Shown: positions 1 through 64,000 of the stretch, one piece after another
How positions within the stretch are numbered: position 1 is the stretch's first letter
Layout: every line of letters begins with the position of its first letter
NCBI RefSeq assembly: GCF_030013205.1
Contig: NZ_CP122648.1
Source of the DNA: Escherichia coli
Lineage (GTDB): Bacteria > Pseudomonadota > Gammaproteobacteria > Enterobacterales > Enterobacteriaceae
Reading direction: 5' to 3' (one strand)
DNA length: 64,000 nucleotides
Notes under the pieces: model-generated
Database searches by the model: none
What the model was told of the DNA's origin: nothing
Seen by the model: the letters and a program-made list of their open reading frames with translations, nothing else
Position numbers and translations under genes: made by a program

Positions 1-1083
1 TACGTTACCTCGAACGGACTTCATCTTAACGGCCACGCACTGGAATTGCGTACCTTCAACCTGCTGCACGTTATAGCTGCCGTATCCAGTGACATGCACT
101 GAGCCGCTAAAAGCGTCGCCAATCAGCATGCCATTTACCCACGAATACTGTAGCACCGTCAGGTCATCACGCCCCTGTTGAGGACCGAAATGCGCTCCTA
201 ATTTGAACTTCGCCCGGTGCGCAGTGAACATTTCCTCCCTGAGTGGAGTAAGAATACCGTACCGACCATTTCCGTTTTCCAGGCGAATCATGAATTTTCC
301 GATGTCGGTTTCTACCTGGGAATAACTGGACTCCGGGTAGCTAACGGCCAGACCTACGGTCGATGCTGAGTCAGCATCCTTCACGCATAACTGGGTTTCT
401 GTCCCAGCCGTATAAATTTTCACGCCATAGGGAACGGTTACGCACGCCGTTAGTGCGGAATCTCCTGTATGGTAGTTATCCATATCCAGAGAAACACCAT
501 TTGTAGGGCTCACCAGATATTTTCCTGCTGGCCAATAGAGTACCTTAGCTCCGCAATTGGACCAGCGGTTTAGGGCAAGAGTGTCATCTGCAATACCATC
601 TCCCTTTGCTCCGAAGTGGTAAGGGGTAAGGAGATAGGTGTTGTGCTGATGTTGAGTAATAGGTACAGAATCAGCATATGGCTGTTTAACAATAACAAGC
701 GCATCTCCTAGGCCAGTGTCAGGGTTTAATAATTGCTGTCGCAACTGATCCGGGTCATACTTCAGCACATTAGGAAAATAGAACTGCTGCACACCGTATG
801 CATCATAAACAGCCATCGAATGGCCTTGCACAGTTACGAACTTGGCAATCTGTCCGTTATATACCGGGTAACCAGCCGCATTAATGATGATTGGTTGCGA
901 AACAGGAACATGAGAACCGTCTTCGTTCTCTATATAAACCTGAATCTGGTTTTCAGGATTTACAGGGTCAGTGTCAATTTTACCGATATAAATTTTGCCA
1001 TTGGCTACGGCTTTAAAAGAACGCGCCATAGTGAAAAGTTGCGAAGGCATCGATACGATCACATTGGCTGTAATGTCTGTCAT
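1..1083 (-). CDS. Tailspike protein, partial (N-terminal 361 codons; gene runs off window start)
   Basis: ATG at 1083. N-terminus [59 protein letters not shown] matches the recalled head-binding domain of P22 gp9; the rest diverges. Confidence 0.8.
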
Positions 1084-1141
1084 TTAATTTGCTCCAGATA
1101 CAATGAATCGCCGCAGCGTGGCCACGGTGAATTTTGGGCAT

Positions 1142-1164
1142 AAAAAAACCCAGCCGAAGCTGGG
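1142..1164 (-). terminator. Intrinsic terminator between ant and tailspike
   Basis: Hairpin CCCAGC-CGAA-GCTGGG with a 7-nt U-tract on the minus strand. Confidence 0.55.
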
Positions 1165-1183
1165 TCGTTGCGTTGGTTATCTG

Positions 1184-2113
1184 TCAGTAGTTATGTACTG
1201 AAGGAGGTAATTCTTTATTCTTAAGTCTCATCCATGCAGAAAGATTCGTTGGTCCGCCTGGCTCATTGATATCAACATCTCGTGTGTGGTTGATTAAAAC
1301 GTCTCTCGCCATTCCGATAACATACGAGAATTCATGACCGTAGTCGTAGCATCTGCCGGAATAGTTCGATTGAATTTGTTTTAGCGCCGGATACAGTTCG
1401 CGGAATAATGCCTGTGAGCGGTTGGCATAATCCCATAACCATACAAGGCTGTTTGCTTCTTTTGCAGAAAGCTCGTTGGTTTTCTTCTCTTGTTTGCCAA
1501 TGAACTCACCTTCAAGTGGAACTCGAGCTGCAAGTGATAGTGCTTCGGTAAACTGCTCCTCACTGATTTCTTTGTACGAACATCCAAAATGGGATTTCAG
1601 TGACGACCACATGGTGATCATCGCCTTAGCCTGTTTTTCTTTTGGCAGAGACTGACCGCGACTCATGACGAGTTGTTTAATGGCTTCCTGCTGTTCAGTG
1701 GTGATTTTACCCGGCAACGCCTTTTTAGCTTTGCGTGGGTTAACTACATGGCCTTTAGTCCAGTATTCGTAGAGCACATCGTCACACTCTTCCTGATACT
1801 GGATTACCTTGTCGCGGATTTCAGGGCGTACTTTGTTAGGGCTAATGGTTTGCAGCCAACCTGCAAGTTTGCGAAGTGCCAAACAAATAATCTCACGGCG
1901 CTGTTCATCACCTGAAAGCTGCATTGTGATTTTCACAATGGAGGTTTTAAACCGCTGCTTCATTTTCGTAAACTGTGAAGCCCAATCCATACCCATACCT
2001 TCAACGATAGGTTTCATTGGGGTGTACGGCTCACCGTTGTGATTGACGACATAAAGCTCTGCGCCGTGGAATGGCACGTTGATAGTAGATACTGCTGTTG
2101 CTATACTTTTCAT
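1184..2113 (-). CDS. ant: Phage antirepressor (Ant-like)
   Basis: 309-aa ORF immediately downstream of the arc-like gene, in the position of P22 ant; N-terminus [47 protein letters not shown] resembles the AntA antirepressor family as recalled. Confidence 0.75.
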
Positions 2114-2179
2114 GTCAGTTTTTCCTCAAAATTTACTGGCGATTTAAGCCCGAGCTACTCGCAATAGCTTGGGCTTTAC

Positions 2180-2326
2180 TCATTCTGGACAAACAATTCC
2201 ATCCTTAGCTACTGACTCCTTTAGTCTCCTCAATACCTCATTACTGAACGACCGATCATCCTTTTTCGCGGACTGCTCCAAAGCCTTTTCCAGCCATTCT
2301 GGCATCCTTAATGTCTTAACTTTCAT
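2180..2326 (-). CDS. arc: Arc-like ribbon-helix-helix repressor, 48 aa (not in ORF track)
   Basis: Translated by hand: MKVKTLRMPEWLEKALEQSAKKDDRSFSNEVLRRLKESVAKDGIVCPE, with AAGGAG RBS 5 nt upstream. Sits between the divergent mnt-like gene and ant as in P22 immI. Confidence 0.7.
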   Translation of the reverse strand: MKVKTLRMPEWLEKALEQSAKKDDRSFSNEVLRRLKESVAKDGIVCPE

Positions 2327-2430
2327 TTTTGCTCCTTTGTATGTGGTACGCATACATAGTATTTAGGTACGCATTGATAGTCAATAGATACCTACATATC
2401 CTGTGGTAAAAAATTATTCAGGATGCGCCG

Positions 2431-2682
2431 ATGTCTGATCGTAAGTACAAAAACCCTCAAGTGAATCTGAGGCTTCCTGTAGAGATAAAGGAACGTCTTA
2501 TTGAACTGGCTGAGGCTAATTCTCGTTCATTAAATGCTGAGATGGTCGCAGCACTTGAAGCATGGACCGAAAAAAACAAACACATTCAAGCACTAGATCT
2601 TGCAACTATAGCATCGCGACTGATAGAGCTTGAGCATGATGTTGAGAAGTTAAAATGCATGCATGGCAATGGTGAAAAATGA
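2431..2682 (+). CDS. mnt: Mnt-like ribbon-helix-helix repressor
   Basis: 83 aa; N-terminal NLRLPVEIKERLIELAEANSRSLNAEMVAAL resembles the recalled P22 Mnt RHH motif; divergent from arc-ant. Confidence 0.7.
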   Translation: MSDRKYKNPQVNLRLPVEIKERLIELAEANSRSLNAEMVAALEAWTEKNKHIQALDLATIASRLIELEHDVEKLKCMHGNGEK

Positions 2683-2996
2683 AACGTATCGCTATCCTAT
2701 TGCTCCTGTGTCTCTCGAGCATAGCTAACGCAGAAACAAAATCAGACGATAGCAGTTTTGATGAAATACAAGGCCTCATGATAGCTTCGAAAATGGCTGG
2801 TATGTGTGGTGCAATCAAACAAATGGCAATATTCCAAGAATCTACAAACATGCCGGGTGGGAATGAATTCTTGCAGAGATTCCTTACTACAGAGCAAGCA
2901 AGGCTTGGGATGACTCCGCAGCAATTTCTTGAAGCATGTCAGAAATCAATCTCTATTTATACCACCTATTACAATATGAGCTCTGAGAAAAAATAG
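2679..2996 (+). CDS. Secreted protein of unknown function (moron)
   Basis: 105 aa with a signal peptide MKRIAILLLLCLSSIANA. Its ATG overlaps the mnt stop (ATGA). Confidence 0.55.
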   Translation: MKRIAILLLLCLSSIANAETKSDDSSFDEIQGLMIASKMAGMCGAIKQMAIFQESTNMPGGNEFLQRFLTTEQARLGMTPQQFLEACQKSISIYTTYYNMSSEKK

Positions 2997-3005
2997 ACTA
3001 GGATT

Positions 3006-3191
3006 TCAACAACTTCCGCGTCCCTGAGTAATTCTGTCGCGGATTTGCTTCTTACGGTGATTTAAGCTGGAGAGTTTGGCTTCTGCTTCTGATATTTGCG
3101 CATCCAGATCTTTAAGTTCAAGCTCTGAAAGTCGCTGGTCAAGCAGGGTTTGGTTTAACTCAATGTTGTTCAGACGTTCTTCTATAGTCAT
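3006..3191 (-). CDS. Small coiled-coil protein, hypothetical
   Basis: 61-aa ORF with AAGGT RBS; Leu/Glu heptad-rich sequence. Confidence 0.35.
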   Translation of the reverse strand: MTIEERLNNIELNQTLLDQRLSELELKDLDAQISEAEAKLSSLNHRKKQIRDRITQGRGSC

Positions 3192-3216
3192 ATTGTTACC
3201 TTAGTGGGAGATTAGT

Positions 3217-3441
3217 ATGATTTCTGCTATTTTATCGGTGCTGCTAGCGTCATTATTCATCGGAGTGGTGTTGATCTCCCCGATGCCAATAATATCAATA
3301 TTATTCATCTTGATGATCGGCTGGTTGTGGCTTAAAAAGGCAAGAAACGATTATTTTTTATCCATAAGAGATAAGCAATTAGAGCTTTTCCGCTTGGGGT
3401 ACACTGGCGACTTGCCATTCTTAACATACCAAAAAAAGTAA
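3217..3441 (+). CDS. Small membrane protein (2 predicted TM helices), hypothetical
   Basis: 74 aa, hydrophobic N-terminal two thirds and basic tail; GGGAG RBS; followed by a terminator hairpin. Confidence 0.5.
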   Translation: MISAILSVLLASLFIGVVLISPMPIISILFILMIGWLWLKKARNDYFLSIRDKQLELFRLGYTGDLPFLTYQKK

Positions 3442-3447
3442 TAATCA

Positions 3448-3470
3448 AGCCGGTTCACTCCGGCTTTTTG
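3448..3470 (+). terminator. Intrinsic terminator after the 74-aa membrane protein gene
   Basis: Hairpin AGCCGG-TTCACT-CCGGCT followed by TTTTT. Confidence 0.5.
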
Positions 3471-3820
3471 ATATGTCGCTCGCAGAACTCAACAAGCCTG
3501 CTCATTAAGTAGCAGTAAGTCTCGTTGGCTCTTCCTGGTTCAACATCAACACCTACCCTTGAGCAGATATCGAATGCCATGTGAGCGCACTCATGGGCAA
3601 TAGTAGATAGTTTGCCATTGAACACGCCTATCACATGCAAAACACCATTCTCGCTACTCATTGTATGAGACGCTCCGTTGGCGTCCGAGTCATGCACGTC
3701 AACGCCAAGTTTTTGATGCAGGCGTTGCCATTCTGGAAAGTCTCTACAAAACACAATTGTACCGCTCTCAAAGAGCGGAACGAGCATCTTTGGTACGTTT
3801 CCAATGTTAACTTTTTTCAT
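3455..3820 (-). CDS. Small HExxH-motif protein, putative zinc metallopeptidase-like (moron)
   Basis: 121 aa containing IAHECAHMAFD (HExxH) and several Cys/His residues; AGGA RBS. No homolog recalled. Confidence 0.55.
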   Translation of the reverse strand: MKKVNIGNVPKMLVPLFESGTIVFCRDFPEWQRLHQKLGVDVHDSDANGASHTMSSENGVLHVIGVFNGKLSTIAHECAHMAFDICSRVGVDVEPGRANETYCYLMSRLVEFCERHIKKPE

Positions 3821-3850
3821 GGTATCCTGCGCAAAACTAAGGAGGTTGGT

Positions 3851-4039
3851 GTGAAGAAAAAATTTGTAAACGTTGCAAAGTGCGCAATTTTTATATTTTT
3901 TATGACCTTTTACGGATTTAGTGCCGGAGAAGGTTTCGATCGTGATGCCAATGCATTCAGTTTCTTTTGTCTGTCTATAGTGGTCATAATTGTATGGGTG
4001 GAATTAAAGCAAACATTGTTTCATGTGCTAGGGAAATAA
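3851..4039 (+). CDS. Small membrane protein (about 62 aa, GTG start), hypothetical
   Basis: Strong RBS AAGGAGG 5 nt before GTG; two hydrophobic segments (AIFIFFMTFYGF, FFCLSIVVIIVWV); AT-rich. It is the 3' part of track ORF 3635..4039. Confidence 0.4.
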   Translation: MKKKFVNVAKCAIFIFFMTFYGFSAGEGFDRDANAFSFFCLSIVVIIVWVELKQTLFHVLGK

Positions 4040-4056
4040 CCATCCATGGCTTTCCG

Positions 4057-6321
4057 TTACTTCTGGTTATCATCACTGTTCATCCAGTACATGATGCCTA
4101 GCCTTGATATGGTTTTCTTATCTGATTCTGGAAGTGAGTTGTAAAACGAGCGCCAAGCAGAAGAGCGTCTTACAGTTGTATCAACGATGCTTTCTGGTGC
4201 TTGTTTTACTGCCAGCCTTGCTGCTTTCTGGAATTCTGGTGAGCTAATTAGCTTTTCTGCAGATTCAATTGATTCAGCGCCGCCCATCGCCCTGATTTTG
4301 CTGGCGACTTTTGCCCCAATTTCTGACCCAGCAACAGCACCTACTGCACTGAACGGTCCTGACACAGTTGAACCAACCGCAGTGCCAATGCGTTGGGCAT
4401 GGTTAGCAACAAATTCATTTGCCGCAGTGACGCGATTAAACCGTTTGACGAACTCGTTTAGTCTTCCTGTAGTTATCTCGTAAGATTTTGCGTCTTTGAT
4501 AGCCTTTGCGACCTTATATACATCGTTCAGACCTGACATAGTCTCTTTTGGTAAATGTCGGGCAAGATTGCGCATCTGCCCGTTTGCTAACATGTTTTGA
4601 TACCAGTCAGCAAACCCTGCAGGATTAAAATCAGCGCCACGTTTTCCGTTCGAAAGCATATCCCGAAGACCTGTTCCCAGTAGCTCGGTTCTTAGCTTCC
4701 TGGACGGCGTGTTTTGCATCAATTCACGAAATCCTTTGGCATCGCCTTTCGACATTGCCTGTAGTGCTGTAGTTGCTTTGCGAGAAACATCACCGTTCAG
4801 CGTTCTGCCAGTTAGATTAATCATTTGCTCTTCCATGCTTTTTCGCATCTGAACAAGCCTCTGAGCAACTTCAAAATCACGTAATGCATTTGTCTCTGAC
4901 AGCGCCGCCTTTTGATCATCGGCGAGCGAACCGTAAAGCCTCGATAAAGCAGCGCGATCAGCATCTTTATATGGTCCAGAATTCTTATGAAGTGCATCAC
5001 CAACAAGTCGTCGTTGCTTATTGAGATTTGCATAAGTTAATGCGCCGTTCTTGCCTGGATTAATTGCCCGAAAGACTCTCTTTTCAATAGGGTCAAGGTT
5101 TTTCATCCCGCCAAGATCTTCTGCCACCTGTTTGAGCATTGACCTTGTTGATGGCGCATCAATTTTTGCACCTGCAGGCATCGCCTTTTCAACATTGCGA
5201 TAAAGCTGGTCGCTTCGTTTCATCAGCGCAGACATTCTTCCATTGACCGTATCAATAAACTTGTCGCTCATACCAAGAGCATCTTTTGCACCGGAAACGC
5301 GATCAATTATCTCCCCCGCGCCCTGTGCTAGCTGCCTGATTGCTTCATTTTCCTGCACCTGTAGAGCAGAACCCGCACGGGACTTGATTGCTTGCTCAAC
5401 TGCCTTGTATTGCTCGTTCCCGGAAAAGTGTGAAGGGAGTAATGAATCAACATTAAGCCTTTCAGCAGACTCCAGAACTTCAGCCTGAGGATTGATATCT
5501 AGTTCATCAAGCGATGAAGCGAGATTTGGCCTTTTTTGTGCTGCTACTGTGCGAACGACTTCCTCTGGGTTCCTCGTCGCAGGAGTCATTGGTACACCTT
5601 GTGCTGCTCTTGCCTCTGCGGCATGAACCGCAGGATTTGTTGCCTCTGCGGCATCACCGGAGAATGGTGATGTTTCTGTTGGCGCAGTGGTCGCTCTCTG
5701 TGCAGATGTTTTATTGCCACTAATTATATTTGATGCACCACGAACACCACGGGTAACGCCATTTATCAGGCCATGCGTAGCAATGTTAAGTCCGGCATTA
5801 ATAGCGGCATTTTCGGCAAAATCACCCTCCTGATTTGCAGCATCAGCAAGAGAACCTGCAATCATGTTTCCTGCGGAACCGATGTCTCCTGCGAGCTTTG
5901 CTGGCGCTCCAGCAACTTTTGCCGCTGTGCCAATTGGCAGGAGATACCCACCAATTGTTTCACCGGCTTGCGCCCAAGGGTCTGTCGGTCGATCGACAGG
6001 GCGATAAACATCATCCAAAACCTTGGGGCCACCAAGCCCCTGGCTGATTGCATTAATCAGACTTGCGCCACCCTGCAATACGTCAAATGGTATGTTTACC
6101 AGACCACGACCAGCCTGTTCTGCAATTTGCCCTGCGCTTTGACCACCAGTGAGCCAGTCAGTAGCTTTTCCCACCAGAGATTGTTCTTCTGGCTGCGATT
6201 GGTTTTGAGTGGATTGATCACCAGAAGACAGCATCTGAGCAATGCGACGTGCTCCCTCAGTATCGCCGGCAGCATCAGCATTCCTTAACGCCGTCATCAA
6301 CTGTTCACGACTATAGGCCAT
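4057..6321 (-). CDS. DNA ejection/transfer protein (P22 gp16-like by synteny)
   Basis: 754-aa ORF directly downstream of the gp20-like gene; Gly/Ala-rich segments. Confidence 0.7.
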
Positions 6322-7706
6322 TACTGCTCTCCGAGATATTTGCTAATTAATTCGTCATCGGACAATTGCTGTTGAGGTTGGCTATCGCCATAACTTGAGG
6401 AAAGAAAACGTTTTGCCGCAGAGTTCAATGACTCACCCTTCTTAACATCCATCCCCATGATGTTTCGGTTGCGATCAGATTGTCCTGGGCTGCCATTTGC
6501 ACTCATCCACTCTGACTTAAACTCGTTGAACTTCGCGTTATTACTTTCCATTTTTGCCATACCCCTTAACCATCGAGCCATGACCATTGGATTATCCGTT
6601 TCGCTTGGAATGCCTTTCCTTGCAAACTCAATATCCTTATCTGATGCAGGGCCGGGAGGGAGAAGCTTGGTTGCCTGCGCATTGGCTAGTTGGTTGAATC
6701 TAATCCGCATATCTCGGAGGTAGTTATCTTGCCCCGTAAGCTTAGAGAACATATTTTCAGCGTTACCGAACAAACCAGGAGTTGGCTTCTCCTTCTCCAG
6801 CGTGTCAGCGAGCGTTGTCATTGAATCGGCAGCATTACGACTAGCTGCCGCATCACCTGCTGATTTTTCTATAGCCTTTTCCATGTTCACTGATAATTTT
6901 GGCGCTGCATTAATAAGTTTCTCGGCCTTTTTTTGTGCCTGTTGTACTTCAAAACCGAATTTCTGCTTATCAAGTGCCAGTCTTTCTGCTGCAAGTCCGT
7001 GTCCGGTCATTGCAGACTGATAGGAAAGGTTTTGCCCCCTAATAGCCCTCGCATTCGTCATGTCATTATTGCGAATGGTTTCGTTAATTCTTTGCTGTTC
7101 CTGCTGGCGACCAACCATCTTATCCTGAACAGCAAACGCCTTTTCTGGTCCAAGCGCACCGAGAGACATAGTAGTCAGCATGTGTGATAGCTGCTCTGGA
7201 TTCTGGATACCTGTCTGAATCATCCAGTCAGCATTAGCACCAACGCGATTTAACCTGTCCTTGTTGTCAGTAATGAATTTACTGTAGGCTTCCGGCCCCT
7301 GAGAAAGAGCGACGTTAGCTCTCATGGCTAAATCGCCCATATCGTTGCGTTGCTGATCATTAAGACCTGAAAAAGCCTGTTGTGCCTGTGCAACAAACGC
7401 TGGATTTTCCTGGGCAAACTTAAATAGTCCCGATGGATCACCAGAAGCCCATGCATCAGCGTGAACCTTATTGAACGCCCTAATCGCTTTCTGTTGCTGT
7501 TCCTGCTTATAAATATCAGCAACTCCAGCCAGACCACGTAACGCGGTCAGACTAACGTTATTTGCACCTGATCGAGACAGTTCATTGTTTTCGCGGATCA
7601 GACCAAGCGTTGCATTAATGTCGCTTGCCTTTGGCGCATTCTCGTTTTGCGCACCAATGCCAGCCAGAAAACCACCAGAATTAATACCCTGTTGCCACGT
7701 AGCCAT
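6321..7706 (-). CDS. DNA ejection/transfer protein (P22 gp20-like)
   Basis: 461 aa, the size of P22 gp20, in the gp7-gp20-gp16 order. Confidence 0.7.
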
Positions 7707-7716
7707 TGATTACCCC

Positions 7717-8409
7717 TTAAAACAGTGAACCAAGCAGACCAAGACCAGCACCGATACCAGCACCCCACGGAGTTGATAGCTCGAGAGCACTGGCTATGCC
7801 ACCACCCAAAAGCGCACCGGATGCAGCACCACTAACCCCCTGCTGCAATGCTGACGGTCGGTTGGCATTTGCCGCAGCCAGCGCCGCGCTTTGCTGTGAA
7901 ATCTGACTCATGTTGTTGGCATATGTTTGCCCGGCGTTTGCCTGCCCCTGAAGAGCGCCAAGACCGATATTTGCCAGGTTGTTGTAATTGTTCATTTGTC
8001 CAGATAGCCATTGCTGACCAAGCGTTGGTGCGATTGTTGCTAACTGATTACTGGTTGCGGTGGAACCCAATCCACCTGTTGCTTCCGCTGCCGCAAGACT
8101 CTGATAGCGAGCCTGACCTGAAAGGTCTTTATACTGCTGAGAGTTGTAATACTGGTTAAGTGCCTGACCTTGCCCTTCCAGAGACGATAAGTTCTCGAGG
8201 CTGCCGACATACTTATCAGCCAGAGGAGTAAACGGCTTCAGGTTGTTCATGATGGTGTTGAACTGCTGATTTTGCAGGTCTGCTGCATACTTCTGAGCTT
8301 CTGCGGCATACTTTGCACTTTTATCAGAACTGCCACCTTTCCCGCCTTTTTCAGGGCAATAAGGTTCCTCGCCGCGCAGTTTTCTGCCCAGCTTAAATGC
8401 ATATAACAT
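7717..8409 (-). CDS. DNA ejection/transfer protein (P22 gp7-like)
   Basis: 230 aa starting MLYAFKLGRKLRGEEP with a Gly-rich C-terminus, recalled as typical of P22-like gp7. Confidence 0.7.
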   Translation of the reverse strand: MLYAFKLGRKLRGEEPYCPEKGGKGGSSDKSAKYAAEAQKYAADLQNQQFNTIMNNLKPFTPLADKYVGSLENLSSLEGQGQALNQYYNSQQYKDLSGQARYQSLAAAEATGGLGSTATSNQLATIAPTLGQQWLSGQMNNYNNLANIGLGALQGQANAGQTYANNMSQISQQSAALAAANANRPSALQQGVSGAASGALLGGGIASALELSTPWGAGIGAGLGLLGSLF

Positions 8410-8411
8410 GG

Positions 8412-8870
8412 CTATCTCCCGTGCTTCAGGAAGTCGATTAGTTCTTCGCGTGTGGCGCTGTAAAACGTCACGTCATCCACGCCTTTGAAGTATTTCTTGA
8501 TGGTTCCTACACGCTTAAGGCCAATCATTGCGCAGTACATCTGCCCGTGGCGGAATTTGCGTGCAGCGAACGATGTGACGCACTGAACGGTGGTGTTAGT
8601 CAGAATGTATCGCCAGAACGCCAGCCCGATTTCCTTGCTGAAGCCGCGAATCTCTGGCAGGTACATGGCGTGGCAATCAAAGGTCAGCGGCTGAATCTCC
8701 TGATAGTAAACAATTCCGCCGAACTGCCCGTGCACGTTCACCTCAAAGTAACGGCATTCAGGCTTGTAGTCGTATCCATCGCCGTTGTTGCTCCCGGCGA
8801 TAATGTCAGGGTGATTTCCTACTGCTTCGATCAGGTCGATGTTTCGCGTTGGTTTGAAATGAATCATCAC
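8412..8870 (-). CDS. Phage protein between needle and ejection genes (gp14 position)
   Basis: 152-aa ORF, start overlapping the needle gene stop. Assignment is by synteny only. Confidence 0.5.
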
Positions 8871-9688
8871 TGCTCCGCGATTATCTTGATGGTTGTGGCA
8901 GTAAACGCCGCACCATTCGACTGAATGGTTAACGTGCTGCCATTTGTGGCAAGAAAGCCGTCTTTATCCACGCTGAAGAACGTAGCTAACAGGATGTTGT
9001 CGGTTGTTGTCGCTGAGTTGCGACTGCTTACCAGTGTGTCAGGAACAGAACCGGAAAATGTTAGCTGCATTGACCTGTTGGCGGTTCCGCTGGGCCACGT
9101 CCCGACGATCGACAGCTTGAAGAACAAGGTTTTGTTCTCGTTGAACACAACCATCTTGTTGTTAACGGTGTCGAAGAATGGTGCCAACGTGCCGGATGAC
9201 GGCGTGAGCGTTTTCAGCAGGCTAACAAGGTTGGTAGGCGCTGTCGGAATTGTTACCGATACCCCTGAGTAAACAACCTCTGATTTCTTGCGCGTGGTGG
9301 CATACTCAAGCGCAGATATTCTTGTTGCGTGATCACCAACTGTGCTTTGTAGCGTCGAAATACTTCCCTCTGCCGCTGTGAGCCTGGTATCAAGTGCGTC
9401 GATATCGGTTGTATTCTGAGTTATGCGCGCATCATGGTTTGCTAACTCAGATTCATTGGCAGCAATTCGCGTATCGTGATCAGCCAGCTCTGTTTCAGCA
9501 GCCGTAATCCTTGTTTCATGATCTGCAAGAGTGCTTTCCGCTGTTGCAATTCTATGTTCATGATTGATGAGAGTTGCTTCAGCAGCTTCAATTCTGGATT
9601 CATGGTCTGCAAGGGTGACATCCTGCTCATCGTTCCTAACCTGTGCATCATAAGCGCCCTGTCCGGCCTCGTTGGCTTTGTTAGCCAC
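8867..9688 (-). CDS. Tail needle (P22 gp26-like) with coiled-coil repeats and C-terminal knob
   Basis: GTG at 9688. [20 protein letters not shown] and ADHESRI heptads match recalled gp26. The frame stays open upstream to the coat stop, encoding [30 protein letters not shown] (gp26 N-domain-like) with no in-frame ATG. Confidence 0.75.
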
Positions 9689-9838
9689 GTTACCAACATC
9701 AGTGCCCTGTGCGATAACGTAAAGCAGATACGACTGCGAGAAGATATTGCGTGGAAGGACTGATGTGTCGAGCCGTGTAGAGCATTGTTCGTGCCATTGT
9801 CTTCTCCCAATAAAAATGGGGCCGAAGCCCCACCAAAA

Positions 9839-11092
9839 TTACTGCCCGGCAATAACGATGCCCGTATATTCAGGAACAAGTACAGAGCAACCGTACAGAG
9901 TGGTGAAACGCGCAGTGGTTACGCCTTTGATGTGGTCGAAGGCGTAAGACATGATCAGCGTAGCGCCCTGCTCGGTGGTTGCTGTCATTACCTGTGGACC
10001 CTGACCAGTCGGGAACGCCAGTTTGCCGTACATCAGCTCAACAGAACCATCAGCCCAGAACAGGTTGGCCGGTGCGGCATTCTTGTTGAGAATGGTGATT
10101 GCTGCGCTACTTGCCGCGTTAGCATCAACGTTTGCATATGGTCGGCTGGCGACATCCGCGTTGTCAGGCGGCAGAATTTTCGGGGAGATAGTTACTGTCG
10201 TTCCGCTTACTGCCAGAACGCGGAATACCTGCGGCTGCCCGGTGGTATCTTTGGTGATCTGGTGTACGGAATTAACCCCTGCAATGGTAAACGCATCGCC
10301 AACCTGCAAACCTTCAGCAGATACCGTAATGGTCCCCTGTCGGTTATCCACTGGCATATCGTTAGCATCTTTCGCTTCAACCTTGTGCGCAGGTGCTGCT
10401 GCCAGCGTAATGGAAGTTGCTGTACCCTTCGGAACACGACCAGAAATATCGGTCTTGTAGCTATCGAAGGACGCAACAGGAGGGATCTGCGCTTTTTCGT
10501 ATGCTGTCAGGGTTGCGCCCTGAGCATAGGCACGGTGACCAAGCTCGCCAGCAAGGTCTTTGTAGTTGAAGGGGTTCCAGAAAGAGCGACGATTGATACC
10601 CTGCGGTACACCAATCGCCGTCATGGTGGCATCAATACCTGCCGCACAGTTCCACAAATCACGGCCCTGTGTACCTGTGGTTGAGTCAGCCATCGTGATC
10701 ACGTTAGTAGCACGCTGCGTGACCATGGAAATCAGGTCCGAGTCAATCTGTGCAGCAAGGCGCATACCTGCGGCGCGACCAGCTTCAGTTTTATGTTCCG
10801 GGTCACGCATTTCACGCGCATCCAGAGTGTACAGAATGTTTTTCGGCTCCTTGAACACAGAAGGAACAAGGCGCTGAACCAGTGCTGTTGGCGTTTTGCT
10901 GCTGAGGTCGAGGCCTTCCTCAATGTTCATGTGGTAATGCTGCGGACGATACAGAACATCACCTGCTCGCTGCATTGCTGTATCACCGGGACGGAATTTT
11001 TTAGCGTTACGGGAAACTACGCAGGCGGCCTCAAAGCCTTCAACGTAGTTTTCGAACATGATTTCAAGGTCTTTTGCTAATTGGTTAGCCAT
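9839..11092 (-). CDS. Major capsid (coat) protein, P22 gp5-like
   Basis: 417 aa following scaffold; C-terminal region similar to recalled P22 coat. Confidence 0.8.
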   Translation of the reverse strand: MANQLAKDLEIMFENYVEGFEAACVVSRNAKKFRPGDTAMQRAGDVLYRPQHYHMNIEEGLDLSSKTPTALVQRLVPSVFKEPKNILYTLDAREMRDPEHKTEAGRAAGMRLAAQIDSDLISMVTQRATNVITMADSTTGTQGRDLWNCAAGIDATMTAIGVPQGINRRSFWNPFNYKDLAGELGHRAYAQGATLTAYEKAQIPPVASFDSYKTDISGRVPKGTATSITLAAAPAHKVEAKDANDMPVDNRQGTITVSAEGLQVGDAFTIAGVNSVHQITKDTTGQPQVFRVLAVSGTTVTISPKILPPDNADVASRPYANVDANAASSAAITILNKNAAPANLFWADGSVELMYGKLAFPTGQGPQVMTATTEQGATLIMSYAFDHIKGVTTARFTTLYGCSVLVPEYTGIVIAGQ

Positions 11093-11110
11093 GCTTAATG
11101 CTCCGATAGG

Positions 11111-12004
11111 TTATTTTTTTGCCTTTTTAGCGGCGAAATACGGCGTCCAGTCACCAGTTTCCAGCGCCTTGGCTTTCAGTTTGTCGAGGTTATTGATTAC
11201 TGCGCCGTTGCTCCCCTTAACTGTCGGGGTTGTGGCTGCCGTGGTTTTTGCTTTTGGCATGATTCTGGCCTTCGATTCGATACGTTCCAGCAGACGACCA
11301 ATTGCTACGGGGTTGGTAGCTTCTGCCAGTTGCTTGCGCAGTTCAGCGTTGCGACCGAGCGCCAGAACAACGATTTCCGGCTTCTCTGACTCAAACAGGA
11401 TCGCGTTTTGTGTCTCGATGGGGATTTCCTCGAGTACGGCCTGTTCTGCTTCCTGATAGCCAGGAACCTTGAGAGCCTTAACACGTTGCTGATATTTGGA
11501 TAATCGCTCTTGATAGGCAGCCTGAAGCTCCTGCTCCTTCTGCTTGCGAGCCATCTCCTGTTGCTGGTACTTGCCGTTATCCTCTGCCCACTTAGCCATG
11601 CGTTGCTGATAGATTTCTTCATCGAAACCGATGTCCTCATCATCCAGTTTTGGCATTCGCGGTGGTTGAGTGATTACCGGCTGCTGCTCGACAGGTTTCT
11701 GAGACTGACGCATCAGCTCTTTCAGCTCGCGGTCTTTCTCTTTAATCGTCTTGCGCAGGTGTTTTACCAGTCCATGCTCTGCGCTATCTTCACTGGTTGG
11801 CGAATCCAGCTTTTCGTCACCAAAGTAGAATTCCTGTTCTGATTCGTCGTCATCAGTTTCAGTAGCTTCCTCTGCATCATTGCCGGAGGACTCACTGCCA
11901 TCTTCTGTTTCGACTTCTTCAGCCAGTTCGACATCATCAGGAATCTGCTCTGATGTATCGGTTTCGATTTCAACTTCTGGTGTGTTTTCTGCCATCTGGT
12001 CCAT
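11111..12004 (-). CDS. Scaffolding protein
   Basis: 297 aa, highly acidic N-terminus, Lys/Glu-rich helical protein between portal and coat. Confidence 0.8.
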   Translation of the reverse strand: MDQMAENTPEVEIETDTSEQIPDDVELAEEVETEDGSESSGNDAEEATETDDDESEQEFYFGDEKLDSPTSEDSAEHGLVKHLRKTIKEKDRELKELMRQSQKPVEQQPVITQPPRMPKLDDEDIGFDEEIYQQRMAKWAEDNGKYQQQEMARKQKEQELQAAYQERLSKYQQRVKALKVPGYQEAEQAVLEEIPIETQNAILFESEKPEIVVLALGRNAELRKQLAEATNPVAIGRLLERIESKARIMPKAKTTAATTPTVKGSNGAVINNLDKLKAKALETGDWTPYFAAKKAKK

Positions 12005-12094
12005 TTGTTACCCCTGTTTACTCGATGTTCAGCCCATCGGAAGGCAATAGGGTGCCAGGCCTCATAAAGACAGCCATTGCACGTTATGGGTTAA

Positions 12095-14293
12095 TTACTG
12101 CTGTGGTTGTTGCTGAGTTGATTTTTGCAGGATGCTGCTGATGTCCATGCGCTGCGCATGGCCCTGTGCCTGACTTTTCAGGACAAGCTCTGCATCAGCA
12201 CGGGCATTGTCTCCTTGCTGTTGCTGGAACTGTCCGAGCAGTTTCAGCGCCTCACGGATATCAGATTTCTGCTGACTATCGGCAGATGCGAGTATTTTCA
12301 CAACATTTGCCGCTGCAACCTGAGCATCAGTCTGTGCCTGGAATGCTTTAACCTGAATGGCTGCCTGTTCGTTCTGCGCTTTCTGCAATTCAGCCTGACC
12401 AGCAAGAAGCTGACCTTGCGCTGCAACCATAGCCGGATCTGGCTGACTGGCCTGTTGTTGTTTCGCCTGTTCAACCATCTGCTGTTCTTCTGGCGTTCTC
12501 GGCTTGATAACTCCAGACAGAAGCAACTGATTGCGGTTGTATTCTTTAAGGTCGTCCATCCCTTCGCCGTCCATATTGTCGAGGATCATCGACGATACAA
12601 GGTCGTGTTTCGGCGTTCCGGGCGGGATAAGTGCCAGCATGGAAAGTAACGACTTAACCGTTGCATCACGGCGAGTAGCGAACGACTGACCAACATCGAC
12701 AGTCACTTCATAGTTACCCTGCGAAAGGTCGTTAAGCGCGATAACCTGCCCTGTCTGACGGTCAACCACTTCACCAGTCATCAGCGCCACGTCATCGCTG
12801 CCGTCCTCATTAACGATACGCATCGGCGTATCACTGCCATAGACCTCACGCGCCATAGAAAGCCACACAACGCCAGCGCGACGCATGGATTTAGCCATGT
12901 TGTCCATGTAGATATAGGACTGCGTGTCCATCCGGTTAAAAATGCTATCAACGGTATCGGTGGCGACGTTGCTCGGCATGTTCTCAAGCTGCGACGCACC
13001 TGTAATTTGCTGAATAGCCGTTCCGGTGTACTGCAATAGCCCGGCAAGAGCTGGAGGCATTTGTGTCGGAGGCGTATAACTGCTGACCTGAGCCTGCGCA
13101 GTAATATCTCCGTTTTTGTTTTTCAGACTGACCATCGGCAGGAACGCCGGGCGCTTTTTGTTGCGCTCCGCCCAATGAGTGGCGAGAGGACCAGGAATCA
13201 TGTCAACATCAACTACAGGAATGCCATCACCGCCAGCCTGAGTAGCGTTATCTGCAATCATGGAAACCATCAGGTTCTCAAGACGCTGTGCATCCATCGC
13301 TTTTGCTGCGTGACCTTCGATTCGCTCCTGATTATCAACAAATGATCGACGCCCATATACCGGGATGAGAGGAATATGTTCGCCCGGAATACGCTTCGGT
13401 TCTTCCAGCCATTCAGCGCCAGACAGAAGACCGCAATAAACGCGGCGCTTCTTCACCGTTCGCTCGCCAATCAGTTCGAATGCACCATCGGTCAGCTCGT
13501 CGACAATATCTTTGATTTGCTCTTCATCATAAATTGCCGTTTCTCCGCTAACAGGGTTGCGCCACGCCGTGAGCTTCACCTTCTCTATGCGAACTTCGTA
13601 GTAGCGTCCAACATAGATGGCATCGGGCGTTGACCAGTCATACTGAGTACCAGTGTCATCACGAGAAAGGCTTGCTGCGATGGAATCAGGGTATTCAGCC
13701 TCGAACGCTTTGGGCGTCATGGAGAACATTTCCATAGCCCACATAGCATCAGAGCGGTCATATTGCTTGCTGTCCTGATCGAAGAAGACGCATGTCGCTG
13801 GGTCGTAAACAGGAAGAAGGCTGATGCGTCGCTGCTCGTTACTCGGATCCATTTCATCTTCGTAATCGGCACACATGCGGAAACAACCGAATCCGCCCGT
13901 TACAGCATCATCAAATGCGTTATCACACGCTTCACCACCGGATGTTTCCTGATAGTCAGCGCGGAATTTACCATTCATCTTTTCGGCTAACGCTTCCGAT
14001 GCCTTATCGTCCTTCGGCCTGAATTTAACGCTGATGCGATTCTGTCGATACTCGCCAATGATGCGATCACATTCACGGGCAATCTTATTCAGTTCAAAGC
14101 GCGGGTAATGCTCAAACCTGCCTTCATCAAATGAGTAACCAGCGTTTGTGCTGCCTTCCCACTGTGCGCCGGATACCCGGACGAAACGTTGAGCCTCAAT
14201 AATCTGCTCACGCATATCCTGCGTTGCTGACCAGGCATTATCAAAGTTGCACAGCACCTTGCGATGCCAGTCAGTCATCTTTTTTTCTGCCAT
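12095..14293 (-). CDS. Portal protein, P22 gp1-like
   Basis: 732 aa; C-terminal PRTPEEQQMVEQAKQQQASQPDPAMVAAQGQLLAGQAELQKAQNEQ closely resembles the recalled P22 portal barrel region. Confidence 0.9.
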   Translation of the reverse strand: MAEKKMTDWHRKVLCNFDNAWSATQDMREQIIEAQRFVRVSGAQWEGSTNAGYSFDEGRFEHYPRFELNKIARECDRIIGEYRQNRISVKFRPKDDKASEALAEKMNGKFRADYQETSGGEACDNAFDDAVTGGFGCFRMCADYEDEMDPSNEQRRISLLPVYDPATCVFFDQDSKQYDRSDAMWAMEMFSMTPKAFEAEYPDSIAASLSRDDTGTQYDWSTPDAIYVGRYYEVRIEKVKLTAWRNPVSGETAIYDEEQIKDIVDELTDGAFELIGERTVKKRRVYCGLLSGAEWLEEPKRIPGEHIPLIPVYGRRSFVDNQERIEGHAAKAMDAQRLENLMVSMIADNATQAGGDGIPVVDVDMIPGPLATHWAERNKKRPAFLPMVSLKNKNGDITAQAQVSSYTPPTQMPPALAGLLQYTGTAIQQITGASQLENMPSNVATDTVDSIFNRMDTQSYIYMDNMAKSMRRAGVVWLSMAREVYGSDTPMRIVNEDGSDDVALMTGEVVDRQTGQVIALNDLSQGNYEVTVDVGQSFATRRDATVKSLLSMLALIPPGTPKHDLVSSMILDNMDGEGMDDLKEYNRNQLLLSGVIKPRTPEEQQMVEQAKQQQASQPDPAMVAAQGQLLAGQAELQKAQNEQAAIQVKAFQAQTDAQVAAANVVKILASADSQQKSDIREALKLLGQFQQQQGDNARADAELVLKSQAQGHAQRMDISSILQKSTQQQPQQ

Positions 14294-14294
14294 A

Positions 14295-15710
14295 TCAACC
14301 TACACCACAAGGAATTGAGTAACTGGAATAGTCGGGTTGCGCAGCCGACTCTGGGCAATGCATACACATCATCAGCGCATCAGCCAGGTTAGGAGATGGA
14401 ATACCGAGCTTCTGCTTCATTTCGACCTTAGTCATAAGCTCCAGCTTCCCGTTGTTATTGAATTTGCGCTGAATCTGCGTCAGTTCTGCAAACAGCTTCT
14501 CCAGCATCTTCTCGCCTATCGCTTCTTTGTCAAAACTCAGCATGTCGTCGGGGTCCGCATACTCACCGTGAACAACCGCCCGATATGTCAGATACAGCCT
14601 GTCAGCCAGCGCGTAATAGAATTGCGCTCGCTTATTGCGGAATACATCGCCAATAGTGCGAACGTTGTCGCCCTGTACGGCTTCATCAGCCCATGCTCCG
14701 GCCTGATAAGGCGAATCTTCATCAAATGGCGATTCGCTGCCCTTGAACATCGTGGCGGTGATTTTCTTACCGGAGAACGCTTCCGCTGTCTGTCTGCGTA
14801 GACCTGCACCAACACCATCACCATCCCACAGGTAATGGTCAGCGCCGTCTTCAATAGCCAGCGAAGTAGCCCAGTCAGCACCCTCGTTGATGTCCATCAG
14901 CAGGCCTTCGGCAATGCGCTTAACAACCGAACCGTGACGCGATGCATAACCTTTAGCATCTGGCCCTGTATCTGATGGGTCATGTGCAGAAACAACCGCG
15001 CCTTTCGCTTTCCATCCGAGTTTCTTGTGCGCATCGGTTGCGGCTTCAAGCCATTCACGTTTGATGATTGCCATATCACTTGCGCTTACTGGCTCACCAA
15101 GCCAGATGTGACGATACAGTGTCTGATTTCTGCGTTTACACTCTTCCATCTCCAGACGGAGAACTTCAGGAAAATGCGGGTTGTCGGTGTAGTTCACCGT
15201 CAGCAGGCAAATATCATCGGGAGGATTTACAACGAATCGCTGATAGGTATCGTCGAGGATGTTCTTCGGGTTAAAGCTCACCCATATTTCGGAAAACGGC
15301 TTGCGGATGGTTGGTATCAGGATGTCCCATGATTCCTTTGTTACCGCTTCCGCTTCTTCCACCCAGCAGATATCAATGCCTTCTAGCGATTTAATCTTCG
15401 TTGGGTTGTTTTTTATGCCGTAGAACATGAATTCAGCATTCGTTCCGAGATGACGAATCATTGAACGCTGAATTTCAAACTCAGCCGAATACCCTTCACG
15501 CTCGATGGTGTCTTCAAGCAACCGGATTACCGAATCGCTGATACTGTTTTGCAGTTCACGAGCGCAGAGAATACGCACAGGCTGCCGACGCGCCGCTTCA
15601 ACAAGCAGCCTCGCAATTGCCCATGACTTACCGCTACCTCGACCGCCTTTGGCGACTTTGTAGCGATGCGCCTCAATGAACGGTTCAAAGATAGGATTAA
15701 TCGAGGTCAT
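14295..15710 (-). CDS. Terminase large subunit
   Basis: 471 aa with Walker A-like KGGRGSGKS near the N-terminus; sits between terS and portal. Confidence 0.9.
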   Translation of the reverse strand: MTSINPIFEPFIEAHRYKVAKGGRGSGKSWAIARLLVEAARRQPVRILCARELQNSISDSVIRLLEDTIEREGYSAEFEIQRSMIRHLGTNAEFMFYGIKNNPTKIKSLEGIDICWVEEAEAVTKESWDILIPTIRKPFSEIWVSFNPKNILDDTYQRFVVNPPDDICLLTVNYTDNPHFPEVLRLEMEECKRRNQTLYRHIWLGEPVSASDMAIIKREWLEAATDAHKKLGWKAKGAVVSAHDPSDTGPDAKGYASRHGSVVKRIAEGLLMDINEGADWATSLAIEDGADHYLWDGDGVGAGLRRQTAEAFSGKKITATMFKGSESPFDEDSPYQAGAWADEAVQGDNVRTIGDVFRNKRAQFYYALADRLYLTYRAVVHGEYADPDDMLSFDKEAIGEKMLEKLFAELTQIQRKFNNNGKLELMTKVEMKQKLGIPSPNLADALMMCMHCPESAAQPDYSSYSIPCGVG

Positions 15711-16147
15711 TTTCCGAATAGAGTGCTCATCGGTGATGTTTCAATCTGAATTGCGCCGCCGTCTTTGCCTGTTAGCTCGTGATCAACCTTGTCGCGCCAT
15801 TTATCCTTCTGTCGGTTCTTAAGCCAGAAGATGGCAGCGGTTGTATCAGGCGGGTAATACTTCTCAAGCGGAGTTTCGACAATTCTGTTTTCAATAACAC
15901 GAATATCGATGTCTGGAGCCACGAAGCCCATAGCGCGTTGATAAAGACGATCACTAACTTCTGCATCAGCGACGGCCTTACCCTTTTTTATGGACTCCGA
16001 AAACTTAGGATAATCAATCTTCCACTTGTTAATAGTTGACTCACTGACTTCAAAGAAATCAGCAAGTTCTGCATCGGTGTAGCCCAGCAAGCACAGTTTG
16101 CGTGCCTGTTCGGCATACGCCTCTTGATACTTTGTTGGGCGCGCCAT
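15707..16147 (-). CDS. Terminase small subunit
   Basis: 146 aa with N-terminal HTH-like region, overlapping the terL start. Confidence 0.8.
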   Translation of the reverse strand: MARPTKYQEAYAEQARKLCLLGYTDAELADFFEVSESTINKWKIDYPKFSESIKKGKAVADAEVSDRLYQRAMGFVAPDIDIRVIENRIVETPLEKYYPPDTTAAIFWLKNRQKDKWRDKVDHELTGKDGGAIQIETSPMSTLFGK

Positions 16148-16149
16148 GT

Positions 16150-16392
16150 TTATGCTCCGGTGGTGAACAGGTCTAACGCTTCCTTCGATTTACGCACCGC
16201 TTCGATAGTGCGGGTCGTGATATCCGAATTAGCGCCGCCTGACTGGAAGTGAATTTTGAATAGTTCAAGCTTCAGCTCGTCAGTGCCAATGAACTGAAAT
16301 GCTTCTTCTGCGGCTGCGTTCTGGTTCATGACCAGTTTGTAAATCTCTAACTGGAATTTCTGTTCTTCAGTCATGGGAATAATCTCTGCCAT
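16150..16392 (-). CDS. Hypothetical phage protein upstream of terS
   Basis: 80-aa ORF tightly packed against terS. Confidence 0.45.
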   Translation of the reverse strand: MAEIIPMTEEQKFQLEIYKLVMNQNAAAEEAFQFIGTDELKLELFKIHFQSGGANSDITTRTIEAVRKSKEALDLFTTGA

Positions 16393-16495
16393 TGTTGGCT
16401 CCGTTTATCCGTTAAAAGGGATATCAGTTAAGTTATCCCGTGTAGGGTATAAGCCATTATCAAAGCCACTCTGTAGGGAATGGCTTTTGTAATAA

Positions 16496-16876
16496 CTACT
16501 GTTCGCTTAGCTTCTGCTTCAGCAAGTAACCTTCGAGCATCCAGATTTTGTTTACAGCATTCTGCCGGGCAATCTTCCGACCAATTTCTGCATCAAAGTT
16601 TTCCGGGCTTGCACAGGCACTCTCTCCGGTAACGGTGAAGCCATTCTTCAGCACCAGTACGCAGAAAGTGAGCAACTTCAATGGTGATAAATCACGATCG
16701 CCTTCTTCTGGTTTTTCCCTGCCACAATATTCGTTGCTGGAAATGGCACCATTTCGTCCATCATAAGCAGTAAAGTAATGCTCGCTTTTAATCACGTCTT
16801 CGATGTGCTGCGGGGTGATTCGCGGTGCCGTTTTGCCTTTCTCAACGATTTCTTTTTCGATTTGCTGGTCGTTCAT
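16496..16876 (-). CDS. Phage protein of unknown function (possibly Gp49/Sf6 gp66-like)
   Basis: 126-aa ORF between the lysis remnant and terS; family assignment is recalled from position only and is unverified. Confidence 0.5.
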   Translation of the reverse strand: MNDQQIEKEIVEKGKTAPRITPQHIEDVIKSEHYFTAYDGRNGAISSNEYCGREKPEEGDRDLSPLKLLTFCVLVLKNGFTVTGESACASPENFDAEIGRKIARQNAVNKIWMLEGYLLKQKLSEQ

Positions 16877-17114
16877 AATTATGACCCTGTGGAGTGGTTG
16901 CTTGATTAGGATGTCTTTCCATCAGTCCGCCACCACAAAGAATCTTTTTTGCCATAAGGCTGGAGGTTCATCTTTCAGTGGCTGCCAGTGTTATTTCCCC
17001 ACTTACTGGCTTGGGTTGTTTCGCTGTACTGCCGTAACTGGTTACCCAGAATAAATTTTGGTTTCATTATCAAGCCCATCCGTAGATAGGCTTTGTAATG
17101 AACTGGCTCTTATC

Positions 17115-17267
17115 TCAACGCAGCCCCTTACCGCGCGCCAGATGCTCAATATCAAGCATCAGCAATGAGATGTTTAATCTGGATTCACTCCAGAAGTGAT
17201 CACCACCCTGTCTACAGAGCCAGATGTGAAGGATGATGAGTAGAATTATCGCTATCATCGAAGGCAT
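17115..17267 (-). CDS. Possible small ORF (50 aa) downstream of Rz remnant
   Basis: Hand translation MPSMIAIILLIILHIWLCRQGGDHFWSESRLNISLLMLDIEHLARGKGLR with AGGA RBS; start overlaps the Rz stop. Could be spurious. Confidence 0.25.
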   Translation of the reverse strand: MPSMIAIILLIILHIWLCRQGGDHFWSESRLNISLLMLDIEHLARGKGLR

Positions 17268-17480
17268 TGCGTCCTGATGTACTCCTGCAGGTAGTTAACC
17301 TGCGCGGTTATCCTGTCGATTCCACTTCGGAGACGGTAATAATTGAGTTCAGCATCTGCTGTAAGTCTTGGGCTTTCTCCATCGCCCATGCCGCTGGCTC
17401 TGGTCGTTGACTTTGCACAGGTGGCGGCGACTTGCAGGCGCTTACGACCAGCAGAAACATCAGCACGGAGACTTTCGATA
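17255..17480 (-). pseudogene. Rz: Rz (i-spanin) remnant, C-terminal part only
   Basis: ESLRADVSAGRKRLQVAATCAKSTTRASGMGDGESPRLTADAELNYYRLRSGIDRITAQVNYLQEYIRTQCLR aligns with the recalled lambda Rz C-terminus. The upstream part of the ORF has no Rz-like TM/N-terminal region and overlaps xis antisense. Confidence 0.65.
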
Positions 17481-17499
17481 TCGAAGCAGAGGACATCAA
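17308..17499 (-). CDS. Rz1: Rz1-like o-spanin lipoprotein, embedded in Rz frame +1
   Basis: Signal peptide with lipobox (LLVVSAC) followed by a proline-rich segment KSPPPVQSQRPEPAAW; the true start may be an internal Met. Confidence 0.65.
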   Translation of the reverse strand: MMSSASISKVSVLMFLLVVSACKSPPPVQSQRPEPAAWAMEKAQDLQQMLNSIITVSEVESTG

Positions 17500-17587
17500 C
17501 GACTGCTATAACCACTGGATGATATGGGCGCAGATAGCGCATGCAGACGTAACAAATATTCGAATTGAAGAACTGAAAGAACACCAA

Positions 17588-17608
17588 ACCGCCTGATGGC
17601 GGTTTTTT
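17588..17608 (+). terminator. Terminator-like hairpin upstream of xis
   Basis: ACCGCC-TGAT-GGCGGT followed by TTTTTT. Confidence 0.4.
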
Positions 17609-17635
17609 CTTGCGTGTAATTGCGGAGACTTTGCG

Positions 17636-17854
17636 ATGTACTTGACACTTCAGGAGTGGAACGCACGCCAGCGGCGCCCAAGAAGCCTTGAAACAGTTCG
17701 TCGATGGGTACGCGAGTGCAGGATATTCCCTCCTCCGGTTAAGGATGGAAGAGAGTATCTGTTCCACGAATCAGCGGTAAAGGTTGACTTAAATCGACCA
17801 ATAACAGGTAGCCTTTTGAAGAGGATCGGAAATGGGAAGAAGGCGAAGTCATGA
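17636..17854 (+). CDS. xis: Excisionase, lambda Xis-type
   Basis: 72 aa, MYLTLQEWNARQRRPRSLETVRRWVRECRIFPPPVKDGREYLFHESAVKVDLNRPITGSLLKRIGNGKKAKS matches recalled lambda Xis; overlaps the int start. Confidence 0.93.
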   Translation: MYLTLQEWNARQRRPRSLETVRRWVRECRIFPPPVKDGREYLFHESAVKVDLNRPITGSLLKRIGNGKKAKS

Positions 17855-18902
17855 GCGCCGGGATTTACCCCCTAACCTTTATATAAGAAACAATGGATAT
17901 TACTGCTACAGGGACCCAAGGACGGGTAAAGAGTTTGGATTAGGCCGAGACAGGCGAATCGCAATCACTGAAGCTATACAGGCCAACATTGAGTTATTTT
18001 CAGGACACAAACACAAGCCTCTGACAGCGAGAATCAACAGTGATAATTCTGTTACGTTACATTCATGGCTTGATCGCTACGAAAAAATCCTCGCCAGCAG
18101 AGGAATCAAGCAGAAGACACTCATAAATTACATGAGCAAAATTAAAGCAATAAGGAGGGGGCTACCTGATGTTCCACTTGAAGACATCACCACAAAAGAA
18201 ATTGCGGCAATGCTCAATGGATACATAGACGAGGGCAAGGCGGCGTCAGCCAAGTTAATCAGATCAACACTGAGCGATGCATTCCGAGAGGCAATAGCTG
18301 AAGGCCATATAACAATAAACCCGGTCGCTGCCACTCGCGCTGCAAAATCAGAGGTAAGGAGATCAAGACTTACGGCTGACGAATACCTGAAAATTTATCA
18401 AGCAGCAGAATCATCACCATGTTGGCTCAGACTTGCAATGGAACTGGCTGTTGTTACCGGGCAGCGAGTTGGTGATTTATGCGAAATGAAGTGGTCTGAT
18501 ATCGTAGATGGATATCTTTATGTCGAGCAAAGCAAAACAGGTGTAAAAATTGCCATCCCTACAACATTGCATGTTGATGCTCTCGGGATATCAATGAAGG
18601 AAACACTTGATAAATGCAAAGAGATTCTTGGCGGAGAAACCATAATTGCATCTACTCGTCGTGAACCGCTTTCATCCGGCACAGTATCAAGGTATTTTAT
18701 GCGCGCACGAAAAGCATCAGGTCTTTCCTTCGAAGGGGATCCGCCCACCTTTCACGAGTTGCGCAGTTTGTCTGCAAGACTCTATGAGAAGCAGATAAGC
18801 GATAAGTTTGCTCAACATCTTCTCGGGCATAAGTCGGACACCATGGCATCACAGTATCGTGACGACAGAGGCAGGGAGTGGGACAAAATTGAAATCAAAT
18901 AA
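17832..18902 (+). CDS. int: Tyrosine integrase, lambda Int-type
   Basis: 356 aa, near-identical to recalled lambda Int from MGRRRSHERRDLPPNLYIRNNGYYCYRDPRTGKEFGLGRDRRIA to HLLGHKSDTMASQYRDDRGREWDKIEIK. Confidence 0.95.
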   Translation: MGRRRSHERRDLPPNLYIRNNGYYCYRDPRTGKEFGLGRDRRIAITEAIQANIELFSGHKHKPLTARINSDNSVTLHSWLDRYEKILASRGIKQKTLINYMSKIKAIRRGLPDVPLEDITTKEIAAMLNGYIDEGKAASAKLIRSTLSDAFREAIAEGHITINPVAATRAAKSEVRRSRLTADEYLKIYQAAESSPCWLRLAMELAVVTGQRVGDLCEMKWSDIVDGYLYVEQSKTGVKIAIPTTLHVDALGISMKETLDKCKEILGGETIIASTRREPLSSGTVSRYFMRARKASGLSFEGDPPTFHELRSLSARLYEKQISDKFAQHLLGHKSDTMASQYRDDRGREWDKIEIK

Positions 18903-18990
18903 TGATTTTATTTTGACTGATAGTGACCTGTTCGTTGCAACAAATTGATAAGCAATGCTTTTTTATAATGCCAACTTAGTATAAAAAAGC
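18903..18990. other. attL: lambda P' arm plus 15-bp core TTAGTATAAAAAAGC (core at 18976-18990)
   Basis: Sequence after the int stop matches the recalled lambda attP P' arm (GATTTTATTTTGACTGATAGTGACCTGTTCGTTGCAACAAATTGATAAGCAATGCTTTTTTATAATGCCAAC) and ends in the reverse complement of the GCTTTTTTATACTAA core; bacterial DNA toward ybhC follows. Confidence 0.85.
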
Positions 18991-19036
18991 AGGCTTCAAC
19001 GGATTCATTTTTCTATTTCATAGCCCGGAGCAACCT

Positions 19037-20320
19037 GTGAACACATTTTCAGTTTCCCGTCTGGCGCTGGCATTGGCTTTTGGCGTGACGCTGACCGCCT
19101 GTAGCTCAACACCGCCCGATCAACCTCCTTCTGATCAAACCGCGCCTGGTACCTCTTCTCGCCCGATTCTGTCGGCAAAAGAAGCGCAGAATTTCGATGC
19201 TCAACACTATTTTGCATCCCTGACACCAGGTGCGGCAGCGTGGAATCCTTCCCCGATTACCCTGCCTGCGCAACCTGACTTTGTTGTCGGCCCGGCGGGT
19301 ACTCAAGGTGTAACGCATACCACGATTCAGGCGGCGGTAGATGCGGCAATTATCAAGCGCACCAACAAGCGCCAGTATATTGCCGTGATGCCTGGTGAGT
19401 ATCAGGGAACGGTGTATGTCCCTGCCGCTCCGGGTGGAATTACTCTGTACGGTACAGGTGAAAAACCGATTGATGTGAAGATTGGGCTTTCCCTTGATGG
19501 TGGCATGAGCCCTGCCGACTGGCGTCACGACGTCAACCCGCGCGGCAAATATATGCCAGGTAAACCAGCGTGGTATATGTACGATAGCTGCCAGAGCAAA
19601 CGCAGCGACAGTATCGGCGTTCTCTGCTCTGCGGTCTTCTGGTCACAAAACAATGGCCTGCAACTGCAAAACCTGACCATCGAAAACACGCTGGGCGATA
19701 GCGTAGATGCGGGTAACCATCCGGCGGTGGCACTGCGTACTGATGGCGACAAAGTGCAGATCAATAACGTCAACATTCTCGGTCGTCAGAACACCTTCTT
19801 TGTTACCAACAGTGGTGTGCAAAACCGTCTGGAAACCAACCGTCAGCCGCGTACTCTGGTGACCAACAGTTACATTGAAGGGGATGTGGATATCGTTTCT
19901 GGTCGCGGCGCAGTGGTGTTCGATAATACCGAATTCCGCGTGGTGAACTCACGTACTCAGCAAGAAGCGTATGTGTTTGCACCGGCAACACTGTCTAACA
20001 TCTATTACGGTTTCCTCGCCGTAAACAGCCGTTTCAATGCTTCCGGTGATGGCGTGGCGCAACTGGGCCGCTCGCTGGATGTTGATGCTAATACCAACGG
20101 TCAGGTGGTGATCCGTGATAGCGCCATCAACGAAGGTTTTAACACGGCGAAACCGTGGGCCGATGCGGTGATTTCCAATCGTCCATTCGCAGGTAACACC
20201 GGCAGCGTTGACGATAGCGACGAAATACAGCGCAATCTGAATGACACTAACTACAACCGCATGTGGGAATACAATAACCGCGGCGTGGGTAGCAAAGTGG
20301 TTGCAGAGGCGAAGAAGTAA
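19037..20320 (+). CDS. ybhC: Outer-membrane lipoprotein, pectinesterase-like acyl-CoA thioesterase YbhC
   Basis: 427 aa, GTG start, lipoprotein signal LTACSS; K-12 synteny beside the lambda attachment site. Confidence 0.9.
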   Translation: MNTFSVSRLALALAFGVTLTACSSTPPDQPPSDQTAPGTSSRPILSAKEAQNFDAQHYFASLTPGAAAWNPSPITLPAQPDFVVGPAGTQGVTHTTIQAAVDAAIIKRTNKRQYIAVMPGEYQGTVYVPAAPGGITLYGTGEKPIDVKIGLSLDGGMSPADWRHDVNPRGKYMPGKPAWYMYDSCQSKRSDSIGVLCSAVFWSQNNGLQLQNLTIENTLGDSVDAGNHPAVALRTDGDKVQINNVNILGRQNTFFVTNSGVQNRLETNRQPRTLVTNSYIEGDVDIVSGRGAVVFDNTEFRVVNSRTQQEAYVFAPATLSNIYYGFLAVNSRFNASGDGVAQLGRSLDVDANTNGQVVIRDSAINEGFNTAKPWADAVISNRPFAGNTGSVDDSDEIQRNLNDTNYNRMWEYNNRGVGSKVVAEAKK

Positions 20321-20362
20321 AAAAGAAAACCCGATAGTCTGAACCATCGGGTTAATGAAACT

Positions 20363-20391
20363 GGGCGCTATATTTCATAGCGCCTTTTTTT
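20363..20391 (+). terminator. Intrinsic terminator after ybhC
   Basis: GGGCGCTAT-ATTTC-ATAGCGCC followed by TTTTTTT; probably bidirectional with convergent ybhJ. Confidence 0.6.
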
Positions 20392-22651
20392 ACATCTGAC
20401 GGTTTTTATTGAAGTTAATCAAACTACCCGCCTTGATAATCTCGCGCTCTTCGGCCGTCAGGCTTTCCATGTAAAGCGTAATTTCCGTTACCGGCGCATC
20501 TTCATGGATCACATAACCTTTAAACGTCGTACCCGGATTATCCAACGCTGCTTTAATGCCAGGGATGTAAATGTAATCCCCCACTTCAAACGTTGGTGCT
20601 TCCGCCATTTGCAGCGGTAACATCCCCCAGTTGATGACGTTAGAACGGTAGCGTTTAGTCGCGTATTCCTCGGCAATATTCGCCAGACCGCCAATCACAC
20701 GCTGGCAGCTCGCCGCCTGCTCACGCGCAGAACCATCGCCTGGTTTCACCGCATAGACCATGCTGCCAATTTCAGTTTGCAGCGGATCAATATGCTCCTG
20801 ACCAGCAATCTGCTTAATGCGCGCAAACACCTCTGTCAGCTCACTGACATTCCCCGCCAGACGCTGATTTTCCAGTTCAGCAGTCGCTTTACTTCTGCCA
20901 ACATAACCTGGATCGCGGCGTGACAGGGTAAACTCCGCCAGACCAATCGGATTTGAACGATAAGAAGAGGTTTCACCGGAAGGAATCAGTTCGTCGGTGG
21001 TGGTCACTTCGTCGAGGATCTTCGAGCACACTTTGAGGACGATATTGTCAGTCAGCGCACCCAATTCCGGCCAGTCTTTAATGTTCGGTCCGTAAATCAG
21101 CGGTTGCTGGGTCGCCCCTTTCACAAAGCCCTGATAAACACGGTTTTTATACGGCGTTACATCGAAGGCGTACTCCGGCACGTTGTCCCAGCAATCCAGC
21201 TCGCTGGCAGAGGTTAAATAGCCACCGTTTGCCGCAGTCGCAGCGATGGAACGAGCGTCCATCAACGCCACTGCTGACATCTGCCCATTGGCTGGCTTAG
21301 AGCCTTCGCGGTTCGGGAAGTTACGCGTGGTGTGGCGAATACTCAAACCGTTGTTGATTGGCGTATCGCCCGCGCCAAAGCATGGGCCGCAGAACGCGGT
21401 TCTGATGATTGCGCCTGCGCCAATCAAATCTGCTACCACGCCTTTTTTGGCTAAATCCATAAACACCGGCTGTGATGACGGGTAAACCGCCAGCGAGAAG
21501 GTGTCATTGCCACAGGATTGACCGCGCAGTGCATTCGCCGCCGCGATGACGTTTTCGTAGTTACCGCCAGAACAGCCCGCGATAATCCCCTGCTGCACTT
21601 TCAGGCGACCATTTTCCACTTTATCCAGCAGCGAGAGTTTGGCTTTACCGTGTGCCACGCGTTCGGACTCAATTTCAATCTCACGCAGAATGTCGGTCAG
21701 GTTCTGGCTCAGCGTGTCGATTTCATACACGTTGCTCGGGTGAAACGGCAGCGCAATCATTGGCTTGATGGCGCTTAAATCAACGCTGATGCAGCCATCG
21801 TAGTACGCCATCGGTTGAGGGTTAAGCTGGCAGTAATCCTGGCCGCGACCGTGCAGCGCCAGCCAGTTATGGACTTCTTCATCGGTTTGCCAGACAGAAC
21901 TTAAACAGGTCGTTTCAGTGGTCATAACGTCAACGCTGTTACGGAAATCGGTAGAGAGCGCAGCAACACCGGGACCTACGAATTCCATCACTTTGTTTTT
22001 GACGTAGCCGTTTTTGAACACGGCACCGATGATAGCCAGCTCCACATCCTGTGGCCCCACATACGGCGCAGGTTTTCCGGTCAAATGCACCGCAACCACG
22101 CCCGGATAGTCGATATCCCAGGTGTCATTAAGCAGCTGTTTTACCAACTCGCCGCCGCCCTCACCGACTGCCATTGTCCCTAATGCACCGTAACGGGTGT
22201 GGCTGTCTGACCCGAGGATCATTTTGCCGCCGCCTGCCATCATCTCACGCATATATTGATGGATGACCGCAATATGCGGAGGCACAAAAATACCGCCATA
22301 ACGCTGAGCCGCCGATAAACCAAAAACATGGTCATCACCGTTAATGGTGCCGCCGACGGCGCAAAGTGAGTTATGGCAGTTGGTCAGCACATACGGCAGC
22401 GGGAAACGTTCCATACCGGACGCTTTAGCGGTCTGTACAATACCAACAAAGGTAATATCGTGAGAGGCTAATGAATCAAACTTAATTTTAAGTTTATCCA
22501 TATTTCCGGACGTATTATGAGAAGAGAGAATAGACCAGGCAATAGTGCCTTTTTTTGCTTCTTCTTTTTTAATTTCGCCGGTGAAATGTTCTTCGGCAAT
22601 TATTTCGTTATTACTGGCGAGAAACACGCCTTTTTCAGATAACTTGATCAT
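20390..22651 (-). CDS. ybhJ: Aconitase-family hydratase YbhJ
   Basis: Aconitase-like 4Fe-4S cluster motifs ([15 protein letters not shown]); the K-12-length product (753 aa) starts at MIKLSEKG, 8 codons inside the track ORF. Confidence 0.9.
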
Positions 22652-22833
22652 CAAATGCTCCAGATATCTGCGCACCGAGAAGTGCGCAGAAAGATAATAA
22701 ATGGATATACTCTAAATAATTAGAGTTGCAGGAAGGCGACTAGCGAGTGAATCCCCAGGCGCTTACATAAGTAAGTGACTGGGGTGAGCGAACGCAGACG
22801 CAGCACATGCAACTTGAAGTATGACGAGTATAT

Positions 22834-24267
22834 TTACAGCATGTTCCAGCCGATCAGCATATTCCACCACCACACGCCGAGGGTGATATGCACCAGGAAG
22901 GTTAATATCGTCAGTACCGCACCGACCAACCACCAGGATTTAATATCGTTATAACCCACGCCAAAGATGACCGGACCTGCCGCGCCGCCATAGTGAGTAA
23001 CCATGCCGCCATAGGAGTTGGAGAACAACAGTGCCAGCGCGGTTAACATTAACGGTGCGCCGGAGACGTTCGCCAGCATGGCAAATACCGGTAACATAGC
23101 AACGATATAGGCACTACCGGAAGCGAAGAAATAACGAACGATGATGCTGAGGAAAATAATAACGAAGAAAGCAACGTTACCGTGACCATCAAATGCCAGG
23201 TTATTTTTAAAGACTTCAGCTAACCATTCGAAGAATTTAACTTTCGATAATAAGGAGCTTAAGCCGATAATACCGCCGTACCAGATTAAGGTATTCCAGC
23301 CGCCTTTATTTTTAACCACGTCTTCCCAGGTAACGATACCCAGCAGCAGCATGGTCGCCATAACAACGATTGCCACGGTGGATTCATCAACCCCCAGGGA
23401 CTTACTGAAAATCCAGCCCAGCAGCGCCAACACAAAGACACCGAGCAGCATTTTTTCGCGGATTTTCATCGGTCCCAGTTCGGCAAGGCCCGCTTTGGCG
23501 ATGGTTTTATTATCCACCTTCTTAATTTCTGGCGGATACATGGTGTAAATCACCAGCGGGGTGACCAGCAGCATAATGATGCCCGGCAATCCGGCGGCCA
23601 GCGCCCATCCACCCCAGCTAATTTGCAGGTGCAGAATGTCGTTGATCATTTTCAGCGCCAGAATGTTCCCCGCCATTGCGGTAAAGAACATATAGCTGGT
23701 GGTTTTGGTGACCATGTAAATGGACATCATCAGGTAATGTCCAACACGACGCGGACTTTTTTCCGGTTCTGACCCCAAAGCCACCGCCACGCTGTTGATG
23801 ATCGGTAACACAATGCCGCCCGCACGCGCGGTGTTAGACGGTGTTGCCGGAGCCAGTACCAGATCGAGGAATACCGTAACGTAACCCAGACCCAGCGTGG
23901 TGTTACCGATTTTACCAATCAGCAGATAGGCAATACGTTTACCTAAGCCGGTGGTCACAAATGCGGCGCTTAAGGTAAACGCCGAGAACACCAGCCAGGT
24001 GGTACCTGAAGAGTAACCGCTTAATACGGCGGTGGTCTTAAACGCACCGTCGGATAAGTTACCGACCACCACCATTGAGGCAGCAACGGCAATTAACAGT
24101 ACGACAGGTTCCGGGAAAGGCTTGATAACCAGCCCCACAATGGCCGCCAGGTAAATACCAAAAAGCACCCACGCCAGTTCGCTTAATCCTGCCGGAGCTG
24201 GCATAAAGCCAATAATACATGGGATCGCTAATATCAGAATTAGCTTCCATAACGATTTTTTATTCAT
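22834..24267 (-). CDS. ybhI: DASS-family anion transporter YbhI
   Basis: 477-aa polytopic membrane protein; K-12 synteny. Confidence 0.9.
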   Translation of the reverse strand: MNKKSLWKLILILAIPCIIGFMPAPAGLSELAWVLFGIYLAAIVGLVIKPFPEPVVLLIAVAASMVVVGNLSDGAFKTTAVLSGYSSGTTWLVFSAFTLSAAFVTTGLGKRIAYLLIGKIGNTTLGLGYVTVFLDLVLAPATPSNTARAGGIVLPIINSVAVALGSEPEKSPRRVGHYLMMSIYMVTKTTSYMFFTAMAGNILALKMINDILHLQISWGGWALAAGLPGIIMLLVTPLVIYTMYPPEIKKVDNKTIAKAGLAELGPMKIREKMLLGVFVLALLGWIFSKSLGVDESTVAIVVMATMLLLGIVTWEDVVKNKGGWNTLIWYGGIIGLSSLLSKVKFFEWLAEVFKNNLAFDGHGNVAFFVIIFLSIIVRYFFASGSAYIVAMLPVFAMLANVSGAPLMLTALALLFSNSYGGMVTHYGGAAGPVIFGVGYNDIKSWWLVGAVLTILTFLVHITLGVWWWNMLIGWNML

Positions 24268-24342
24268 TTAAAATCCTGTTCTTTCTGTATGACTCATACA
24301 GAAGTCCTTTATTGATTGTCCTTATCCTGACAACGAATTTTT

Positions 24343-25395
24343 TCAGGGAAGAAAAACTTCACCGGAAAATATTTTTCTGGTTGTCCGAATAACAGATGCG
24401 CGTAACGTCGTGGCATCCTGACCTTCATTACTTAAATGAACGTCGAGCGCACCACTGGGGTGTTCAATATTGATATTGCCGTATCCTACAGAAGGGACGA
24501 TTTGTCGGGTGACGGTGCCTTCCAATGCACAACTACTGGAAATGGCAATAGCACCGGTTATCGCCAGCGCGCGATGGCAAGAATGCGGCATAAAATAACG
24601 CACATTAATTGCTCCGCCTTTCTGCGCTGGAGAAATAAGCACAGGTTTAGGGATAACCATATTACTGACATCGCCTAAGCCCATTGCTTTACCCGCTTGT
24701 AGACGGATAGATTCAATGCGGGCTAATAATGCTTTGTCGGCATCCAGCTCCGCCGGTAATTCATAGCCTGTTTTTCCCAGATATTCAGCAGGAATAATGA
24801 CAACTGGCATCGCCATATCGATACAAGTCACCGGGACATCGTCAAAATAATCAATCTGATTATCAGTCGGGAAGATTTTTCCGGTTTTGGTTCCGGCGGC
24901 ATTCAGGAAAGTGAGCGCAACCGGTGCGGCAGTACCCGGTACGCCGTCAATTCTGGCGCTACCCTCGTACTCGACAACACCATTTGGCGTTTGCACATCA
25001 GCTTCGATGAACGTACCCGTATTGACGTTGCGGATACGTACGCGGGTTACTGGCGAAGTCGCTGCAATCAAACCATTTTCAATGGCGAATGCCCCAACCC
25101 CAGACAACATATTGCCGCAGTTTGGTGTTGTATCGACACGCTGCTCATGGACAATAACCTGAGCAAACAGATAATCGACATCAGCACGCGGATCGTCGGA
25201 ATGGCTAATAATGGCGACTTTACTGGTCAGCGGATTACCGCCGCCAATACCGTCAATTTCCAGATCGTTACCGGAACCCATAATTGCCATCAATATTTTA
25301 TCGCGCTGCGTTTGATCTTCGGGTAGATGTTCCGCTAACAGGAACGCGCCCCTCGAGGTTCCACCTCGCATCATCACGCAGGGTATTTTTTTCAT
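24343..25395 (-). CDS. ybhH: PrpF-family isomerase YbhH
   Basis: 350 aa; K-12 synteny. Confidence 0.9.
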   Translation of the reverse strand: MKKIPCVMMRGGTSRGAFLLAEHLPEDQTQRDKILMAIMGSGNDLEIDGIGGGNPLTSKVAIISHSDDPRADVDYLFAQVIVHEQRVDTTPNCGNMLSGVGAFAIENGLIAATSPVTRVRIRNVNTGTFIEADVQTPNGVVEYEGSARIDGVPGTAAPVALTFLNAAGTKTGKIFPTDNQIDYFDDVPVTCIDMAMPVVIIPAEYLGKTGYELPAELDADKALLARIESIRLQAGKAMGLGDVSNMVIPKPVLISPAQKGGAINVRYFMPHSCHRALAITGAIAISSSCALEGTVTRQIVPSVGYGNINIEHPSGALDVHLSNEGQDATTLRASVIRTTRKIFSGEVFLP

Positions 25396-25578
25396 AATAA
25401 TGCCCTCAATTTAAAAACATAACTTATTGCGATATGGTTACATTAAGGGCAAAGCATCTCTAATGACTTTAGCTCAACGATTAATAACATTTTTTCATTA
25501 ATTTAAGTTGGCTAAATGCAGTTAAAATTTTTAACGGCCAGCCACCCAAAATCGACGCTTCCATTTTCCGGAGTAATA

Positions 25579-26532
25579 ATGAAGCATGAATTATCAAGTA
25601 TGAAGGCATTTGTCATACTGGCAGAGTCCAGTTCATTTAACAATGCCGCTAAATTACTCAATATTACGCAACCTGCATTAACGCGAAGAATAAAAAAGAT
25701 GGAGGAAGATTTACATATTCAACTATTTGAGCGTACAACTCGCAAGGTTACGTTAACAAAAGCAGGAAAAAGATTGCTCCCGGAGGCGCGGGAATTAATA
25801 AAGAAATTCGATGAAACGCTTTTTAATATTCGTGATATGAATGCTTATCATCGTGGTATGGTGACATTAGCGTGTATTCCGACCGCAGTATTTTATTTTT
25901 TACCGCTGGCAATCGGTAAATTTAATGAGCTTTATCCCAATATTAAAGTGCGGATTCTGGAACAAGGTACGAATAATTGCATGGAATCGGTGCTGTGTAA
26001 CGAATCAGACTTTGGCATAAACATGAACAACGTCACAAATTCATCCATCGATTTTACCCCACTGGTCAACGAGCCGTTCGTGCTGGCCTGTCGGCGTGAC
26101 CATCCATTGGCCAAAAAGCAGCTTGTAGAATGGCAGGAGTTAGTGGGTTACAAAATGATTGGCGTACGCTCCTCCAGCGGCAACCGACTGTTGATAGAAC
26201 AACAGCTGGCCGACAAGCCCTGGAAGCTGAACTGGTTTTACGAAGTGCGTCATCTTTCGACGTCATTAGGACTGGTGGAGGCGGGACTGGGGATTTCGGC
26301 GCTTCCTGGTCTGGCAATGCCCCATGCACCCTATTCTTCGATTATTGGTATCCCGCTGGTGGAACCGGTTATACGTCGGACATTGGGGATTATTCGCCGC
26401 AAAGATGCCGTGCTTTCTCCGGCAGCTGAACGCTTTTTTGCCTTGCTGATTAATTTGTGGACTGACGATAAAGACAATTTGTGGACCAATATCGTCGAAC
26501 GCCAGAGACATGCGTTACAGGAGATAGGTTAA
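25579..26532 (+). CDS. ybhD: LysR-family transcriptional regulator YbhD
   Basis: HTH motif NITQPALTRRIKKMEEDL; start chosen at MKHELSSM (317 aa), 21 codons inside the track ORF. Confidence 0.85.
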   Translation: MKHELSSMKAFVILAESSSFNNAAKLLNITQPALTRRIKKMEEDLHIQLFERTTRKVTLTKAGKRLLPEARELIKKFDETLFNIRDMNAYHRGMVTLACIPTAVFYFLPLAIGKFNELYPNIKVRILEQGTNNCMESVLCNESDFGINMNNVTNSSIDFTPLVNEPFVLACRRDHPLAKKQLVEWQELVGYKMIGVRSSSGNRLLIEQQLADKPWKLNWFYEVRHLSTSLGLVEAGLGISALPGLAMPHAPYSSIIGIPLVEPVIRRTLGIIRRKDAVLSPAAERFFALLINLWTDDKDNLWTNIVERQRHALQEIG

Positions 26533-26572
26533 TACACCGGCGCAGAAGAGACTGCGCCGGGTAAATCAGCGG

Positions 26573-27604
<1,032 letters not shown>

Positions 27605-27722
27605 CTAAAATTAGTCGCTTTTGGCGGTGAATGCTGAATTAAAACGCAGAATTTTGTCCGATAGTGGTATCGGTGTACCATTCGCGCAGAAGAAAATTCT
27701 TAACCTTAATCTGGAATACGCC

Positions 27723-28541
27723 ATGACCACACGCGTGATTGCTCTCGACTTAGACGGCACCTTATTGACCCCGAAAAAGACCTTGCTTCCATCATCGATA
27801 GAAGCCCTGGCCCGCGCTCGCGAAGCAGGCTATCAATTAATCATCGTCACAGGTCGCCATCACGTCGCTATTCATCCTTTTTATCAGGCGCTGGCGCTGG
27901 ATACACCTGCTATTTGCTGTAATGGCACCTATTTGTATGATTATCATGCAAAAACCGTGCTGGAAGCGGACCCAATGCCCGTTAATAAAGCCCTGCAACT
28001 CATTGAGATGCTGAATGAACACCACATTCACGGTCTGATGTATGTCGATGATGCAATGGTCTATGAGCACCCGACCGGGCATGTCATTCGCACGTCTAAC
28101 TGGGCGCAAACCCTGCCGCCGGAACAGCGTCCGACTTTCACACAAGTCGCTTCTCTGGCTGAAACGGCGCAACAAGTTAACGCCGTATGGAAGTTCGCCC
28201 TGACGCACGATGACCTGCCGCAATTGCAGCATTTTGGTAAGCATGTCGAACATGAACTGGGACTGGAGTGTGAATGGTCCTGGCACGATCAGGTTGATAT
28301 TGCACGCGGCGGCAACAGCAAAGGTAAACGTTTGACGAAATGGGTTGAGGCACAAGGTTGGTCGATGGAAAACGTCGTGGCATTCGGCGATAACTTTAAT
28401 GATATCAGTATGCTGGAAGCCGCTGGTACAGGCGTGGCGATGGGCAACGCCGATGACGCGGTAAAAGCGCGCGCCAACATTGTGATTGGTGATAACACCA
28501 CCGACAGCATTGCCCGGTTCATTTATAGCCACCTGATTTAA
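27723..28541 (+). CDS. ybhA: HAD-family pyridoxal phosphate phosphatase YbhA
   Basis: HAD motif I IALDLDGTLL; start at MTTRVIALD (272 aa), 34 codons inside the track ORF. Confidence 0.9.
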   Translation: MTTRVIALDLDGTLLTPKKTLLPSSIEALARAREAGYQLIIVTGRHHVAIHPFYQALALDTPAICCNGTYLYDYHAKTVLEADPMPVNKALQLIEMLNEHHIHGLMYVDDAMVYEHPTGHVIRTSNWAQTLPPEQRPTFTQVASLAETAQQVNAVWKFALTHDDLPQLQHFGKHVEHELGLECEWSWHDQVDIARGGNSKGKRLTKWVEAQGWSMENVVAFGDNFNDISMLEAAGTGVAMGNADDAVKARANIVIGDNTTDSIARFIYSHLI

Positions 28542-29600
28542 TCAGGCGGTTATCGACACACTTTTAATTTGCGCGTACAGCCACAGGCCTGGTTTGATCG
28601 CCAGTTCATCCCTGGCCCACGGGCTGATACGCGCCCACAGCGTTTTACCGCCGACTTCCAGCTCCACTTCCACCTGGCCGTTGTCGTCATAACTATTAAC
28701 AACTTTTGCCCGCAATACGTTACGAATGCTGGTTTGCTGCGGCGGTTGTAAAACCAGCGAGACATCGGAAGCCTGAATGCGGATGCGTAGCGCAGCTTGC
28801 AGCGGTTCGTCCAGCTTATTGACCCACAAATGCTGATCGCCCAGCGCCAGCGCGGTCATCGCGTAATGCGGATGATGCTCAAGCACCGTCACTTTCAGAA
28901 TGCTACTTTGTTGCTCTTTCGGCAGCCACGGATTCATCACGCTACTGCCCCACACTTCCTCCAGCGCGCCAAAGGCTTTCACCTGACCGTTTTCCAGTAC
29001 CATCACTCTGTCTGCCAGATGGAGGATCTCATCCAGCGAATGGCTGACATACAACATCGGAATGTTGATTTCCCGTGTCAGCCGTTGCAGATAAGGCAAC
29101 AGTTCGCGTTTACGCGGAATATCCAGTGACGCCAGCGGTTCATCCAGCAACAGCAATTCCGGTGCTGTCAGCAAAGCCCGACCAATCGCCACACGCTGTT
29201 TTTCGCCTCCGGACAGGCTGCCTGGTAAACGGTCAAGCAACGGTTCAATGCCTAAAAGCGCCACCAGCTTATCGAACTGATCGACCATACTTTTCGACAT
29301 GCCGTAGCGCAGATTGCCACGCACTTTGTAATGCGGGAACAGCCGTGCATCCTGAAAAACATAGCCAACGCGACGCTTTTCTGGCGTCAGGCAGATACCT
29401 TTTTCGGCATCATTTAGTACCCGCCCATTGAGGACAATCCGCCCTTTTTGCGGGCGCGTCAGTCCACTGATGGCGTTAATCAGCGAAGTTTTTCCGGCAC
29501 CGGAGACGCCAAAGATAGCAGTGATGCCATTGGCGGGCAGCGTTTCATTAATGGTCAGGCAATGGTTGCCCAACGTCTGGGAAAAATTCAGTTCCAGCAT
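28542..29600 (-). CDS. modC: Molybdate ABC transporter ATP-binding protein
   Basis: 352 aa with Walker [10 protein letters not shown] and ABC signature LSGGEKQR. Confidence 0.93.
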
Positions 29601-29602
29601 GA

Positions 29603-30292
29603 TTAGCGCCCCGCCCGTTCACGGCTGATTCTGGCCAGCCATTCTGAAATCAACAGGGAGATCATCGCCAGCGCAATAGAAATAATGCACAGTCTCGCCG
29701 CGCCACTTTCCCCGCCGGGGGTCTGGATCAGGGTATACATGGCAGAGGGAATAGTTCGCGTTTCGCCAAGAATGTTCGACACAAAGGTGATGGTTGCACC
29801 AAACTCACCGAGAGAACGAGCAAAAGCCAGTACCGTACCAACAATAATGCCCGGTAAGGTCAGCGGTAACGTGATAGTAAAGAAAACTCGCCAGCGCCCG
29901 GCCCCCAGTGTTCTTGCGGCCTGCTCCAGTTTGATATCAACACCTTCCAGCGCCAGACGAATCGCCCGCACCATCAGCGGAAAAGACATGACAGCGGCAG
30001 CGAGAACCGCACCGCGCCAGCTAAACGCGAAAGAAAGACCAAACCAGTCATACAGACGTTCACCGATAAATCCGCGCCGTCCCATCGAAACTAATAATAA
30101 GTAACCGACGACCACGGGCGGTAACACCAGCGGTAGATGCAGTACGCTGTCGAGCAGAGCTTTGCCCGGAAACGTGCAACGCACCAGTAACCAGGCAAAA
30201 AAGATCCCAAACGGCAGGCTAAACAGCACAGCCAGGGAAGAAACTTTCAGGCTTAATAAAACTGCCTGCCATTCTGGATCGGTCAGTATCAT
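29603..30292 (-). CDS. modB: Molybdate ABC transporter permease
   Basis: 229-aa membrane protein between modA and modC. Confidence 0.93.
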
Positions 30293-31065
30293 TACTTGGT
30301 TGTAAATCCGTAACGTTTAAAGATTTCCGCAGCCTGCGGCCCTTTCAAATAATCATAAAATGCTTTCACTGTCGCATTGTTATGCCCTTCCACAACAGCA
30401 ACCGGATATTCCACTTTTTTATGTGAATCTTCCGGGAAGGTGGCAACCACTTTTACCCCTTTGCTGGCAACTGCGTCAGAACCGTAAACAATGCCCAACG
30501 GCGCTTCATTGCGTTCGACCAACGCCAGCGCGCCACGAACATCTTCCGCCGGAGCCAGTTTCGGGGAGAGCGTATCCCATGCGCCCAGTTTTTGCAGTGC
30601 TTCTTTTGCATAAATGCCAGCGGGAACATGTTCCGGATCGCCAACCGCCAGGCGACCGCCATTCAGCAGTGAAGTCCAATTGGTTTTGCTGTCGATGGTG
30701 AAATCTTTCTGCTCGCTGGCTTTCGGTGCTACAACGACCAGGCTATTGCCGAGCAGTGTCTGACGTGTAGCTGTATCGATCGCTTTTTTATCAACCGCAT
30801 AATCCATCCATTTCTGATCGGCAGAAATAAACAGATCCGCAGGCGCACCCGCTTCAATCTGACGGGCCAAAGTAGATGACGAAGCGAAAGAAGAAACCAC
30901 ATCCACGCCTTTCTCTTTTTTATACTGCGTAGCAATGTCCTGCATTGCGTTAGTCAGTGATGCGGCGGCGAACACCGTGATTTTCCCTTCATCTGCCAGT
31001 GCATTGCCAGCAACAGCGAAAGAGAGTGCCGCCCCGGCAAACAAGTTCAACCATTTACGAGCCAT
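30292..31065 (-). CDS. modA: Molybdate-binding periplasmic protein
   Basis: 257 aa with signal peptide MARKWLNLFAGAALSFAVAGNALA. Confidence 0.93.
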   Translation of the reverse strand: MARKWLNLFAGAALSFAVAGNALADEGKITVFAAASLTNAMQDIATQYKKEKGVDVVSSFASSSTLARQIEAGAPADLFISADQKWMDYAVDKKAIDTATRQTLLGNSLVVVAPKASEQKDFTIDSKTNWTSLLNGGRLAVGDPEHVPAGIYAKEALQKLGAWDTLSPKLAPAEDVRGALALVERNEAPLGIVYGSDAVASKGVKVVATFPEDSHKKVEYPVAVVEGHNNATVKAFYDYLKGPQAAEIFKRYGFTTK

Positions 31066-31078
31066 TGGTAACCCCTTA

Positions 31079-31108
31079 ATGTAACGTTATGTAGGCGTCA
31101 ATATAACG
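31079..31108. promoter_or_regulatory. ModE operator at the modA promoter
   Basis: ATGTAACGTTATGTAGGCGTCAATATAACG contains the recalled CGTTATATTG...TACATAACGTTACAT operator (reverse complement) just upstream of modA. Confidence 0.6.
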
Positions 31109-31230
31109 GCTAACTCAGAATTTTCCCAGCAGTTATTGCTAACCTTTGTGAGGTAGATGAGAAAAAATATCGGCAGGAAAAGCAGGAAGTTGAGCAAAAG
31201 AAATGCCCGACTAAGCGGGCATTCAGGGAA

Positions 31231-31398
<168 letters not shown>

Positions 31399-31508
31399 TC
31401 ATGAGACTATTCTAACCGCTAAGCACAGAAAAGCACTCCCCTTTTGTGCGGTCAGCTTTGCGTGGCGTTCGTTTTCCGTCACAATAAGACTTTTGCCAGG
31501 ACATTGTT

Positions 31509-32297
31509 ATGCAGGCCGAAATCCTTCTCACCCTTAAGCTCCAACAAAAATTATTCGCCGACCCGCGCCGCATTTCGCTACTAAAACACATTGCGCTTTC
31601 CGGTTCCATTAGCCAGGGAGCGAAAGATGCCGGTATCAGCTATAAAAGCGCCTGGGATGCCATTAACGAGATGAATCAGTTAAGTGAGCATATTCTGGTC
31701 GAGCGCGCAACAGGCGGTAAAGGTGGCGGCGGCGCAGTACTGACCCGCTATGGTCAGCGACTGATTCAGCTCTATGACTTACTGGCGCAAATCCAGCAAA
31801 AAGCCTTTGATGTGTTAAGTGACGATGACGCCCTGCCGCTGAACAGCCTGCTGGCCGCGATCTCACGTTTTTCACTGCAAACCAGCGCCCGTAACCAGTG
31901 GTTCGGTACCATCACCGCCCGCGATCATGATGACGTTCAACAGCATGTTGATGTCTTACTGGCTGATGGAAAAACACGCCTGAAAGTCGCAATTACCGCA
32001 CAAAGCGGCGCGCGTCTGGGGCTGGATGAAGGCAAAGAAGTGTTGATATTGCTAAAAGCGCCGTGGGTAGGCATTACTCAGGACGAAGCTGTCGCACAAA
32101 ACGCCGACAACCAATTACCGGGTATTATTAGTCATATTGAGCGCGGCGCAGAGCAGTGCGAAGTATTAATGGCGCTACCCGACGGGCAAACACTGTGCGC
32201 CACAGTGCCGGTAAATGAAGCGACTTCTCTTCAGCAAGGACAGAATGTCACGGCCTACTTTAATGCCGACAGCGTGATTATCGCCACGCTGTGCTAA
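31509..32297 (+). CDS. modE: Molybdate-responsive transcriptional regulator
   Basis: 262 aa; K-12 synteny. Confidence 0.93.
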   Translation: MQAEILLTLKLQQKLFADPRRISLLKHIALSGSISQGAKDAGISYKSAWDAINEMNQLSEHILVERATGGKGGGGAVLTRYGQRLIQLYDLLAQIQQKAFDVLSDDDALPLNSLLAAISRFSLQTSARNQWFGTITARDHDDVQQHVDVLLADGKTRLKVAITAQSGARLGLDEGKEVLILLKAPWVGITQDEAVAQNADNQLPGIISHIERGAEQCEVLMALPDGQTLCATVPVNEATSLQQGQNVTAYFNADSVIIATLC

Positions 32298-32364
32298 GCG
32301 TGTTGACAATTTGTTATGAAACACGTATCCCTGTCAGTAATCGCTGCACAAAATGGGATATAAA

Positions 32365-33837
32365 ATGTCATCGTTGCAAATTTTGCAAGGCACGTTTCGT
32401 CTTAGCGACACAAAAACGCTGCAATTGCCTCAGCTAACGTTAAACGCGGGTGATAGTTGGGCGTTTGTCGGTTCGAATGGAAGCGGGAAATCGGCCCTGG
32501 CCCGTGCGCTGGCGGGGGAACTTCCGCTTTTGAAAGGTGAACGGCAAAGCCAGTTTTCCCACATCACTCGTCTCTCCTTCGAGCAATTGCAAAAGCTCGT
32601 CAGCGACGAATGGCAGCGGAATAACACCGATATGCTCGGCCCTGGCGAAGATGACACCGGGCGTACCACGGCTGAAATCATTCAGGATGAAGTAAAGGAT
32701 GCACCGCGTTGTATGCAACTGGCGCAGCAGTTCGGTATTACCGCCCTCCTCGACCGACGCTTTAAATACCTTTCCACTGGCGAGACGCGAAAAACCCTGC
32801 TGTGTCAGGCGCTGATGTCGGAGCCTGACTTGTTGATTCTTGATGAGCCGTTCGATGGCCTGGATGTTGCCTCACGTCAGCAGCTGGCTGAGCTACTCGC
32901 CTCGTTACATCAGTCCGGTATTACTCTGGTACTGGTGCTCAATCGCTTCGATGAGATCCCGGAATTTGTCCAGTTTGCTGGCGTGCTGGCGGATTGTACG
33001 TTAGCGGAAACGGGCGCTAAAGAGGAACTGCTCCAACAAGCACTCGTTGCGCAACTGGCGCATAGCGAACAGCTTGAAGGTGTACAACTGCCGGAGCCGG
33101 ATGAACCTTCAGCACGTCACGCCTTACCCGCCAACGAACCGCGCATTGTGCTGAACAACGGCGTGGTTTCTTATAATGATCGCCCCATTCTTAATAACCT
33201 TAGCTGGCAGGTGAATCCAGGTGAACACTGGCAAATTGTCGGGCCAAATGGCGCGGGAAAATCGACGTTATTAAGCCTGATTACTGGCGATCATCCGCAA
33301 GGTTACAGCAACGATTTGACGCTTTTCGGACGACGTCGCGGCAGCGGCGAAACCATCTGGGATATCAAAAAGCATATCGGTTACGTCAGCAGTAGTTTGC
33401 ATCTGGATTACCGGGTCAGTACTACTGTGCGTAATGTGATTCTTTCTGGCTATTTTGATTCGATTGGCATTTATCAGGCCGTTTCGGATCGCCAGCAAAA
33501 ACTGGTGCAGCAGTGGCTGGATATTCTCGGCATTGATAAACGCACGGCTGACGCTCCGTTCCATAGTCTTTCCTGGGGGCAACAACGCCTGGCGCTGATC
33601 GTCCGCGCGCTGGTGAAACATCCGACGTTGCTTATTCTCGATGAACCACTACAGGGGCTTGATCCGCTCAATCGCCAGCTTATCCGCCGGTTTGTTGATG
33701 TGCTGATTAGCGAAGGTGAAACGCAATTGTTGTTTGTTTCGCACCACGCTGAAGATGCGCCTGCCTGTATTACCCATCGTCTTGAGTTCGTGCCAGACGG
33801 CGGACTCTATCGCTATGTGCTGACAAAAATAAATTGA
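32365..33837 (+). CDS. modF: ABC-family ATPase ModF (two ATPase domains)
   Basis: Two Walker A motifs (GSNGSGKS, GPNGAGKS); start at MSSLQILQG, 4 codons inside the track ORF. Confidence 0.9.
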   Translation: MSSLQILQGTFRLSDTKTLQLPQLTLNAGDSWAFVGSNGSGKSALARALAGELPLLKGERQSQFSHITRLSFEQLQKLVSDEWQRNNTDMLGPGEDDTGRTTAEIIQDEVKDAPRCMQLAQQFGITALLDRRFKYLSTGETRKTLLCQALMSEPDLLILDEPFDGLDVASRQQLAELLASLHQSGITLVLVLNRFDEIPEFVQFAGVLADCTLAETGAKEELLQQALVAQLAHSEQLEGVQLPEPDEPSARHALPANEPRIVLNNGVVSYNDRPILNNLSWQVNPGEHWQIVGPNGAGKSTLLSLITGDHPQGYSNDLTLFGRRRGSGETIWDIKKHIGYVSSSLHLDYRVSTTVRNVILSGYFDSIGIYQAVSDRQQKLVQQWLDILGIDKRTADAPFHSLSWGQQRLALIVRALVKHPTLLILDEPLQGLDPLNRQLIRRFVDVLISEGETQLLFVSHHAEDAPACITHRLEFVPDGGLYRYVLTKIN

Positions 33838-33900
33838 GTCGGTAGTGCTGACCGTGCCGGAGGCGGCCTAAGCGCCCTCTCCGGCCAACGGTTCGACGCA
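33838..33900. repeat. REP-like palindromic element after modF
   Basis: GCCGGAGGCGGC...GCCCTCTCCGGCC imperfect palindrome resembling the REP consensus. Confidence 0.35.
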
Positions 33901-34005
33901 TCCAGGCATGAAACCGCGTCTTTTTTTTCAGATAAAAAGCGCAATCATTCATAAACCCTCTGTTTTATAATCACTTAATCGCGCATAAAAAACGGCTAAA
34001 TTCTT

Positions 34006-34099
34006 GTGTAAACGATTCCACTAATTTATTCCATGTCACACTTTTCGCATCTTTGTTATGCTATGGTTATTTCATACCATAAGCCTAATGGAGCGAATT
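34006..34099 (+). promoter_or_regulatory. gal operon control region: GalR operator OE, CRP site, P2/P1 promoters
   Basis: GTGTAAACGATTCCAC (OE) then ...TTTGTTATGCTATGGTTATTTCATACC... with overlapping extended -10 elements, as recalled for galP1/P2. Confidence 0.8.
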
Positions 34100-35116
34100 A
34101 TGAGAGTTCTGGTTACCGGTGGTAGCGGTTACATTGGAAGTCATACCTGTGTGCAATTACTGCAAAACGGTCATGATGTCATCATTCTTGATAACCTCTG
34201 TAACAGTAAGCGCAGCGTACTGCCCGTTATCGAGCGTTTAGGCGGCAAACATCCAACGTTTGTTGAAGGCGATATCCGTAACGAAGCGTTGATGACCGAG
34301 ATCCTGCACGATCACGCTATCGACACCGTGATCCACTTCGCCGGGCTGAAAGCCGTTGGCGAATCGGTACAAAAACCGCTGGAATATTACGACAACAATG
34401 TTAACGGCACCCTGCGCCTGATTAGCGCCATGCGCGCCGCGAACGTCAAAAACTTTATCTTTAGCTCCTCCGCCACCGTTTATGGCGATCAGCCCAAAAT
34501 TCCATACGTTGAAAGCTTCCCGACCGGCACACCGCAAAGCCCTTACGGCAAAAGCAAACTGATGGTTGAACAGATCCTCACCGATCTGCAAAAAGCCCAG
34601 CCGGACTGGAGCATTGCCCTGCTGCGCTACTTCAACCCGGTTGGCGCACATCCGTCGGGCGATATGGGCGAAGATCCGCAAGGCATTCCGAATAACCTGA
34701 TGCCATACATCGCCCAGGTTGCTGTAGGCCGTCGCGACTCGCTGGCGATTTTTGGTAACGATTATCCGACCGAAGACGGTACTGGCGTACGCGATTACAT
34801 CCACGTAATGGATCTGGCGGACGGTCACGTCGTGGCGATGGAGAAACTGGCGAACAAGCCAGGCGTACACATCTACAACCTCGGCGCTGGCGTAGGCAGC
34901 AGCGTGCTGGACGTGGTTAATGCCTTCAGCAAAGCCTGCGGCAAACCAGTTAACTATCATTTTGCACCGCGTCGCGAGGGCGACCTTCCGGCCTACTGGG
35001 CGGACGCCAGCAAAGCCGACCGTGAACTGAACTGGCGCGTGACGCGCACACTCGATGAAATGGCGCAGGACACCTGGCACTGGCAGTCACGCCATCCACA
35101 GGGATATCCCGATTAA
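34100..35116 (+). CDS. galE: UDP-glucose 4-epimerase
   Basis: Starts MRVLVTGGSGYIGSH (Rossmann GxxGxxG), 338 aa; track ORF begins 14 codons upstream. Confidence 0.95.
   Translation: MRVLVTGGSGYIGSHTCVQLLQNGHDVIILDNLCNSKRSVLPVIERLGGKHPTFVEGDIRNEALMTEILHDHAIDTVIHFAGLKAVGESVQKPLEYYDNNVNGTLRLISAMRAANVKNFIFSSSATVYGDQPKIPYVESFPTGTPQSPYGKSKLMVEQILTDLQKAQPDWSIALLRYFNPVGAHPSGDMGEDPQGIPNNLMPYIAQVAVGRRDSLAIFGNDYPTEDGTGVRDYIHVMDLADGHVVAMEKLANKPGVHIYNLGAGVGSSVLDVVNAFSKACGKPVNYHFAPRREGDLPAYWADASKADRELNWRVTRTLDEMAQDTWHWQSRHPQGYPD
34119..34134. promoter_or_regulatory. GalR internal operator OI
   Basis: GTGGTAGCGGTTACAT inside the 5' end of galE, the recalled OI sequence. Confidence 0.75.
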
Positions 35117-35125
35117 GGAACGACC

Positions 35126-36172
35126 ATGACGCAATTTAATCCCGTTGATCATCCACATCGCCGCTACAACCCGCTCACCGGGCAATGGATTCTGGTTTCA
35201 CCGCACCGCGCTAAGCGCCCCTGGCAGGGGGCGCAGGAAACGCCAGCCAAACAGGTGTTACCTGCGCACGATCCAGATTGCTTCCTCTGCGCAGGTAATG
35301 TGCGGGTGACAGGCGATAAAAACCCCGATTACACCGGGACTTACGTTTTCACTAATGACTTTGCGGCCTTGATGTCTGACACGCCAGATGCGCCAGAAAG
35401 CAACGATCCGCTGATGCGTTGCCAGAGCGCGCGCGGTACCAGCCGGGTGATCTGCTTTTCACCGGATCACAGTAAAACGTTGCCAGAACTCAGCGTTGCG
35501 GCATTGACGGAAATCGTCAAAACCTGGCAGGAGCAAACCGCAGAACTGGGGAAAACATACCCATGGGTGCAGGTCTTTGAAAACAAAGGTGCGGCGATGG
35601 GCTGCTCTAACCCGCATCCGCACGGACAGATTTGGGCAAATAGCTTCCTGCCTAACGAAGCTGAGCGCGAAGACCGCCTGCAAAAAGAATATTTTGCCGA
35701 ACAGAAATCACCAATGCTGGTGGATTATGTTCAGCGCGAGCTGGCAGACGGTAGCCGTACCGTTGTCGAAACCGAACACTGGTTAGCCGTCGTGCCTTAC
35801 TGGGCTGCCTGGCCGTTCGAAACGCTACTGCTGCCCAAAGCCCACGTTTTACGGATCACCGATTTGACCGACGCCCAGCGCAGCGATTTGGCACTGGCGT
35901 TGAAAAAGCTGACCAGTCGTTATGACAACCTCTTCCAGTGCTCCTTCCCCTACTCTATGGGCTGGCACGGCGCGCCATTTAATGGCGAAGAGAATCAACA
36001 CTGGCAGCTGCACGCGCACTTTTATCCGCCTCTGTTGCGCTCCGCCACCGTACGTAAATTTATGGTTGGTTATGAAATGCTGGCAGAGACCCAGCGAGAC
36101 CTGACCGCAGAACAGGCAGCAGAGCGTTTGCGCGCAGTCAGCGATATCCATTTTCGCGAATCCGGAGTGTAA
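35126..36172 (+). CDS. galT: Galactose-1-phosphate uridylyltransferase
   Basis: 348 aa; gal operon synteny. Confidence 0.95.
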
Positions 36173-36175
36173 GAA

Positions 36176-37324
36176 ATGAGTCTGAAAGAAAAAACACAAT
36201 CTCTGTTTGCCAACGCATTTGGCTACCCTGCCACTCACACCATTCAGGCGCCTGGCCGCGTGAATTTGATTGGTGAACACACCGACTACAACGACGGTTT
36301 CGTTCTGCCCTGCGCGATTGATTATCAAACCGTGATCAGTTGTGCACCACGCGATGACCGTAAAGTTCGCGTGATGGCAGCCGATTATGAAAATCAGCTC
36401 GACGAGTTTTCCCTCGATGCGCCCATTGTCGCGCATGAAAGCTATCAATGGGCTAACTACGTTCGTGGCGTGGTGAAACATCTGCAACTGCGTAACAACA
36501 GCTTCGGCGGCGTGGACATGGTGATTAGCGGCAACGTGCCGCAGGGTGCCGGGTTAAGTTCTTCCGCTTCACTGGAAGTCGCGGTCGGAACCGTATTGCA
36601 GCAGCTTTATCATCTGCCGCTGGACGGCGCACAAATCGCGCTTAACGGCCAGGAAGCAGAAAACCAGTTTGTTGGCTGTAACTGCGGGATCATGGATCAG
36701 CTAATTTCCGCACTCGGCAAGAAAGATCATGCCTTGCTGATTGACTGCCGCTCACTGGGGACTAAAGCAGTTTCCATGCCGAAAGGTGTGGCTGTCGTCA
36801 TCATTAACAGTAACTTCAAACGTACCCTGGTTGGCAGCGAATACAACACCCGTCGTGAACAGTGCGAAACTGGTGCGCGTTTCTTCCAGCAGCCAGCGCT
36901 GCGCGATGTCACCATTGAAGAGTTCAACGCTGTTGCGCATGAACTGGACCCAATCGTGGCAAAACGCGTGCGTCATATCCTGACTGAAAACGCCCGCACC
37001 GTTGAAGCTGCCAGCGCGCTGGAGCAAGGCGACCTGAAACGTATGGGCGAGTTGATGGCGGAGTCTCATACCTCTATGCGCGATGATTTCGAAATCACCG
37101 TGCCGCAAATTGACACTCTGGTAGAAATCGTCAAAGCTGTGATTGGCGACAAAGGTGGCGTACGCATGACCGGCGGCGGATTTGGCGGCTGTATCGTCGC
37201 GCTGATCCCGGAAGAGCTGGTGCCTGCCGTACAGCAAGCTGTCGCTGAACAATATGAAGCAAAAACAGGTATTAAAGAGACTTTTTACGTTTGTAAACCA
37301 TCACAAGGAGCAGGACAGTGCTGA
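36176..37324 (+). CDS. galK: Galactokinase
   Basis: 382 aa; GHMP kinase motif GAGLSSSAS. Confidence 0.95.
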
Positions 37325-38358
37325 ACGAAACTCCCGCACTGGCACCCGATGGTCAGCCGTACCGACTGTTAACTTTGCGTAACAACGCAGGGATGGTAGT
37401 CACGCTGATGGACTGGGGTGCGACTTTACTTTCAGCCCGTATTCCGCTTTCCGATGGCAGCGTCCGCGAGGCGCTGCTTGGCTGCGCCAGCCCGGAATGC
37501 TATCAGGATCAGGCCGCGTTTCTGGGGGCCTCTATTGGTCGTTATGCCAACCGCATCGCCAATAGCCGTTATACCTTTGACGGTGAAACCGTGACGCTTT
37601 CGCCAAGCCAGGGCGTTAACCAGCTGCACGGCGGCCCGGAAGGGTTCGACAAACGTCGCTGGCAGATTGTGAACCAGAATGATCGTCAGGTGCTATTTGC
37701 CCTGAGTTCAGATGATGGCGATCAGGGCTTCCCGGGTAATCTCGGCGCGACGGTGCAATATCGTCTGACCGACGATAACCGTATCTCCATTACTTATCGC
37801 GCCACAGTTGATAAACCTTGCCCGGTGAATATGACTAATCACGTCTATTTCAATCTTGACGGCGAGCAGTCTGACGTGCGCAATCACAAGTTGCAGATTC
37901 TGGCGGACGAATATCTGCCGGTTGATGAAGGCGGCATTCCGCACGACGGCCTAAAATCTGTCGCTGGAACGTCTTTTGATTTCCGCAGCGCCAAAATCAT
38001 CGCCAGTGAGTTTCTTGCCGACGACGATCAGCGCAAAGTGAAAGGTTACGATCACGCGTTCTTGTTACAGGCCAAAGGCGATGGCAAGAAAGTGGCGGCG
38101 CATGTCTGGTCAGCAGATGAAAAATTGCAGCTGAAGGTCTACACCACCGCTCCGGCTCTGCAATTCTACTCCGGCAACTACCTCGGCGGCACACCGTCGC
38201 GGGGAACCGAACCTTACGCCGACTGGCAAGGGCTGGCGTTGGAAAGCGAGTTTCTGCCGGACAGCCCGAACCACCCTGAATGGCCGCAACCGGACTGCTT
38301 CCTGCGTCCTGGCGAAGAGTATTCCAGCCTGACGGAATATCAGTTTATTGCTGAGTAA
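37318..38358 (+). CDS. galM: Aldose 1-epimerase (mutarotase)
   Basis: 346 aa; overlaps the galK stop. Confidence 0.95.
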
Positions 38359-38362
38359 TGTT

Positions 38363-38383
38363 AAGCCCTCGTCATGAGGGCTT
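38363..38383 (+). terminator. Hairpin after galM
   Basis: AAGCCCTC-GTCAT-GAGGGCTT with a short T run. Confidence 0.45.
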
Positions 38384-38560
38384 TATCTTCATATTGTTCA
38401 AATCACCAGCAAACACCGACATATTTGCAACTCAATATTCACAACAACCTTACACTGCGACACTATTTTCGCTATGGTTATGCGTAAGCATTGCTGTTGC
38501 TTCGTCACGGCAATATAATGAGAATTATTATCATTAAAAGATGATTTGAGGAGTAAGTAT

Positions 38561-39313
38561 ATGGCTGTAACTAAGCTGGTTCTGGTTCGTCATGGCGAAA
38601 GTCAGTGGAACAAAGAAAACCGTTTCACCGGTTGGTACGACGTGGATCTGTCTGAGAAAGGCGTAAGCGAAGCAAAAGCAGCAGGTAAGCTGCTGAAAGA
38701 GGAAGGTTACAGCTTTGACTTTGCTTACACCTCTGTGCTGAAACGCGCTATCCATACCCTGTGGAATGTGCTGGACGAACTGGATCAGGCATGGCTGCCC
38801 GTTGAGAAATCCTGGAAACTGAACGAACGTCACTATGGTGCGTTGCAGGGTCTGAACAAAGCAGAAACCGCTGAAAAGTATGGCGACGAGCAGGTGAAAC
38901 AGTGGCGTCGTGGTTTTGCAGTGACTCCGCCGGAACTGACTAAAGATGATGAGCGTTATCCGGGTCACGATCCACGTTACGCGAAGCTGAGCGAGAAAGA
39001 ACTGCCACTGACGGAAAGCCTGGCGCTGACCATTGACCGCGTGATCCCTTACTGGAATGAAACCATTCTGCCGCGTATGAAGAGCGGTGAGCGCGTAATC
39101 ATCGCCGCACACGGTAACTCGTTACGTGCGCTGGTGAAATATCTCGATAACATGAGCGAAGAAGAGATTCTTGAGCTGAATATCCCGACTGGTGTGCCAC
39201 TGGTGTATGAGTTCGACGAGAATTTCAAACCGTTGAAACGCTATTATCTGGGTAATGCTGACGAGATCGCGGCGAAAGCAGCGGCCGTTGCGAACCAGGG
39301 TAAAGCGAAGTAA
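38561..39313 (+). CDS. gpmA: 2,3-bisphosphoglycerate-dependent phosphoglycerate mutase
   Basis: Starts [17 protein letters not shown] (catalytic RHGE motif), 250 aa. Confidence 0.95.
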
Positions 39314-39336
39314 ACGTCATTCGCTTAAAAATGAGA

Positions 39337-39365
39337 AAGCCGACTGCAAGTGAGTCGGCTTTTTT
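39337..39365 (+). terminator. Intrinsic terminator after gpmA
   Basis: AAGCCGACT-GCAAGTGA-GTCGGCTT followed by TTTTTT. Confidence 0.65.
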
Positions 39366-39394
39366 GTTTGTCGTTGCTAACAATGGAGCACATT

Positions 39395-39465
39395 GCCTGA
39401 TGCGACGCTGCGCGTCTTGTCAGGGCTACGGTGATTCATCGGATACGCCACTCTGACGGCGCATC
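39395..39465. repeat. REP/BIME element between gpmA and aroG
   Basis: GCCTGATGCGACGCTGCGCGTCTTGTCAGGGCTACGG is a canonical REP; an inverted partial copy follows. Confidence 0.6.
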
Positions 39466-39478
39466 CGACAATTAAACC

Positions 39479-40531
39479 TTACCCGCGACGCGCTTTTACT
39501 GCATTCGCCAGTTGACGTAACAGAGCATCGGTATCTTCCCAGCCGATGCAGGCATCAGTGATGCTCTTGCCATAGGCCAGCGGTTCCCCACTCTCGAGGC
39601 TCTGATTGCCTTCCACCAGATGGCTTTCCACCATCACGCCAATAATGGCCTTTTCGCCACCGGCAATCTGCTGGCAAACGTCAGCACAAACATCCATCTG
39701 CTTTTTGAATTGTTTTGACGAGTTAGCATGGCTGAAATCGATCATCACCTGTGCTGGCAGGCCTGCTTTGTTCAGCCCTTCTTTCACTTCAGCAACGTGC
39801 TTCGCGCTGTAGTTAGGCTCTTTACCACCGCGCAGAATGATATGGCAATCGCCGTTACCGCTGGTATTCACAATCGCCGAATGCCCCCATTTCGTTACGG
39901 ACAGGAAGCAGTGCGGCGCACCGGCGGCATTAATGGCATCGATAGCCACTTTAATCGTACCGTCGGTGCCATTTTTGAAGCCGACCGGACAAGAAAGACC
40001 AGACGCCAGTTCGCGGTGCACCTGCGATTCCGTAGTACGTGCGCCAATTGCCCCCCAACTCATCAGGTCCGCGAGATATTGTGGGGTGATCATATCGAGA
40101 AATTCACCCGCTGCTGGCAAACCGCTGTCGTTAATATCAAGCAGCAATTTACGGGCAATACGCAGACCGTCGTTGATCTGGAAGCTGTTATCCATATGCG
40201 GATCATTAATCAGCCCTTTCCAGCCCACCGTTGTACGCGGCTTTTCAAAATAGACGCGCATTACGATTTCCAGCTCATCTTTCAGCTCTTCACGCATCGT
40301 CAGCAAGCGAGTGGCATACTCTTTTGCTGCGACAGGATCATGAATTGAGCATGGGCCAATCACCACCAGCAGGCGATCATCATTACCTTTCAGGATCTTA
40401 TGGATCGCTTTTCGGGCATGGGCAACCGTATTCGCGGCATTTTCAGTAGCGGGGAATTTTTCCAGCAATGCGACAGGAGGAAGTAACTCTTTGATTTCTT
40501 TGATGCGTAAATCGTCGTTCTGATAATTCAT
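39479..40531 (-). CDS. aroG: Phe-sensitive DAHP synthase
   Basis: 350 aa starting MNYQNDDLRIKEIKELLPP. Confidence 0.95.
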   Translation of the reverse strand: MNYQNDDLRIKEIKELLPPVALLEKFPATENAANTVAHARKAIHKILKGNDDRLLVVIGPCSIHDPVAAKEYATRLLTMREELKDELEIVMRVYFEKPRTTVGWKGLINDPHMDNSFQINDGLRIARKLLLDINDSGLPAAGEFLDMITPQYLADLMSWGAIGARTTESQVHRELASGLSCPVGFKNGTDGTIKVAIDAINAAGAPHCFLSVTKWGHSAIVNTSGNGDCHIILRGGKEPNYSAKHVAEVKEGLNKAGLPAQVMIDFSHANSSKQFKKQMDVCADVCQQIAGGEKAIIGVMVESHLVEGNQSLESGEPLAYGKSITDACIGWEDTDALLRQLANAVKARRG

Positions 40532-40601
40532 GTCTGTTCCAGTGTTGCCATACTTATCTTAGTGAATGCAATACTTCCAATCTATATCTTCCGTCAGAAT
40601 G

Positions 40602-40619
40602 TGTAAACGGGGTTTTACA
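40602..40619. promoter_or_regulatory. TyrR box upstream of aroG
   Basis: TGTAAACGGGGTTTTACA fits TGTAAA-N6-TTTACA. Confidence 0.7.
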
Positions 40620-40846
40620 CTATGAACGGATTAATCCTGGAATTAGCAAGAAAAACGCCAGATTGTCGCGAAAAACGAGATCTCTCCTACAATTTCTAAC
40701 TGTAACTCCTTTGTTTGTTAATTATTTCAAGATTCTCTGCTGGGTATCTTTGCCTGGCTGAAATCTTAAACCATTGCCTTATATTCACCTGCAAATGCAC
40801 TGTTGGAAGAGGTTATCCGACATAACGACCATAACAGGAGCATCCT

Positions 40847-41227
40847 ATGAAAATGACAAAACTGGCCACACTATTTTTGACTACCACTCTAAGCCTTGCC
40901 AGCGGTGCCGCACTGGCTGCCGATAGCGGAGCGCAAAGCAATAACGGCCAGGCAAACGCCGCAGCTGATGCGGGCCAGATAGCCCCTGATGCCCGTGAAA
41001 ATGTCGCGCCAAATAACGTCGACAATAACGGGGTAAATACCGGTTCTGGCGGCACAATGCTGCATCCGGATGGTTCTTCAATGAACAATGACGGCATGAC
41101 CAAAGATGAAGAGCACAAGAACACCATGTGCAAAGATGGTCGCTGCCCGGATATCAATAAAAAAGTCCAAACCGGTGATGGCATCAACAATGATGTCGAT
41201 ACCAAAACCGACGGTACCACGCAGTAA
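40847..41227 (+). CDS. ybgS: Secreted protein YbgS
   Basis: 126 aa with a signal peptide; Asn/Gly/Asp-rich; K-12 synteny. Confidence 0.85.
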
Positions 41228-41340
41228 CCCTGCGAAATAGCCAATAATGGGAGAGCGGAGTCTCTCCCTTTTAATTTTTCCCTTCTAAAAGCAGTATGAT
41301 GTCATAAAGTTAAGTGAGAATAATTAAGGGATGACTCGTC

Positions 41341-42282
41341 ATGGCGCACTCACACTCACACACTTCCTCACACCTGCCAGAAGATAATAATGCTCGTCGC
41401 TTGTTGTATGCTTTCGGCGTGACTGCCGGGTTTATGCTCGTAGAAGTCATTGGTGGTTTTCTTTCCGGTTCTCTGGCATTGCTGGCCGATGCGGGTCATA
41501 TGTTGACCGATACTGCCGCCCTGCTTTTCGCCCTACTCGCAGTGCAATTTTCCCGTCGTCCTCCCACCATTCGCCACACTTTCGGTTGGCTAAGATTGAC
41601 CACGCTCGCGGCGTTTGTGAATGCCATCGCCCTGGTGGTGATTACTATTTTGATTGTCTGGGAGGCGATAGAACGCTTCCGCACTCCGCGTCCGGTCGAG
41701 GGCGGCATGATGATGGCAATTGCCGTGGCTGGGCTGCTGGCAAATATACTTTCTTTCTGGTTACTTCATCACGGCAGCGAAGAGAAAAACCTCAACGTGC
41801 GAGCAGCGGCACTGCATGTGCTCGGGGACCTGCTGGGTTCGGTTGGGGCTATTATTGCCGCGTTGATTATTATCTGGACCGGCTGGACACCTGCTGACCC
41901 CATTCTCTCAATACTGGTGTCGCTTCTGGTTCTGCGTAGCGCGTGGCGACTGTTGAAAGATAGCGTGAATGAATTACTTGAAGGTGCACCGGTATCGCTG
42001 GATATCGCCGAACTGAAGCGTCGTATGTGCCGGGAAATCCCGGAAGTCCGCAATGTGCACCATGTACATGTATGGATGGTAGGCGAGAAGCCGGTGATGA
42101 CGCTGCATGTGCAGGTGATCCCGCCACACGATCACGATGCCTTGTTAGATCAGATCCAACACTACCTGATGGATCACTATCAGATTGAGCACGCCACTAT
42201 TCAGATGGAATATCAACCTTGTCATGGGCCAGACTGCCACCTGAATGAAGGGGTGTCTGGCCATTCACATCATCACCATTAA
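41341..42282 (+). CDS. zitB: Zinc efflux transporter (cation diffusion facilitator)
   Basis: 313 aa, His-rich N- and C-termini (HSHSH, HSHHHH), six TM segments. Confidence 0.93.
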
Positions 42283-42998
42283 TGGGACAGCGCGCGTGAA
42301 CCTCTTTCGCGTGCGCTGTTGATCCACATCCGGCTGCCGTTGAGGGCAATAAAGGTCAGGATGATGTACTCCAGAGACATGGCGTAAACGCCCTGAAGTG
42401 CAAAAATAACGACGCTAATCACGTTAATAATCACCCACAACAGCCAGTTTTCCACATACTTACGCGTCATCAGAATCATTGCCACGATAGATAACACCAT
42501 CATGCATGAATCCCAGAACGGGAAAGCGTCCGGTTGCAGTTCAGGCATCACAACCTGTAATCCTAATGCTTGCATGATCATGACTGCCACGCGGGTCAAA
42601 AATGCAAACACCGGATTGATAAATACCGTCATCAGACCAATCGAAACAACGCAAACCGCCAACCAGCTTAGCGCCTTCGGCAATGGCAACCAGCGAATTT
42701 TCAACTCCGCCTCGTTCTGACTGGTTTGTCGCGACCACGCATACCAACCGTAAATATTCGCGGCAAAGAAAAACACCTGTAATAGCAGGCTGGCATACAG
42801 CTGAATCTGAAAGAAAATAATGCCAAACAAGGTGACGTTGATCAGGCCAAAGAAGTAGTTGCTGATCTTCTCCAGACTGGCAAGGCCAATACACAGCAAC
42901 CCGGCGATCGTGCCTACCGCTTCGATCCATGAGAGATCATAACCGCCTGCTCCTATTGGTATATGTACCAGGATATTCTGCACACTAAAAAAATCCAT
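42279..42998 (-). CDS. pnuC: Nicotinamide riboside transporter
   Basis: 239-aa membrane protein downstream of nadA. Confidence 0.93.
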
Positions 42999-43035
42999 CT
43001 TTCCCCCAAAGCGTAACGTTACGCCTTATTATTCG

Positions 43036-44079
43036 TTATCCACGTAGTGTAGCCGCAAAATCCAGCATACGATTGAGCGGCACCAGCGCCCTCTCTCGCA
43101 GCCTTTCATCAACATGAACCTCGTGATTGCTTCCTTCCTGTTCTAATGCCTCTGCGATGGCCTGAAGGCCATTCATGGCCATCCACGGACAATGCGCGCA
43201 GCTGCGGCAGGTTGCACCCTCACTTGCGGTTGGTGCTTCCAGTAACTCTTTATCTGGCACCGCCTGCTGCATTTTGTAGAAAATACCCCGATCGGTTGCC
43301 ACAATAAGCCTCTGATGTGGCAATGTTTTCGCAGCAGCGATCAGTTGACTGGTGGAACCGACCGCATCCGCCATATCGACAATAGCTTGTGGTGATTCTG
43401 GATGCACCAGTATGGCAGCATCCGGGTATTCTTCTTGCAAGCGGGTTAACGCCTGAGTCTTAAATTCATCATGCACAATGCAGGCACCCTGCCAGCATAA
43501 AATGTCTGCGCCCGTCTGTTTTTGCACGTAACGCCCCAGATGTTTGTCGGGAGCCCAGATGATTTTTTCACCCAAACTATCCAGATGATCAATAAGTTCG
43601 ACAGCAATGCTTGAAGTTACCACCCAATCTGCCCGCGCTTTTACCGCAGCAGAAGTGTTGGCGTAGACGACGACAGTATGATCGGGATGGGCATCGCAAA
43701 ATGCGTTAAATTCTTCAACTGGGCAGCCGAGATCCAGTGAACATTCAGCCTGAAGTGTCGGCATCAGAATTGTTTTTTCCGGACTGAGAATTTTGGCGGT
43801 TTCTCCCATAAATCTCACCCCAGCGACTAACAACGTAGAAGCGGGATGCTTTGCACCGAAGCGCGCCATTTCCAGAGAATCAGAAATACAGCCACCGGTT
43901 TCTTCTGCCAGTTGTTGAATTTCGGGATCGGTATAGTAATGGGCAACCATCACCGCATTACGTTCTTTTAGCAGACGTTTTATCTTCTCGCGGTAATACG
44001 CTTTTTCATCAATGCTTAACGGCGTCGGCTTCGGGGGGAAAGGATAAATCGCCGTGTCTGGATCAAACATCACGCTCAT
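43036..44079 (-). CDS. nadA: Quinolinate synthase A
   Basis: 347 aa starting [18 protein letters not shown]. Confidence 0.95.
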
Positions 44080-44151
44080 CTTACCATCTCGTTTTACAGG
44101 CTTAACGTTAAAACCGACATGAGCGTAATATTCGCTGTTATCGGTGTAATT

Positions 44152-44169
44152 TGTTTTATATGCTAAACA
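44152..44169. promoter_or_regulatory. NadR operator upstream of nadA
   Basis: TGTTTTATATGCTAAACA palindrome (TGTTTA...TAAACA). Confidence 0.65.
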
Positions 44170-44356
44170 AGATAGTCGAATGGTGGGGAAAAGTCACTCG
44201 AATTACGTATGAGATGCCGAATGCCACACTTTGCGTCTTATTTCTCCGACGTAAAGTTGTTTACGCAGCAAACGCGGAGTATGTCATCTGGGTTAAGAAT
44301 TGAAATTGAGAGATGCCTGAATAGCAAAAAAGCGCCTTTAGGGCGCTTTTTTACAT

Positions 44357-44432
44357 TGGTGGGTCGTGCAGGATTCGAACCTGCGACCAATTGATTAAAA
44401 GTCAACTGCTCTACCAACTGAGCTAACGACCC
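44357..44432 (-). tRNA. tRNA-Lys(UUU)
   Basis: Reverse complement equals the recalled E. coli tRNA-Lys (GGGTCGTTAGCTCAGTTGGTAGAGCAGTTGACTTTTAATCAATTGGTCGCAGGTTCGAATCCTGCACGACCCACCA). Confidence 0.95.
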
Positions 44433-44465
44433 CTTGCGGGATTATGCTGCTTTAATCATTCAGGA

Positions 44466-44541
44466 TGGTGGGTCGTGCAGGATTCGAACCTGCGACCAAT
44501 TGATTAAAAGTCAACTGCTCTACCAACTGAGCTAACGACCC
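44466..44541 (-). tRNA. tRNA-Lys(UUU)
   Basis: Identical copy of the 76-nt tRNA-Lys sequence. Confidence 0.93.
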
Positions 44542-44590
44542 ATACGGGTGTTACCTGAAAGATTTCTACTCGAAACCAATCTTTAAGATT

Positions 44591-44660
44591 GGTGGGTCGT
44601 GCAGGATGACTCGCTTCGCTCGCCCTACGGGCCGTTGCTGGCGCAACGTTATCCTTCACG
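44591..44660 (-). repeat. Spacer unit: truncated tRNA-Lys 3' end (17 nt) fused to a ~55-bp conserved repeat
   Basis: TGGTGGGTCGTGCAGGA followed by TGACTCGCTTCGCTCGCCCTACGGGCCGTTGCTGGCGCAACGTTATCCTTCACG; second copy at 44877-44950. Confidence 0.5.
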
Positions 44661-44687
44661 CTTAACATCTGAGTTTGATGTTAAAAC

Positions 44688-44763
44688 TGGTGGGTCGTGC
44701 AGGATTCGAACCTGCGACCAATTGATTAAAAGTCAACTGCTCTACCAACTGAGCTAACGACCC
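44688..44763 (-). tRNA. tRNA-Lys(UUU)
   Basis: Identical copy of the 76-nt tRNA-Lys sequence. Confidence 0.93.
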
Positions 44764-44765
44764 GG

Positions 44766-44841
44766 TGGTGGGTGATGACGGGATCGAACCGCCGACCCCC
44801 TCCTTGTAAGGGAGGTGCTCTCCCAGCTGAGCTAATCACCC
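44766..44841 (-). tRNA. tRNA-Val(UAC)
   Basis: Reverse complement equals the recalled E. coli tRNA-Val1 (GGGTGATTAGCTCAGCTGGGAGAGCACCTCCCTTACAAGGAGGGGGTCGGCGGTTCGATCCCGTCATCACCCACCA); 2 nt from the adjacent tRNA-Lys. Confidence 0.93.
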
Positions 44842-44876
44842 GATACTACGCTGGATACTACAACTAACTAGGTTAG

Positions 44877-44950
44877 TGGTGGGTCGTGCAGGATGACTCG
44901 ACTTCGTCTCGCCCTTCGGGCCGTTGCTGACGCAACGTTATCCTTCACGT
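44877..44950 (-). repeat. Spacer unit: truncated tRNA-Lys 3' end fused to the conserved repeat (second copy)
   Basis: TGGTGGGTCGTGCAGGA followed by TGACTCGACTTCGTCTCGCCCTTCGGGCCGTTGCTGACGCAACGTTATCCTTCACG. Confidence 0.5.
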
Positions 44951-44976
44951 TTTACTACCGCTTCCACCTTAGCGAT

Positions 44977-45052
44977 TGGTGGGTCGTGCAGGATTCGAAC
45001 CTGCGACCAATTGATTAAAAGTCAACTGCTCTACCAACTGAGCTAACGACCC
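44977..45052 (-). tRNA. tRNA-Lys(UUU), first gene of the operon
   Basis: Identical 76-nt tRNA-Lys sequence. Confidence 0.93.
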
Positions 45053-45089
45053 ACTTTTTCGTTGCTTTCGGTTTGTTTGATATCCCGTG

Positions 45090-45125
45090 GCAACGGCGGC
45101 ATATATTACTGATTTCAGACTTGAG
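45090..45125 (-). promoter_or_regulatory. Putative tRNA operon promoter
   Basis: On the minus strand: TTGCGC, 16-bp spacer, TAATAT, then GC-rich discriminator, with an AT-rich upstream region. Confidence 0.4.
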
Positions 45126-45216
45126 CGCAACAAAAATTTCGATGTAGATCACTCAACTGCTTATGATTCGCACGACACGACCAGAAATAATGCGACTTCT
45201 GGTCGTGTGTTATGCA

Positions 45217-46008
45217 TTACATCGCGTTCAGACGTTTTTGCGCCTGTTTAGCGCCATCAGTACCAGGGTATTTACTGATAACCTGCTGGTATACGGCTTT
45301 CGCTTTTGCGGTGTCACCTTTGTCCTGCATGATGACGCCGACTTTAAACATCGCATCTGCAGCCTTCGGTGACTTCGGATAGTTTTTCACTACCGAAGCA
45401 AAATAATACGCAGCGTCATCTTTTTTACCCTTGTTGTAGTTTAACTGACCCAGCCAATAATTGGCGTTTGGCAGGTAAGTTGAATCAGGGTAATTTTTGA
45501 TGAAATTCTGAAATGCCACCATTGCGTCATCCTGGCGGGATTTATCCTGCACCAGCGCAATAGCTGCATTGTAATCCGTGTTTGCATCACCGCTTTTCAC
45601 CGGCGCGCCAGCATTCGCAGTACCAGCATCAGCTGTCGGCGTCGTTGATGCCGCCGCACCGCTTTGATCGCCGCTGGTTGATTGCGCCGCTGCACCACCG
45701 CTGCTGAGGCTATCGATCTGCAACAGGATCTGCTTTTGCCGCTCCATGACCTGATTCAGTTGATACTGATTTTCCTGAATCTGACCACGCAGGGAATCAA
45801 TATCGGATTGATTATCAGAGAGTTGTTGCTGGAGTTGGGTTAAAAGCTGGCTGTGAGCATTTGAAATACGCTCAAGTTGAGTGACGCGGTCTTCGACCGA
45901 GCCTGAGCCGACACTACTGATTGGTGCCTGAGCAAAAGCGGCCCAGGGGGCCGCTATACCAACCAGTAACGACAGACTCAATAGTTGATGTCTGAAGTTA
46001 CTGCTCAT
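45217..46008 (-). CDS. cpoB: Cell division coordinator CpoB (YbgF), TPR protein
   Basis: 263 aa with signal peptide, coiled coil and TPR-like C-terminus; last gene of the tol-pal cluster. Confidence 0.93.
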   Translation of the reverse strand: MSSNFRHQLLSLSLLVGIAAPWAAFAQAPISSVGSGSVEDRVTQLERISNAHSQLLTQLQQQLSDNQSDIDSLRGQIQENQYQLNQVMERQKQILLQIDSLSSGGAAAQSTSGDQSGAAASTTPTADAGTANAGAPVKSGDANTDYNAAIALVQDKSRQDDAMVAFQNFIKNYPDSTYLPNANYWLGQLNYNKGKKDDAAYYFASVVKNYPKSPKAADAMFKVGVIMQDKGDTAKAKAVYQQVISKYPGTDGAKQAQKRLNAM

Positions 46009-46017
46009 GCAATTCTC

Positions 46018-46563
<546 letters not shown>

Positions 46564-46573
46564 TTAATTATTA

Positions 46574-47866
46574 TCACAGATACGGCGACCAGGCAGGGAA
46601 TTTGACCTGTCCATCAGTTGCCGGAAGACGCGCTTTGAAACGCCCATCTGTAGAAACCAAATTCAGCACGGATCCCATCCCCTGAGAAGAGCTGTAGATT
46701 ACCATAGTGCCGTTAGGTGCCAGACTTGGCGTTTCATCCAGGAACGTGGACGACAGAACTTGTACGCCTCCCGTTGCCAGATCTTGTTTGGCAATGTGCT
46801 GCTGCCCACCATTGGAGCTGACCATTACCATAAATTTACCGTCGCTGCTGACATCCGCATCCTGGTTCTGCGAACCTTCCCAGGTAATACGTTGTGGCGC
46901 ACCGCCGTTGATATTCACTTTATAAACCTGTGGACGACCGGCCTGGTCAGAAGTAAATGCCAGGTTCTGGCTGTCCGGGAACCAGGTCGGTTCGGTATTG
47001 TTACTGCGACCATCCGTCACCTGGCGGATCTGACCAGAAGCCAAATCCATTACGTACAGGTTCAGACTACCGGTTTTCGACAAGGCGAATGCCAGTTTGC
47101 TGCCGTCTGGCGAGAATGCAGGTGCACCGTTGTGACGCGGGAATGAAGCCACCTGACGTACAGCGCCATTTGCCAGCGTTTGGATGACCAGCGCGGAACG
47201 ACCGCTTTCGAAGGTCACATAAGCCAGTTTAGAACCGTCTGGTGACCACGCCGGAGACATCAGCGGCTGCGGTGAACGGTGAACGACAAACTGGTTGTAA
47301 CCGTCATAGTCAGATACGCGCAGTTCATACGGGAACTGACCGCCGTTGGTCTGAACAACGTAGGCAATACGGGTACGGAACGCACCTTTAATGCCGGTCA
47401 GTTTTTCAAACACTTCATCACTGGCGGTATGACCAGCATAACGCAGCCACTGCTTGTTCACTTTGTACGAGTTCTGAGCAAGTACAGTACCCGGTGCGCC
47501 GCCAGTGTCAACAAGTTGATAAGCAACATTGTAAGAACCATCCGGATTCGGAGTGACCTGACCGACAACTACAGCGTCAATGCCCAGTGCGGACCATGCA
47601 GCTGGTTGTACTTCCTGCGCACTACCCGGCTGCTGTGGCAGACGAGCGCGATCTAACGGATTAAATTTACCGCTGTTACGCAAGTCGGCAGCAACGATGC
47701 CGCCAATATCTTCAGGTGCCGCACCAGGGCCCGCCCACTGGAAAGGAACAACTCCAATAGGACGACCGGAATCTACACCGCTGTCGATCACAATGCGGAC
47801 TTCAGCATGCAGAACTGATGCCCACAGTATGAGAAAACCAAATGCTACTCGTAATGCCTGCTTCAT
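46574..47866 (-). CDS. tolB: Tol-Pal system periplasmic protein TolB
   Basis: 430-aa beta-propeller protein with signal peptide; start at MKQALRVAF, one codon inside the track ORF. Confidence 0.93.
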
Positions 47867-47998
47867 CATATCTCCCTTATCTGGACCGATGGCCCACGAT
47901 AATTTAGCAGAATGTTAACAAACTAAAATACACAAAACTACCAGAACCCCGTGGCAACCGGTGCCTGATGTTGACCGTCGGAACAGTCAACATCGCGA

Positions 47999-49264
47999 TT
48001 ACGGTTTGAAGTCCAATGGCGCGTTTTTGAACACTTCATATACTGCCTGGCTTGGTGGTTTCGGGATCTTCGCAAGTTTAGCTGCTGCCAACGCAGCCTG
48101 ACAAAGTGCGGGATCGCCACCTTCAGGTTTGATATCCAGTAACATACCATCGGGTGCCAGTTTTATGCGCAGCGTACAGGTTTTGCCTGCATAGGACGAT
48201 GCGTCGTAGAACTTACTTTCGATAGCAGATTTAATCTGCCCGGCATAGTTATTGATATCGGCCCCTGATGCGCCATTGTTTTTAGTATTACCACTCCCAG
48301 CAGGCGAAGCATTGTTCCCTTTCGCCCCTCCCCCCGTTTTCGGTGCATTCTTACCAGAGCTTAGCTCACCGAAAATATCATCTGCCTCTGCGGCAGCTTT
48401 TGCTGCAGCGGCTTTTTCAGCTGCTGCTTTTGCCGCTGCCGCTTTTTTGTCTGCGGCGGCTTTTTCTGCCGCTGCTTTTTTATCAGCTGCTGCCTTTTCA
48501 GCAGCCGCTTTTTCTGCTGCTTTTTTGTCGGCTGCAGCTTTCTCTGCTGCCGCTTTCTTATCAGCTGCAGCCTTTTCAGCAGCCGCTTTCTTCTCAGCTT
48601 CTGCCTTGGCTTTTTCAGCAGCTTCAGTTGCTGCTTTCTTTCTTGCTTCAGCTGCAGCTGCTTCTGCCGCTTCCGCTTTCTTCTTCAGTGCCGCCGCGGC
48701 TGCCTCGGCTTTTTTCTGCGCTTCGGCTGCGGCTTTGGCGGCTTCTGCTTCTGCTTTTTTCTTCGCGTCTGCAGCCGCTTTCTTCGCTGCTTCTTCCGCA
48801 GCTTTAGCATCCGCTTCGGCCTTCGCTTTAGCATCTGCCGCCGCTTTCGCTGCCGCTTCTTCCGCTTGCTTCTGCTTTAACTCGGCCTGTTTTGCGGCTT
48901 CTTCAGCCTGCTTTTTCTGTTCCTGAGCAGCTAACCGCTCTTTCTCAAGTTGCTTCAGGCGTTCCTGTTCAGCCGCTTGTTTCTCACGCAGTTCTTCAGC
49001 AGCCTGCTGTTCCTTCATCTTGCGCTGCTCATCAGAACGCTTCGCGCTTGATTCCTGGCTTTGCATGCGTTTGTACTGCTCAACTACCGCACCTGAATCA
49101 ACCATGACAGCGTCGATGGATGAACCACCGCCGCCTCCGGCTGAAGCTTCTATATTCTCATCGAACGAACTCCAGATCAGCGCCGCAAATAAGATGACAT
49201 GCAGCACTGCTGAAATAATTATCGCCCGCTTGAGCTTGTCGTTTTGTTCGGTTGCCTTTGACAC
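47999..49264 (-). CDS. tolA: Tol-Pal system protein TolA
   Basis: 421 aa: N-terminal TM anchor, long Ala/Lys/Glu-rich helical domain II, C-terminal domain III. Confidence 0.93.
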   Translation of the reverse strand: MSKATEQNDKLKRAIIISAVLHVILFAALIWSSFDENIEASAGGGGGSSIDAVMVDSGAVVEQYKRMQSQESSAKRSDEQRKMKEQQAAEELREKQAAEQERLKQLEKERLAAQEQKKQAEEAAKQAELKQKQAEEAAAKAAADAKAKAEADAKAAEEAAKKAAADAKKKAEAEAAKAAAEAQKKAEAAAAALKKKAEAAEAAAAEARKKAATEAAEKAKAEAEKKAAAEKAAADKKAAAEKAAADKKAAEKAAAEKAAADKKAAAEKAAADKKAAAAKAAAEKAAAAKAAAEADDIFGELSSGKNAPKTGGGAKGNNASPAGSGNTKNNGASGADINNYAGQIKSAIESKFYDASSYAGKTCTLRIKLAPDGMLLDIKPEGGDPALCQAALAAAKLAKIPKPPSQAVYEVFKNAPLDFKP

Positions 49265-49328
49265 TCTCGGTTTCCAAAAACTGTTCGCCTGTTACCCGCT
49301 CTCTTTCAAGCAAGGGAAACGCAGATGT

Positions 49329-49757
49329 TTAGATAGGCTGCGTCATTAAACCAACCGATTTCACACCCGCACTATGTAACAAGTTCAGTGCTTTAATTAT
49401 TTCATCGTAAGGCACATCTTTTGCGCCACCGATCAGAAAGACCGTTTTCGGGTTGGCCTTGAAACGGCTGGACACTTCCGCCACCACCTGCTCTGGTGGT
49501 AAACGCTCCAGGCGATCTTTCTCAACCACCACGGTGTACTGACCAATACCAGACACTTCAACAATCACTGGCGGATTATCGTTACTGCTCACCGCCTGTG
49601 ATTCAGTAGCGTCTGGCAGATCGACCTCCACGCTCTGGGTGATGATGGGCGCTGTCGCCATAAAGATCAGCAACAGCACCAGCAGTACGTCCAGCAACGG
49701 TACAATGTTGATTTCGGACTTGAGATCGCGACGACCTCGTCCACGCGCTCTGGCCAT
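49329..49757 (-). CDS. tolR: Tol-Pal system protein TolR
   Basis: 142 aa, single TM; ExbD/TolR family. Confidence 0.93.
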   Translation of the reverse strand: MARARGRGRRDLKSEINIVPLLDVLLVLLLIFMATAPIITQSVEVDLPDATESQAVSSNDNPPVIVEVSGIGQYTVVVEKDRLERLPPEQVVAEVSSRFKANPKTVFLIGGAKDVPYDEIIKALNLLHSAGVKSVGLMTQPI

Positions 49758-49760
49758 GGC

Positions 49761-50854
<1,094 letters not shown>

Positions 50855-50952
50855 TTTACATCCCGGTAATGCAACAAAAGTTAGAGCTTTTAAACGCTGC
50901 TACTATACGCGCGCGATTGAGGTTTGGGAATGAGGGCAAGTTAAGGGAGCGT

Positions 50953-50988
50953 AAAAATTTATGGGCCTGAAGCGGCCCATAAATTTTT
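50953..50988 (-). terminator. Intrinsic terminator after ybgE
   Basis: ATTTATGGGCC-TGAAGC-GGCCCATAAAT flanked by T/A tracts (bidirectional shape). Confidence 0.6.
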
Positions 50989-51003
50989 AAAGAGAATTCT
51001 GAT

Positions 51004-51297
51004 TTAAAAGAAGAAGAAAATCAGCCCGACAATGAGAACAATATCGGCAAGCAAAGGGCAAAAAATCCCTTGCCAGAGAACCTTCTGCGGACGAAAGCCC
51101 ACGCCGTGAATAACACCAGCACAGACGGCCCACATCAGCAATAAACCATGCCAGATTTCCAGTTCACTGGTCTTCGCGGCGAAACGTGACGGGTCCCAAA
51201 ACATACATCCTGCTAACAGAAGCGCCATCACGAAGGAAAGCGCCCGCAGGGGGCGCTTGTCCATTACCGCATACAAGGTTGCGATAATCTTACTCAT
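51004..51297 (-). CDS. ybgE: Small membrane protein YbgE
   Basis: 97 aa, downstream of cydX. Confidence 0.9.
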   Translation of the reverse strand: MSKIIATLYAVMDKRPLRALSFVMALLLAGCMFWDPSRFAAKTSELEIWHGLLLMWAVCAGVIHGVGFRPQKVLWQGIFCPLLADIVLIVGLIFFFF

Positions 51298-51410
51298 CAG
51301 ATGTCTTCTTGACCGGCTTTGCCTGATTCGACGTGCTCAAGCGCCAGCGCGGTGATTACCCCAAACGAACAGGCAAGAAGCGTTCCCAGAATCCATGCGA
51401 AATACCACAT
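51297..51410 (-). CDS. cydX: Cytochrome bd-I accessory subunit CydX, 37 aa (not in ORF track)
   Basis: Hand translation MWYFAWILGTLLACSFGVITALALEHVESGKAGQEDI; 14 bp after the cydB stop, overlapping the ybgE start by 1 nt. Confidence 0.85.
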   Translation of the reverse strand: MWYFAWILGTLLACSFGVITALALEHVESGKAGQEDI

Positions 51411-51424
51411 TTTTAGCTCCTTAC

Positions 51425-52564
51425 TTAGTACAGAGAGTGGGTGTTACGTTCAATATCTTCTTTGGTGATACGACCGAACATTTTCCAGTAACACCAGGCG
51501 GTGTAGAGCAGAATGATCGGTACCAGAACCACCGCAACCCAGGTCATGACGTTAAGTGTCAGCTGGCTGGAAGTTGCATCCCACATTGTCAGACTTGCGT
51601 TCATCATGGTGCTGGACGGCATCACAAACGGGAACATTGCGATACCGGCAGTCAGGATGATGCAGGCCAGCGTCAGGGAGGAGAACACAAACGCCCACGC
51701 GGCTTTATCCATACGTGCAGTCAGGATGGTCAGCAGCGGCAGAACCACACCCAGTGCCGGAATAGCCCACAGAATTGGCGTGTTGTTGAAGTTTACCAGC
51801 CATGCGCCAGCTTCACGAACCACTTCTTTATTCAGCGGGTTAGAGGCTGCGTAATGGTCCATTGTCGATTTCACGACATAACCATCGATACCGTACATCA
51901 CCCATACGCCAGCCAGTGCGAAGCAGACCAGTGTCACCAGTGCCGCCACCTGAGCCGTTGCACGGGTACGCAGGTGCAGTTCGCCCACGGTACGCATTTG
52001 CAGGTAAGTCGCGCCCTGAGTAATGATCATTCCTACGCTCACCACGCCAGCCAGCAGGCCGAACGGGTTAAGCAGCTGGAAGAAGTTACCGGTGTAGTAC
52101 AGACGCAGATATTCATCAACGTTGAACGGTACGCCCTGCAACAGGTTACCGAACGCCACACCAATCACCAGCGGCGGAACGAAGCTACCAATGAAGATGC
52201 CCCAGTCCCACATGTTACGCCAGCGGGTTTCTTCAATCTTGGAGCGGTAGTCAAAACCGACCGGACGGAAGAACAAAGATGCCAGCACGAGGATCATCGC
52301 CACATAGAAGCCGGAGAACGCAGCGGCATAGACCATCGGCCAGGCAGCAAAGAGTGCGCCGCCCGCGGTGATCAGCCAAACCTGGTTACCGTCCCAGTGT
52401 GGTGCAATGGAGTTAATCATAATTCGACGCTCGGTGTCGTTACGACCGAGGAAACGGGTGAGCATGCCCACCCCCATGTCGAAACCGTCAGTGACTGCAA
52501 AACCAATCAGCAGAACGCCAACCAGCAGCCACCAGATAAAACGCAATACTTCATAATCGATCAT
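51425..52564 (-). CDS. cydB: Cytochrome bd-I ubiquinol oxidase subunit II
   Basis: 379-aa polytopic membrane protein. Confidence 0.95.
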   Translation of the reverse strand: MIDYEVLRFIWWLLVGVLLIGFAVTDGFDMGVGMLTRFLGRNDTERRIMINSIAPHWDGNQVWLITAGGALFAAWPMVYAAAFSGFYVAMILVLASLFFRPVGFDYRSKIEETRWRNMWDWGIFIGSFVPPLVIGVAFGNLLQGVPFNVDEYLRLYYTGNFFQLLNPFGLLAGVVSVGMIITQGATYLQMRTVGELHLRTRATAQVAALVTLVCFALAGVWVMYGIDGYVVKSTMDHYAASNPLNKEVVREAGAWLVNFNNTPILWAIPALGVVLPLLTILTARMDKAAWAFVFSSLTLACIILTAGIAMFPFVMPSSTMMNASLTMWDATSSQLTLNVMTWVAVVLVPIILLYTAWCYWKMFGRITKEDIERNTHSLY

Positions 52565-52579
52565 TTGACGACTCCTGTC

Positions 52580-54148
52580 TTAGCGTGCCGGCTGAGTAGT
52601 CGTGGAAGACTGCTCAAAGTGATAGCGACCGGTTTTCAGGCTGCTTGGGCCGAGGCGTGCATACTTGAACATTAAGAACAATTCTGCCACCAGGAACAGG
52701 GTATACAGGCCGCAAATCAGCACCATTGAGAAGATGAGATCGCCTGCGGTCAGTGACGAGTTCGCCACAGCTGTCGGCAGCACTTCACCGATAGCCCACG
52801 GTTGGCGGCCATATTCAGCCACGAACCAGCCCGCTTCTACAGCAATCCACGGCAGCGGAATACCGTACAGCGCGGCGCGCAGCAGCCATTTTTTCTCGCC
52901 AATGCGGTTGCGGATGACACTCCAGAAAGAGAGCGCGATGATTGCCAGCAGCAGGAAGCCACACGCCACCATGATACGGAACGCGAAGTACAGCGGCGCT
53001 ACACGCGGAATGGAGTCTTTGGTTGCCTGTTGAATCTGCGCTTCAGTCGCATCCGCCACGTTTGGCGTATAGCGTTTCAGCAGCAGACCGTAACCGAGGT
53101 CTTTCTTCATGCTATTGAACTGGTCACGAACCGCCTGGTCGGTAGAACCAGAACGCAGTTGTTCGAGCAGAGAGTACGCCTTCATCCCGTTACGAATGCG
53201 TTCTTCATGCTGCACCATCAGCTCTTTCAGGCCGATAACCGGGGTATCCACGGAACGCGTTGCAATGATGCCCAGTGCGTAAGGGATCTGGATTGCAAAT
53301 TTGTTCGTCTCCTCTTCCTGATCAGGAATGCCGAACAGAGTAAAGGCAGCAGGTGCAGGTTGCGTTTCCCACTCGGCTTCAATAGCAGCCAGTTTGGTTT
53401 TCTGCACGTCGCCCATTTCGTAACCAGATTCATCACCCAGAACAATAACAGACAGAACGGCAGCCATACCGAAGCTGGCAGCGATAGCAAAGGAGCGTTT
53501 AGCGAAGGCGAAGTCACGACCTTTCAGCATATACCATGCGCTGATACCGAGGATGAACATCGCGCCAGTCACATAACCAGAGGCTACAGTGTGAACGAAT
53601 TTCACCTGAGCAACCGGGTTAAGCACCAGCTCGGAGAAGCTCACCATCTCCATACGCATAGTTTCAAAGTTGAAATCGGATGCGATTGGGTTTTGCATCC
53701 AGCCGTTCGCAACCAGAATCCACAGTGCGGACAGGTTTGAACCGAGCGCCACCAGCCAGGTGACACACATATGCTGAACTTTACCCAGACGATCCCAACC
53801 GAAGAAGAACAGACCTACAAAGGTGGATTCGAGGAAGAAGGCCATCAGACCTTCGATTGCCAGCGGCGCACCGAAGATATCCCCTACATAGTGGGAATAG
53901 TAAGACCAGTTAGTCCCGAACTGGAACTCCATGGTCAGACCGGTAGCCACACCCAGAGCGAAGTTGATACCAAACAACTTGCCCCAGAACTTGGTCATAT
54001 CTTTATAAATCTGTTTGCCGGAAAGGACGTAGACCGTTTCCATAATGGCCAGCAGGAACGCCATACCGAGCGTCAGTGGCACAAAAAGGAAGTGGTACAT
54101 CGCGGTCAAGGCAAACTGTAAGCGCGACAGTTCGACTATATCTAACAT
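52580..54148 (-). CDS. cydA: Cytochrome bd-I ubiquinol oxidase subunit I
   Basis: Start at [12 protein letters not shown] (522 aa), one codon inside the track ORF. Confidence 0.95.
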
Positions 54149-54953
54149 CATGACTCCTTGCTCATCGCATGAAGACTCCGAGAGTGAACCCCGTTAGAAA
54201 GGGTCACACGCATGCCCCAATACAAAATTATTTGCTCGCCTCTATCGTTGCCATTTCATCAAAAGAGGAAAAGACAATGATAAAAAAGTTACAAATATGT
54301 TAATGAATAAACCAAATTGATCCCGTAATTATATTACGCCGCAAAATCCTTACAATAAACAGGTTTTTATTGAGCAAATTTGCATTTTTCGACAGTGATC
54401 AATTTATAGCGAAATTGTCACGATCTCACCAATTTGATCTACGACAATTTATCGTGTTTTGCAGATTTTTTTCAAGAATTAAAAATTGATTTATATCAAA
54501 ACCAACCAAATATGTTAATTATGTATAAACCATAGATCATTGGTGATTTTATTGTTAATTTATTGTGAAATATTTATGCAACACAATTATTACAATGAAA
54601 AGGTATAGATAAAAAACCAGTGTTTTATTTAACAGAACCGCCTTATCCACTTTTTATAATACCAATTGATTAGATTAGCCAATTTGTTGCTATTTTACAT
54701 AACATATTTTTATCAAAGTTAATTGATTGTTGCGTTTATGAGCACCGGCCGTAAGCCCGTTATGTTATTGTTTCATTAGTAATAATCACTTAAATGTATC
54801 GATGAAACAGGTATGACTTAGCGGGAGTGATTGTTTCTGAGTGAACAGAGACCACTTTCGCCTGATAAATGAAAAATGAGCGATTTTTGCAAGTTAGTTT
54901 TTCTATAGCCGAGTACGCTCAGCGCCTCGCTTGATTACAATGAGGTTGCTGCT
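54149..54953. promoter_or_regulatory. Long AT-rich region upstream of cydA (cydAB control region) merging into accessory DNA
   Basis: About 800 bp of AT-rich non-coding DNA with TTGAT-containing motifs; cydAB is known to have a complex FNR/ArcA-regulated promoter. Individual sites not resolved. Confidence 0.4.
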
Positions 54954-55898
54954 ATGAGTCCTGATAATATCAGTTCTGCTGTCAATCGCTTCTCAGGTTG
55001 GCCATCTAATGATCCTCTAAAAACAGATAAAGAATCAATGACATCACCCATGACTGTGCAGGTAATAAAGATGATTGCCGCCATCCTTGACCCACATCGG
55101 ATAGTCGTTGGAATCGATACACTTTATACAACGCAGCGCGAAACATTTACCTCAGAGAGTCAACAGCTCATTGAATCAGCATTGCAAACACTTCATGTGA
55201 TGAATTTAAATAACCTGGAAACAAATCTCGATGAGGAAGGTCACTATCTGGCTTTTGGATATAACGTTGACACTCCTGACAGAATAACCGTTTCTGCTTA
55301 TAATGAAAAAAAGCCTGGCTGCTATGGCCAATGTCTTTTAATACAGGATGACGAAACAGACTTATTTAACCTGATAAAAGTTAAAATTTTTGAAGCCAGA
55401 CATAATTATGTCGCTCAATTGATGAGCGATCCGGAATTTATGTTCAAATTTAGTTATAGCGCTCAACAAAATAGATTAGAACCTCATCTTCTGGTTCCCA
55501 CTTATTTCCCTCTAAAAACAAACGAACCGGTTACGCAAGAGGATGTACTGTTACTTTATCGTTTCTTTAAAATGGATGGTGATTTTAATATATTAACATC
55601 AGATGAATACATGAGCATCATGACACCTCTGATGAAGTGTGAGCGCAGCATCCACGACCACAACAGGTATGTGACGGGCAAAGATACCCTTCTTCTGGAC
55701 TATCCTCCTTCTGGTAACCAGATATATTTCCATATTTTTCCTGACGAATCAGCAACACTAGTCCTTTATTTTTCAAACAATGACATTGAATGTTTCGTCT
55801 TTGAAAGAGATATTCCGAGCCAGTATCGCTTTTTCAAAATGTTTACCAATCTGGCACTGGTTATTGATCAGTTAACCGATGCCAATCAAATACTTTAA
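54954..55898 (+). CDS. Hypothetical protein (AT-rich accessory gene)
   Basis: 314-aa ORF with GAGG RBS; AT-rich codon usage unlike the flanking core genes; no motif recognised. Confidence 0.55.
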   Translation: MSPDNISSAVNRFSGWPSNDPLKTDKESMTSPMTVQVIKMIAAILDPHRIVVGIDTLYTTQRETFTSESQQLIESALQTLHVMNLNNLETNLDEEGHYLAFGYNVDTPDRITVSAYNEKKPGCYGQCLLIQDDETDLFNLIKVKIFEARHNYVAQLMSDPEFMFKFSYSAQQNRLEPHLLVPTYFPLKTNEPVTQEDVLLLYRFFKMDGDFNILTSDEYMSIMTPLMKCERSIHDHNRYVTGKDTLLLDYPPSGNQIYFHIFPDESATLVLYFSNNDIECFVFERDIPSQYRFFKMFTNLALVIDQLTDANQIL

Positions 55899-55978
55899 TT
55901 TTTATATATTCCCTGTGGCAAATATTGCTAAACAATGCCCGGGGATTAATTTTTATTACTCACGGAAAGATTTAAATA

Positions 55979-56401
55979 ATGATCCCATCTCAAATCTCTT
56001 TCAACACCCTTCCTGTCAATGCAACATACGCTTCAGAGACAACAGTTGACACACAAAAATTCTCTGACATCCTCTACTCAGCGGGGTGTTCCCTAAAGGA
56101 TCTGGCTTATCTGAGCAGATGTCTGGCATCAATACATCCGACTATCGCCAAAAACATTTATGAAACAGAAAATCTCAGCGATCAAAAATTACTACATATT
56201 GATTGCCGTAGTACAAATGAAATCAAGATAAATATCTTTTTTGGTCAACAACGAGAAGGATTAATTGAAATTAGTTCTGACACAGTCATTTTTTCGATAC
56301 TGTCTTCATTGATTGACTCCACCATTTCTAAATTTCAACACCAAAACCCCGTTAACGGTTCTGTAAATCCTGACCTATTGTATGAGGATTATACTGATTA
56401 A
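55979..56401 (+). CDS. Hypothetical protein (AT-rich accessory gene)
   Basis: 140-aa ORF immediately downstream, same strand, acidic C-terminus; no motif recognised. Confidence 0.5.
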   Translation: MIPSQISFNTLPVNATYASETTVDTQKFSDILYSAGCSLKDLAYLSRCLASIHPTIAKNIYETENLSDQKLLHIDCRSTNEIKINIFFGQQREGLIEISSDTVIFSILSSLIDSTISKFQHQNPVNGSVNPDLLYEDYTD

Positions 56402-56948
56402 ATCCCTCCTGTCGCGAAAAATGGCCTGCGTTATTGCCAGACGTAATAAAACTTTTGATTAACGTTTCTCGTACTGGTAGCACCTTCATGTACTTTTCTT
56501 TTTTACGAAAAATCAAAAGAGCTAACAAAGGTCATAATTCGCATGAATCATTAATTATTTGTTATTTTCAACATTATTTTTACATTAAGCAGAGATGAAT
56601 TGCTGTGAAATTCGACTTAACTTTTATGAAATGCATTTACTCATGGCTAAAGCCACGTCACAAAAATGCAAATTAGAAGTTGATCACAATTATCTCAATA
56701 CATCAAATCAAGTTAATTTTAAAAATTTAACATTCATGACATCAGTTGACATAACACACTGAATTAAAATGAGAATTTGAAAACACACTTTAAACAATCA
56801 TTTCCCGAAAGACATTTTGAAAATAGATCAATTGCAACATTACGGTCAGATAAAGACACTCCTGTGATATTAAACCTGTGCCGTTATGAACGGCCATAAA
56901 TACGACGTGTGTAACTTATTTTACTCTCTGTCTTACAAAGGATTACCC

Positions 56949-57398
56949 ATGAAGAAAGCAACACTTGTGATTGGCGTTATTGGCGCGGACTGCCATGCAG
57001 TAGGCAATAAAGTTCTGGACCGCGTTTTTAGCAACCATGGCTTCAGAGTCATTAATCTGGGCGTAATGGTCAGCCAGGACGAATATATTGATGCGGCCAT
57101 TGAAACTGGCGCTGACGCGATTGTCGTCTCCTCTATCTATGGGCATGGCGATATCGATTGTCTGGGCATGCGCGAACGCTGCATTGAGCGTGGGCTGGGT
57201 AACATCCTGCTCTATGTGGGCGGTAACCTGGTGGTCGGAAAACATGACTTCGCTGACGTGGAAACCAAGTTCAAAGAGATGGGATTTGATCGCGTCTTTT
57301 CCCCAAGTCATGACTTAGAAGATGTTTGTCAGCTGATGGCCCACGATATCAACCAACGTCATGACGTTGATACTCGCATTCTTGAAGAGGCAATCTGA
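56949..57398 (+). CDS. Glutamate mutase S (sigma) subunit, B12-binding
   Basis: Starts [23 protein letters not shown] (cobalamin-binding DxHxxG-type motif); about 149 aa; track ORF begins 21 codons upstream. Confidence 0.85.
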
Positions 57399-58786
57399 TG
57401 CAAATCGTCTCTGTCGATATTGGTTCGACGTGGACCAAAGCAGCCCTCTTCACCCGGGAGGGGGACGCGTTAACGTTGGTTAACCACGTTCTGACCCCAA
57501 CCACCACCCATCATCTGGCGAAGGGGTTTTTCTCCAGCCTGGACCAGGTGTTAAACGTAGATGATGCCCTCCCCCTGTTAAACAGTGGTGAGGTTGCATT
57601 GAAGTATTCCTCCTCTGCCAAAGGTGGGCTGGCGGTTGCCGCAATGGGATTGGTGCCTTCTATCACCCTGGAAACCGCGAAAGTAACCGCTCACTCTGCG
57701 GGTGCTAAAATTGCGCAATATTACGCCTACAAGCTGAACCGCCGTGATATCCAGGCACTGGAAGAAACGCAGCCCGATATTCTCTTGTTCACCGGCGGCA
57801 CCGATGGCGGAGAAGAAAGCTACGGACTGAATAACGCCCGTGTGTTGGCAGAATCCAAACTCGACTGCGCCATTATTTATGCCGGAAACCGGGATATTCA
57901 GGACGAGGTGCAGGAGGTCCTCGGGCATAAAGACCTGACCATCGTCGACAACGTTCTGCCCGATCTTGACCATCCGAACCCTTTAGCCGCACGCCAGGCT
58001 ATTTGCGACATATTCCTTAAACGCATCGTTAAAGGGAAAGGGCTGGATGTCATTGTTGATAAAACAGGCGAAGAACCAATGCCGACACCATGGACGGTCT
58101 TTGAACTGGTTAAGGCAATCAGTAACGTCGATCACAGCTGGAAAGAGTTCATGCTGATCGACATGGGCGGCGCAACCACCGATGTTTATTCCGCCTGTGC
58201 CAACACGCTCTCGCCCGACACCGTTCTACACGGCGTACCGGAACCCTTCGTGAAACGGACGGTGGAAGGCGATCTGGGAATGCGCGTCTCGGCAATGGTG
58301 GTTGGTGAAAGTGCGAAAGAGTTAGTCAATGTGAATTTTGCTCAGCAACCCGCACAGCTGGACGCTTTTTATCATTACCTCCGCCATCTAGTCGCTCATC
58401 CCGACTACTTACCCGCGAATGCAGAAGAAAAATATTTCGATACCGTCCTGGCCGGAGTGTGTGTGGGTTATGCCACCGAAAGACATGCGGGCACCAAAAA
58501 AGAGGTCTGCACCTGCGTCGGCAATGTCGATTTACAGATGGGACGTGATCTGACAACCGTGCGTAAAGTCGTGGGTTCCGGCGGATGGCTCTCGCGTGCC
58601 AGTCAGTTCGATATGCATCACTGGTTGAAATACCGCGAGTTAAACGACGACGGTAAACGCATTCTCTTACCGACCGAATTTGAATATTACCGCGATTCCC
58701 GGGGGCTATTACCACTGCTGGCAAACGTCGCCAGAGTCGATCCGCTGGCCGCCGCGCGCACCAGTATTCAATGCTTAACCCTATAA
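57398..58786 (+). CDS. Glutamate mutase accessory protein (GlmL/MutL-like)
   Basis: 462-aa ORF between the S and E subunit genes, the position of glmL in clostridial glutamate mutase operons. Confidence 0.75.
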   Translation: MQIVSVDIGSTWTKAALFTREGDALTLVNHVLTPTTTHHLAKGFFSSLDQVLNVDDALPLLNSGEVALKYSSSAKGGLAVAAMGLVPSITLETAKVTAHSAGAKIAQYYAYKLNRRDIQALEETQPDILLFTGGTDGGEESYGLNNARVLAESKLDCAIIYAGNRDIQDEVQEVLGHKDLTIVDNVLPDLDHPNPLAARQAICDIFLKRIVKGKGLDVIVDKTGEEPMPTPWTVFELVKAISNVDHSWKEFMLIDMGGATTDVYSACANTLSPDTVLHGVPEPFVKRTVEGDLGMRVSAMVVGESAKELVNVNFAQQPAQLDAFYHYLRHLVAHPDYLPANAEEKYFDTVLAGVCVGYATERHAGTKKEVCTCVGNVDLQMGRDLTTVRKVVGSGGWLSRASQFDMHHWLKYRELNDDGKRILLPTEFEYYRDSRGLLPLLANVARVDPLAAARTSIQCLTL

Positions 58787-58804
58787 CAATTAAGGCTGCA
58801 ATCA

Positions 58805-60250
58805 ATGGAACTTCGAAATAAGAAATTAACCCATGACGAATTCATGACCGAGCGGCAACAGGTACTGAAAACCTGGGAAACCGGCAAGGATGTTGAAAAC
58901 TTTGAAGATGGCGTTAAATACCAACAAACCATCCCTGAGCATAAACGCTTCTCTCTTGCGCTGCTGAAAGCAGACAAGGAAGGTAAAACCCTTAGCCAAC
59001 CGCGCGCAGGTGTGGCGCTGATGGACGAACACATCGAACTACTGAAAACACTACAAGAAGAGTGCGATCTGCTGCCGAGCACTATCGATGCATATACCCG
59101 TCTGAATCGGTACGAAGAAGCGGCTGTAGGGATTAAAAAATCCATCGAAGCCGGAACCTCTAAACTGAACGGTTTGCCGGTAGTTAACCATGGCGTCGCA
59201 GCTTGCCGTCGCCTCACCGAAGCCCTGCAAAAACCGCTACAGATCCGCCACGGCACGCCAGATGCGCGTCTGCTGGCTGAAATCTCGATGTCCAGCGGCT
59301 TTACCAGTTACGAAGGCGGCGGCATTTCCTACAACATTCCGTATGCCAAACGCGTAACGCTGGAAAAATCGATCCGCGACTGGCAGTACTGCGACCGTTT
59401 AATGGGGATGTATGAAGAACACGGGATCCGCATCAACCGCGAACCGTTTGGCCCACTAACGGGTACGCTGATCCCGCCGTTTATCTCGCACTCTATCGCG
59501 ATCATCGAAGGCTTGCTGGCGCTGGAACAGGGTGTGAAATCTATCACCGTTGGTTATGGACAGGTCGGCAGCCTGACGCAGGATGTTGCGGCGATCCAGT
59601 CTCTGCGTGAACTTGCACACGAATATTTTCAGAGCTATGGCTATACCGACTATGAATTAAGTACCGTGTTTCACCAGTGGATGGGCGGCTTTCCGGAAGA
59701 CGAATCGAAAGCGTTCGCTATTATCTCCTGGGGCGCAGCCGTCGCGGGGATGTCTGGTGCCACCAAAGTCATCACCAAAAGTCCGCACGAAGCCTGGGGT
59801 ATCCCGACTGCCGCTGCCAACATTCAGGGGCTGAAAGCCTCCCGCCAGATGCTCAACATGGTCAACGAGCAGAAATTCCCGCCGTGCCCTGCGGTTGAAC
59901 TGGAAATTGAACTGATTAAGAGCGAGGTTCGCGCAGTACTGAATAAAGTGTTCGAACTGGGTAATGGTGATATTGCGCGCGGTACGGTGCTGGCATTTGA
60001 AGCGGGCGTACTGGATGTGCCGTTTGCACCAGCCGCGTGTAACGCGGGCAAAATTCTTCCGGTCCGTGACAACACCGGCGCGATACGCGTACTGGAAGCC
60101 GGAGCCGTTCCATTGCCAAAAGATATTCTCGACCTCCACCACGATTACGTTGCTGAACGCGCACGCTTTGAAGGACGCCAACCGACATTCCAGATGGTTG
60201 TAGATGACATCAATGCTGTATCCCACAGTAAATTAATAGGAAGACCATAA
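58805..60250 (+). CDS. Glutamate mutase E (epsilon) subunit
   Basis: 481-aa ORF following the glmL-like gene; operon context. Confidence 0.8.
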   Translation: MELRNKKLTHDEFMTERQQVLKTWETGKDVENFEDGVKYQQTIPEHKRFSLALLKADKEGKTLSQPRAGVALMDEHIELLKTLQEECDLLPSTIDAYTRLNRYEEAAVGIKKSIEAGTSKLNGLPVVNHGVAACRRLTEALQKPLQIRHGTPDARLLAEISMSSGFTSYEGGGISYNIPYAKRVTLEKSIRDWQYCDRLMGMYEEHGIRINREPFGPLTGTLIPPFISHSIAIIEGLLALEQGVKSITVGYGQVGSLTQDVAAIQSLRELAHEYFQSYGYTDYELSTVFHQWMGGFPEDESKAFAIISWGAAVAGMSGATKVITKSPHEAWGIPTAAANIQGLKASRQMLNMVNEQKFPPCPAVELEIELIKSEVRAVLNKVFELGNGDIARGTVLAFEAGVLDVPFAPAACNAGKILPVRDNTGAIRVLEAGAVPLPKDILDLHHDYVAERARFEGRQPTFQMVVDDINAVSHSKLIGRP

Positions 60251-61491
60251 TGAAAATAAAACAGGCCCTGTTCACCGCTGGCTACTCCTCATTCTATTTC
60301 GATGACCAGCAGGCGATAAAAAACGGAGCGGGTCATGACGGCTTTTTTTATACCGGGGAGCCAGTAACACAGGGGTTTAACGCCGTACGTCAGGCCGGGG
60401 AGTGCGTATCGGTACAGTTGATTCTGGAAAACGGCGCGGTCGCCGTAGGTGACTGTGCTGCCGTACAGTATTCCGGGGCAGGTGGTCGCGATCCACTGTT
60501 CCTCGCGGAGCACTTTATTCCGTTCCTCAACGACCATATCAAGCCATTACTGGTAGGCCGCGATGTGGATACTTTCCTGCCGAATGCCCGTTTCTTCGAC
60601 AAATTGCGTATTGACGGCAACTTGCTGCATACCGCCGTGCGCTACGGATTATCACAGGCGCTGCTTGATGCTACCGCGCTGGCAACCGGCCGTCTGAAAA
60701 CTGAAGTGGTCTGTGATGAATGGCAGTTGCCACGCGTGGCGGAATCCATTCCATTATTTGGTCAGAGCGGCGACGATCGATATATCGCCGTCGATAAGAT
60801 GATCCTTAAGGGCATCGACGTGCTGCCCCATGCACTGATTAATAACGTCGAAGAGAAACTGGGCTTTAAAGGTGAAAAACTGCGCGAATATGTCCGCTGG
60901 CTGTCGGATCGTATTCTGAGCAAGCGCACCAGCGCACGCTACCACCCTACCCTGCACATCGATGTATACGGCACTATCGGTCTGATCTTCGATATGGATC
61001 CGCTTCGCTGTGCGCAATACATCGCCAGCCTGGAAAAAGAAGCGCAAGGCCTGCCGCTCTACATTGAAGGTCCGGTCGATGCCGGTAACAAGCCCGATCA
61101 AATTCGCCTGCTGACCGCGATTACCAAAGAGCTGACGCGCCTCGGTTCCGGCGTGAAACTAGTGGCCGATGAATGGTGTAACACCTACCAGGATATTGTT
61201 GATTTCACCGATGCCGCCAGTTGCCACATGGTGCAAATCAAAACCCCGGATCTGGGCAGTATTCACAACATCGTCAATGCAGTTCTTTATTGCAACAGCC
61301 ACAGCATGGAAGCGTACCAGGGCGGCACCTGCAATGAAACTGATGTCAGTGCCCGCACCTGTGTCCACGTCGCCCTTGCCGCTCGCCCCATGCGTATGCT
61401 GGTAAAACCAGGGATGGGCTTTGACGAAGGCCTCGATATCGTCTTCAACGAAATGAATCGTACTATCGCGCTGTTGCAGGCTAAGGATTAA
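60250..61491 (+). CDS. 3-methylaspartate ammonia-lyase
   Basis: 413-aa enolase-superfamily-size ORF immediately after the mutase genes, overlapping the glmE-like stop. Confidence 0.8.
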   Translation: MKIKQALFTAGYSSFYFDDQQAIKNGAGHDGFFYTGEPVTQGFNAVRQAGECVSVQLILENGAVAVGDCAAVQYSGAGGRDPLFLAEHFIPFLNDHIKPLLVGRDVDTFLPNARFFDKLRIDGNLLHTAVRYGLSQALLDATALATGRLKTEVVCDEWQLPRVAESIPLFGQSGDDRYIAVDKMILKGIDVLPHALINNVEEKLGFKGEKLREYVRWLSDRILSKRTSARYHPTLHIDVYGTIGLIFDMDPLRCAQYIASLEKEAQGLPLYIEGPVDAGNKPDQIRLLTAITKELTRLGSGVKLVADEWCNTYQDIVDFTDAASCHMVQIKTPDLGSIHNIVNAVLYCNSHSMEAYQGGTCNETDVSARTCVHVALAARPMRMLVKPGMGFDEGLDIVFNEMNRTIALLQAKD

Positions 61492-61494
61492 CAA

Positions 61495-62865
61495 ATGGCT
61501 CGTTCTTTTAAAGTCTTATCGCCTACGGCAATCCTCGGGTATGGATTCCCGGAGGAGAGCTTCCGCAAAGCGATGGCAGAATCGCCCGATCTGATCGCCG
61601 TTGATGCTGGCTCTTCCGATCCTGGCCCCCACTACCTCGGGGCGGGCAAACCGTTTACCGATCGCGCAGGGGTCAAGCGCGATCTGCGCTATATGATCAC
61701 CGCAGGCGTGCAAAATAATATACCGGTGGTGATCGGAACGGCCGGCGGTTCTGGTGCCGCTCCACACCTGGAGTGGTGCCGAGAAATAATTCATGAGATT
61801 GCCCGGGAAGAGCACCTCTCGTTCTCGATGGCGCTGATCCCGGCAGACGTTGACAAAGCCATCGTCCACCAGGCGCTGGATAACGGCAAAATCACGGCGC
61901 TGGATTTTGTCCCGCCGTTAACCCACGACGCGATTGACGAAAGTACGTATATCGTCGCGCAAATGGGCATCGAACCCTTCCAGCAGGCGCTGAAAGAAGG
62001 CGCGCAAGTGGTGCTGGGCGGGCGCGCTTACGACCCGGCCTGCTTTGCTGCGCTACCGATCATGCAAGGCTTTGATGAAGGTCTGGCGCTGCATTGTGGG
62101 AAAATCCTTGAATGCGCGGCAATCGCCGCAACGCCCGGCTCAGGCTCTGACTGTGCGATGGGCATCATTGATGACAACGGCTTTACGCTGAAGACATTTA
62201 ATCCGAAGCGTAAATTTACCGAAACGTCAGCAGCTGCACACACACTGTATGAGAAATCCGATCCCTACTTCCTGCCAGGACCTGGCGGCGTGTTGAACCT
62301 GAAAAGCTGCACATTTAAAGCGGTCAATGACGGCGAAGTGTACGTCAGCGGTTCTAAGCATGAAGAAACGCCGTATTCCCTGAAACTGGAAGGTGCGCGA
62401 CGGGTGGGCTTCCGCTGTCTGACCATCGCCGGAACGCGCGACCCGATCATGATCGCCGGGATCGATAAAATCATCGATGAAGTCAAAACCAGCGTTTCGC
62501 GTAACCTGTCGCTCGACGATGACAGCATTCACATCAATTTCCACCTGTACGGCAAAAACGGGGTGATGGGCGACCATGAACCGATGCAAACTGCCGGGCA
62601 TGAGCTGGGGATTGTCCTTGATGTAGTTGCACCGACCCAGGAAATTGCCAACAGCGTTTGCTCGCTGGTGCGCTCTACCATGCTGCACTACGGCTATGAA
62701 AACCGCATCGCTACCGCAGGTAATCTGGCGTTCCCGTTCTCCCCTTCTGATATTCAGGGCGGGCCGGTATACGAATTTTCCATATATCACCTGATTGAAG
62801 CCAACGACGCTCTGCGTTTTGATTTCCATATTGAACAGGTGACGCCAGAAGGAGTTCAGGCATGA
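61495..62865 (+). CDS. DUF1446 / AtuA-like protein, function unknown
   Basis: 456-aa ORF 3 bp after the ammonia-lyase gene; family assignment recalled, not verified. Confidence 0.6.
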   Translation: MARSFKVLSPTAILGYGFPEESFRKAMAESPDLIAVDAGSSDPGPHYLGAGKPFTDRAGVKRDLRYMITAGVQNNIPVVIGTAGGSGAAPHLEWCREIIHEIAREEHLSFSMALIPADVDKAIVHQALDNGKITALDFVPPLTHDAIDESTYIVAQMGIEPFQQALKEGAQVVLGGRAYDPACFAALPIMQGFDEGLALHCGKILECAAIAATPGSGSDCAMGIIDDNGFTLKTFNPKRKFTETSAAAHTLYEKSDPYFLPGPGGVLNLKSCTFKAVNDGEVYVSGSKHEETPYSLKLEGARRVGFRCLTIAGTRDPIMIAGIDKIIDEVKTSVSRNLSLDDDSIHINFHLYGKNGVMGDHEPMQTAGHELGIVLDVVAPTQEIANSVCSLVRSTMLHYGYENRIATAGNLAFPFSPSDIQGGPVYEFSIYHLIEANDALRFDFHIEQVTPEGVQA

Positions 62866-63061
62866 AACAGTCAATTGTCTCACTGGCGCAAGTCATTCGT
62901 TCGAAAAATGCCGGACCTTACGAACTGGTTTTAGATATTTTATTTAAAACCAAAGAAAACTATGAGCGAGTCAAATCATCAGGGCAATTAACCCCAGAAC
63001 TGATTGGGTGATGCTGCCAACTTACTGATTTAGTGTATGATGGTGTTTTTGAGGTGCTCCA

Positions 63062-63337
63062 GTGGCTTCTGTTTCTATCAGCTGTCCCTCCTGTTCAGCT
63101 ACTGACGGGGTGGTGCGTAACGGCAAAAGCACCGCCGGACATCAGCGCTATCTCTGCTCTCACTGCCGTAAAACATGGCAACTACAGTTCACTTACGCCG
63201 CCTCTCAGCCCGGTACGCACCAGAAAATCATTGATATGGCCATGAATGGCGTCGGATGTCGCGCCAGTGCACGCATTATTGGCGTTGGCCTCAACACGAT
63301 TTTCCGCCACTTAAAAAACTCAGGCCGCAGTCGGTAA
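63062..63337 (+). CDS. insA: IS1 InsA
   Basis: 91 aa [43 protein letters not shown] (zinc finger). Confidence 0.93.
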
Positions 63338-63759
63338 CCTCGCGCATACAACCGGGCAGTGATGTGATTGTCTGCGCTGAAATGGACGAACAGTGGGGCT
63401 ACGTCGGTGCTAAATCACGTCAGCGCTGGCTGTTTTACGCGTATGACAGGATGCGGAGGACGGTTGTGGCGCACGTCTTCGGTGAACGCACTCTGGCCAC
63501 ACTGGAGCGTCTTCTGAGCCTGCTGTCGGCCTTTGAGGTCGTGGTATGGATGACGGATGGCTGGCCGCTGTATGAATCACGCCTGAAGGGAAAGCTGCAC
63601 GTTATCAGCAAGCGTTATACTCAGCGCATTGAGCGGCATAACCTGAATCTGAGACAACATCTGGCAAGGCTGGGACGGAAGTCACTGTCGTTCTCAAAAT
63701 CGGTGGAGCTGCATGACAAGGTCATCGGGCATTATCTGAACATAAAACACTATCAGTAA
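63256..63759 (+). CDS. insB: IS1 InsB frame (expressed as InsAB' by -1 frameshift)
   Basis: 167-aa frame overlapping the insA 3' end; A-run slippery site before the insA stop. Confidence 0.9.
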
Positions 63760-64000
63760 GTTGGAGTCATTACCACTGATTGCGCGCTTATATCATGTTG
63801 AACCTGACTTTATTCACCGTATTGTCTGGTTTGATCCTTCTAACGCAGTAAAAATCGTCATGCCACGAGATATTATCTCCGGGAATGTAGGTGACAATGA
63901 TGTCTATGGTGCACAGCAACATGCACCTTTATTAAATATGAGTTTCGATTTGTAAAAATCCGAATACTTTTAGCCAACTGACATCCCGTCACTTATTGCA

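Follow-up and report, generated by a model that had tools for sequence, protein, structure and literature searches.

Huey (PQ850609.1) and JEP4 (MT740315.1) are complete podophages of 38.6-39.2 kb that combine a P22-like virion module with lambda-type int/xis/attP, and this integration module is also found in the free P22-like podophage vB_EcoP-720R6. CUS-3 (CP000711.1) and Sf101 (NC_027398.1) belong to the genus Lederbergvirus; CUS-3 has another integration site, another integrase and an endosialidase tailspike, unlike the element described below. Among defective lambdoid prophages, DLP12, Rac, Qin and e14 of Escherichia coli K-12 are att-bounded remnants in which internal deletions have removed essential modules, and they yield no phage. 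These cryptic prophages are old and common to many strains. Here, we highlight a remnant at the lambda attachment site of E. coli ETEC4079, which is very probably a defective, recently decayed P22-like (Lederbergvirus-type) prophage, shaped by two illegitimate-recombination events and without domestication.

The window, i.e., the whole stretch of 64,000 nucleotides that was analysed, is a 100% match to the ETEC4079 chromosome (NZ_CP122643.1); the host strain is a pig E. coli, and its clone is porcine. From att core to att core the remnant measures 20.36 kb, and it lies between ybhB/bio and ybhC, beginning 1,370 bp leftward of the window edge. The 15-bp attL core (GCTTTTTTATACTAA) is exact at 18976-18990 (chance expectation 0 in the att search), and the host gene ybhC starts at 19037. 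The attR core carries one mismatch and adjoins ybhB outside the left window edge. In L001 coordinates the two cores occupy 10630-10644 and 30976-30990, with ybhB and ybhC on the flanks, and the arms of both att sites are conserved. The placement of a prophage at the lambda attachment site, made in an earlier sequence-only reading, is thus borne out by both cores, while the left limit given there, position 1, was merely the window edge, which cuts the tailspike gene. The tailspike CDS extends 989 bp past this edge (L001 11011-13083), and the attR core follows about 370 bp beyond it. The features within the window are as follows.

1-1083, minus strand: tailspike, first 361 of 690 codons (PGAP; PHROG tailspike families match the N-terminal ~230 aa)
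1184-2113, minus strand: ant, antirepressor of the immI region, 309 aa, intact ORF (phrog_245 anti-repressor Ant, E=1e-97)
2180-2326, minus strand: arc-like ribbon-helix-helix repressor, co-directional with ant (PGAP 'Arc family'; phrog_228)
2431-2682, plus strand: mnt-like ribbon-helix-helix repressor, divergent from arc-ant (PGAP 'Arc family'; PHROG Arc/Mnt-like families)
2679-2996, plus strand: accessory ORF between mnt and gene 16, 105 aa
3006-3191, minus strand: accessory ORF between mnt and gene 16, 61 aa
3217-3441, plus strand: accessory ORF between mnt and gene 16, 74 aa, no match
3455-3820, minus strand: accessory ORF between mnt and gene 16, 121 aa, no Pfam match
4057-6321, minus strand: gene 16-type ejection (DNA transfer) protein, intact 754-codon ORF (phrog_770 over residues 5-707)
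6321-7706, minus strand: gene 20-type ejection protein, 461 aa (phrog_917, E=4e-181)
7717-8409, minus strand: gene 7-type ejection protein, 230 aa (phrog_598, E=2e-99)
8412-8870, minus strand: gene 14-type head assembly protein, DUF2824 (phrog_651, E=2e-77; PGAP)
8867-9778, minus strand: tail needle, gp26 type with Sf6/HS1-type knob, 5' end and start codon lost (phrog_1030, phrog_1219)
9777-9779: junction B, needle joined to the first ~20 nt of a small post-coat ORF (BLAST maps, three-way alignment)
9839-11092, minus strand: coat protein, 417 aa, CUS-3/Sf6 type, intact (phrog_283)
11111-12004, minus strand: scaffolding protein, intact (phrog_648)
12095-14293, minus strand: portal protein, intact (phrog_156, E=2e-229)
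14295-15710, minus strand: large terminase (terL), intact (phrog_3717, phrog_2)
15707-16147, minus strand: small terminase (terS), intact (phrog_309, E=2e-67)
16150-16392, minus strand: small late-region ORF, DUF2560 (PGAP; phrog_571/phrog_322 matches for the pair with the next ORF)
16496-16876, minus strand: small late-region ORF, Gp49 family (PGAP; phrog_571/phrog_322 as above)
17255-17480, minus strand: 3' remnant of spanin Rz/Rz1 (PGAP: both partial pseudogenes)
17479-17480: junction A, mid-Rz head-to-head with the last early-left ORF (BLAST maps, three-way alignment)
17480-17596, plus strand: 3' remnant of the last early-left operon ORF (93.5% identical to CUS-3 40052-40189; PGAP partial, N-terminus missing)
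17636-17854, plus strand: xis, lambda type (69/72 aa identical to lambda Xis)
17832-18902, plus strand: int, lambda type, full length (351/356 aa identical to lambda Int, gap-free)
18903-18990: attL, lambda P' arm and 15-bp core (exact core match, sequence read, annotation)

Read from attL, the minus strand carries terS, terL, portal, scaffold, coat, needle, gp14, gp7, gp20, gp16, immI and tailspike. The late genes all have strong PHROG matches and are 95-98% identical in DNA to the P22-like phages CUS-3, Huey and Sf101, which agrees with the earlier description of a P22-like late module in P22 order. Gene order from coat to terS is that of CUS-3 at 96.5% DNA identity, and the coat gene has the length of its CUS-3 counterpart (96.5% DNA identity). 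Over 9778-15795 the CUS-3/Sf6-type terS-terL-portal-scaffold-coat block is 97.6% identical in DNA to that of Huey, and the small late-region ORFs are the same in Huey and JEP4. The int/xis/attP modules of these two phages are 98.4% identical to that of the element, with the same attP core, whereas the receptor-binding part of the tailspike, gp16, gp20 and immI are of other mosaic types. The gp16 sequence is 94% identical to residues 205-911 of Sf101 gp13 and colinear with CUS-3 gp16; it lacks the extra N-terminal transglycosylase domain of ~200 aa present in Sf101 gp13. PGAP marks gene 16 partly as a pseudogene, although its ORF is intact. All retained virion ORFs are full length, an observation that, taken alone, is also compatible with selection.

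Int, Xis and the att core proved to be lambda-type as had been read, their DNA being 98.0% identical to lambda J02459 27724-29114, and excision of the element may still be possible given Int and Xis in trans. The free phages Huey, JEP4 and 720R6 carry these modules together, and the combination is therefore normal lambdoid mosaicism, although the sequence-only reading had called it chimeric, a word suggesting something unusual. At the opposite end, tailspike residues 1-113 form a complete Pfam Head_binding domain, followed by a pectate-lyase-like stretch, and a terminator-like hairpin lies 3' of ant (1147-1166). The divergent promoter-like sites of immI, at 2356-2384 (minus strand) and 2374-2402 (plus strand) in the promoter scan, appear intact. 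The accessory ORFs (2679-3820) match phrog_19844, phrog_7586 and phrog_1365, families without assigned function, and have no credible defence match in PADLOC; neither known defence genes nor Rfam RNAs were found in the element.

The virion gene set had been taken for a full capsid/packaging set, but it is incomplete because gp4, gp10 and the 5' end of the needle gene are deleted. Compared with CUS-3 and Huey, junction B lacks ~2.08 kb (gp4, gp10, the small ORF and the needle 5' end), i.e., CUS-3 14255-16336 and Huey 30145-32224. The needle ORF is 13-14 codons short at its beginning, its translation opens mid-protein, and the upstream ATG is in another reading frame; homology to the needle genes of CUS-3 and EC581 ends 40-42 nt before the starts of those genes. 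The proteins gp4 and gp10 make up the tail body and the tailspike attachment site, and the needle N-terminus serves as the plug that keeps packaged DNA from falling out (PMC3741392). Junction B is present at full length in one of the 5,426 complete E. coli genomes, and homology elsewhere breaks exactly there. This second join (~9778) had gone unremarked in the earlier reading.

Between the starts of xis (17636) and terS (16147) we measured 1,489 bp, close to the ~1.5 kb previously noted, and this closeness is attributed to an illegitimate deletion of about 16-17 kb. The interval holds the DUF2560 and Gp49 ORFs, the Rz/Rz1 remnant and the early-left ORF remnant, the last being followed by a hairpin terminator (17586-17605, terminator scan). 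The two small ORFs occupy their customary place between lysis genes and terS and are colinear with Huey. The Rz remnant aligns with CUS-3 23904-24291 at 98.5% identity (CUS-3 Rz, 24066-24503); ~212 nt of Rz are lost, as is the start of Rz1. At junction A, homology to CUS-3 stops at 24291 and restarts at 40052 with only 'TA' shared, and the missing DNA amounts to ~15.8 kb on the CUS-3 scale or 17.3 kb on that of Huey, where it comprises lysis, regulatory, replication and recombination genes. One of 5,426 complete E. coli genomes covers junction A in full; the others match only to query position 154. The 20.36 kb between the att cores are fully accounted for and hold no early or lysis genes elsewhere, which upholds the earlier claim that recombination, immunity, replication and lysis genes are lost.

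A crude consensus search for sigma-70-like promoters found none on either strand of 16100-19100, where 4.3 were expected from shuffles. Neither a promoter for the late genes nor a regulator was found in the element; the late genes are likely to be transcriptionally silent.

We propose that the parent would have been an ordinary lambdoid mosaic of ~40 kb, with a P22/CUS-3-type virion and lambda-type int-xis-attP. The sizes add up to such a phage (20.36 + ~17.3 + ~2.1 = ~39.8 kb; Huey 38.6 kb, CUS-3 40.2 kb). The present state was very probably produced by two illegitimate-recombination events, random deletions that left no IS scar, shared at most 1-2 bp and together took away about 18 kb. The event at junction A removed ~16-17 kb, namely the recombination genes, cro/cI/N, the replication genes, the nin region, Q, the late promoter, the holin, the endolysin and most of Rz; that at junction B removed ~2.1 kb, comprising gp4, gp10 and the part of the needle gene that encodes the plug. 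The remainder would be unable to replicate, to lyse the cell or to build a DNA-retaining, tailspike-bearing particle, and would have lost its own expression regulators. That the remaining ORFs for head, ejection, tailspike, immI and int/xis are intact would reflect the very recent date of these events, not selection.

Comparison with clone-mates places this decay in a wider series. Over ~5 kb of the right flank, W13-16 and ETEC4068 have 0 mismatches to ETEC4079, and flank gene products (RefSeq WP numbers) are common to W13-16, ETEC4068, K_EC180, P15-25 and EC581. Besides that of ETEC4079, the lambda site shows at least five architectures in these clone-mates: the W13-16 remnant joins the needle to the early-left region, that of ETEC4068 is IS2-associated, those of K_EC180 and P15-25, each with its own breakpoints, join ejection-gene fragments to a DnaB-helicase fragment and early-left genes, and the prophage of EC581 is nearly complete and still carries gp4, gp10, Q and lysis genes. 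Across these genomes, int/xis, tailspike, ant, gp16 sequence and accessory ORFs are identical or near-identical to those of ETEC4079, and ~4 kb (3000-7000) are the same in W13-16. All six architectures inspected retain int/xis, ant/arc/mnt and gp16 sequence, and the tailspike is intact in five, its gene being split in EC581; clone-mates differ by swaps of the arc-mnt segment and of parts of ant. That the ends are kept in every architecture seen in the clone could hint at selection there. The P22-type heads of EC581 have no DNA similarity to those of ETEC4079, which alone among the clone-mates compared has the CUS-3-type head module; with heads so unlike, the history must include more than simple deletion from one ancestor.

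This pattern of retention could also reflect partial domestication, in which the tail-end block (tailspike, ant/arc/mnt, accessory ORFs and gp16) and int/xis are kept for a host benefit such as superinfection exclusion, antirepressor cross-talk with lambdoid prophages or O-antigen processing. The shared block, its identity in W13-16 and the seemingly intact immI promoters fit this idea, which we nevertheless regard as unlikely: deletions confined within the element, sparing ybhB/bio and ybhC, retain both ends by geometry, while the split EC581 tailspike, the swapped arc-mnt and ant segments and the accessory ORFs without match to known defence families speak against domestication. The clone is very young, as the flank without mismatches attests, and retention is therefore uninformative on selection. 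The proposal that the remnant is a candidate for domesticated functions has found no support, as both junctions are private to one genome, both cut genes and clone-mates are found in different deletion states. Decay at this site is fast and ongoing.

It is highly improbable that the 20-kb element acts as a helper-dependent, satellite-like 'mini-P22', excised and packaged upon infection by a related helper and spreading parasitically. Its intact Int and Xis, the conserved att arms and the intact terS, terL, portal, scaffold and coat ORFs would be suited to such a life, and further P22-like/lambdoid matching places exist in ETEC4079 (2-3 places in the record), but regulator, replication origin or gene, late promoter and Q target are all absent, and the architecture occurs in a single genome of the 5,426. 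The junctions cut Rz, Rz1, the early-left ORF and the needle, whereas known satellites are modular, and 20 kb, about half a P22 headful with no means of forming concatemers, would probably make a poor packaging substrate. Those other matching places in ETEC4079 are repeats that might confuse an assembler, so that collapsed or mis-joined reads of two related prophages could have created one or both junctions. We find this scarcely credible, given that the record is a closed complete genome, that the junctions lie outside repeats and join unrelated sequences sharing at most 2 bp, and that independently assembled clone-mates have deletions of a similar kind at this site, though not the same ones.

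Under recent decay by illegitimate recombination, each junction may represent a simple internal deletion or a more complex event in which a second P22-like phage took part, the latter option being kept open by the difference between the head module and that of the near-complete EC581 prophage. Unlike the K-12 remnants, the ETEC4079 element is private to one strain and its clone-mates are in other states, and the site is of mild interest as a natural series of decay states inside one clone.

The element at the lambda attachment site of E. coli ETEC4079 is bounded by att sites, lacks essential modules and carries genes truncated at its breakpoints, as is typical of a defective (cryptic) prophage. 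The sequence-only reading had recognised it as such from the missing early and lysis modules, and rightly so; the element is more damaged than that reading supposed. Over its first 21 kb, the window matches the ETEC4079 chromosome (NZ_CP122643.1; pig faeces, Belgium) with 100% identity. A core search found the exact 15-bp lambda core, GCTTTTTTATACTAA, at window 18976-18990 (attL) and a one-mismatch core, GCCTTTTTATACTAA, at 10630-10644 of L001, the window extended by 12 kb on either side (attR; 0 expected by chance in both cases). This attR lies outside the window, 1,370 bp to its left, so that of the extent first proposed, 1-18990, the right limit stands, where the core ends, whereas position 1 is the edge of the window and not of the prophage. 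The att-to-att length is 20,361 bp, and the flanks, ybhB/bioA on the left and ybhC on the right, correspond to the classical lambda insertion point. Read directly, the sequence between int and the attL core is the lambda P' arm, and on the attR side about 210 bp can be aligned with the lambda P arm. Because the attR core mismatch falls on the phage-arm side, outside the 7-bp overlap described for lambda, we infer that the att sites would still be usable.

Integration and excision genes (window coordinates)
17832-18902, plus strand: int, full-length tyrosine integrase, 351/356 amino acids identical to lambda Int without gaps
17636-17854, plus strand: xis, 69/72 amino acids identical to lambda Xis, overlapping the int start (17832)

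Together with the exact attL core and the DNA from xis to the core, which is 98.0% identical to lambda J02459 27724-29114, these genes bear out the lambda-type assignment made earlier. The late genes, in contrast to this lambda-type module, are P22-like.

P22-like late genes (window coordinates unless stated; each with a strong PHROG match)
15707-16147, minus strand: terS
14295-15710, minus strand: terL
12095-14293, minus strand: portal
11111-12004, minus strand: scaffold
9839-11092, minus strand: coat
8867 to about 9778, minus strand: tail needle, 5'-truncated
8412-8870, minus strand: gp14
7717-8409, minus strand: gp7 ejection protein
6321-7706, minus strand: gp20 ejection protein
4057-6321, minus strand: gp16 ejection protein
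L001 11011-13083 (window 1-1083 plus 989 bp leftwards), minus strand: tailspike

The order is that of P22, terS-terL-portal-scaffold-coat-needle-gp14-gp7-gp20-gp16-immI-tailspike, with gp4 and gp10 absent and the needle gene 5'-truncated, so the element is a derivative of the P22-like (Lederbergvirus-type) family and not a complete member of it. From coat to terS the DNA is 96.5% identical to phage CUS-3 and 97.6% identical to phage Huey, and the head genes are exactly as long as their CUS-3 counterparts; on these identities and the PHROG matches, the P22-like content and order described earlier were largely right. The same reading had called the element chimeric. The mixture of modules is real; it is not unusual, since the P22-like podophages Huey, JEP4 and vB_EcoP-720R6 share this lambda-type int/xis/attP, with about 98% identity. 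This module is also common to HK97, HK106 and 434, and its combination with P22-like genes is standard lambdoid mosaicism and not the product of a deletion.

Two junctions account for the damage. Junction A lies between xis and terS, which are 1,489 bp apart, in agreement with the earlier estimate of about 1.5 kb. On its Rz/Rz1 side, the sequence follows CUS-3 as far as CUS-3 24291, within the phage Rz gene (24066-24503). Beyond the join at window 17479/17480 it matches CUS-3 40052-40189 instead, which is the 3' portion of the ORF that ends the early-left operon. The two partners share 'TA' alone, with no IS scar. The loss at the 5' ends amounts to about 212 nt for Rz and about 50 nt for the early-left ORF, and it includes the start of Rz1; PGAP marks all three as partial. 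The missing stretch measures 17.3 kb on the Huey map and 15.8 kb on that of CUS-3, and comprises the endolysin, holin, late promoter region, Q, nin, replication, cro, cI, N and recombination genes. The early and lysis genes, whose absence from this place the sequence-only reading had noted, are not annotated elsewhere between the att cores or in the window, where only the Rz/Rz1 and early-left 3' remnants are found; the arrangement which that reading had named as speaking against it is therefore not present.

Junction B had been overlooked. Homology to CUS-3 on the coat side stops at window 9778 (CUS-3 16336), about 20 nt past the start of the small ORF that follows coat, and resumes at CUS-3 14255, 42 nt into the needle gene; when the clone-mate EC581 serves as reference for the needle, 40 nt of the 5' end are absent. 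The missing 2,081 bp (CUS-3) or 2,079 bp (Huey) hold the small ORF, gp4 and gp10. The tail body to which the tailspikes bind consists of twelve gp4 and six gp10 molecules, and the N-terminal end of the needle forms the plug that keeps packaged DNA from falling out (PMC3741392). With gp4, gp10 and the start of the needle lost, the virion set is therefore incomplete, and the full capsid and packaging set that had been claimed does not exist. A new needle protein made by in-frame fusion was considered and rejected: the remaining needle frame opens in the middle of the protein without a native start, and the upstream ATG, which belongs to the small ORF, is not in frame with it. The junction could be a simple internal deletion of 2.1 kb, or else a larger illegitimate join of two phage genomes, for example in a tandem lysogen; the functional outcome is the same under either origin. 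The 20.36 kb of the element and both missing stretches add up to about 39.8 kb, a normal size for this type of phage. IS-mediated deletion was rejected for ETEC4079, as neither junction bears an IS scar, in contrast to the clone-mate ETEC4068, which has IS2 at its breakpoint.

A third lesion, in gp16, was also examined and rejected. PGAP annotates only 5074-6189 of this gene, as a partial 'lytic transglycosylase' pseudogene, but the 754-codon ORF is intact, abuts gp20 and is colinear with CUS-3 gp16. Its product is 94% identical to residues 205-911 of gp13 of phage Sf101 and differs in the absence of the extra N-terminal domain of the Sf101 type. It is probably a mosaic variant, and the pseudogene flag a false alarm raised by comparison with longer Sf101-type homologues. 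The tailspike gene has 690 codons, the first 361 of which lie inside the window. Its product begins with a head-binding domain (Pfam Head_binding PF09008 over residues 1-113 of 113, E=4e-66) followed by a pectate-lyase-like stretch, and no tailspike family of PHROG v4 matches the C-terminal ~420 amino acids over their length. This receptor-binding part may represent a poorly sampled type specific to a porcine serogroup.

Between gp16 and the tailspike lie the immI region and a few small ORFs.

immI region (window coordinates; each with a strong PHROG match)
2431-2682, plus strand: mnt, divergent from arc-ant
2180-2326, minus strand: arc
1184-2113, minus strand: ant

This is the immI layout, ant with arc and mnt divergent. 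Divergent promoter-like sites are found at 2356-2402 and a terminator after ant, and the region may still be expressed. The top promoter-like site of immI lies at 2079-2107 on the plus strand (10/12, extended -10 TG), inside the 5' end of ant and antisense to it, a position at which P22 has its sar antisense RNA promoter. Structured RNAs, a sar-like antisense RNA included, gave 0 Rfam matches at gathering thresholds in window 1-19100. The small accessory ORFs (2679-3820) fall into PHROGs of unassigned function; they match no Pfam family and no PADLOC defence family, apart from weak coiled-coil noise. One of them, a 121-amino-acid ORF at 3455-3820 on the minus strand (phrog_1365; no Pfam or PADLOC match), carries an HExxH-like motif (HECAH). 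Of the five clone-mates inspected, four have it conserved; in P15-25 it is not annotated.

No sigma-70-like promoter was found on either strand of 16100-19100, against 4.3 expected in shuffles, and none lies upstream of terS. With Q and the late promoter gone, the head genes are most likely silent. The routes by which lambda expresses int and xis need pL, N and cII; these are gone, so both genes are left without the expression routes known for lambda. Because both att sites, Int and Xis are intact, excision of the element would probably still be possible with Int and Xis provided in trans.

In order to assess how widespread this architecture is, probes of 301 bp and 361 bp spanning the two joins were searched against 5,426 complete E. 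coli genomes. Each probe was fully covered in ETEC4079 only, 1 of the 5,426; in thousands of other genomes, homology ends exactly at the breakpoint (probe position 154 for junction A, 179 for junction B). A probe from the tail-end block, by comparison, led to a set of porcine strains that share this insertion. Across about 5 kb of the right flank, base-by-base comparison gave 0 mismatches between ETEC4079 and W13-16 and likewise between ETEC4079 and ETEC4068, and long identical stretches occur inside the element too, for instance at window 3000-7000 against W13-16; these strains form one young clone. It is a clone of porcine ETEC/edema-disease E. coli; the strain name 'ETEC4079' occurs in none of the papers searched.

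State of the prophage in clone-mates (extracted locus in brackets)
W13-16 (L005): shorter needle fragment joined to the early-left genes cIII, kil, erf, ssb and abc2; no head genes
ETEC4068 (L006): everything past gp16 gone, IS2 copies at the breakpoint; about 13.6 kb
K_EC180 (L007): fragments of ejection genes, joined to part of a DnaB-helicase gene and to early-left genes
P15-25 (L010): like K_EC180, with different details
EC581 (L011): near-complete prophage that has gp4 and gp10, the lysis genes, Q and the nin genes, but a split tailspike gene

At least six architectures of one prophage thus exist at att-lambda in this porcine clone, from near-complete (EC581) to about 13.6 kb (ETEC4068). 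They cannot be derived from each other as a single series, so several independent events must have occurred in a very short time. Deletion was not the only process involved. The head module of EC581 (L011 35084-41435) is P22-type, with longer terS, terL and coat, and shows no DNA similarity to the CUS-3/Sf6-type head at window 9839-16147; one of these heads must therefore have come in through module replacement. Mismatches between ETEC4079 and W13-16 are patchy, with 128 in gp7-gp14 (7500-8500), 47 in ant (1000-1861) and 23 in the int region (17600-19000), yet none in 4 kb elsewhere, and the arc-mnt segment 1861-2642 is a wholesale replacement. Such a distribution suggests that, once the two strains had split, other phages recombined with the remnants in patches, and agrees with the exchange of DNA between temperate phages and defective prophages described in the literature (PMC3945230). 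Taken together, the unlike head modules and the clustered differences indicate that recombination with P22-like phages also shaped these remnants. Both the 21-kb query and the junction probes match two to three places in ETEC4079, which therefore carries P22-like coat/needle and lambdoid Rz sequence in at least one further locus, perhaps in a second prophage able to recombine with the remnant or to complement it.

The sequence-only reading had proposed the element as a candidate for domestication. This is not supported, as each junction occurs in a single genome of the 5,426 and the architectures of the clone-mates differ; a conserved architecture across diverged strains was not found among these genomes. 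A complete particle set with its expression and release is likewise not present, since gp4, gp10, the needle start, holin, endolysin, Q and the late promoter are gone. Neither does the element resemble a phage satellite (PICI or capsid-forming PICI), for it has no regulator or replication gene and its breakpoints fall inside genes. A further possibility would be that selection has kept the two ends, the block of tailspike, immI, accessory ORFs and gp16 together with int-xis, as a module of benefit to the host, or that the remnant serves as a recombination reservoir for P22-like phages, or both. The benefit could then consist of antirepressor cross-talk with other lambdoid prophages or of the exclusion of related phages, and a reservoir would mean that incoming P22-like phages repeatedly swap segments with the remnant. 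Such a reservoir role would be compatible with the patchy divergence among clone-mates and with the foreign head module of ETEC4079. The pattern of architectures, on the other hand, agrees with rapid decay and speaks against a unit that is conserved and selected, and we consider retention by selection or as a reservoir very improbable. The ETEC4079 element is a further, unremarkable defective lambdoid prophage of a well-known kind. For its annotation, the apparent full virion module has to be corrected to one without gp4, gp10 and the needle start. The one feature of some wider interest is the set of decay states within one clone, a natural time series for the rate and the mechanisms of prophage decay, with illegitimate deletion, IS2-associated loss and patchy recombination with other phages all on view.

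Beyond the element, the window holds ordinary chromosome, from ybhC to gal, tol-pal, cyd and a methylaspartate cluster. An array of five tRNA genes (four Lys, one Val) at 44357-45052 has six members in ETEC4068, which indicates that the copy number of this tandem array changes within the clone; the RtT sRNA beside it is annotated in ETEC4068 and K_EC180 and not in ETEC4079. A low-GC stretch (35-37% GC) at 54000-57000 contains two hypothetical genes just upstream of the methylaspartate mutase/ammonia-lyase cluster, and at 62860-63960 a DUF4387 gene is split by a copy of IS1 (63062-63759).

Follow-up and report, generated by a model that had tools for sequence, protein, structure and literature searches.

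The left edge of the 64,000-nucleotide stretch of Escherichia coli DNA analysed here (the window) cuts through a gene that begins like the tailspike of phage P22, raising the question of what the remainder of the protein is and which surface polysaccharide it would recognise. The initial annotation of positions 1–1083 as a tailspike holds, with its orientation corrected: the gene lies on the minus strand, starting from an ATG at window 1083 that is preceded 8 nt upstream by GGAG, read from the sequence as Shine-Dalgarno-like (1092..1095, minus strand), and exits the window at position 1. As had been noted, the body is incomplete in the window, where the open reading frame is cut after codon 361 of 690 (1..1083). 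The window matches, at 100% identity, E. coli ETEC4079 (NZ_CP122643.1, from position 3446694), a serogroup O139 isolate from pig faeces in Belgium, in which the full tailspike gene is intact (2073 nt, 690 aa; the final 990 nt lie beyond the window); the full gene is also found in ETEC4068. In ETEC4079, the gene is annotated as ‘phage head-binding domain-containing protein’ or ‘phage tailspike protein’, and the protein is already held by NCBI as an uncharacterised ‘phage tailspike protein’ in a 244-member cluster.

The gene neighbourhood is that of a P22-type late region. Between the tailspike and the next gene upstream is a terminator-like GC hairpin with a T-run (1147..1166, minus strand; an 8-bp stem with five GC pairs, then TTTTTAT), a pattern match only from a consensus scan. 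Directly upstream is the antirepressor gene ant (1184..2113, minus strand), identified by annotation and by Pfam (P22_AR_N, E 8e-45; P22_AR_C, E 5e-30), followed by two Arc-family genes on opposite strands (2180–2353, minus; 2431–2682, plus; Pfam Arc, E 2e-5 and 3e-10). Together, ant and the two Arc-family genes form the P22 immI arrangement, which precedes gene 9. The operon order is terminase, portal, scaffold, coat, needle, ejection proteins, the two Arc-family genes, ant, tailspike and the prophage end, and the same late-gene order, with the tailspike last after the immI genes (mnt/arc/ant), occurs in the apparently complete prophage of strain CFSAN018748.

The head-binding (virion-docking) domain occupies residues 1–113 and ends in the YDPDQ hinge (745..1083, minus strand). 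These residues correspond to profile positions 1–113 of the Pfam Head_binding family (PF09008; E 1.1e-66, 222.6 bits against a cutoff of 24), and the PDB matches of the domain are to P22 and Sf6 (E 1e-45 to 1e-75). The domain is thus genuinely of the P22 gp9 type, but the initial description of a match ‘almost residue for residue’ was overstated, with an identity to P22 gp9 of only 76% (86/113). P22 is also not the nearest relative, the domain being closer to Sf6-, CUS-3- and HK620-type coliphages and so having an E. coli/Shigella flavour: identity to Sf6 gp14 reaches 90% (103/114), and at the DNA level the region is 88–95% identical to coliphages HZ41 (about 95%), N7, CUS-3 and HK620.

The LKYDPDQ hinge is present, and after this linker the protein departs from P22 as initially described. 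No end-to-end alignment with P22 gp9, the outcome that the initial annotation had set against its own reading, was obtained, since the full-length P22 chains (2xc1, 8tvr) align to residues 1–114 only and the similarity of P22-like phage DNA stops at gene nt 339–355 (31 of 31 phage records with DNA similarity to the gene, in a collection of 50,697 genomes). PDB and Pfam searches returned no similarity to the P22 body past residue 114. Using a 30-nt sliding window, identity to HZ41 drops from 97% to ~47% past nt 330–360, placing the break at nt ~340–360, and identity to an epsilon15-type gene climbs to 97–100% from nt ~395–420; the BLAST end-points fall at 339–355 on the P22-like side and at 394 on the body side. 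The mosaic junction is therefore assigned from these profiles to a linker spanning codons 114–132 (688..744, minus strand), with P22-type homology stopping at about codon 115 and the shared body module starting around GDALVxVKQP. In other E. coli P22-like prophages, similarity to the window is lost at exactly window 730–746.

A second gene in the same genome (NZ_CP122643.1, 1,426,322–1,428,691; L004 5311–7680) bears the same body on an epsilon15/phiV10-type anchor. The two ETEC4079 bodies differ at 13 positions in 1677 nt (99% nucleotide identity) with six amino-acid changes, and the nucleotide identity common to both copies starts at gene nt ~395. The epsilon15-type form is a 789-aa protein that begins MTVSTEVDHNEYTGNG, and its anchor of ~220 aa is 75–84% identical to the spike N-termini of TL-2011b, epsilon15, PAS61 and phiV10. 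This form occurs in 13 complete E. coli genomes (ETEC4079 and 12 others), and the prophages that hold it have a holin-holin-GH19 endolysin layout. Bodies that are more distantly related (80%, 65% and 43% identity) are carried on other anchors, one of them with Pfam PF18668. The proposed modular swap is thus borne out by the same body on P22-type and epsilon15/phiV10-type anchors in one genome, with a sharp boundary, and we place the probability that the 690-aa protein is a tailspike of this mosaic architecture at roughly 0.8. A specificity unlike that of P22 would be the natural reading of such a swap and would fit the enrichment in O139 genomes described below. Separately, the 1083-nt query matched a third place in ETEC4079, in addition to the P22-type gene and what is presumably the epsilon15-type copy; a further P22-like prophage may lie there, with a head-binding-domain tailspike of its own.

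The part of the body inside the window (residues 133–361; 1..687, minus strand) comprises the neck, a PF12708-like cap (residues 156–193; window 505–618, minus strand; Pfam match below the gathering score) and the first coils of the beta-helix. Apart from PF09008, a Pfam scan of the protein returned only this sub-threshold PF12708 match and no P22 tail body model. The body was absent from isolated phages in megablast and tblastn searches of the 50,697 phage genomes, the matches covering the head-binding region only or the cap at 34–43% identity, and PDB sequence and profile searches gave matches limited to the head-binding domain or the N-terminal cap, with no catalytic alignment. A word-indexed search of 5.8 billion proteins found 15 relatives of the body; an exhaustive HMMER scan of 1.84 billion representative proteins gave 317 hits at E ≤ 1e-3 and 19 at E ≤ 1e-30, many of the weak matches spanning just the first ~80 body residues, a cap/neck motif common to many depolymerases. 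Judged by sequence, the body is a rare family unrelated to the P22, HK620 and CUS-3 bodies and without a solved or characterised member.

An AlphaFold2 monomer model of the body (about 575–577 residues) from a 59-sequence alignment has a mean pLDDT of 93.1 and a pTM of 0.89. The modelled fold is a right-handed parallel beta-helix (~158–560, full-length numbering) followed by a separate C-terminal beta-sandwich (~575–685), and so has the P22-like gp9 plan of beta-helix plus C-terminal domain. Foldseek found no close solved structural relative (best TM-score 0.44–0.47, Sf6 tailspike), and the best viral predicted structures reached a TM-score of only 0.59 at 15–17% identity. Among the 59 homologues (18–80% identity), E383, P408, G409 and H416 are invariant, and D323, Q346, E391, N418, R429 and Y440 are conserved in 80–93% (47–55/59). 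The central conserved set of D323, E383, E391, H416, R429 and Y440 is a candidate active site. The C-terminal ~110-residue beta-sandwich (~577–690) has stand-alone homologues of 130–230 aa in metagenomes (35–40% identity; P0067, P0070, P0080, P0081, P0090, P0091) and a weak profile match (E 0.025) to a cellulase carbohydrate-binding module (1ulo).

The prophage that carries the P22-type copy sits beside lambda-type Int and Xis, flanked by ybhB on the bio side and ybhC on the gal side, and the lambda site is occupied by a P22-like late module; we take the integrase to differ from lambda Int at few positions. A lambda-like att core, CTTTTTATACTAACTTGAGCG, lies ~370 bp past the tailspike stop codon, outside the window (L002 ~4615–4640). 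The prophage is defective in ETEC4079. With the CFSAN018748 prophage as reference, it has a clean deletion of 2,079 bp (junction at window ~9778–9780; cf. L006 8826–10905): a small open reading frame, gp4 and gp10 are missing, together with ~40 nt at the start of the tail-needle gene, and the coat gene directly abuts a 316-aa ‘tail needle knob’ open reading frame. The early and lysis region is also gone (window ~17255–18902; L002 23115–24902), with Rz/Rz1 fragments abutting the excisionase and integrase. Because its docking partners gp4 and gp10 are lost, the tailspike copy is a stranded relic, and with the early region lost as well it is not mountable on a virion of its own prophage. In view of the third matching place in ETEC4079, borrowing of the stranded spike by a co-resident phage is a possibility.

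Decay of the locus extends to other strains. In ETEC4068, at the same locus (L001 1–2694), an IS2 insertion cuts short the gene that lies upstream of the gp16-like one and takes the place of the remaining prophage, which shows ongoing, strain-specific decay. Three Japanese pig O139 genomes (NZ_AP027440.1, NZ_AP027436.1, NZ_AP027432.1) carry a 1-nt indel in the tailspike (match of 1082 compared to 1083 nt) with two CDS annotated; the copy appears frameshifted and pseudogenised in these genomes, which suggests relaxed selection on a stranded copy. Elsewhere in the operon, an intact 754-aa open reading frame without a Pfam match stands at the position of the ejection protein gp16 (window 4057–6321, minus strand), of which the PGAP annotation covers just an internal part, called a partial ‘lytic transglycosylase domain’ pseudogene. 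In other genomes, a 550-aa protein (P0007) has a gp16-like N-terminus, largely identical to the 754-aa open reading frame except for the first ~50 residues, fused to the last ~190 tailspike residues, making it a deletion derivative.

O139 genomes were defined by the wzy-wzx segment (19 of 5,426 complete E. coli genomes), and ETEC4079 itself has the O139-family wzx and wzy. The P22-type form was found in 15 of the 19 and the epsilon15-type form in 12; both forms were present in 10, and 17 carried at least one. The body occurred in three of the 5,407 non-O139 genomes: PEC41 (pig, O132), EC5654 (human, O4, rfbA frameshifted) and CFSAN018748 (pig, unnamed rhamnose/ManNAc-type O-cluster), the last with a P22-like prophage that looks complete and is located at sbcB-dacD. 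These three carriers led to the rejection of strict exclusivity of the body to O139. Most of the O139 carriers belong to a single pig-associated clone with common alleles, so the enrichment is strong but confounded by descent. Relative to this clone, CFSAN018748 has identical rfbB and rfbD alleles, has wca and his alleles in common with it, and differs from rfbA to hisA; it may be an O-switched relative of the O139 clone. A literature search on the strain names returned no match.

The dTDP-rhamnose pathway (rfbBDAC) is present in all four carrier O-clusters. As to composition only, the O139 unit is a heptasaccharide of four alpha-L-Rha, alpha-GlcNAc, beta-Glc and an alpha-Gal-derived residue (PMC4906484; PMC7685785), the last of which is oxidised in the synthetic route (PMC4906484). 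A gene for an NAD-dependent epimerase lies between ugd and wzzB on the ETEC4079 chromosome (L005 27460–28464) and is not at that position in CFSAN018748 or EC5654; it is possibly a UDP-GlcA 4-epimerase tied to the O139 uronic acid.

The protein is best read as a P22-family tailspike of two modules inherited independently. As in P22-like virions, the head-binding domain (1–113) would plug the spike into the gp4 and gp10 tail hub, with the beta-helix and beta-sandwich beyond the hinge, and the spike would presumably assemble as a trimer. By analogy with all characterised spikes built this way, the beta-helix would bind and cleave the host surface polysaccharide, opening the way of the virion to the outer membrane. 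The body is most likely an O-antigen depolymerase, for which the O139 O-antigen is the likeliest target, at about an even chance. Its chemistry is probably that of a hydrolase (endoglycosidase), with endorhamnosidase as a first guess.

A receptor other than the O139 O-antigen is possible though on balance unlikely; candidates include colanic acid, a rhamnose motif found in several O-types and the K antigen or capsule carried by the pig clone, and the O139 association would then reduce to the clonal inheritance of old prophages. Such a receptor would account for the body in O132, O4 and unnamed-serogroup strains, once in an apparently complete prophage, and for the common chromosomal alleles of most O139 carriers, which leave few independent events. 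The best PHROG family of the protein bears the label ‘colanic acid degradation’, but the match spans query residues 1–226 only, mostly the head-binding domain and cap, and the label was rejected as inapplicable to the body for that reason. Set against clonal inheritance, the O139 clone harbours prophages of two unrelated podovirus types with this same body, and a switch of O-type after lysogeny is plausible in CFSAN018748, since recombination break-points occur in its O-antigen locus within an O139-clone background. P22-like spikes, moreover, typically target the O or K antigens of the lysogen (PMC3303846).

Among readings that alter the chemistry, a polysaccharide lyase (beta-eliminase) cutting the O139 O-antigen at its uronic-acid residue is doubtful; His416, Tyr440 and Arg429 would serve as base, acid and charge neutraliser, and all three belong to the conserved set. 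The further proposal that the body founds an unclassified family of O-antigen lyases, with the invariant His and the conserved Tyr/Arg cutting O139 at the uronic acid, is improbable. The A-module of the mannuronan C-5 epimerase AlgE4, the K5 lyase KflA and the Klebsiella K1 lyases, members of the pectin-lyase-like beta-helix superfamily, are 9–15% identical to the body, with sequence similarity only at the cap, and no alignment of their catalytic motifs to the body was obtained. It is very unlikely that the body is an adhesin-type spike that binds the glycan without cleavage or only modifies it (for example, as a deacetylase), for the invariance of E383 and H416 across the 59 homologues fits an active site better than it fits a groove that varies with specificity, and Pfam found no esterase or SGNH domain. 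The O-antigen depolymerase with hydrolase chemistry is retained as the preferred reading.

That tailspike bodies are exchanged between phages on conserved anchors is textbook knowledge, and the finding therefore leaves that understanding unchanged. In pigs, E. coli O139:H1 is a cause of oedema disease and of post-weaning diarrhoea. Pyocins or phages could be retargeted with a body that tracks O139 genomes, or the body could serve as a typing reagent, a practical value that is modest but real. Should the lyase-family reading be true, the body would be a portable O139-targeting reagent for the E. coli of pig oedema disease, and a ready-made one, as the module is common to P22-type and epsilon15-type prophages in one genome.

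Compared to known systems, the closest solved protein overall is Sf6 gp14 (endorhamnosidase; PDB 2vbk, 4urr, 7sg7), which, beyond its 90% identical head-binding domain, has weak but significant similarity through the neck and first coils (phmmer 1–249, E 8e-75; ΔN construct 119–249, E 1.5e-6; hhalign probability 95.7% over body residues 33–228, full-length 146–341). Both the Sf6 host and the carrier hosts have rhamnose-rich O-units. Unlike the first coils, neither the C-terminal domain nor the later half of the helix can be aligned to Sf6, and overall body identity is ~12–15%. The hhalign match stops at Sf6 residue 346 and phmmer domain 2 is not significant, with an i-Evalue of 83; as the alignment ends before the catalytic coils of Sf6, a region we take to be Glu366/Asp399, the Sf6 catalytic residues are not transferable. 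P22 gp9, also an endorhamnosidase, shares the 76% identical head-binding domain, the YDPDQ hinge, the place after mnt/arc/ant and the plan of beta-helix plus C-terminal domain, whereas sequence similarity is undetectable past residue 114. In tailspikes of the epsilon15/phiV10/TL-2011b type, the virion-attachment module differs from the P22 type, and it is their N-terminal anchor that carries the same body in the 789-aa protein; the isolated phages epsilon15 and phiV10 have bodies unrelated to this one, with tblastn matches ending at residue ~220–233.

The P22-like spike of a remnant prophage in E. coli O104:H4 joins a first 113 aa, 79% identical to P22, to a novel body that is experimentally O104-specific and has been used for pyocin retargeting (PMC3303846). 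The two proteins are alike in having a P22-type head-binding domain joined at residue ~113–118 to a body with little database similarity, and in being encoded within a deleted prophage of a pathogenic E. coli. They differ in body family and serogroup, and in that the O-specificity of the O104:H4 spike is experimental while that of the ETEC4079 spike is predicted; an O-acetylase gene adjoins the spike at the O104:H4 locus and none does at the ETEC4079 locus. The ETEC4079 tailspike is thus an uncharacterised member of a well-known kind of protein and a close parallel to the tailspike of the O104:H4 remnant prophage.

Follow-up and report, generated by a model that had tools for sequence, protein, structure and literature searches.

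Positions 1147-2682 of the window (the whole 64,000-nucleotide stretch of E. coli DNA analysed here) very probably hold an allele of the P22 immI type that is complete, heteroimmune, and intact in sequence, carried by a defective P22-like prophage and working as in P22 by homology (probability about 0.85). A complete immI-like module (mnt, arc, and ant) had been predicted from the DNA, and this reading is upheld by gene order, domain content, and location between ejection-protein and tailspike genes, all of which match P22. The module is a divergent member of a well-known system, and is ordinary and already annotated.

Gene content of the module

The genes, their domains, and their order were observed directly and are as follows.

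1-1083, minus strand: tailspike gene (equivalent of P22 gene 9), 5' portion with the head-binding domain, next to ant on its downstream side; PGAP
1147-1166, minus strand: intrinsic terminator after ant; terminator scan (8-pair stem, 5 GC pairs)
1184-2113, minus strand: ant, antirepressor, 309 aa; Pfam, PHROG 245, BLASTP to P22 Ant
2180-2326, minus strand: arc-like gene, 48 aa, ribbon-helix-helix (RHH); Pfam Arc, BLASTP to P22 Arc, PDB profile, AF2, PGAP
2332-2337, minus strand: Shine-Dalgarno sequence AAGGAG of arc, read from the sequence and invariant in the control-region alignment (five divergent loci)
2431-2682, plus strand: mnt-like gene, 83 aa, N-terminal RHH and long C-terminal helix; Pfam, PDB, AF2, Foldseek
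2679-2996, plus strand: 105-aa ORF with signal peptide; PHROG 19844, unknown function (1e-69); PGAP hypothetical WP_000820796.1

Gene order and orientation are those of P22 immI (mnt, arc, sar, and ant; X01916), where the module likewise adjoins the tailspike gene. The description of an RHH pair flanking ant as in P22 needs rewording: the two RHH genes are adjacent and divergent, with ant downstream of arc, which is the exact P22 order (mnt <- | -> arc-ant). As anticipated, the Ant-like protein contains both antirepressor domains, each above the Pfam cut-off [P22_AR_N, 152 bits (7.7e-45); P22_AR_C, 104 bits (4.5e-30)]. It matches PHROG 245 'anti-repressor Ant' (1e-97) and is 58% identical to P22 Ant, which has the same two domains (pairwise BLASTP with X01916, 2e-123); the last ~113 residues are ~90% identical, counted by hand in the BLASTP alignment. 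The terminator hairpin after ant is GACCCAGC-TTCG-GCTGGGTT, followed by TTTTTAT. PGAP annotates the tailspike gene as 'phage head-binding domain-containing protein', at window positions -989 to 1083.

Upstream of ant, as in P22, lies a gene for a small Arc-family protein, found at 2180-2326 where it had been proposed. Its frame reaches an upstream ATG at 2353 in the ORF listing; the true start is at 2326, giving 48 aa, because AAGGAG lies 5 nt upstream, this box is unchanged across five divergent loci, and all homologues start MKVKTLRMPE. In the record of strain ET245, the equivalent arc region is a 41-aa 'hypothetical protein'. The 48-aa protein scores above the Pfam Arc cut-off (PF03869; 24.6 bits, cut-off 20.4) and is 31% identical to P22 Arc (53 aa) over 39 aa (pairwise BLASTP with X01916, 6e-6); its family profile matches single-chain Arc (pArc; 1.1e-4) and Arc (0.055) in the PDB. 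The AF2 monomer model (coil 1-9, helix 10-22, helix 25-41) has low confidence (pLDDT 64), as expected for an obligate intertwined dimer, and its predicted secondary structure is compatible with strand-helix-helix. Foldseek of this model against the PDB gave no useful structural match, and assignment of the 48-aa protein is based on the sequence and profile evidence instead. The claim that this gene is unannotated and would be missed by default annotation did not hold, as PGAP lists it in ETEC4079 (NZ_CP122643.1) as WP_021528598.1, 'Arc family DNA-binding protein', which is also its NCBI protein-family name. The concern is real for older or other records, such as those of CUS-3 and ET245.

The divergent mnt-like gene is likewise placed as predicted, at 2431-2682 on the plus strand, and encodes a protein with homology to both Mnt and Arc. 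It is 83 aa long, as is P22 Mnt, exceeds the Pfam Arc cut-off (40.2 bits, cut-off 20.4), and is 42% identical to P22 Mnt over 36 aa, within the RHH domain only (pairwise BLASTP with X01916, 5e-11). It matches Mnt in the PDB (1mnt, 4.5e-5), and its family profile matches pArc (8.8e-11), Arc (3.5e-8), and Mnt (2.4e-7). The AF2 model has helices at residues 17-30, 34-48, and 57-79, the last being a long helix after the RHH domain, and its best Foldseek matches are P22 Arc chains (probability 0.99). Thus, the RHH fold predicted for both small proteins is supported by Pfam matches above cut-off and by RHH-compatible predicted structures. Unlike in P22, a gene for a secreted protein is coupled to mnt: the ATG of the 105-aa ORF overlaps the mnt stop codon (ATGA), and this overlap suggests that the two are probably co-transcribed.

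A defective host prophage

E. coli ETEC4079 carries the module in a P22-like prophage that occupies the lambda attachment site and retains its late genes, with immI between the genes for ejection proteins and tailspike (PGAP), which is the 'ant moron' site of P22-like phages (PMC2629481). The early-region deletion that had been proposed was observed directly: a truncated Rz/Rz1 runs straight into xis-int, and PGAP annotation of the source genome shows no lysis, Q, replication, immC, or N genes. A ~2.7-kb interval that contains the gp4 and gp10 genes in strain UMNF18 is also missing. Copies 100% identical to this one occur in four strains, all porcine enterotoxigenic E. coli (ETEC); the two records that were opened are both from Belgium. 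The mnt/arc/antirepressor triad recurs elsewhere, in P22-like elements with a Bro-N plus P22_AR_C antirepressor and in a Yersinia contig, which is probably from a contractile-tail phage since it also encodes a sheath-initiator-domain protein.

These losses give weight to the idea that the cassette is an inert relic, intact only because prophage decay is recent, silenced for good by Mnt and sar, and without effect on the cell or on phages. We regard this as quite possible, at somewhat less than even odds. Besides the missing early genes and gp4/gp10 interval, head genes have been lost through another, IS2-associated deletion in the sister strain ETEC4068 (100% identical over a 1.65-kb query), and the four identical copies are no evidence of selection because the strains are probably clonal. 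Against it, the three ORFs, Shine-Dalgarno sites, promoters, palindromes, and terminator are all intact, and a P22-like prophage in UMNF18 that occupies this site and is apparently complete encodes identical Arc and Mnt proteins. This alternative concerns the present-day role of the module, not its identity, and is compatible with a P22-type immI allele.

Control region and putative antisense RNA

The 104-bp control region between the arc-like and mnt-like genes contains two conserved palindromes and a pair of candidate promoters arranged back to back; the promoter-like hexamers and the palindromes were observed directly.

2338-2356: palindrome P1 (TGTATGTGGTACGCATACA), 19 bp, covering the predicted Pant start, where P22 has Omnt; candidate operator
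2356-2384, minus strand: candidate Pant, -35 TTGACT (2384-2379), 17 bp, -10 TACTAT (2361-2356); promoter scan 9/12
2365-2395: palindrome P2 (TAGGTACGCATTGA-TAG-TCAATAGATACCTA), covering the -35 hexamer and spacer of each promoter; second candidate operator
2374-2402, plus strand: candidate Pmnt, -35 TTGATA, 17 bp, -10 TATCCT; promoter scan 9/12

Five divergent loci keep both candidate Pant hexamers, and an alignment read by eye places a TAnnnT hexamer at the Pmnt -10 position in five loci. The number of promoter-like matches across the region (5) shows no excess over that expected in shuffled sequence (5.1), and conservation and position are the only grounds for proposing these candidate promoters. 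Their -35 hexamers abut, whereas the two P22 promoters overlap fully.

All 11 loci fetched with this type of Arc have an identical P1, which is not found in P22; P22 has its own palindrome at the Pant start. P2 is an inverted repeat with 18-nt arms (78% complementary), in which the arms are conserved and the three central bases vary. The Pant hexamers, the Shine-Dalgarno sequence, and P1 are invariant even though the Arc and Mnt proteins are only 57-67% and 36-47% identical, respectively, across loci. No match to P22 Omnt or Oarc within 3 mismatches occurs anywhere in the window. The absence of the P22 operators, with two other conserved palindromes in their stead, indicates that the module is a heteroimmune allele and not P22's own immI.

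The palindromes share elements. The 9-mer GGTACGCAT is present in both, its two copies 21 bp apart, so that assigning one protein to each palindrome is uncertain, and boxes at 2345 (GGTACG), 2366 (GGTACG), and 2387 (GATACC) keep the same 21-bp spacing. The predicted DNA-reading strand of the Mnt-like protein (PQVNLRLP) resembles PQFNLRWP of P22 Arc more closely than PHFNFRMP of P22 Mnt. An unlikely alternative would divide labour between Mnt and Arc differently than in P22: the 83-aa protein, with its Arc-type head, would bind three GRTAYC boxes 21 bp apart (2345, 2366, and 2387) and control both promoters, and the 48-aa protein would use other contacts. This rewiring is favoured by the repeated 9-mer with an inverted GATACC 21 bp further on, by the Q-N-R reading residues shared with P22 Arc, by a family profile that matches Arc as well as Mnt, and by the promoter geometry unlike that of P22. 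By contrast, P1 is the likelier Mnt site when its position is compared with P22. Assigning operators by covariation of reading heads and palindromes failed, because none of the fetched loci shows any variation in either head or in the boxes.

Two further elements lie at the arc-ant junction.

2079-2107, plus strand: candidate Psar, within ant codons 3-12; TTGATA, 17 bp, TATACT with a TG extension
2114-2180, plus strand: sar-like antisense RNA, ~67 nt, over the ant ribosome-binding site, with a GC-rich hairpin at its end; Rfam, fold

In P22, the arc-ant gap holds the antisense RNA sar. The RNA fold was observed directly as two hairpins (-25.9 kcal/mol, z -5.9), and single-sequence folds recover this two-hairpin architecture in seven homologous loci with differing stem sequences; MAFFT with RNAalifold misaligned the 5' hairpin and recovered the terminator stem alone. 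The window RNA aligns to Rfam RF00262 over its full length (1-68; E 0.0037) at 29.3 bits, below the gathering cut-off of 43, as does the SEN22 RNA (32.4 bits); those of P22 (97.8) and CUS-3 (84.6) lie above it. Position and fold identify the window RNA as a putative sar that falls outside RF00262 by Rfam's score criterion. Candidate Psar is the best promoter match in the region (10/12) and ends 6 nt upstream of the RNA. P22 and loci with a Bro-N-type Ant are among the six that keep its -10 block, T.GCTA.A.T right before CAT. The RNA was not part of the original prediction, and it is the part of the module genuinely unmarked by current annotation.

By analogy with P22, we infer the pairing of proteins with palindromes, the logic of regulation, and the activity and targets of Ant. 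The Mnt-like protein, expressed from Pmnt and probably oligomerising through its C-terminal helix, would bind across the Pant start in the control region, thereby keeping arc-ant off. The constitutive ~67-nt sar-like RNA, starting just inside ant, would pair with the ant ribosome-binding site and block translation of escaped message. On loss of Mnt, Pant would fire and Ant would be made; the Arc-like protein would then build up and shut down Pant again, and probably Pmnt as well. Ant would bind and inactivate CI/C2-type prophage repressors. With immC gone from the prophage itself, the switch would have no target in cis, and would be idle or act only on other phages.

Action of Ant on other resident lambdoid prophages, as raised in the original prediction, is plausible and not new, because antirepressor cross-talk between prophages is published: the antirepressor of one Gifsy or Fels prophage acts on the repressor of another (Lemire et al., 2011, cited in PMC7380047), which is a precedent for such cross-action here. 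Synthesis of the Gifsy/Fels antirepressors follows SOS induction and LexA self-cleavage (reviewed in PMC7380047), whereas control in the window would be by Mnt, Arc, and sar. We consider it very doubtful that the cassette is both kept as an autonomous orphan antirepressor switch acting on other lambdoid phages and wired unlike P22, with an Arc-type reading head on Mnt and three boxes phased at 21 bp. Such a switch would, for example, wake competing resident prophages or break their immunity when Mnt control lapses.

A last reading, in which the RHH pair are antitoxins or partition/plasmid-type regulators beside a Bro/KilA-like gene by chance, draws on the label 'partition protein ATPase' of PHROG 795 and 2685 (both matched by the 83-aa protein) and on weak NCBIfam matches to a RelB-like antitoxin and TprA, far under cut-offs, but is effectively refuted by direct similarity to P22 Arc and Mnt, by synteny with P22 immI including the putative sar, by the lack of an adjacent toxin or ParA-type gene, and by the absence of PADLOC hits for the 48-aa and 83-aa proteins. 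The PHROG label is a mis-annotation, as an RHH protein of 83 aa cannot be an ATPase. For the module and its neighbours, NCBIfam and PADLOC gave nothing informative.

Related immI modules and significance

Known modules close to the P22-type allele in the window include those of phages CUS-3 and SEN22. The control region of the CUS-3 'ant moron' (CP000711) is near-identical over 2338-2430, from P1 to the mnt start (3 differences in 93 bp), its Mnt is 95% identical to the window protein, and the two ant genes are close relatives, with 92% DNA identity over the stretch that matched. In 2008, arc was reported as apparently absent from CUS-3 (PMC2629481). We find an Arc homologue there as an unannotated 46-aa ORF (Pfam Arc, 33.8 bits) in a region labelled 'boundary sequence'. 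CUS-3 differs from the window in its sar of the P22 type, in an additional Cys-rich ORF (67 aa) lying between arc and ant, and in carrying two mnt genes, the second of the P22 type; the locus has no operator of that type. Genes 18-20 of Salmonella phage SEN22 encode the same Arc (48 aa, annotated as 'Arc-like repressor'), and this locus has the same control region and sar variant and a Mnt 87% identical to the Mnt-like protein; its ant is split by a transposon, whereas ant in the window is intact.

The practical value of these findings is small and lies mostly in annotation. The immI type of CUS-3 and the window does have an Arc repressor, which corrects the conclusion drawn in 2008 that modules of this kind have no arc and must be under a different control (PMC2629481). 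The divergent sar-like RNA of this immI type falls under the Rfam cut-off, so that RNA annotation based on the cut-off would miss the window copy. The module could also interest students of RHH DNA recognition, as a second, naturally occurring version of the classic Arc/Mnt operator system that differs in its operators and promoter geometry. Whether the orphan Ant affects other prophages in this pig ETEC strain would be an unsurprising question.

Genes and proteins of the immI-like module

The assignment of an immI-like mnt/arc/ant module to 1184-2682 was correct, as domains, P22 similarity, and gene order all agree. The order is identical to that of P22 immI, whose parts list agrees with PMC2629481: mnt and arc are divergent, and ant lies behind arc. 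The original prediction had the two ribbon-helix-helix (RHH) genes flanking the antirepressor gene, which is wrong: the small genes sit side by side in divergent orientation, and ant comes after the 48-aa gene.

Genes of the module (ORF listing and direct reading) and its terminator (terminator scan)
1147-1166, terminator after ant
1184-2113, minus strand, ant (309 aa)
2180-2326, minus strand, arc-like ORF (48 aa)
2431-2682, plus strand, mnt-like ORF (83 aa)

The arc-like ORF has two possible ATGs, at 2353 (57 aa) and 2326 (48 aa). An AAGGAG box that is invariant across five divergent loci sits 5 nt upstream of the 2326 ATG, and 17/17 aligned Arc-like homologues begin with MKVKTLRMPE. These sequence features imply that ATG 2326 is the true start, and that the coordinates first proposed for this gene (2180-2326) stand.

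The 48-aa protein matched Pfam Arc (24.6 bits; cut-off 20.4) and is 31% identical to P22 Arc over 39 residues (6e-6), compared to which it is six residues shorter at the N-terminus. Its family profile matched single-chain Arc (1.1e-4) and Arc (0.055) in the PDB. A low-confidence AlphaFold monomer (pLDDT 64) places helices 10-22 and 25-41 after an extended N-terminus, a predicted RHH layout offset by six residues; a Foldseek search with this model gave no match. The 83-aa protein scored 40.2 bits against Pfam Arc and 4.5e-5 against the PDB Mnt structure 1mnt, and its family profile matched single-chain Arc (pArc; 8.8e-11), Arc (3.5e-8), and Mnt (2.4e-7). Its model (pLDDT 77; helices 17-30 and 34-48 and a long helix 57-79) had P22 Arc chains as top PDB structural matches (probability 0.99; TM 0.70 on target). 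In length, extra C-terminal helix, and divergent position it agrees with P22 Mnt, whereas its DNA-reading strand (PQVNLRLP) is nearer that of P22 Arc (PQFNLRWP) than that of P22 Mnt (PHFNFRMP). Thus, Pfam Arc and PDB profile matches predict an RHH fold for both small proteins.

The antirepressor domains expected of Ant are likewise present (P22_AR_N, 152 bits; P22_AR_C, 104 bits; Pfam), and Ant matched PHROG 245 'anti-repressor Ant' (1e-97). Against P22 Ant, identity is 58% overall (2e-123) and about 90% over the last ~113 residues by manual count on the alignment. The 3' two-thirds of ant plus the terminator (1144-1875) share about 93% identity with 'antirepressor' genes from >200 Stx-converting phage records, which do not share the N-terminal ~80 ant codons or the arc/mnt control region; ant is therefore a mosaic gene. 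The first ant codons, M-(K/N)-(S/I)-(I/V)-A, and an embedded -10 box (2079-2113) are conserved in five other homologous loci (L003, L005, L006, L009, and L010), even where the remaining antirepressor is Bro-N and not P22_AR_N, which suggests that recombination of the regulatory cassette has its boundary just within ant.

A putative sar-like RNA and the arc/mnt control region

The Rfam sar model aligned end to end (1-68) with 2114-2180 on the plus strand (29.3 bits; E 0.0037; gathering cut-off 43), which is antisense to ant and exactly fills the arc-ant gap. Six bases ahead of the predicted sar-like RNA start, at 2107, is the end of the region's best-scoring promoter match (TTGATA-17-TATACT plus a TG extension). 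This segment is predicted to fold with sar architecture, in which a 5' hairpin with an anti-Shine-Dalgarno in its loop is followed by a GC-rich terminator hairpin (-25.9 kcal/mol; z -5.9). The corresponding segments of SEN22, CUS-3, P22, and three metagenomic or genomic loci all have this predicted fold, with stems that differ in sequence (z -3.7 to -5.9). P22 and CUS-3 scored 97.8 and 84.6 bits; since the window and SEN22 (32.4 bits) both fall below 43, they carry a divergent putative sar variant that annotation at the Rfam cut-off leaves unmarked.

Candidate control elements within the 104-bp region 2327-2430
2338-2356, palindrome P1, covering the predicted Pant start
2365-2395, palindrome P2, covering both -35 hexamers and both spacers
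2384-2379 (TTGACT) and 2361-2356 (TACTAT), minus strand, candidate arc-ant promoter Pant (promoter scan)
2374-2379 (TTGATA) and 2397-2402 (TATCCT), plus strand, candidate mnt promoter Pmnt (promoter scan)

The candidate promoters are back-to-back, with base 2379 common to both -35 hexamers. Promoter-like sites are no commoner here than in shuffled sequence (5 observed; 5.1 expected). Support for them comes from conservation: five loci in which Arc and Mnt identity falls to 63% and 36%, respectively, retain both Pant hexamers and have TAnnnT at the Pmnt -10 position. Each of the 11 fetched loci that encode this Arc type has a P1 identical to the last letter, whereas P22 has none, and a sequence search did not find the P22 operators in the window. 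Copies of the 9-mer GGTACGCAT lie at 2345 and 2366, and inverted GATACC at 2387 completes three boxes with 21-bp spacing. By position, P1 would be the counterpart of Omnt and repress Pant only, and P2 would be the counterpart of an Arc-type site acting on both promoters. Covariation between reading heads and sites allowed no assignment, because both heads are invariant across the family.

In P22 immI (work of Susskind, Sauer, and McClure), Pant is silenced by Mnt in the lysogen, sar prevents translation of ant, Arc restrains the Ant burst once Pant fires, and Ant inactivates C2/CI-type repressors non-covalently. This logic likely holds for the present allele, whose sequence contains no contradiction to it: the Mnt-like protein would keep Pant off in the lysogen, the sar-like RNA would block ant translation, the Arc-like protein would limit the Ant burst upon Pant firing, and Ant would inactivate C2/CI-type repressors non-covalently. 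One rival reading, in which the cassette is a silent relic, is compatible with the same identification. Wiring unlike that of P22 is suggested by the GGTACGCAT boxes common to both palindromes, the Arc-type reading head of the Mnt-like protein, and promoter geometry that is not P22's. A toxin-antitoxin or partition reading of the RHH genes is excluded by synteny.

Host prophage and distribution

The source-genome annotation of the Belgian porcine isolate ETEC4079 (NZ_CP122643.1; 100% identical to the first 19 kb of the window) places the module in a P22-like prophage at the lambda attachment site, which lies between ybhB and ybhC. Prophage genes run from tailspike through immI, small ORFs, ejection proteins, needle, capsid, scaffold, portal, and terminase to truncated Rz/Rz1, xis, and int. 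The predicted lack of an early region was borne out: the prophage has no holin, endolysin, Q, nin, replication, immC, N, or recombination genes, and truncated Rz/Rz1 runs directly into xis-int. The UMNF18 prophage is apparently complete, occupies the same site, and encodes Arc and Mnt proteins identical to those of the window. Compared to it, a ~2.7-kb gp4 and gp10 interval (packaged-DNA stabilisation; 28809-31547 of UMNF18 locus L012) has no counterpart in the window, where 8869-9778 contains about 0.9 kb; this is a second defect beside early-region loss. In ETEC4068 (L002), an IS2-associated deletion has removed the 11-kb head and ejection stretch (window 6156-17493), replaced by IS2 copies, a truncated acyltransferase, and DUF551 genes, whereas immI is 100% identical, which implies stepwise decay of one prophage. 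In ET245, the module sits in a different IS-damaged prophage, located at argW. The whole module is present in 96/5,426 complete E. coli genomes and, across 50,697 phage records, is essentially confined to CUS-3, SEN22, and a single unverified Salmonella record. Antirepressor cross-talk has been documented for Gifsy and Fels prophages (PMC7380047), which makes it plausible that Ant could act on other prophages resident in the cell.

Two neighboring ORFs were also observed. A 105-aa ORF (2679-2996, plus strand; PHROG 19844) starts on the terminal ATGA of mnt, and its product begins with a typical signal peptide (MKRIAILLLLCLSSIANA/ETK). Co-expression with the maintenance repressor gene in the lysogen is probable, and the ORF is a candidate for a role in lysogenic conversion or exclusion. 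A 121-aa ORF (3455-3820, minus strand; PHROG 1365) had no Pfam, NCBIfam, or PADLOC match; its HExxH motif (TIAHECAHMAFD) suggests a small zinc metalloprotease, and a bidirectional terminator-like hairpin (3447-3466) lies at its 3' end.

Annotation status and the CUS-3 module

The 48-aa gene, thought to be unannotated, is named in ETEC4079 RefSeq as 'Arc family DNA-binding protein' (WP_021528598.1), which is also the NCBI family name; the SEN22 copy is an 'Arc-like repressor'. At the arc position of ET245 (L013 13081-13206) is a 41-aa 'hypothetical protein' (WP_223196799.1), and thus arc annotation is not uniform across RefSeq.

The CUS-3 GenBank record (CP000711; locus L001) labels the arc region 'bsq2; boundary sequence', and the epsilon-34 genome paper (2008; PMC2629481) stated that arc is apparently missing from ant morons of the CUS-3 and HS-1 type, which may therefore control ant differently. 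Inside bsq2 we found an unannotated 46-aa Arc homologue (L001 5272-5412, minus strand; about 6759-6899 of the record; Pfam Arc 33.8 bits) that starts MKVKTLRMPEKLEK, shares the MKVKTLRMPE head, and has a GGAGGA box upstream. The CUS-3 and window control regions are almost identical. Together, these sequence comparisons show that the CUS-3 ant module does have Arc, correcting the literature. CUS-3 additionally has a 67-aa Cys-rich ORF (CCFC...CSDC; L001 5072-5275, minus strand) between arc and ant, without a Pfam match, and a second, P22-type mnt (L001 5799-6047, plus strand). The 9.7-kb CUS-3 locus contains no P22-type Mnt operator, and this second mnt may be an orphan immunity gene aimed at P22-type phages.

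We conclude that the module belongs to the P22 immI family as a divergent, heteroimmune member. It is an ordinary system for which protein-level annotation already exists, to which the putative sub-threshold sar variant, the new candidate operator and promoter layout, and the correction for CUS-3 are modest additions.

What the first reader, a model, noticed from the sequence alone, without database searches (positions are those of the whole stretch)
2679..4056. Moron cluster of five small genes between the immI region and the ejection genes
In the P22 position of sieA-type accessory genes, this 1.4-kb segment holds five short ORFs in alternating orientation: a secreted 105-aa protein, a 61-aa coiled-coil protein, a 74-aa two-TM protein, a 121-aa HExxH protein and a 62-aa two-TM protein. 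Several have good RBSs and one terminator, and the segment is more AT-rich than the flanking structural genes. Small membrane and periplasmic proteins here are typical of superinfection-exclusion or other host-protective cargo. I recognise none of them as a described system.
Basis: inference. Interest (0 to 1): 0.6.

Follow-up and report, generated by a model that had tools for sequence, protein, structure and literature searches.

The report
Swappable accessory genes in P22-like prophage
The five small genes are real, but they are separately exchangeable cassettes in the already described, highly variable "ant moron" region of P22-like prophages. Three look like envelope proteins made by the resting prophage, and one is an unrecognised mini zinc-protease found in P22 itself.

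Summary
Five ORFs sit at 2679-2996(+), 3006-3191(-), 3217-3441(+), 3455-3820(-) and 3851-4039(+), between mnt and the gene-16 homologue of a P22-like prophage. The stretch checked (window 2100-4300) is 100% identical to E. coli ETEC4079.

Four ORFs show purifying selection. The 74-aa ORF is plausible but less certain.

They are not one system. Among 80 related phage loci, all five occur together only once.

A 420-bp core (terminator, hkcC, sieA promoter, ribosome-binding site, GTG start) is about 98-100% conserved. It is 98% identical to P22 and HK620. It ends exactly after the GTG start codon that P22 uses for sieA. At least 11 unrelated, mostly membrane or secreted proteins are plugged in there, the 62-aa ORF among them.

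The plus-strand genes are probably expressed in the lysogen and are candidate exclusion or conversion factors. This group is the mnt-coupled periplasmic 105-aa protein, the 74-aa membrane protein and the 62-aa hairpin. That function is inferred, not shown.

The minus-strand genes lie in sense to the late operon. The 121-aa protein is HK620 HkcC. It belongs to a family of 514 clusters whose only invariant residues are H-E-x-x-H plus a Glu 20 residues downstream. The AlphaFold model (pLDDT 94) has a zincin-like topology.

The region type is already known as the "ant moron". None of the five proteins is characterised. Interest is moderate.

The parts
2431..2682 (+). mnt-like Arc-family repressor. 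It is the upstream gene of the transcription unit that carries O1 and O3.
   Evidence: Pfam Arc, E=3e-10. PGAP names it 'Arc family DNA-binding protein'. It occupies the position of P22 mnt.
2679..2996 (+). O1: a 105-aa predicted periplasmic protein with a Sec signal peptide and a three-helix mature part carrying two conserved Cys. It is translationally coupled to mnt through an ATGA overlap.
   Evidence: Sequence. phrog_19844, unknown function. C43 is invariant and C87 nearly invariant across homologues. dN/dS 0.12-0.15. The 4-nt overlap with the Arc-family gene is kept in homologues of 65-72% identity. AF2 pLDDT is 74 overall and 82-92 in the core, with three helices. A 47%-identical homologue sits in the sieA slot of phage Kapi1 and of two IMG/VR loci.
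3006..3191 (-). O2: a 61-aa soluble, coiled-coil-like protein lying in sense to the late operon.
   Evidence: phrog_7586. A 187-bp unit exactly the length of the gene is shared with phages Kapi1 and Emek at 93.5%. dN/dS 0.046. Present in 20 of 80 hkcC loci. The XhlA Pfam match scores only 13.9 bits against a cut-off of 34.7.
3217..3441 (+). O3: a 74-aa predicted membrane protein with a hydrophobic N-terminal 40 aa and a basic C-terminal tail. It is an alternative allele to P22 orf59a.
   Evidence: Hydropathy. It ends 13 nt from the hkcC stop, exactly as orf59a does. This slot has only two alleles: orf59a in 66 loci and O3 in 11. The exact protein occurs on 569 contigs of E. coli and Salmonella. 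Variants are mostly conservative. There is no PHROG match and no distant homologue. PGAP does not annotate it.
3447..3466 (.). A bidirectional stem-loop terminator (t-mnt / tORF59A) that closes the mnt-O1-O3 transcription unit.
   Evidence: The terminator scan scores it on both strands. The homologous positions are annotated as terminators in P22-pbi and HK620.
3455..3820 (-). O4 = HkcC: a 121-aa cytoplasmic protein predicted to be a minimal zincin-type (HExxH+E) metallopeptidase, lying in sense to the late operon.
   Evidence: 99% identical to HK620 HkcC. A profile search finds 514 clusters at 50% identity. The only invariant columns across 116 sequences are H76, E77, H80 and E100. AF2 pLDDT 94.1 with topology beta-beta-alpha-beta-beta-alpha(HExxH)-alpha(E100). 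Weak PDB sequence matches to thermolysin and myroilysin align on these motifs. BFVD structural neighbours include 'SprT-like' and 'PolyVal metallopeptidase' entries.
3433..3853 (.). The conserved core block: the end of the orf59a slot, the terminator, hkcC, PsieA, the ribosome-binding site and the GTG start codon.
   Evidence: 98.1% identical to P22 and 98.6% to HK620. Per-base conservation is about 100% across 80 IMG/VR loci, with sharp edges at ~3425-3433 and at 3853.
3790..3853 (+). The 'sieA dock': the putative PsieA promoter (3790-3820), the ribosome-binding site TAAGGAGGT (3838-3846) and the GTG start (3851-3853), all reused by unrelated cassette genes.
   Evidence: The P22-pbi PsieA annotation maps to these positions. 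In P22, 85 bp upstream of the start codon was enough for single-copy SieA function (PMC10883804). The junction AAAACTAAGGAGGTTGGTGTG precedes at least 10 unrelated ORFs. One further cassette, a lipoprotein, joins just after the SD with its own ATG.
3851..4039 (+). O5: a 62-aa predicted inner-membrane hairpin (two TM segments with a conserved GEGFDRD loop), sitting in the sieA slot.
   Evidence: Sequence and hydropathy. phrog_21338. Homologues of 62 aa at 79-82% identity occur in Salmonella and Serratia. dN/dS 0.28-0.35. The gene always ends 17-18 nt from the gene-16 stop. Present in 88 of 5426 complete E. coli genomes. Present but unannotated in phages JEP4 and UPF_BP1.

Best explanation
The segment is this prophage's version of the 'ant moron', the hypervariable accessory region that P22-like phages carry between ejection gene 16 and the tailspike gene. 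It is built from single-gene cassettes that recombine independently around a highly conserved 420-bp core. The core holds a bidirectional terminator, hkcC, the sieA promoter, a consensus ribosome-binding site and a GTG start codon.

The two strands carry two expression programmes.

**Plus strand: prophage programme (inferred).** mnt, O1 and O3 form one unit that runs from Pmnt to the terminator. O5 is read from the same promoter, ribosome-binding site and start codon that drive sieA in P22. These products are a periplasmic, probably disulphide-bonded helical protein (O1) and two small inner-membrane proteins (O3, O5). Most probably they alter the envelope of the lysogen. The leading guess is that they block DNA delivery by superinfecting phages, as SieA does from the same dock.

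**Minus strand: late programme (inferred).** O4/HkcC and O2 lie in sense to the late transcript, which runs from gene 16 through this region to arc, ant and the tailspike gene. HkcC has no conserved upstream promoter of its own, so it is most likely read as a late gene. It is predicted to be a cytoplasmic minimal zinc metallopeptidase. O2 is a short soluble coiled-coil protein.

**Shown:** gene reality, mosaic structure, the shared dock, motif invariance and the predicted fold.
**Inferred:** expression timing, localisation, catalysis and any anti-phage role.
For: - **Location and identity.** ant, arc and mnt lie upstream; the 16, 20 and 7 homologues lie downstream. Window 2100-4300 is 100% identical to ETEC4079.
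- **Region type.** It is described in PMC2629481 as the variable 'ant moron', through which late transcription reaches the tailspike gene.
- **Core block.** It is 98% identical to P22 and HK620. Its edges are sharp, and the right edge falls exactly after the GTG.
- **Dock cargo in 80 loci.** A 161-aa lipoprotein (18 loci), HkcB-like proteins (14), a 129-aa secreted protein (12), SieA (11), a 75-aa two-TM protein (8), a 106-aa protein (5), O5 (4), a 149-aa protein (3), a 68-aa protein (2), an O1-like protein (2) and a 140-aa protein (1). Nearly all have a signal peptide or TM segment.
- **Dock function.** In P22, SieA expressed from 85 bp of this upstream DNA is sufficient for exclusion (PMC10883804).
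- **Independent assortment.** See for co-occurrence and for prevalence in E. coli genomes.
- **Purifying selection.**
- **O1-mnt coupling.** The 4-nt overlap is conserved in diverged homologues.
- **HkcC.** It has invariant H, E, H and E, a pLDDT-94 zincin-like model, and the core topology described for zincin-like MPTases in PMC5512222. Paralogues sit inside late operons, between the lysis and head genes, in ST64T and mEp044. Everything beyond 33 nt upstream of hkcC differs between loci.
Against: - No expression, localisation or phenotype data exist for any of the five proteins.
- PADLOC finds nothing relevant.
- O5 and O3 share no sequence, size or motif with SieA.
- Dock and moron cargo need not be anti-phage. 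A Rap1a-family (type VI secretion immunity) protein occupies the equivalent place in a Serratia prophage, and Panacea-domain genes occur in some E. coli variants.
- O3 has no diverged homologues and is not called by PGAP.
- The terminator between hkcC and O2 could limit O2 expression unless late antitermination carries transcription through it.
Confidence: 0.55

Rival explanations
1. The five ORFs form one multi-gene defence or exclusion system whose parts work together.
For: They are adjacent, small and mostly envelope-directed. The full set recurs in a few genomes: 5 of 5426 E. coli genomes cover at least 80% of the 2.2-kb query, and one IMG/VR locus, L025, has all five. O3 is always found together with O2.
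Against: The ORFs assort independently. Each has its own mosaic boundaries. They lie on opposite strands with different predicted timing. O1 homologues occur with SieA-like or lipoprotein genes and without O2-O5. O5 homologues occur behind unrelated genes. HkcC is present in P22 and HK620 without the other four.
Confidence: 0.05
2. The envelope proteins (O1, O3, O5) are lysogenic-conversion or host-fitness factors rather than anti-phage exclusion factors. Possible roles include protection against bacterial competitors, stress or host immunity.
For: A Rap1a-family protein lies in the equivalent slot of a Serratia prophage, directly upstream of an O5 homologue. In the IMG/VR survey the most common dock cassette is a lipoprotein of unknown role. 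Nothing matches PADLOC. The host strains are porcine ETEC, APEC and clinical isolates.
Against: The only characterised occupant of the dock is SieA, an anti-injection protein (PMC10883804). The slot abuts the ejection-protein genes, which that paper describes as among the most variable of the virion genes.
Confidence: 0.25
3. HkcC is an ImmA/IrrE-like regulatory protease that inactivates a repressor of the adjacent immI region (Mnt or Arc), or the main repressor, and so acts as a switch.
Confidence: 0.1
4. One or more of the short ORFs (O3 above all, possibly O5) are not genes. The DNA would then be spacer or regulatory sequence between real genes.
For: PGAP omits O3 in every record examined and omits O5 in most. 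O3 has no PHROG match and no diverged homologue. Many chance ORFs of similar size overlap the region.
Against: O5 has a consensus SD, dN/dS of 0.28-0.35, a length fixed at 62 aa across 79-82%-identical homologues, and a PHROG family. O3 has a good ribosome-binding site and a strongly hydrophobic N-terminus. It ends in exact register with orf59a. Both polymorphic sites seen among the four related loci compared with the window are synonymous third positions. Its amino-acid variants are mostly conservative, and other pipelines annotate it on hundreds of contigs.
Confidence: 0.15

Closest known systems
The 'ant moron' of P22-like phages (Villafane et al. 2008, PMC2629481), including the P22 sieA-hkcC-orf59a-mnt-arc-ant region
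   Same: Same position between the gene 16 and gene 9 homologues. It has the same immI genes and the same conserved hkcC / terminator / PsieA core at 98% identity. It shows the same variability in unknown small genes.
   Different: This gene set replaces sieA with the 62-aa O5 and replaces orf59a with the 74-aa O3. It also has O1 and O2 inserted between mnt and the orf59a slot. The combination is rare: 1 of 80 surveyed loci and 5 of 5426 E. coli genomes.
P22 SieA (inner-membrane superinfection exclusion protein; Leavitt et al. 2024, PMC10883804; Pfam PF26849)
   Same: O5 uses the same promoter region, ribosome-binding site and GTG start codon, and is likewise predicted to be an inner-membrane protein made by the prophage. 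An O1 homologue also occupies this dock in other phages.
   Different: There is no sequence similarity. O5 is 62 aa with 2 TM segments, against 164-204 aa with 4-5 TM segments. The FxRYPxEAxxFNK motif is absent. No exclusion phenotype has been tested.
HK620 HkcC / PHROG 1365
   Same: O4 is 99% identical over all 121 aa and sits in the same position and orientation.
   Different: Nothing differs. HkcC itself has never been characterised. The zincin prediction made here is new annotation, not a known function.
Zincin-like metallopeptidases (gluzincins such as thermolysin; minimal zincins such as PDB 3e11; SprT-like proteins; the MPTase domains of phage 'polyvalent proteins', Iyer et al. 2017, PMC5512222)
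   Same: HExxH on one helix and an invariant Glu at the start of the next. The His-to-Glu spacing is 20 residues, as in thermolysin. A small beta-sheet with one helix precedes the two active-site helices.
XhlA (PF10779), the name PGAP gives to some O2 relatives
   Same: A short N-terminal coiled-coil-like segment that aligns weakly with the model.
   Different: The score is 13.9 bits against a cut-off of 34.7. As I recall, XhlA has a C-terminal membrane segment; O2 has none. O2 is not next to lysis genes.

Membership tests
P22-like 'ant moron' accessory region | Lies between the homologues of ejection gene 16 and tailspike gene 9 of a P22-like virion gene cluster | tested here: met
   The 7, 20 and 16 homologues lie at 8409-4057 (-). 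The tailspike (a head-binding-domain protein) lies beyond ant in ETEC4079.
P22-like 'ant moron' accessory region | Contains immI-type genes (mnt, arc, ant, sar) and variable unknown genes, with sequence similarity to other ant morons | tested here: met
   Pfam Arc twice, plus P22_AR_N and P22_AR_C. A sar RNA-like match scores 29.3 bits, below the gathering score of 43. A 420-bp block is 98% identical to P22 and HK620.
SieA (PF26849) - tested for O5 and O3 | Sequence similarity to SieA types A, B or C, including the FxRYPxEAxxFNK motif | tested here: not met
   No Pfam hit at E<=1. The motif is absent from both sequences.
SieA (PF26849) - tested for O5 and O3 | Inner-membrane protein of ~160-200 aa with four or five TM segments | tested here: not met
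   O5 is 62 aa with two hydrophobic segments. O3 is 74 aa with one long hydrophobic stretch or two short ones.
SieA (PF26849) - tested for O5 and O3 | Expressed from PsieA in the slot abutting gene 16 | tested here: met
   Met for O5 only. Its start codon coincides with the P22 sieA start, and the upstream sequence is 98% identical.
SieA (PF26849) - tested for O5 and O3 | Blocks DNA injection by P22-like phages | not testable with these tools
   This needs plating and K+ efflux assays.
HkcC (HK620) / PHROG 1365 - tested for O4 | Full-length sequence identity and the same genomic position | tested here: met
   99.2% identity over 121 aa. phrog_1365 at E=1.7e-39. Same flanking terminator and promoter.
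Zincin-like (gluzincin) metallopeptidase - tested for O4 | An HExxH motif on a helix plus a third zinc ligand (Glu) on the following helix, conserved across the family | tested here: met
   H76, E77, H80 and E100 are the only invariant columns in 116 diverse sequences. They lie in helices 71-88 and 100-116 of the model.
Zincin-like (gluzincin) metallopeptidase - tested for O4 | Significant sequence or structure match to an established zincin family | tested here: inconclusive
Zincin-like (gluzincin) metallopeptidase - tested for O4 | Zinc binding and peptidase activity | not testable with these tools
   This needs purified protein.
ImmA/IrrE (Peptidase_M78) - tested for O4 | Match to the family model and pairing with a cognate HTH repressor gene | tested here: not met
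   No Pfam or NCBIfam hit. hkcC is retained in HK620 without a functional mnt, arc or ant. Paralogues lie in late operons.
XhlA (PF10779) - tested for O2 | Score above the Pfam gathering threshold | tested here: not met
   13.9 bits against a cut-off of 34.7. In addition, O2 has no hydrophobic segment, whereas XhlA, as I recall, has a C-terminal membrane segment.
Known anti-phage defence systems (PADLOC-DB v2) | Any protein matching a model of a known or candidate system | tested here: not met
   The only matches are coiled-coil noise for O2 (PbeC at E 6e-4 and JetC, aligned to small parts of large models). The other four ORFs match nothing.

The most novel reading that the evidence does not exclude
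The conserved PsieA / ribosome-binding-site / GTG 'dock' is a hot-swap expression site. P22-like prophages use it to exchange a dozen or more unrelated envelope proteins. Under this reading each is a distinct blocker of the gp7/gp20/gp16 DNA-delivery conduit, and O5 and the O1 family (possibly also O3, from the neighbouring mnt-unit slot) are new, very small exclusion proteins. The invariant neighbour HkcC would be a late-made, possibly virion-delivered, minimal zinc protease that the phage uses against host or rival-prophage barriers. HkcC would then represent a large unstudied class (514 clusters) of phage proteases.
Probability: 0.2. Interest if true: 0.65.

Novelty: new member of a known kind. 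Interest (0 to 1): 0.4.

Why it matters
The region type is known, so the finding is not a new kind of system. It does give two concrete, testable leads.

First, the sieA position is a fixed promoter, ribosome-binding site and start codon into which at least 11 unrelated small envelope proteins are plugged. Only one of them, SieA, has ever been studied. The 62-aa and 105-aa proteins here are compact candidates for how lysogens block DNA entry, and possibly for how ejection-protein diversity is driven.

Second, HkcC is present in the model phage P22 itself and is left unannotated in the P22 reference records examined. It belongs to a large uncurated family with a textbook zinc-protease signature and a confident predicted fold. 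P22 genetics could settle its role quickly.

Tried and rejected
- **Family libraries.** Pfam, NCBIfam and PADLOC scans of all five proteins gave nothing significant. PHROGs gave only 'unknown function' families.
- **PDB sequence searches.** O1 gave nothing meaningful. O4 gave only marginal zincin matches.
- **Foldseek against AFDB50.** The library was unavailable.
- **The search for related loci with the 116-sequence alignment.** It failed because no stretch was conserved enough. The closer alignment A1 returned only near-identical P22-like loci. These were good for the cassette survey but said nothing about distant contexts.
- **Contexts of distant HkcC relatives.** They were phage-like but not informative about function.
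- **Literature.** 'hkcC' and 'orf59a' yielded no functional study. The P22 RNA-seq paper does not report this region.
- **Rfam.** It found only a sub-threshold sar-like match outside the segment.
- **Repeats.** The scan found only the operator-like repeat near mnt and one probably fortuitous 18-nt inverted repeat.
- **Ideas considered and rejected.**
  - O2 as XhlA: below threshold and without a TM segment.
  - O1 as Rap1a: no Pfam match.
  - O1 as a lipoprotein: there is no lipobox, and the Cys in the signal peptide is not conserved.
Full report
**1. What is in the sequence.**
The window carries a P22-like (Lederbergvirus-type) prophage in reverse orientation relative to the P22 map. The layout is as follows:
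- ant at 1184-2113 (-)
- arc at 2180-2353 (-)
- an mnt-like Arc-family gene at 2431-2682 (+)
- the five ORFs of the finding
- the homologues of ejection genes 16 (4057-6321, -), 20 (6321-7706, -) and 7 (7717-8409, -)

Window 2100-4300 is 100% identical to the chromosome of porcine E. coli ETEC4079, where the tailspike gene follows ant.

- **O1**, 2679-2996 +, 105 aa. It has a Sec-type signal peptide, MKRIAILLLLCLSSIANA|E. Its ATG overlaps the mnt stop as ATGA.
- **O2**, 3006-3191 -, 61 aa, charged and coiled-coil-like.
- **O3**, 3217-3441 +, 74 aa. About 40 hydrophobic residues are followed by a basic tail.
- **O4**, 3455-3820 -, 121 aa, with HECAH.
- **O5**, 3851-4039 +, 62 aa. It has a GTG start 4 nt after TAAGGAGGT and two hydrophobic segments flanking GEGFDRD.

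A stem-loop terminator lies at 3447-3466. GC content is lower than in the ejection genes, except within O4.

**2. Are they genes?**
- Against diverged homologues, dN/dS is 0.12-0.15 for O1, 0.046 for O2, 0.05-0.21 for O4 and 0.28-0.35 for O5.
- Among four loci that are 97-98% identical, variable sites fall at third codon positions in 7 of 8 cases for O1, 9 of 9 for O4, 11 of 18 for O2 and 2 of 2 for O3.
- Four of the five belong to PHROG families, all of unknown function. O3 belongs to none.
- O3 has only near-identical relatives, and PGAP does not annotate it.
- However, the exact O3 protein is called on 569 contigs of E. coli and Salmonella. Its 15 sequence variants differ by mostly conservative substitutions in the hydrophobic half, and the C-terminal 35 residues are almost unchanged.

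I take O1, O2, O4 and O5 as real genes and O3 as probable.

**3. The segment is a mosaic of independent cassettes around a conserved core.**

*The core.*
- Window 3433-3853 is 98.1% identical to P22 and 98.6% to HK620, phages whose structural genes are otherwise very different (PMC2629481).
- In those records the block carries the t-mnt / tORF59A terminator, hkcC (annotated in HK620, unannotated in most P22 records) and the PsieA promoter.
- In 80 IMG/VR loci recovered through HkcC, per-base conservation across this block is about 100% and the edges are sharp. These loci were the best 80 matches by protein identity, so the uniformity is partly a selection effect.

*The right edge, or "dock".*
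- The block ends immediately after the GTG start codon.
- The junction AAAACTAAGGAGGTTGGTGTG is followed by unrelated coding sequences: SieA (11 loci), a 129-aa secreted protein (12), HkcB-like proteins (14), a 75-aa two-TM protein (8), a 106-aa protein (5), O5 (4), a 149-aa protein (3), a 68-aa protein (2), an O1 homologue (2) and a 140-aa protein (1).
- A 161-aa lipoprotein (18 loci) joins just after the SD.
- Nearly all of these have a signal peptide or TM segment.

*The left edge.*
- Only two alleles occur here: orf59a in 66 loci and O3 in 11. Both end 13 nt from the hkcC stop.

*Co-occurrence.*
- In the 80 loci, O2 occurs in 20, O3 in 11 (always with O2), O1 in 7 and O5 in 4. All five occur together once.
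- Among 5426 complete E. coli genomes, O5 is in 88, O1+O2 together in 35, O3 in 14, and at least 80% of the 2.2-kb region in 5.
- O2 is exchanged as a unit exactly the length of the gene: 187 bp at 93.6% identity in phage Kapi1 and about 93.5% in Emek.
- O5 homologues of about 80% identity in Salmonella and Serratia follow a lipoprotein gene or a Rap1a-family gene. They always end 17-18 nt from the gene-16 stop, next to gp16 proteins of several different lengths.
- O1 homologues of 65-72% identity always overlap the stop of the Arc-family gene by 4 nt. They are followed by SieA-like or lipoprotein genes and lack O2-O5.
- A 47%-identical O1 relative sits in the dock of Kapi1.

The five genes are therefore not a co-inherited system.

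**4. Strand logic (inference).**
The literature states that late transcription from PLate passes through the ant moron to reach the tailspike gene (PMC2629481). In this window that is the minus strand. The order is 16, then antisense O5, hkcC, the terminator, antisense O3, O2, antisense O1 and mnt, then arc, ant and the tailspike gene.

Only 33 nt upstream of hkcC are conserved, and the rest differs with each cassette. hkcC therefore cannot have a conserved promoter of its own and is most simply read as a late gene.

HkcC paralogues support this. Orf-129 of ST64T, L and epsilon34 (38-40% identity) lies inside the late operon between the lysis genes and dec/terminase. A relative in lambdoid mEp044 lies just after the lysozyme gene.

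On the plus strand, mnt-O1-O3 form a unit ending at the terminator, as mnt-orf59a does in P22. O5 inherits the sieA promoter region. In P22, 85 bp upstream of the start codon was enough for strong single-copy SieA function (PMC10883804).

**5. HkcC (O4).**
- *Family size.* A profile search of 1.84 billion representative proteins found 514 clusters at E<=1e-3, mostly stand-alone proteins of 110-130 aa.
- *Conservation.* In a 116-sequence alignment with a mean column identity of 13%, the only invariant columns are H76, E77, H80 and E100.
- *Spacing.* The His-to-Glu spacing of 20 residues equals that of thermolysin (H146 to E166, from my own knowledge). phmmer aligns exactly these motifs to neutral protease and thermolysin at E=0.09. 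The family profile aligns to myroilysin and astacins at E=0.03-0.13.
- *Model.* AlphaFold2 with this alignment gives pLDDT 94.1 and pTM 0.87. The topology is beta-beta-alpha-beta-beta, then a helix at 71-88 (HExxH), then a helix at 100-116 that starts with E100. This matches the zincin-like MPTase core described by Iyer et al. (PMC5512222).
- *Viral structure comparison.* Foldseek against BFVD finds many uncharacterised phage proteins at TM 0.6-0.84. They come from temperate, virulent, N4-like and crAss-like phages. A few are named SprT-like, Metalloprotease or PolyVal metallopeptidase.
- *Curation.* No Pfam or NCBIfam family covers it.

I conclude that HkcC is very probably a minimal zinc-binding zincin. 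Catalysis and substrate are unknown.

An ImmA-like repressor-cleaving role is unlikely. HK620 keeps hkcC without a working immI region, and paralogues sit far from any repressor.

**6. The other proteins.**
- **O5.** It is a predicted hairpin with a basic N-terminus, a conserved short loop and a basic C-terminus.
- **O3.** It is hydrophobic over residues 1-40, with a 35-residue C-terminal tail that is almost invariant among the known variants.
- **O2.** It is soluble. Its XhlA match, the name PGAP gives to some relatives, scores 13.9 bits against a cut-off of 34.7, and O2 has no membrane segment.

None of these matches PADLOC.

**7. Comparison with what is known, and verdict.**
The region type is the "ant moron" of P22-like phages. 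[quoted passage not shown] SieA is the only characterised occupant of the dock (PMC10883804). That paper also notes that only 22 of 66 P22-like phages carry sieA.

The present segment is a rare allele combination of this known region.

Three things are new here:
- The dock runs through the start codon and serves at least 11 unrelated envelope proteins.
- O1 is coupled to mnt.
- HkcC is predicted to be a zincin.

The anti-phage interpretation of O1, O3 and O5 rests only on position, predicted expression and predicted localisation. Non-phage roles remain open, because a Rap1a-family protein and Panacea-domain genes occur in equivalent positions elsewhere.

Interest is moderate. This is a well-supported re-description of a known hypervariable locus, with two good experimental leads.

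Noticed in passing
window 2114-2180 (+): An Rfam sar RNA match (RF00262; 29.3 bits, below the gathering score of 43; E=0.005) lies between ant and arc, where P22 has its antisense sar RNA. This suggests a diverged but complete immI control circuit.
   Followed up: no
window 2345-2386: Two tandem 21-nt repeats (GGTACGCATACATAGTATTTA and GGTACGCATTGATAGTCAATA) lie in the arc-mnt intergenic region. They are probably the Mnt/Arc operators between the divergent promoters.
   Followed up: no
window 4057-6321 (-): The 754-aa protein in the gene-16 position has no Pfam Phage_P22_gp16 match. In ETEC4079, PGAP annotates only an internal fragment of it, as a 'lytic transglycosylase domain-containing' pseudogene. 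It appears to be a divergent ejection-protein type.
   Followed up: partly
L012 3644-3991 and L013 3644-3991 (metagenome-assembly contigs with no organism label; their O5-type protein is one NCBI records from Serratia fonticola): A 115-aa secreted protein with a Pfam Rap1a hit (a type VI secretion immunity family) sits directly upstream of the O5 homologue, next to gene 16. Cargo at this locus is therefore not restricted to anti-phage functions.
   Followed up: no
L102 3001-3390 (ST64T); also phages L, epsilon34 and ST104: A 38-40%-identical HkcC paralogue (Orf-129) lies in the late operon between the lysis cassette and the dec and small-terminase genes. Some phages (Phi75, UAB_Phi20, SE1, ST160) show two matching places in the record, which may be hkcC plus a paralogue; the second place was not examined.
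   Followed up: partly
E. coli hits H33, H37, H38, H48-H50: Some E. coli variants of this region carry a 'Panacea domain-containing protein' gene (a toxin-antitoxin-associated domain) inserted within the same accessory segment.
   Followed up: no
L009-L011 3445-3492 and 3983-4000; L022 near the dock: The ribosome-binding-site / start junction sequence of the dock is repeated in front of both the lipoprotein gene and the downstream O5 homologue, and it is tandemly duplicated (GGAGGTTGGAGGTTGGTGTG) in L022 and L023. The junction may itself be the recombination substrate for cassette gain and loss.
   Followed up: partly
window 2616-2633 and 3118-3135: An 18-nt inverted repeat (83% complementary) links the 3' part of mnt and the inside of O2. 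It is probably fortuitous.
   Followed up: no
L005 (phage JEP4) 1902-2734: In JEP4 an unannotated O5 copy (97% identity) follows a C2-like repressor gene instead of hkcC. This shows that the O5 cassette also travels without the conserved core.
   Followed up: partly

Follow-up and report, generated by a model that had tools for sequence, protein, structure and literature searches.

The window, a stretch of 64,000 nucleotides from Escherichia coli (contig NZ_CP122648.1 of assembly GCF_030013205.1), starts within a tailspike gene; the prophage to which this gene belongs is P22-like (Lederbergvirus-type), and E. coli ETEC4079 has an identical one adjoining bioA/ybhB. Positions 1184-2682 are occupied by a complete P22-type immI region (ant, a sar-like RNA, arc, divergent promoters and mnt) in the layout annotated for phage P22. 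It is followed by orf105, a small gene that begins within the end of mnt and lies between gene 16 and gene 9 of the prophage. The features from ant to the first terminator past orf105 are as follows.

1184 to 2113, minus strand: ant antirepressor gene (PF10547 and PF10548)
2114 to 2180, plus strand: sar-like antisense RNA between arc and ant (Rfam RF00262), in the position of P22 sar
2180 to 2353, minus strand: arc-like repressor gene (PF03869, E 2e-5; the PGAP call is 2180 to 2326)
2356 to 2402, both strands: overlapping divergent promoter-like sites from a promoter scan, Pmnt-like on the plus strand (2374-2402) and Pant-like on the minus strand (2384-2356)
2431 to 2682, plus strand: mnt-like repressor gene, 83 aa (PF03869, E 3e-10; PGAP 'Arc family DNA-binding protein')
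2679 to 2996, plus strand: orf105 coding sequence, 105 aa, stop included (ORF list; PGAP WP_000820796.1; PHROG 19844)
3006 to 3191, minus strand: orf61, a coiled-coil protein gene convergent with orf105 across a 9-nt gap (ORF list; PHROG 7586)
3217 to 3441, plus strand: orf74, a small protein with two transmembrane segments, in the predicted unit from Pmnt to the terminator (ORF list)
3447 to 3466, both strands: bidirectional terminator-like hairpin, counterpart of P22 t_mnt (terminator scan)

The sar-like RNA reached 29.3 bits against RF00262 (E 0.004), short of the 43 required as gathering score. Within the divergent promoter-like sites lies a 39-bp near-palindrome (an inverted repeat at 2360-2398), which is probably an operator, and the arrangement matches that annotated for Pmnt, Pant and the operators of P22. 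The promoter scan returned sites no more often than chance (3 against 4.7 expected). The mnt-like product combines an Arc/Mnt-type ribbon-helix-helix N-terminus with a coiled C-terminus and can be aligned over its whole length with P22 Mnt and with other alleles. Downstream of orf105, orf61 runs in the direction of the late operon and is 93-98% conserved in many loci, and orf74 accompanies orf105 in some loci only. The first plus-strand terminator past orf105 is the hairpin at 3447-3466; the match between the window and P22 begins at 3434 and maps onto the annotated t_mnt.

PGAP calls both orf105 (WP_000820796.1) and mnt at the same coordinates in ETEC4079, and comparison of orf105 with a 72%-identical allele gave a dN/dS of 0.16. 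PHROG 19844 matches the product over its full length (E 1.1e-69, positions 1-105 of 105). A word-indexed search returned 11 close clusters. When 1.84 billion representatives were searched exhaustively with a profile, 261 proteins were recovered at E <= 1e-3, of which 178 reach E <= 1e-10; almost all are 97-125 aa long. A second profile search gave 297 clusters, in which every named entry was 'hypothetical' and none had a Pfam domain. Hosts of the family include E. coli, Salmonella, Citrobacter, Yersinia, Vibrio, Pseudomonas, Methylophaga and Luteimonas, along with Nitrosomonas, Burkholderiales, Sulfurimonas and Deferrisomatales. The family is thus cross-phylum, and part of its membership lies outside phages altogether. 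Of 5,426 complete E. coli genomes, 53 (about 1%) carry the gene, each as one chromosomal copy: 35 at a nucleotide identity of at least 95%, and 18 at ~76%, including O104:H4 2011C-3493. Among the 30 E. coli matches listed of these 53, all 30 touch an Arc-family coding sequence. Two alleles of the family, P0006 and P0010, are chimeric, pointing to recombination within the gene.

Judged by these sequence comparisons, orf105 is a genuine gene under purifying selection. It also counts as a true accessory gene ('moron') within the P22-type ant moron, a name given by Casjens and colleagues (PMC2629481). A contrary reading takes orf105 for a spurious or decaying frame with an accidental ATGA overlap, since overlaps of four nucleotides are frequent and chance open reading frames abound in this AT-rich region. 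This has practically no probability, and we reject it on the dN/dS of 0.16, the 261 family representatives with near-invariant motifs, a structure model with a pLDDT of 91.9 and a junction kept across mnt alleles and genera.

The junction itself comprises two features.

2671 to 2674, plus strand: Shine-Dalgarno-like GGTG within the last mnt codons, with an equivalent in other mnt alleles and in Vibrio (from the sequence)
2679 to 2682, plus strand: ATGA start/stop overlap of mnt and orf105 (from the sequence), kept in 22 IMG/VR loci, the Vibrio prophage and E. coli genomes

As the preliminary description had stated, the ATG of orf105 (2679-2681) overlaps the TGA of mnt (2680-2682) by four nucleotides, and the junction reads AAATGA. 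Such overlaps are common in bacterial operons and alone mean little. The concern that the overlap might result from a mis-called mnt stop proved unfounded, because the PGAP coordinates agree and the product, recognized by PF03869, aligns end to end with other Mnt alleles. The proposed check of whether the gene follows mnt in other P22-like prophages had a positive outcome: the same four-nucleotide overlap occurs in 22 of the 39 IMG/VR loci that encode a family member (12 with the allele of the window, 10 with the 72% allele) and in a P22-like prophage of Vibrio fluvialis, where a fifth Mnt allele precedes a 45%-identical homologue. The Mnt alleles of three loci (L005, L008 and L012, P22-type) are only ~29-35% identical to that of the window, and the junction sequences differ among alleles (GGTGAAAAATGAAACG; AAGGATGCAAAATGAAACG; AAGGATAGAAAATGAAGAA). 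Yet every junction compared has an SD-like AAGG or GGTG at the same distance, followed by AAATGA. The same geometry in differing sequences argues for selection on the arrangement rather than inheritance of one junction, and by this comparison the conservation of the overlap across loci, alleles and genera goes beyond chance.

Other genes can take the same place. P22 Mnt has a different end without an overlap, and orf59a begins ~100 nt later. In Kapi1, the same mnt end and the same ATG are used for an unrelated cytoplasmic 69-aa ORF, and the AAATGA junction of Kapi1_062 with mnt is identical to that of orf105. Like orf105, P22 orf59a and Kapi1_062 lie between mnt and t_mnt, but their sequences are unrelated to it and they lack signal peptides. 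With unrelated occupants, the position after mnt appears as a cargo slot rather than the seat of a fixed gene, and the Kapi1 case indicates that the end of these mnt alleles is a coupling socket with exchangeable cargo.

In a consensus motif scan, neither a promoter nor a terminator appeared between the two genes or further on before 3447-3466. This motif-free interval and the t_mnt counterpart together predict a unit comprising mnt, orf105, the antisense of orf61, orf74 and the terminator. In the minimum-free-energy fold, a hairpin covers the SD and ATG of orf105, at a stability no better than that of shuffled sequence (z -0.11); translational coupling of mnt and orf105 is thus plausible, though it need not be obligatory. 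Most likely, orf105 is translated by ribosomes finishing mnt. Co-expression with mnt, which the preliminary description had considered probable, is supported by anatomy and comparison alike: the internal SD, the motif-free interval and the persistence of the overlap across diverged alleles and genera. Since P22 Pmnt is active in the established lysogen, orf105 would be expected to be made there.

The product divides into an export signal and a mature domain.

2679 to 2732, plus strand: signal peptide part of orf105, residues 1-18, MKRIAILLLLCLSSIANA, predicted cut between ANA and E (sequence features)
2733 to 2993, plus strand: mature domain of orf105, 87 aa, 9.8 kDa, pI ~5, three helices (AlphaFold2 model, conservation table)

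The n-region MKR precedes a 13-residue hydrophobic core (IAILLLLCLSSIA, Kyte-Doolittle up to 3.6), and residues 16-18 are ANA before E, with small residues at -3 and -1. The lipobox pattern [LVI][ASTVI][GAS]C has no match in orf105, and we rejected a lipoprotein on this ground; a loosened pattern matched 7 of 132 family members, orf105 not among them. A charged n-region and a hydrophobic core are present in 124 of 132 complete family N-termini (94%), so that the N-terminal sequence varies across the family and the signal-peptide design is kept. The record of a 47%-identical homologue, Kapi1_059, carries a DeepTMHMM note placing the signal at 1-22 and the remainder (23-103) outside. The proposal of a secreted protein therefore held: export to the periplasm through a Sec/SPase-I signal peptide is well supported by the predicted n/h/c architecture.

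With a GRAVY of -0.44 the mature protein is hydrophilic, and its model is that of a soluble protein of three helices. AlphaFold2 with a 134-sequence alignment returned a three-helix bundle at a pLDDT of 91.9, superseding an earlier model built from 11 close sequences (pLDDT 70.8). Near-invariant positions in the family are K38, G41, C43, G44, F52, Q53, T56, G61, F64, R67, F68, E72, R75 and C87. Of 133 members, 131-132 retain Cys43 and Cys87, a pattern that for an exported protein points to a disulfide, and the two cysteines are probably bonded in orf105. Sequence-profile searches against Pfam, NCBIfam, PADLOC and PDB gave no matches, and Foldseek of the model against PDB and BFVD gave a best E above 0.6. 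The homology and structure searches that had been proposed as checks thus delivered a family, in the 261 representatives and PHROG 19844, and no relatives in any of these five databases. PHROG 19844 is itself without assigned function, so that membership adds no mechanism. A literature search for the family by its accessions and PHROG identifier found no paper.

A second position in the same module bears on the role of the family.

3851 to 4039, plus strand: 'sieA slot' of the window prophage, with the SD AAGGAGGT and a GTG, then an unannotated 62-aa ORF with two transmembrane segments (sequence, four-way DNA alignment)

The region that holds the annotated PsieA in P22 is common to the window, P22 and a Kapi1-type locus (L030), and the junction CAAAACTAAGGAGGTTGGTGTG is common to all four aligned sequences (window, P22, Kapi1 and L030). 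Past the shared GTG, P22 continues into sieA, Kapi1 and L030 into a member of the orf105 family, and the window into the 62-aa two-TM ORF. This 47%-identical branch (Kapi1 and eleven IMG/VR loci) adjoins gene 16 and is uncoupled from mnt. On the aligned DNA, sieA and a family member can replace each other at the sieA junction, as the Kapi1-type sister branch shows. Considering mnt coupling and use of the sieA junction together, the orf105 family fills both lysogen-type expression slots of the ant moron. A tblastn search with P22 SieA found no P22-type sieA in the 39 family-bearing loci, a search that types B and C might escape; sieA is present in only 22 of 66 P22-like phages (PMC10883804).

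Elsewhere, the family occupies a range of mobile settings. Longer Mnt-like genes precede the homologue in ant modules inserted into lambda-like tail operons (Yersinia L058 and IMG/VR L026-L028), and in locus L047 the homologue comes shortly after the gene of a CI-type repressor. In Pseudomonas prophages it is a moron beside CsrA, a toxin-antitoxin pair and Ivy; in Methylophaga it is a cassette between attC-like sites beside an integron-type integrase; and in P. nitroreducens it lies in an island with CBASS genes. Toxin genes of the SpvB/TcdB/RHS kind, with an orphan Rhs C-terminal toxin tip, lie ~1.2 kb upstream of one homologue. Further homologues are located in integrase/AlpA islands and at two chromosomal sites; the ordinary look of these last contexts speaks against an exclusion role. 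Across 12 diverse contexts, we found no conserved partner gene, and the neighbours share no homology, so the protein appears to work alone.

The recurrent association with Mnt-type genes in P22-like and lambda-like prophages could be taken to mean that orf105 serves the phage cycle or the immI circuit, for instance as a periplasmic induction sensor or in lysis timing, the mnt link being regulatory. We regard this as very improbable: orf105 is predicted to be exported, unlike the cytoplasmic proteins Mnt, Arc and Ant; Kapi1 has an unrelated cytoplasmic ORF in the mnt-coupled slot; and many members have neither Mnt nor a phage nearby.

We hypothesize instead that orf105 is a coupled, exported, stand-alone factor that the lysogen makes for protection or exclusion in the periplasm, and give this reading a probability of about 0.4. 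With its mRNA start embedded in the end of mnt (internal SD, AAATGA), orf105 would be part of the Pmnt unit. The protein would be made in the lysogen, exported through Sec and SPase I and oxidized by DsbA, giving a mature product of ~9.8 kDa, an acidic three-helix periplasmic protein. Judging by position and context, it would bind without the help of a partner gene and protect the lysogen from something entering from outside. In a sieA-like role, it would most likely act on superinfecting phages as they cross the envelope or deliver their DNA; the idea of an exclusion or envelope factor, put forward in the preliminary description, is strengthened because the sister branch occupies the sieA expression slot. 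Candidate residues for a binding surface are K38, Q53, T56, R67, E72 and R75 together with the MPGG loop. In view of its dissimilarity in sequence and fold to SieA, Glo and solved structures, the case for this function is one of position.

The nearest comparison is P22 SieA, which is expressed from the prophage and blocks DNA injection through the ejection proteins gp16 and gp20 (PMC10883804). Both genes are found between gene 16 and mnt, within the ant moron, and Kapi1-type family members start at the same SD (AAGGAGGT)/GTG junction as sieA. SieA is, however, a 164-aa inner-membrane protein, whereas orf105 would be a soluble exported three-helix protein of 87 aa, driven in the window from mnt and not from PsieA. 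A tblastn search with P22 SieA matched only P22, and no Pfam or PHROG entry links the two. We therefore rejected orf105 as a member of the SieA family, as it has no homology to P22-type SieA and is not an inner-membrane protein.

The target would also differ. A 100%-identical orf105 protein adjoins ejection proteins that range from 27 to 100% identity for gp16 and from 37 to 100% for gp20; such variation beside the same orf105 argues against the targets of SieA and favours a conserved one. The conservation of polar residues across phyla likewise argues against a target as variable as gp16 and gp20. The conserved target might be the active site of a peptidoglycan hydrolase or a host periplasmic factor, and one possible route to protection would be the binding of such a component, whether a virion peptidoglycan hydrolase or a factor of the host. 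In the absence of a satellite, Kapi1 lysogens have incomplete protection against Kapi1 (PMC11773190); since they carry a homologue, this weakly argues against strong self-exclusion by it.

Glo of phage K139 resembles orf105 in design. It is a small signal-peptide protein, annotated in its record as periplasmic and in phage exclusion, and its gene follows the repressor in the lysogenic operon, where gene ends overlap. It differs in its length (137 aa), in belonging to a P2-like phage (Peduoviridae) and in its place behind cI-orf2 rather than mnt. We rejected homology of Glo to orf105, as hhalign gave a probability of 12.8% and aligned the signal peptide only. T4 Spackle (gp61.3) and P1 Sim are small periplasmic proteins, exported by a signal peptide, that act against incoming phage; Spackle inhibits the virion lysozyme. 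Their general design is like that of orf105, but the structure searches gave no match in favour of a relationship.

The deep, cross-phylum conservation of polar residues, which implies a conserved target, would also suit a periplasmic immunity or inhibitor protein directed against a non-phage attack, an orphan gene carried by prophages, integrons and islands. Its possible targets include a lysozyme or other peptidoglycan hydrolase and a T6SS/Rhs or bacteriocin effector. Such inhibitors are typically periplasmic with a disulfide, as orf105 is predicted to be. Several of the contexts described above fit as well: the stand-alone integron cassette, defence or mobile island and chromosomal sites, the member ~1.2 kb downstream of the SpvB/TcdB/RHS toxin genes and orphan Rhs tip, and the moron island that Pseudomonas prophages share with the lysozyme inhibitor Ivy. 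However, a toxin gene is directly adjacent in none of the contexts examined, similarity to Pfam or NCBIfam families and solved structures is absent, and the strongest positional signal, mnt coupling and the sieA slot, is phage-specific. We consider this reading unlikely, while recognizing that the exclusion factor, our best explanation, shades into a general periplasmic immunity or inhibitor protein.

Predicted expression in the lysogen and export would also be expected of a lysogenic-conversion or fitness factor, one that alters the envelope (O-antigen structure or length, barrier function, colonization) rather than blocking an invader directly. The region around orf105 is rich in other small lipoproteins and in secreted and membrane proteins, in keeping with such a factor. 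Kapi1 alters its host's O-antigen; four candidate genes tried for this effect (hyp5, a second CDS from a targeted homology search, hyp24 and hyp25) gave negative results, and none came from the immI-gene 16 region (PMC8787464), in which Kapi1_059 is located. Even so, a helical protein of 9.8 kDa has no enzyme-like features, the family spans lineages whose envelopes differ greatly (among them Sulfurimonas, Nitrosomonas and Deferrisomatales), and its host prophages carry unrelated tailspikes, which together make conversion improbable.

A bolder form of the exclusion hypothesis holds that orf105 founds a widespread soluble periplasmic defence family, a stand-in for SieA with a new small disulfide-bonded helical fold. 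We rate this as doubtful, if a real possibility. So read, the family would also travel as an integron cassette or defence-island gene and act on a conserved envelope-crossing step, not on the variable ejection proteins.

The ant moron, accessory genes expressed in the lysogen and superinfection exclusion are all well known, and an unfamiliar moron at this site would hardly surprise a specialist; the orf105 family is uncharacterized and lacks both a curated family entry and a recognizable fold relative. Its gene is present also in O104:H4 outbreak strains and in many Gram-negative lineages. The coupling socket at mnt, the swap in the sieA slot and the breadth of the family, including the integron cassette and the defence island, make it a cheap experimental target. 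The mnt junction suggests that phages plug varied cargo genes into the lysogenic programme through a ready-made translational-coupling 'socket'. As sieA occurs in only about one-third of P22-like phages, the orf105 family is a concrete candidate for filling the same region elsewhere. If orf105 blocks phage entry or another periplasmic attack, it would represent a new kind of defence module, soluble, periplasmic and with a new fold, and would provide a simple one-gene system for how short-tailed phages cross the periplasm.

Downstream of orf105, the predicted exported 105-aa protein gene whose start overlaps the mnt stop, the window carries further small genes and the ejection-protein genes, and a candidate RNA lies upstream:

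2114..2180, + strand: sar-like antisense RNA between arc and ant (Rfam RF00262)
3006..3191, - strand: orf61, a 61-aa coiled-coil protein (PHROG 7586)
3217..3441, + strand: orf74 (74 aa), predicted to span the membrane twice
3851..4039, + strand: 62-aa ORF with a GTG start, occupying the P22 sieA slot
4057..6321, - strand: intact 754-aa ORF, the ejection-protein gene in the gp16 position

The convergent orf61 and orf105 have stops only 9 nt apart, and orf61, which has a weak XhlA-like match, is 93–98% conserved in most related loci regardless of the gene that precedes it. By comparison of loci, orf74 accompanies orf105 in some cases only; it lies inside the predicted unit running from Pmnt to the terminator that also holds orf105, and no family match was found for it. 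The 62-aa ORF, which has no PGAP CDS, follows the conserved SD AAGGAGGT/GTG junction at which P22 starts sieA. It encodes two hydrophobic segments (sequence MKKKFVNVAKCAIFIFF...) and is also carried by L003, L009, L011, and L013. On the opposite strand, PGAP annotated only an internal fragment of the gp16-position gene and called it a pseudogene, under the name 'lytic transglycosylase domain-containing protein, incomplete', despite the intact ORF. The 754-aa product had zero Pfam domains, and its 461-aa neighbour is clearly a P22 gp20 (Inj_translocase). The sar-like RNA occupies the same position as P22 sar; its Rfam match (29.3 bits, E = 0.004) falls short of the gathering score, which is 43.

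The mnt junction also holds other cargo. In Kapi1, a 69-aa ORF unrelated to orf105 (Kapi1_062, L001:3306-3515) overlaps the stop codon of mnt through an identical AAATGA junction, and this ORF was found in eight other Kapi1-type loci. Two protein clusters of the orf105 family, P0006 and P0010, are chimeric alleles that combine a Kapi1-type N-terminal third with a C-terminal part of the window or the 72% type, a sign of intragenic recombination.

Family members were also detected in other settings. In Methylophaga (L054:5022-8700), one lies within an apparent integron cassette array, with an integron-type integrase and attC-like ends (...AACAAG...GGCGTTA...) between small unrelated genes. In L055 (1-7220), SpvB/TcdB/RHS toxin genes and an orphan Rhs C-terminal toxin tip lie ~1.2 kb upstream of the family member, a single case that may represent an orphan-immunity-like setting. 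In Yersinia L058 (3469-6869) and in L026–L028, an immI-like module comprising a long Mnt-like RHH protein, a family member, and Bro-N/ORF6N antirepressors is inserted within the tail-gene region of lambda-like prophages.

Loci with the 72%-identical allele (L016–L025 and L014, e.g. L017:4529-5014) encode a 161-aa predicted lipoprotein (MKKSLLIIPLLLAGC...) without a Pfam match, 26 nt after the orf105 homologue on the same strand, and in other loci a PEGA-like lipoprotein is encoded on the opposite strand. The entire interval from mnt to gene 16 forms a hot spot of genes for small envelope proteins.
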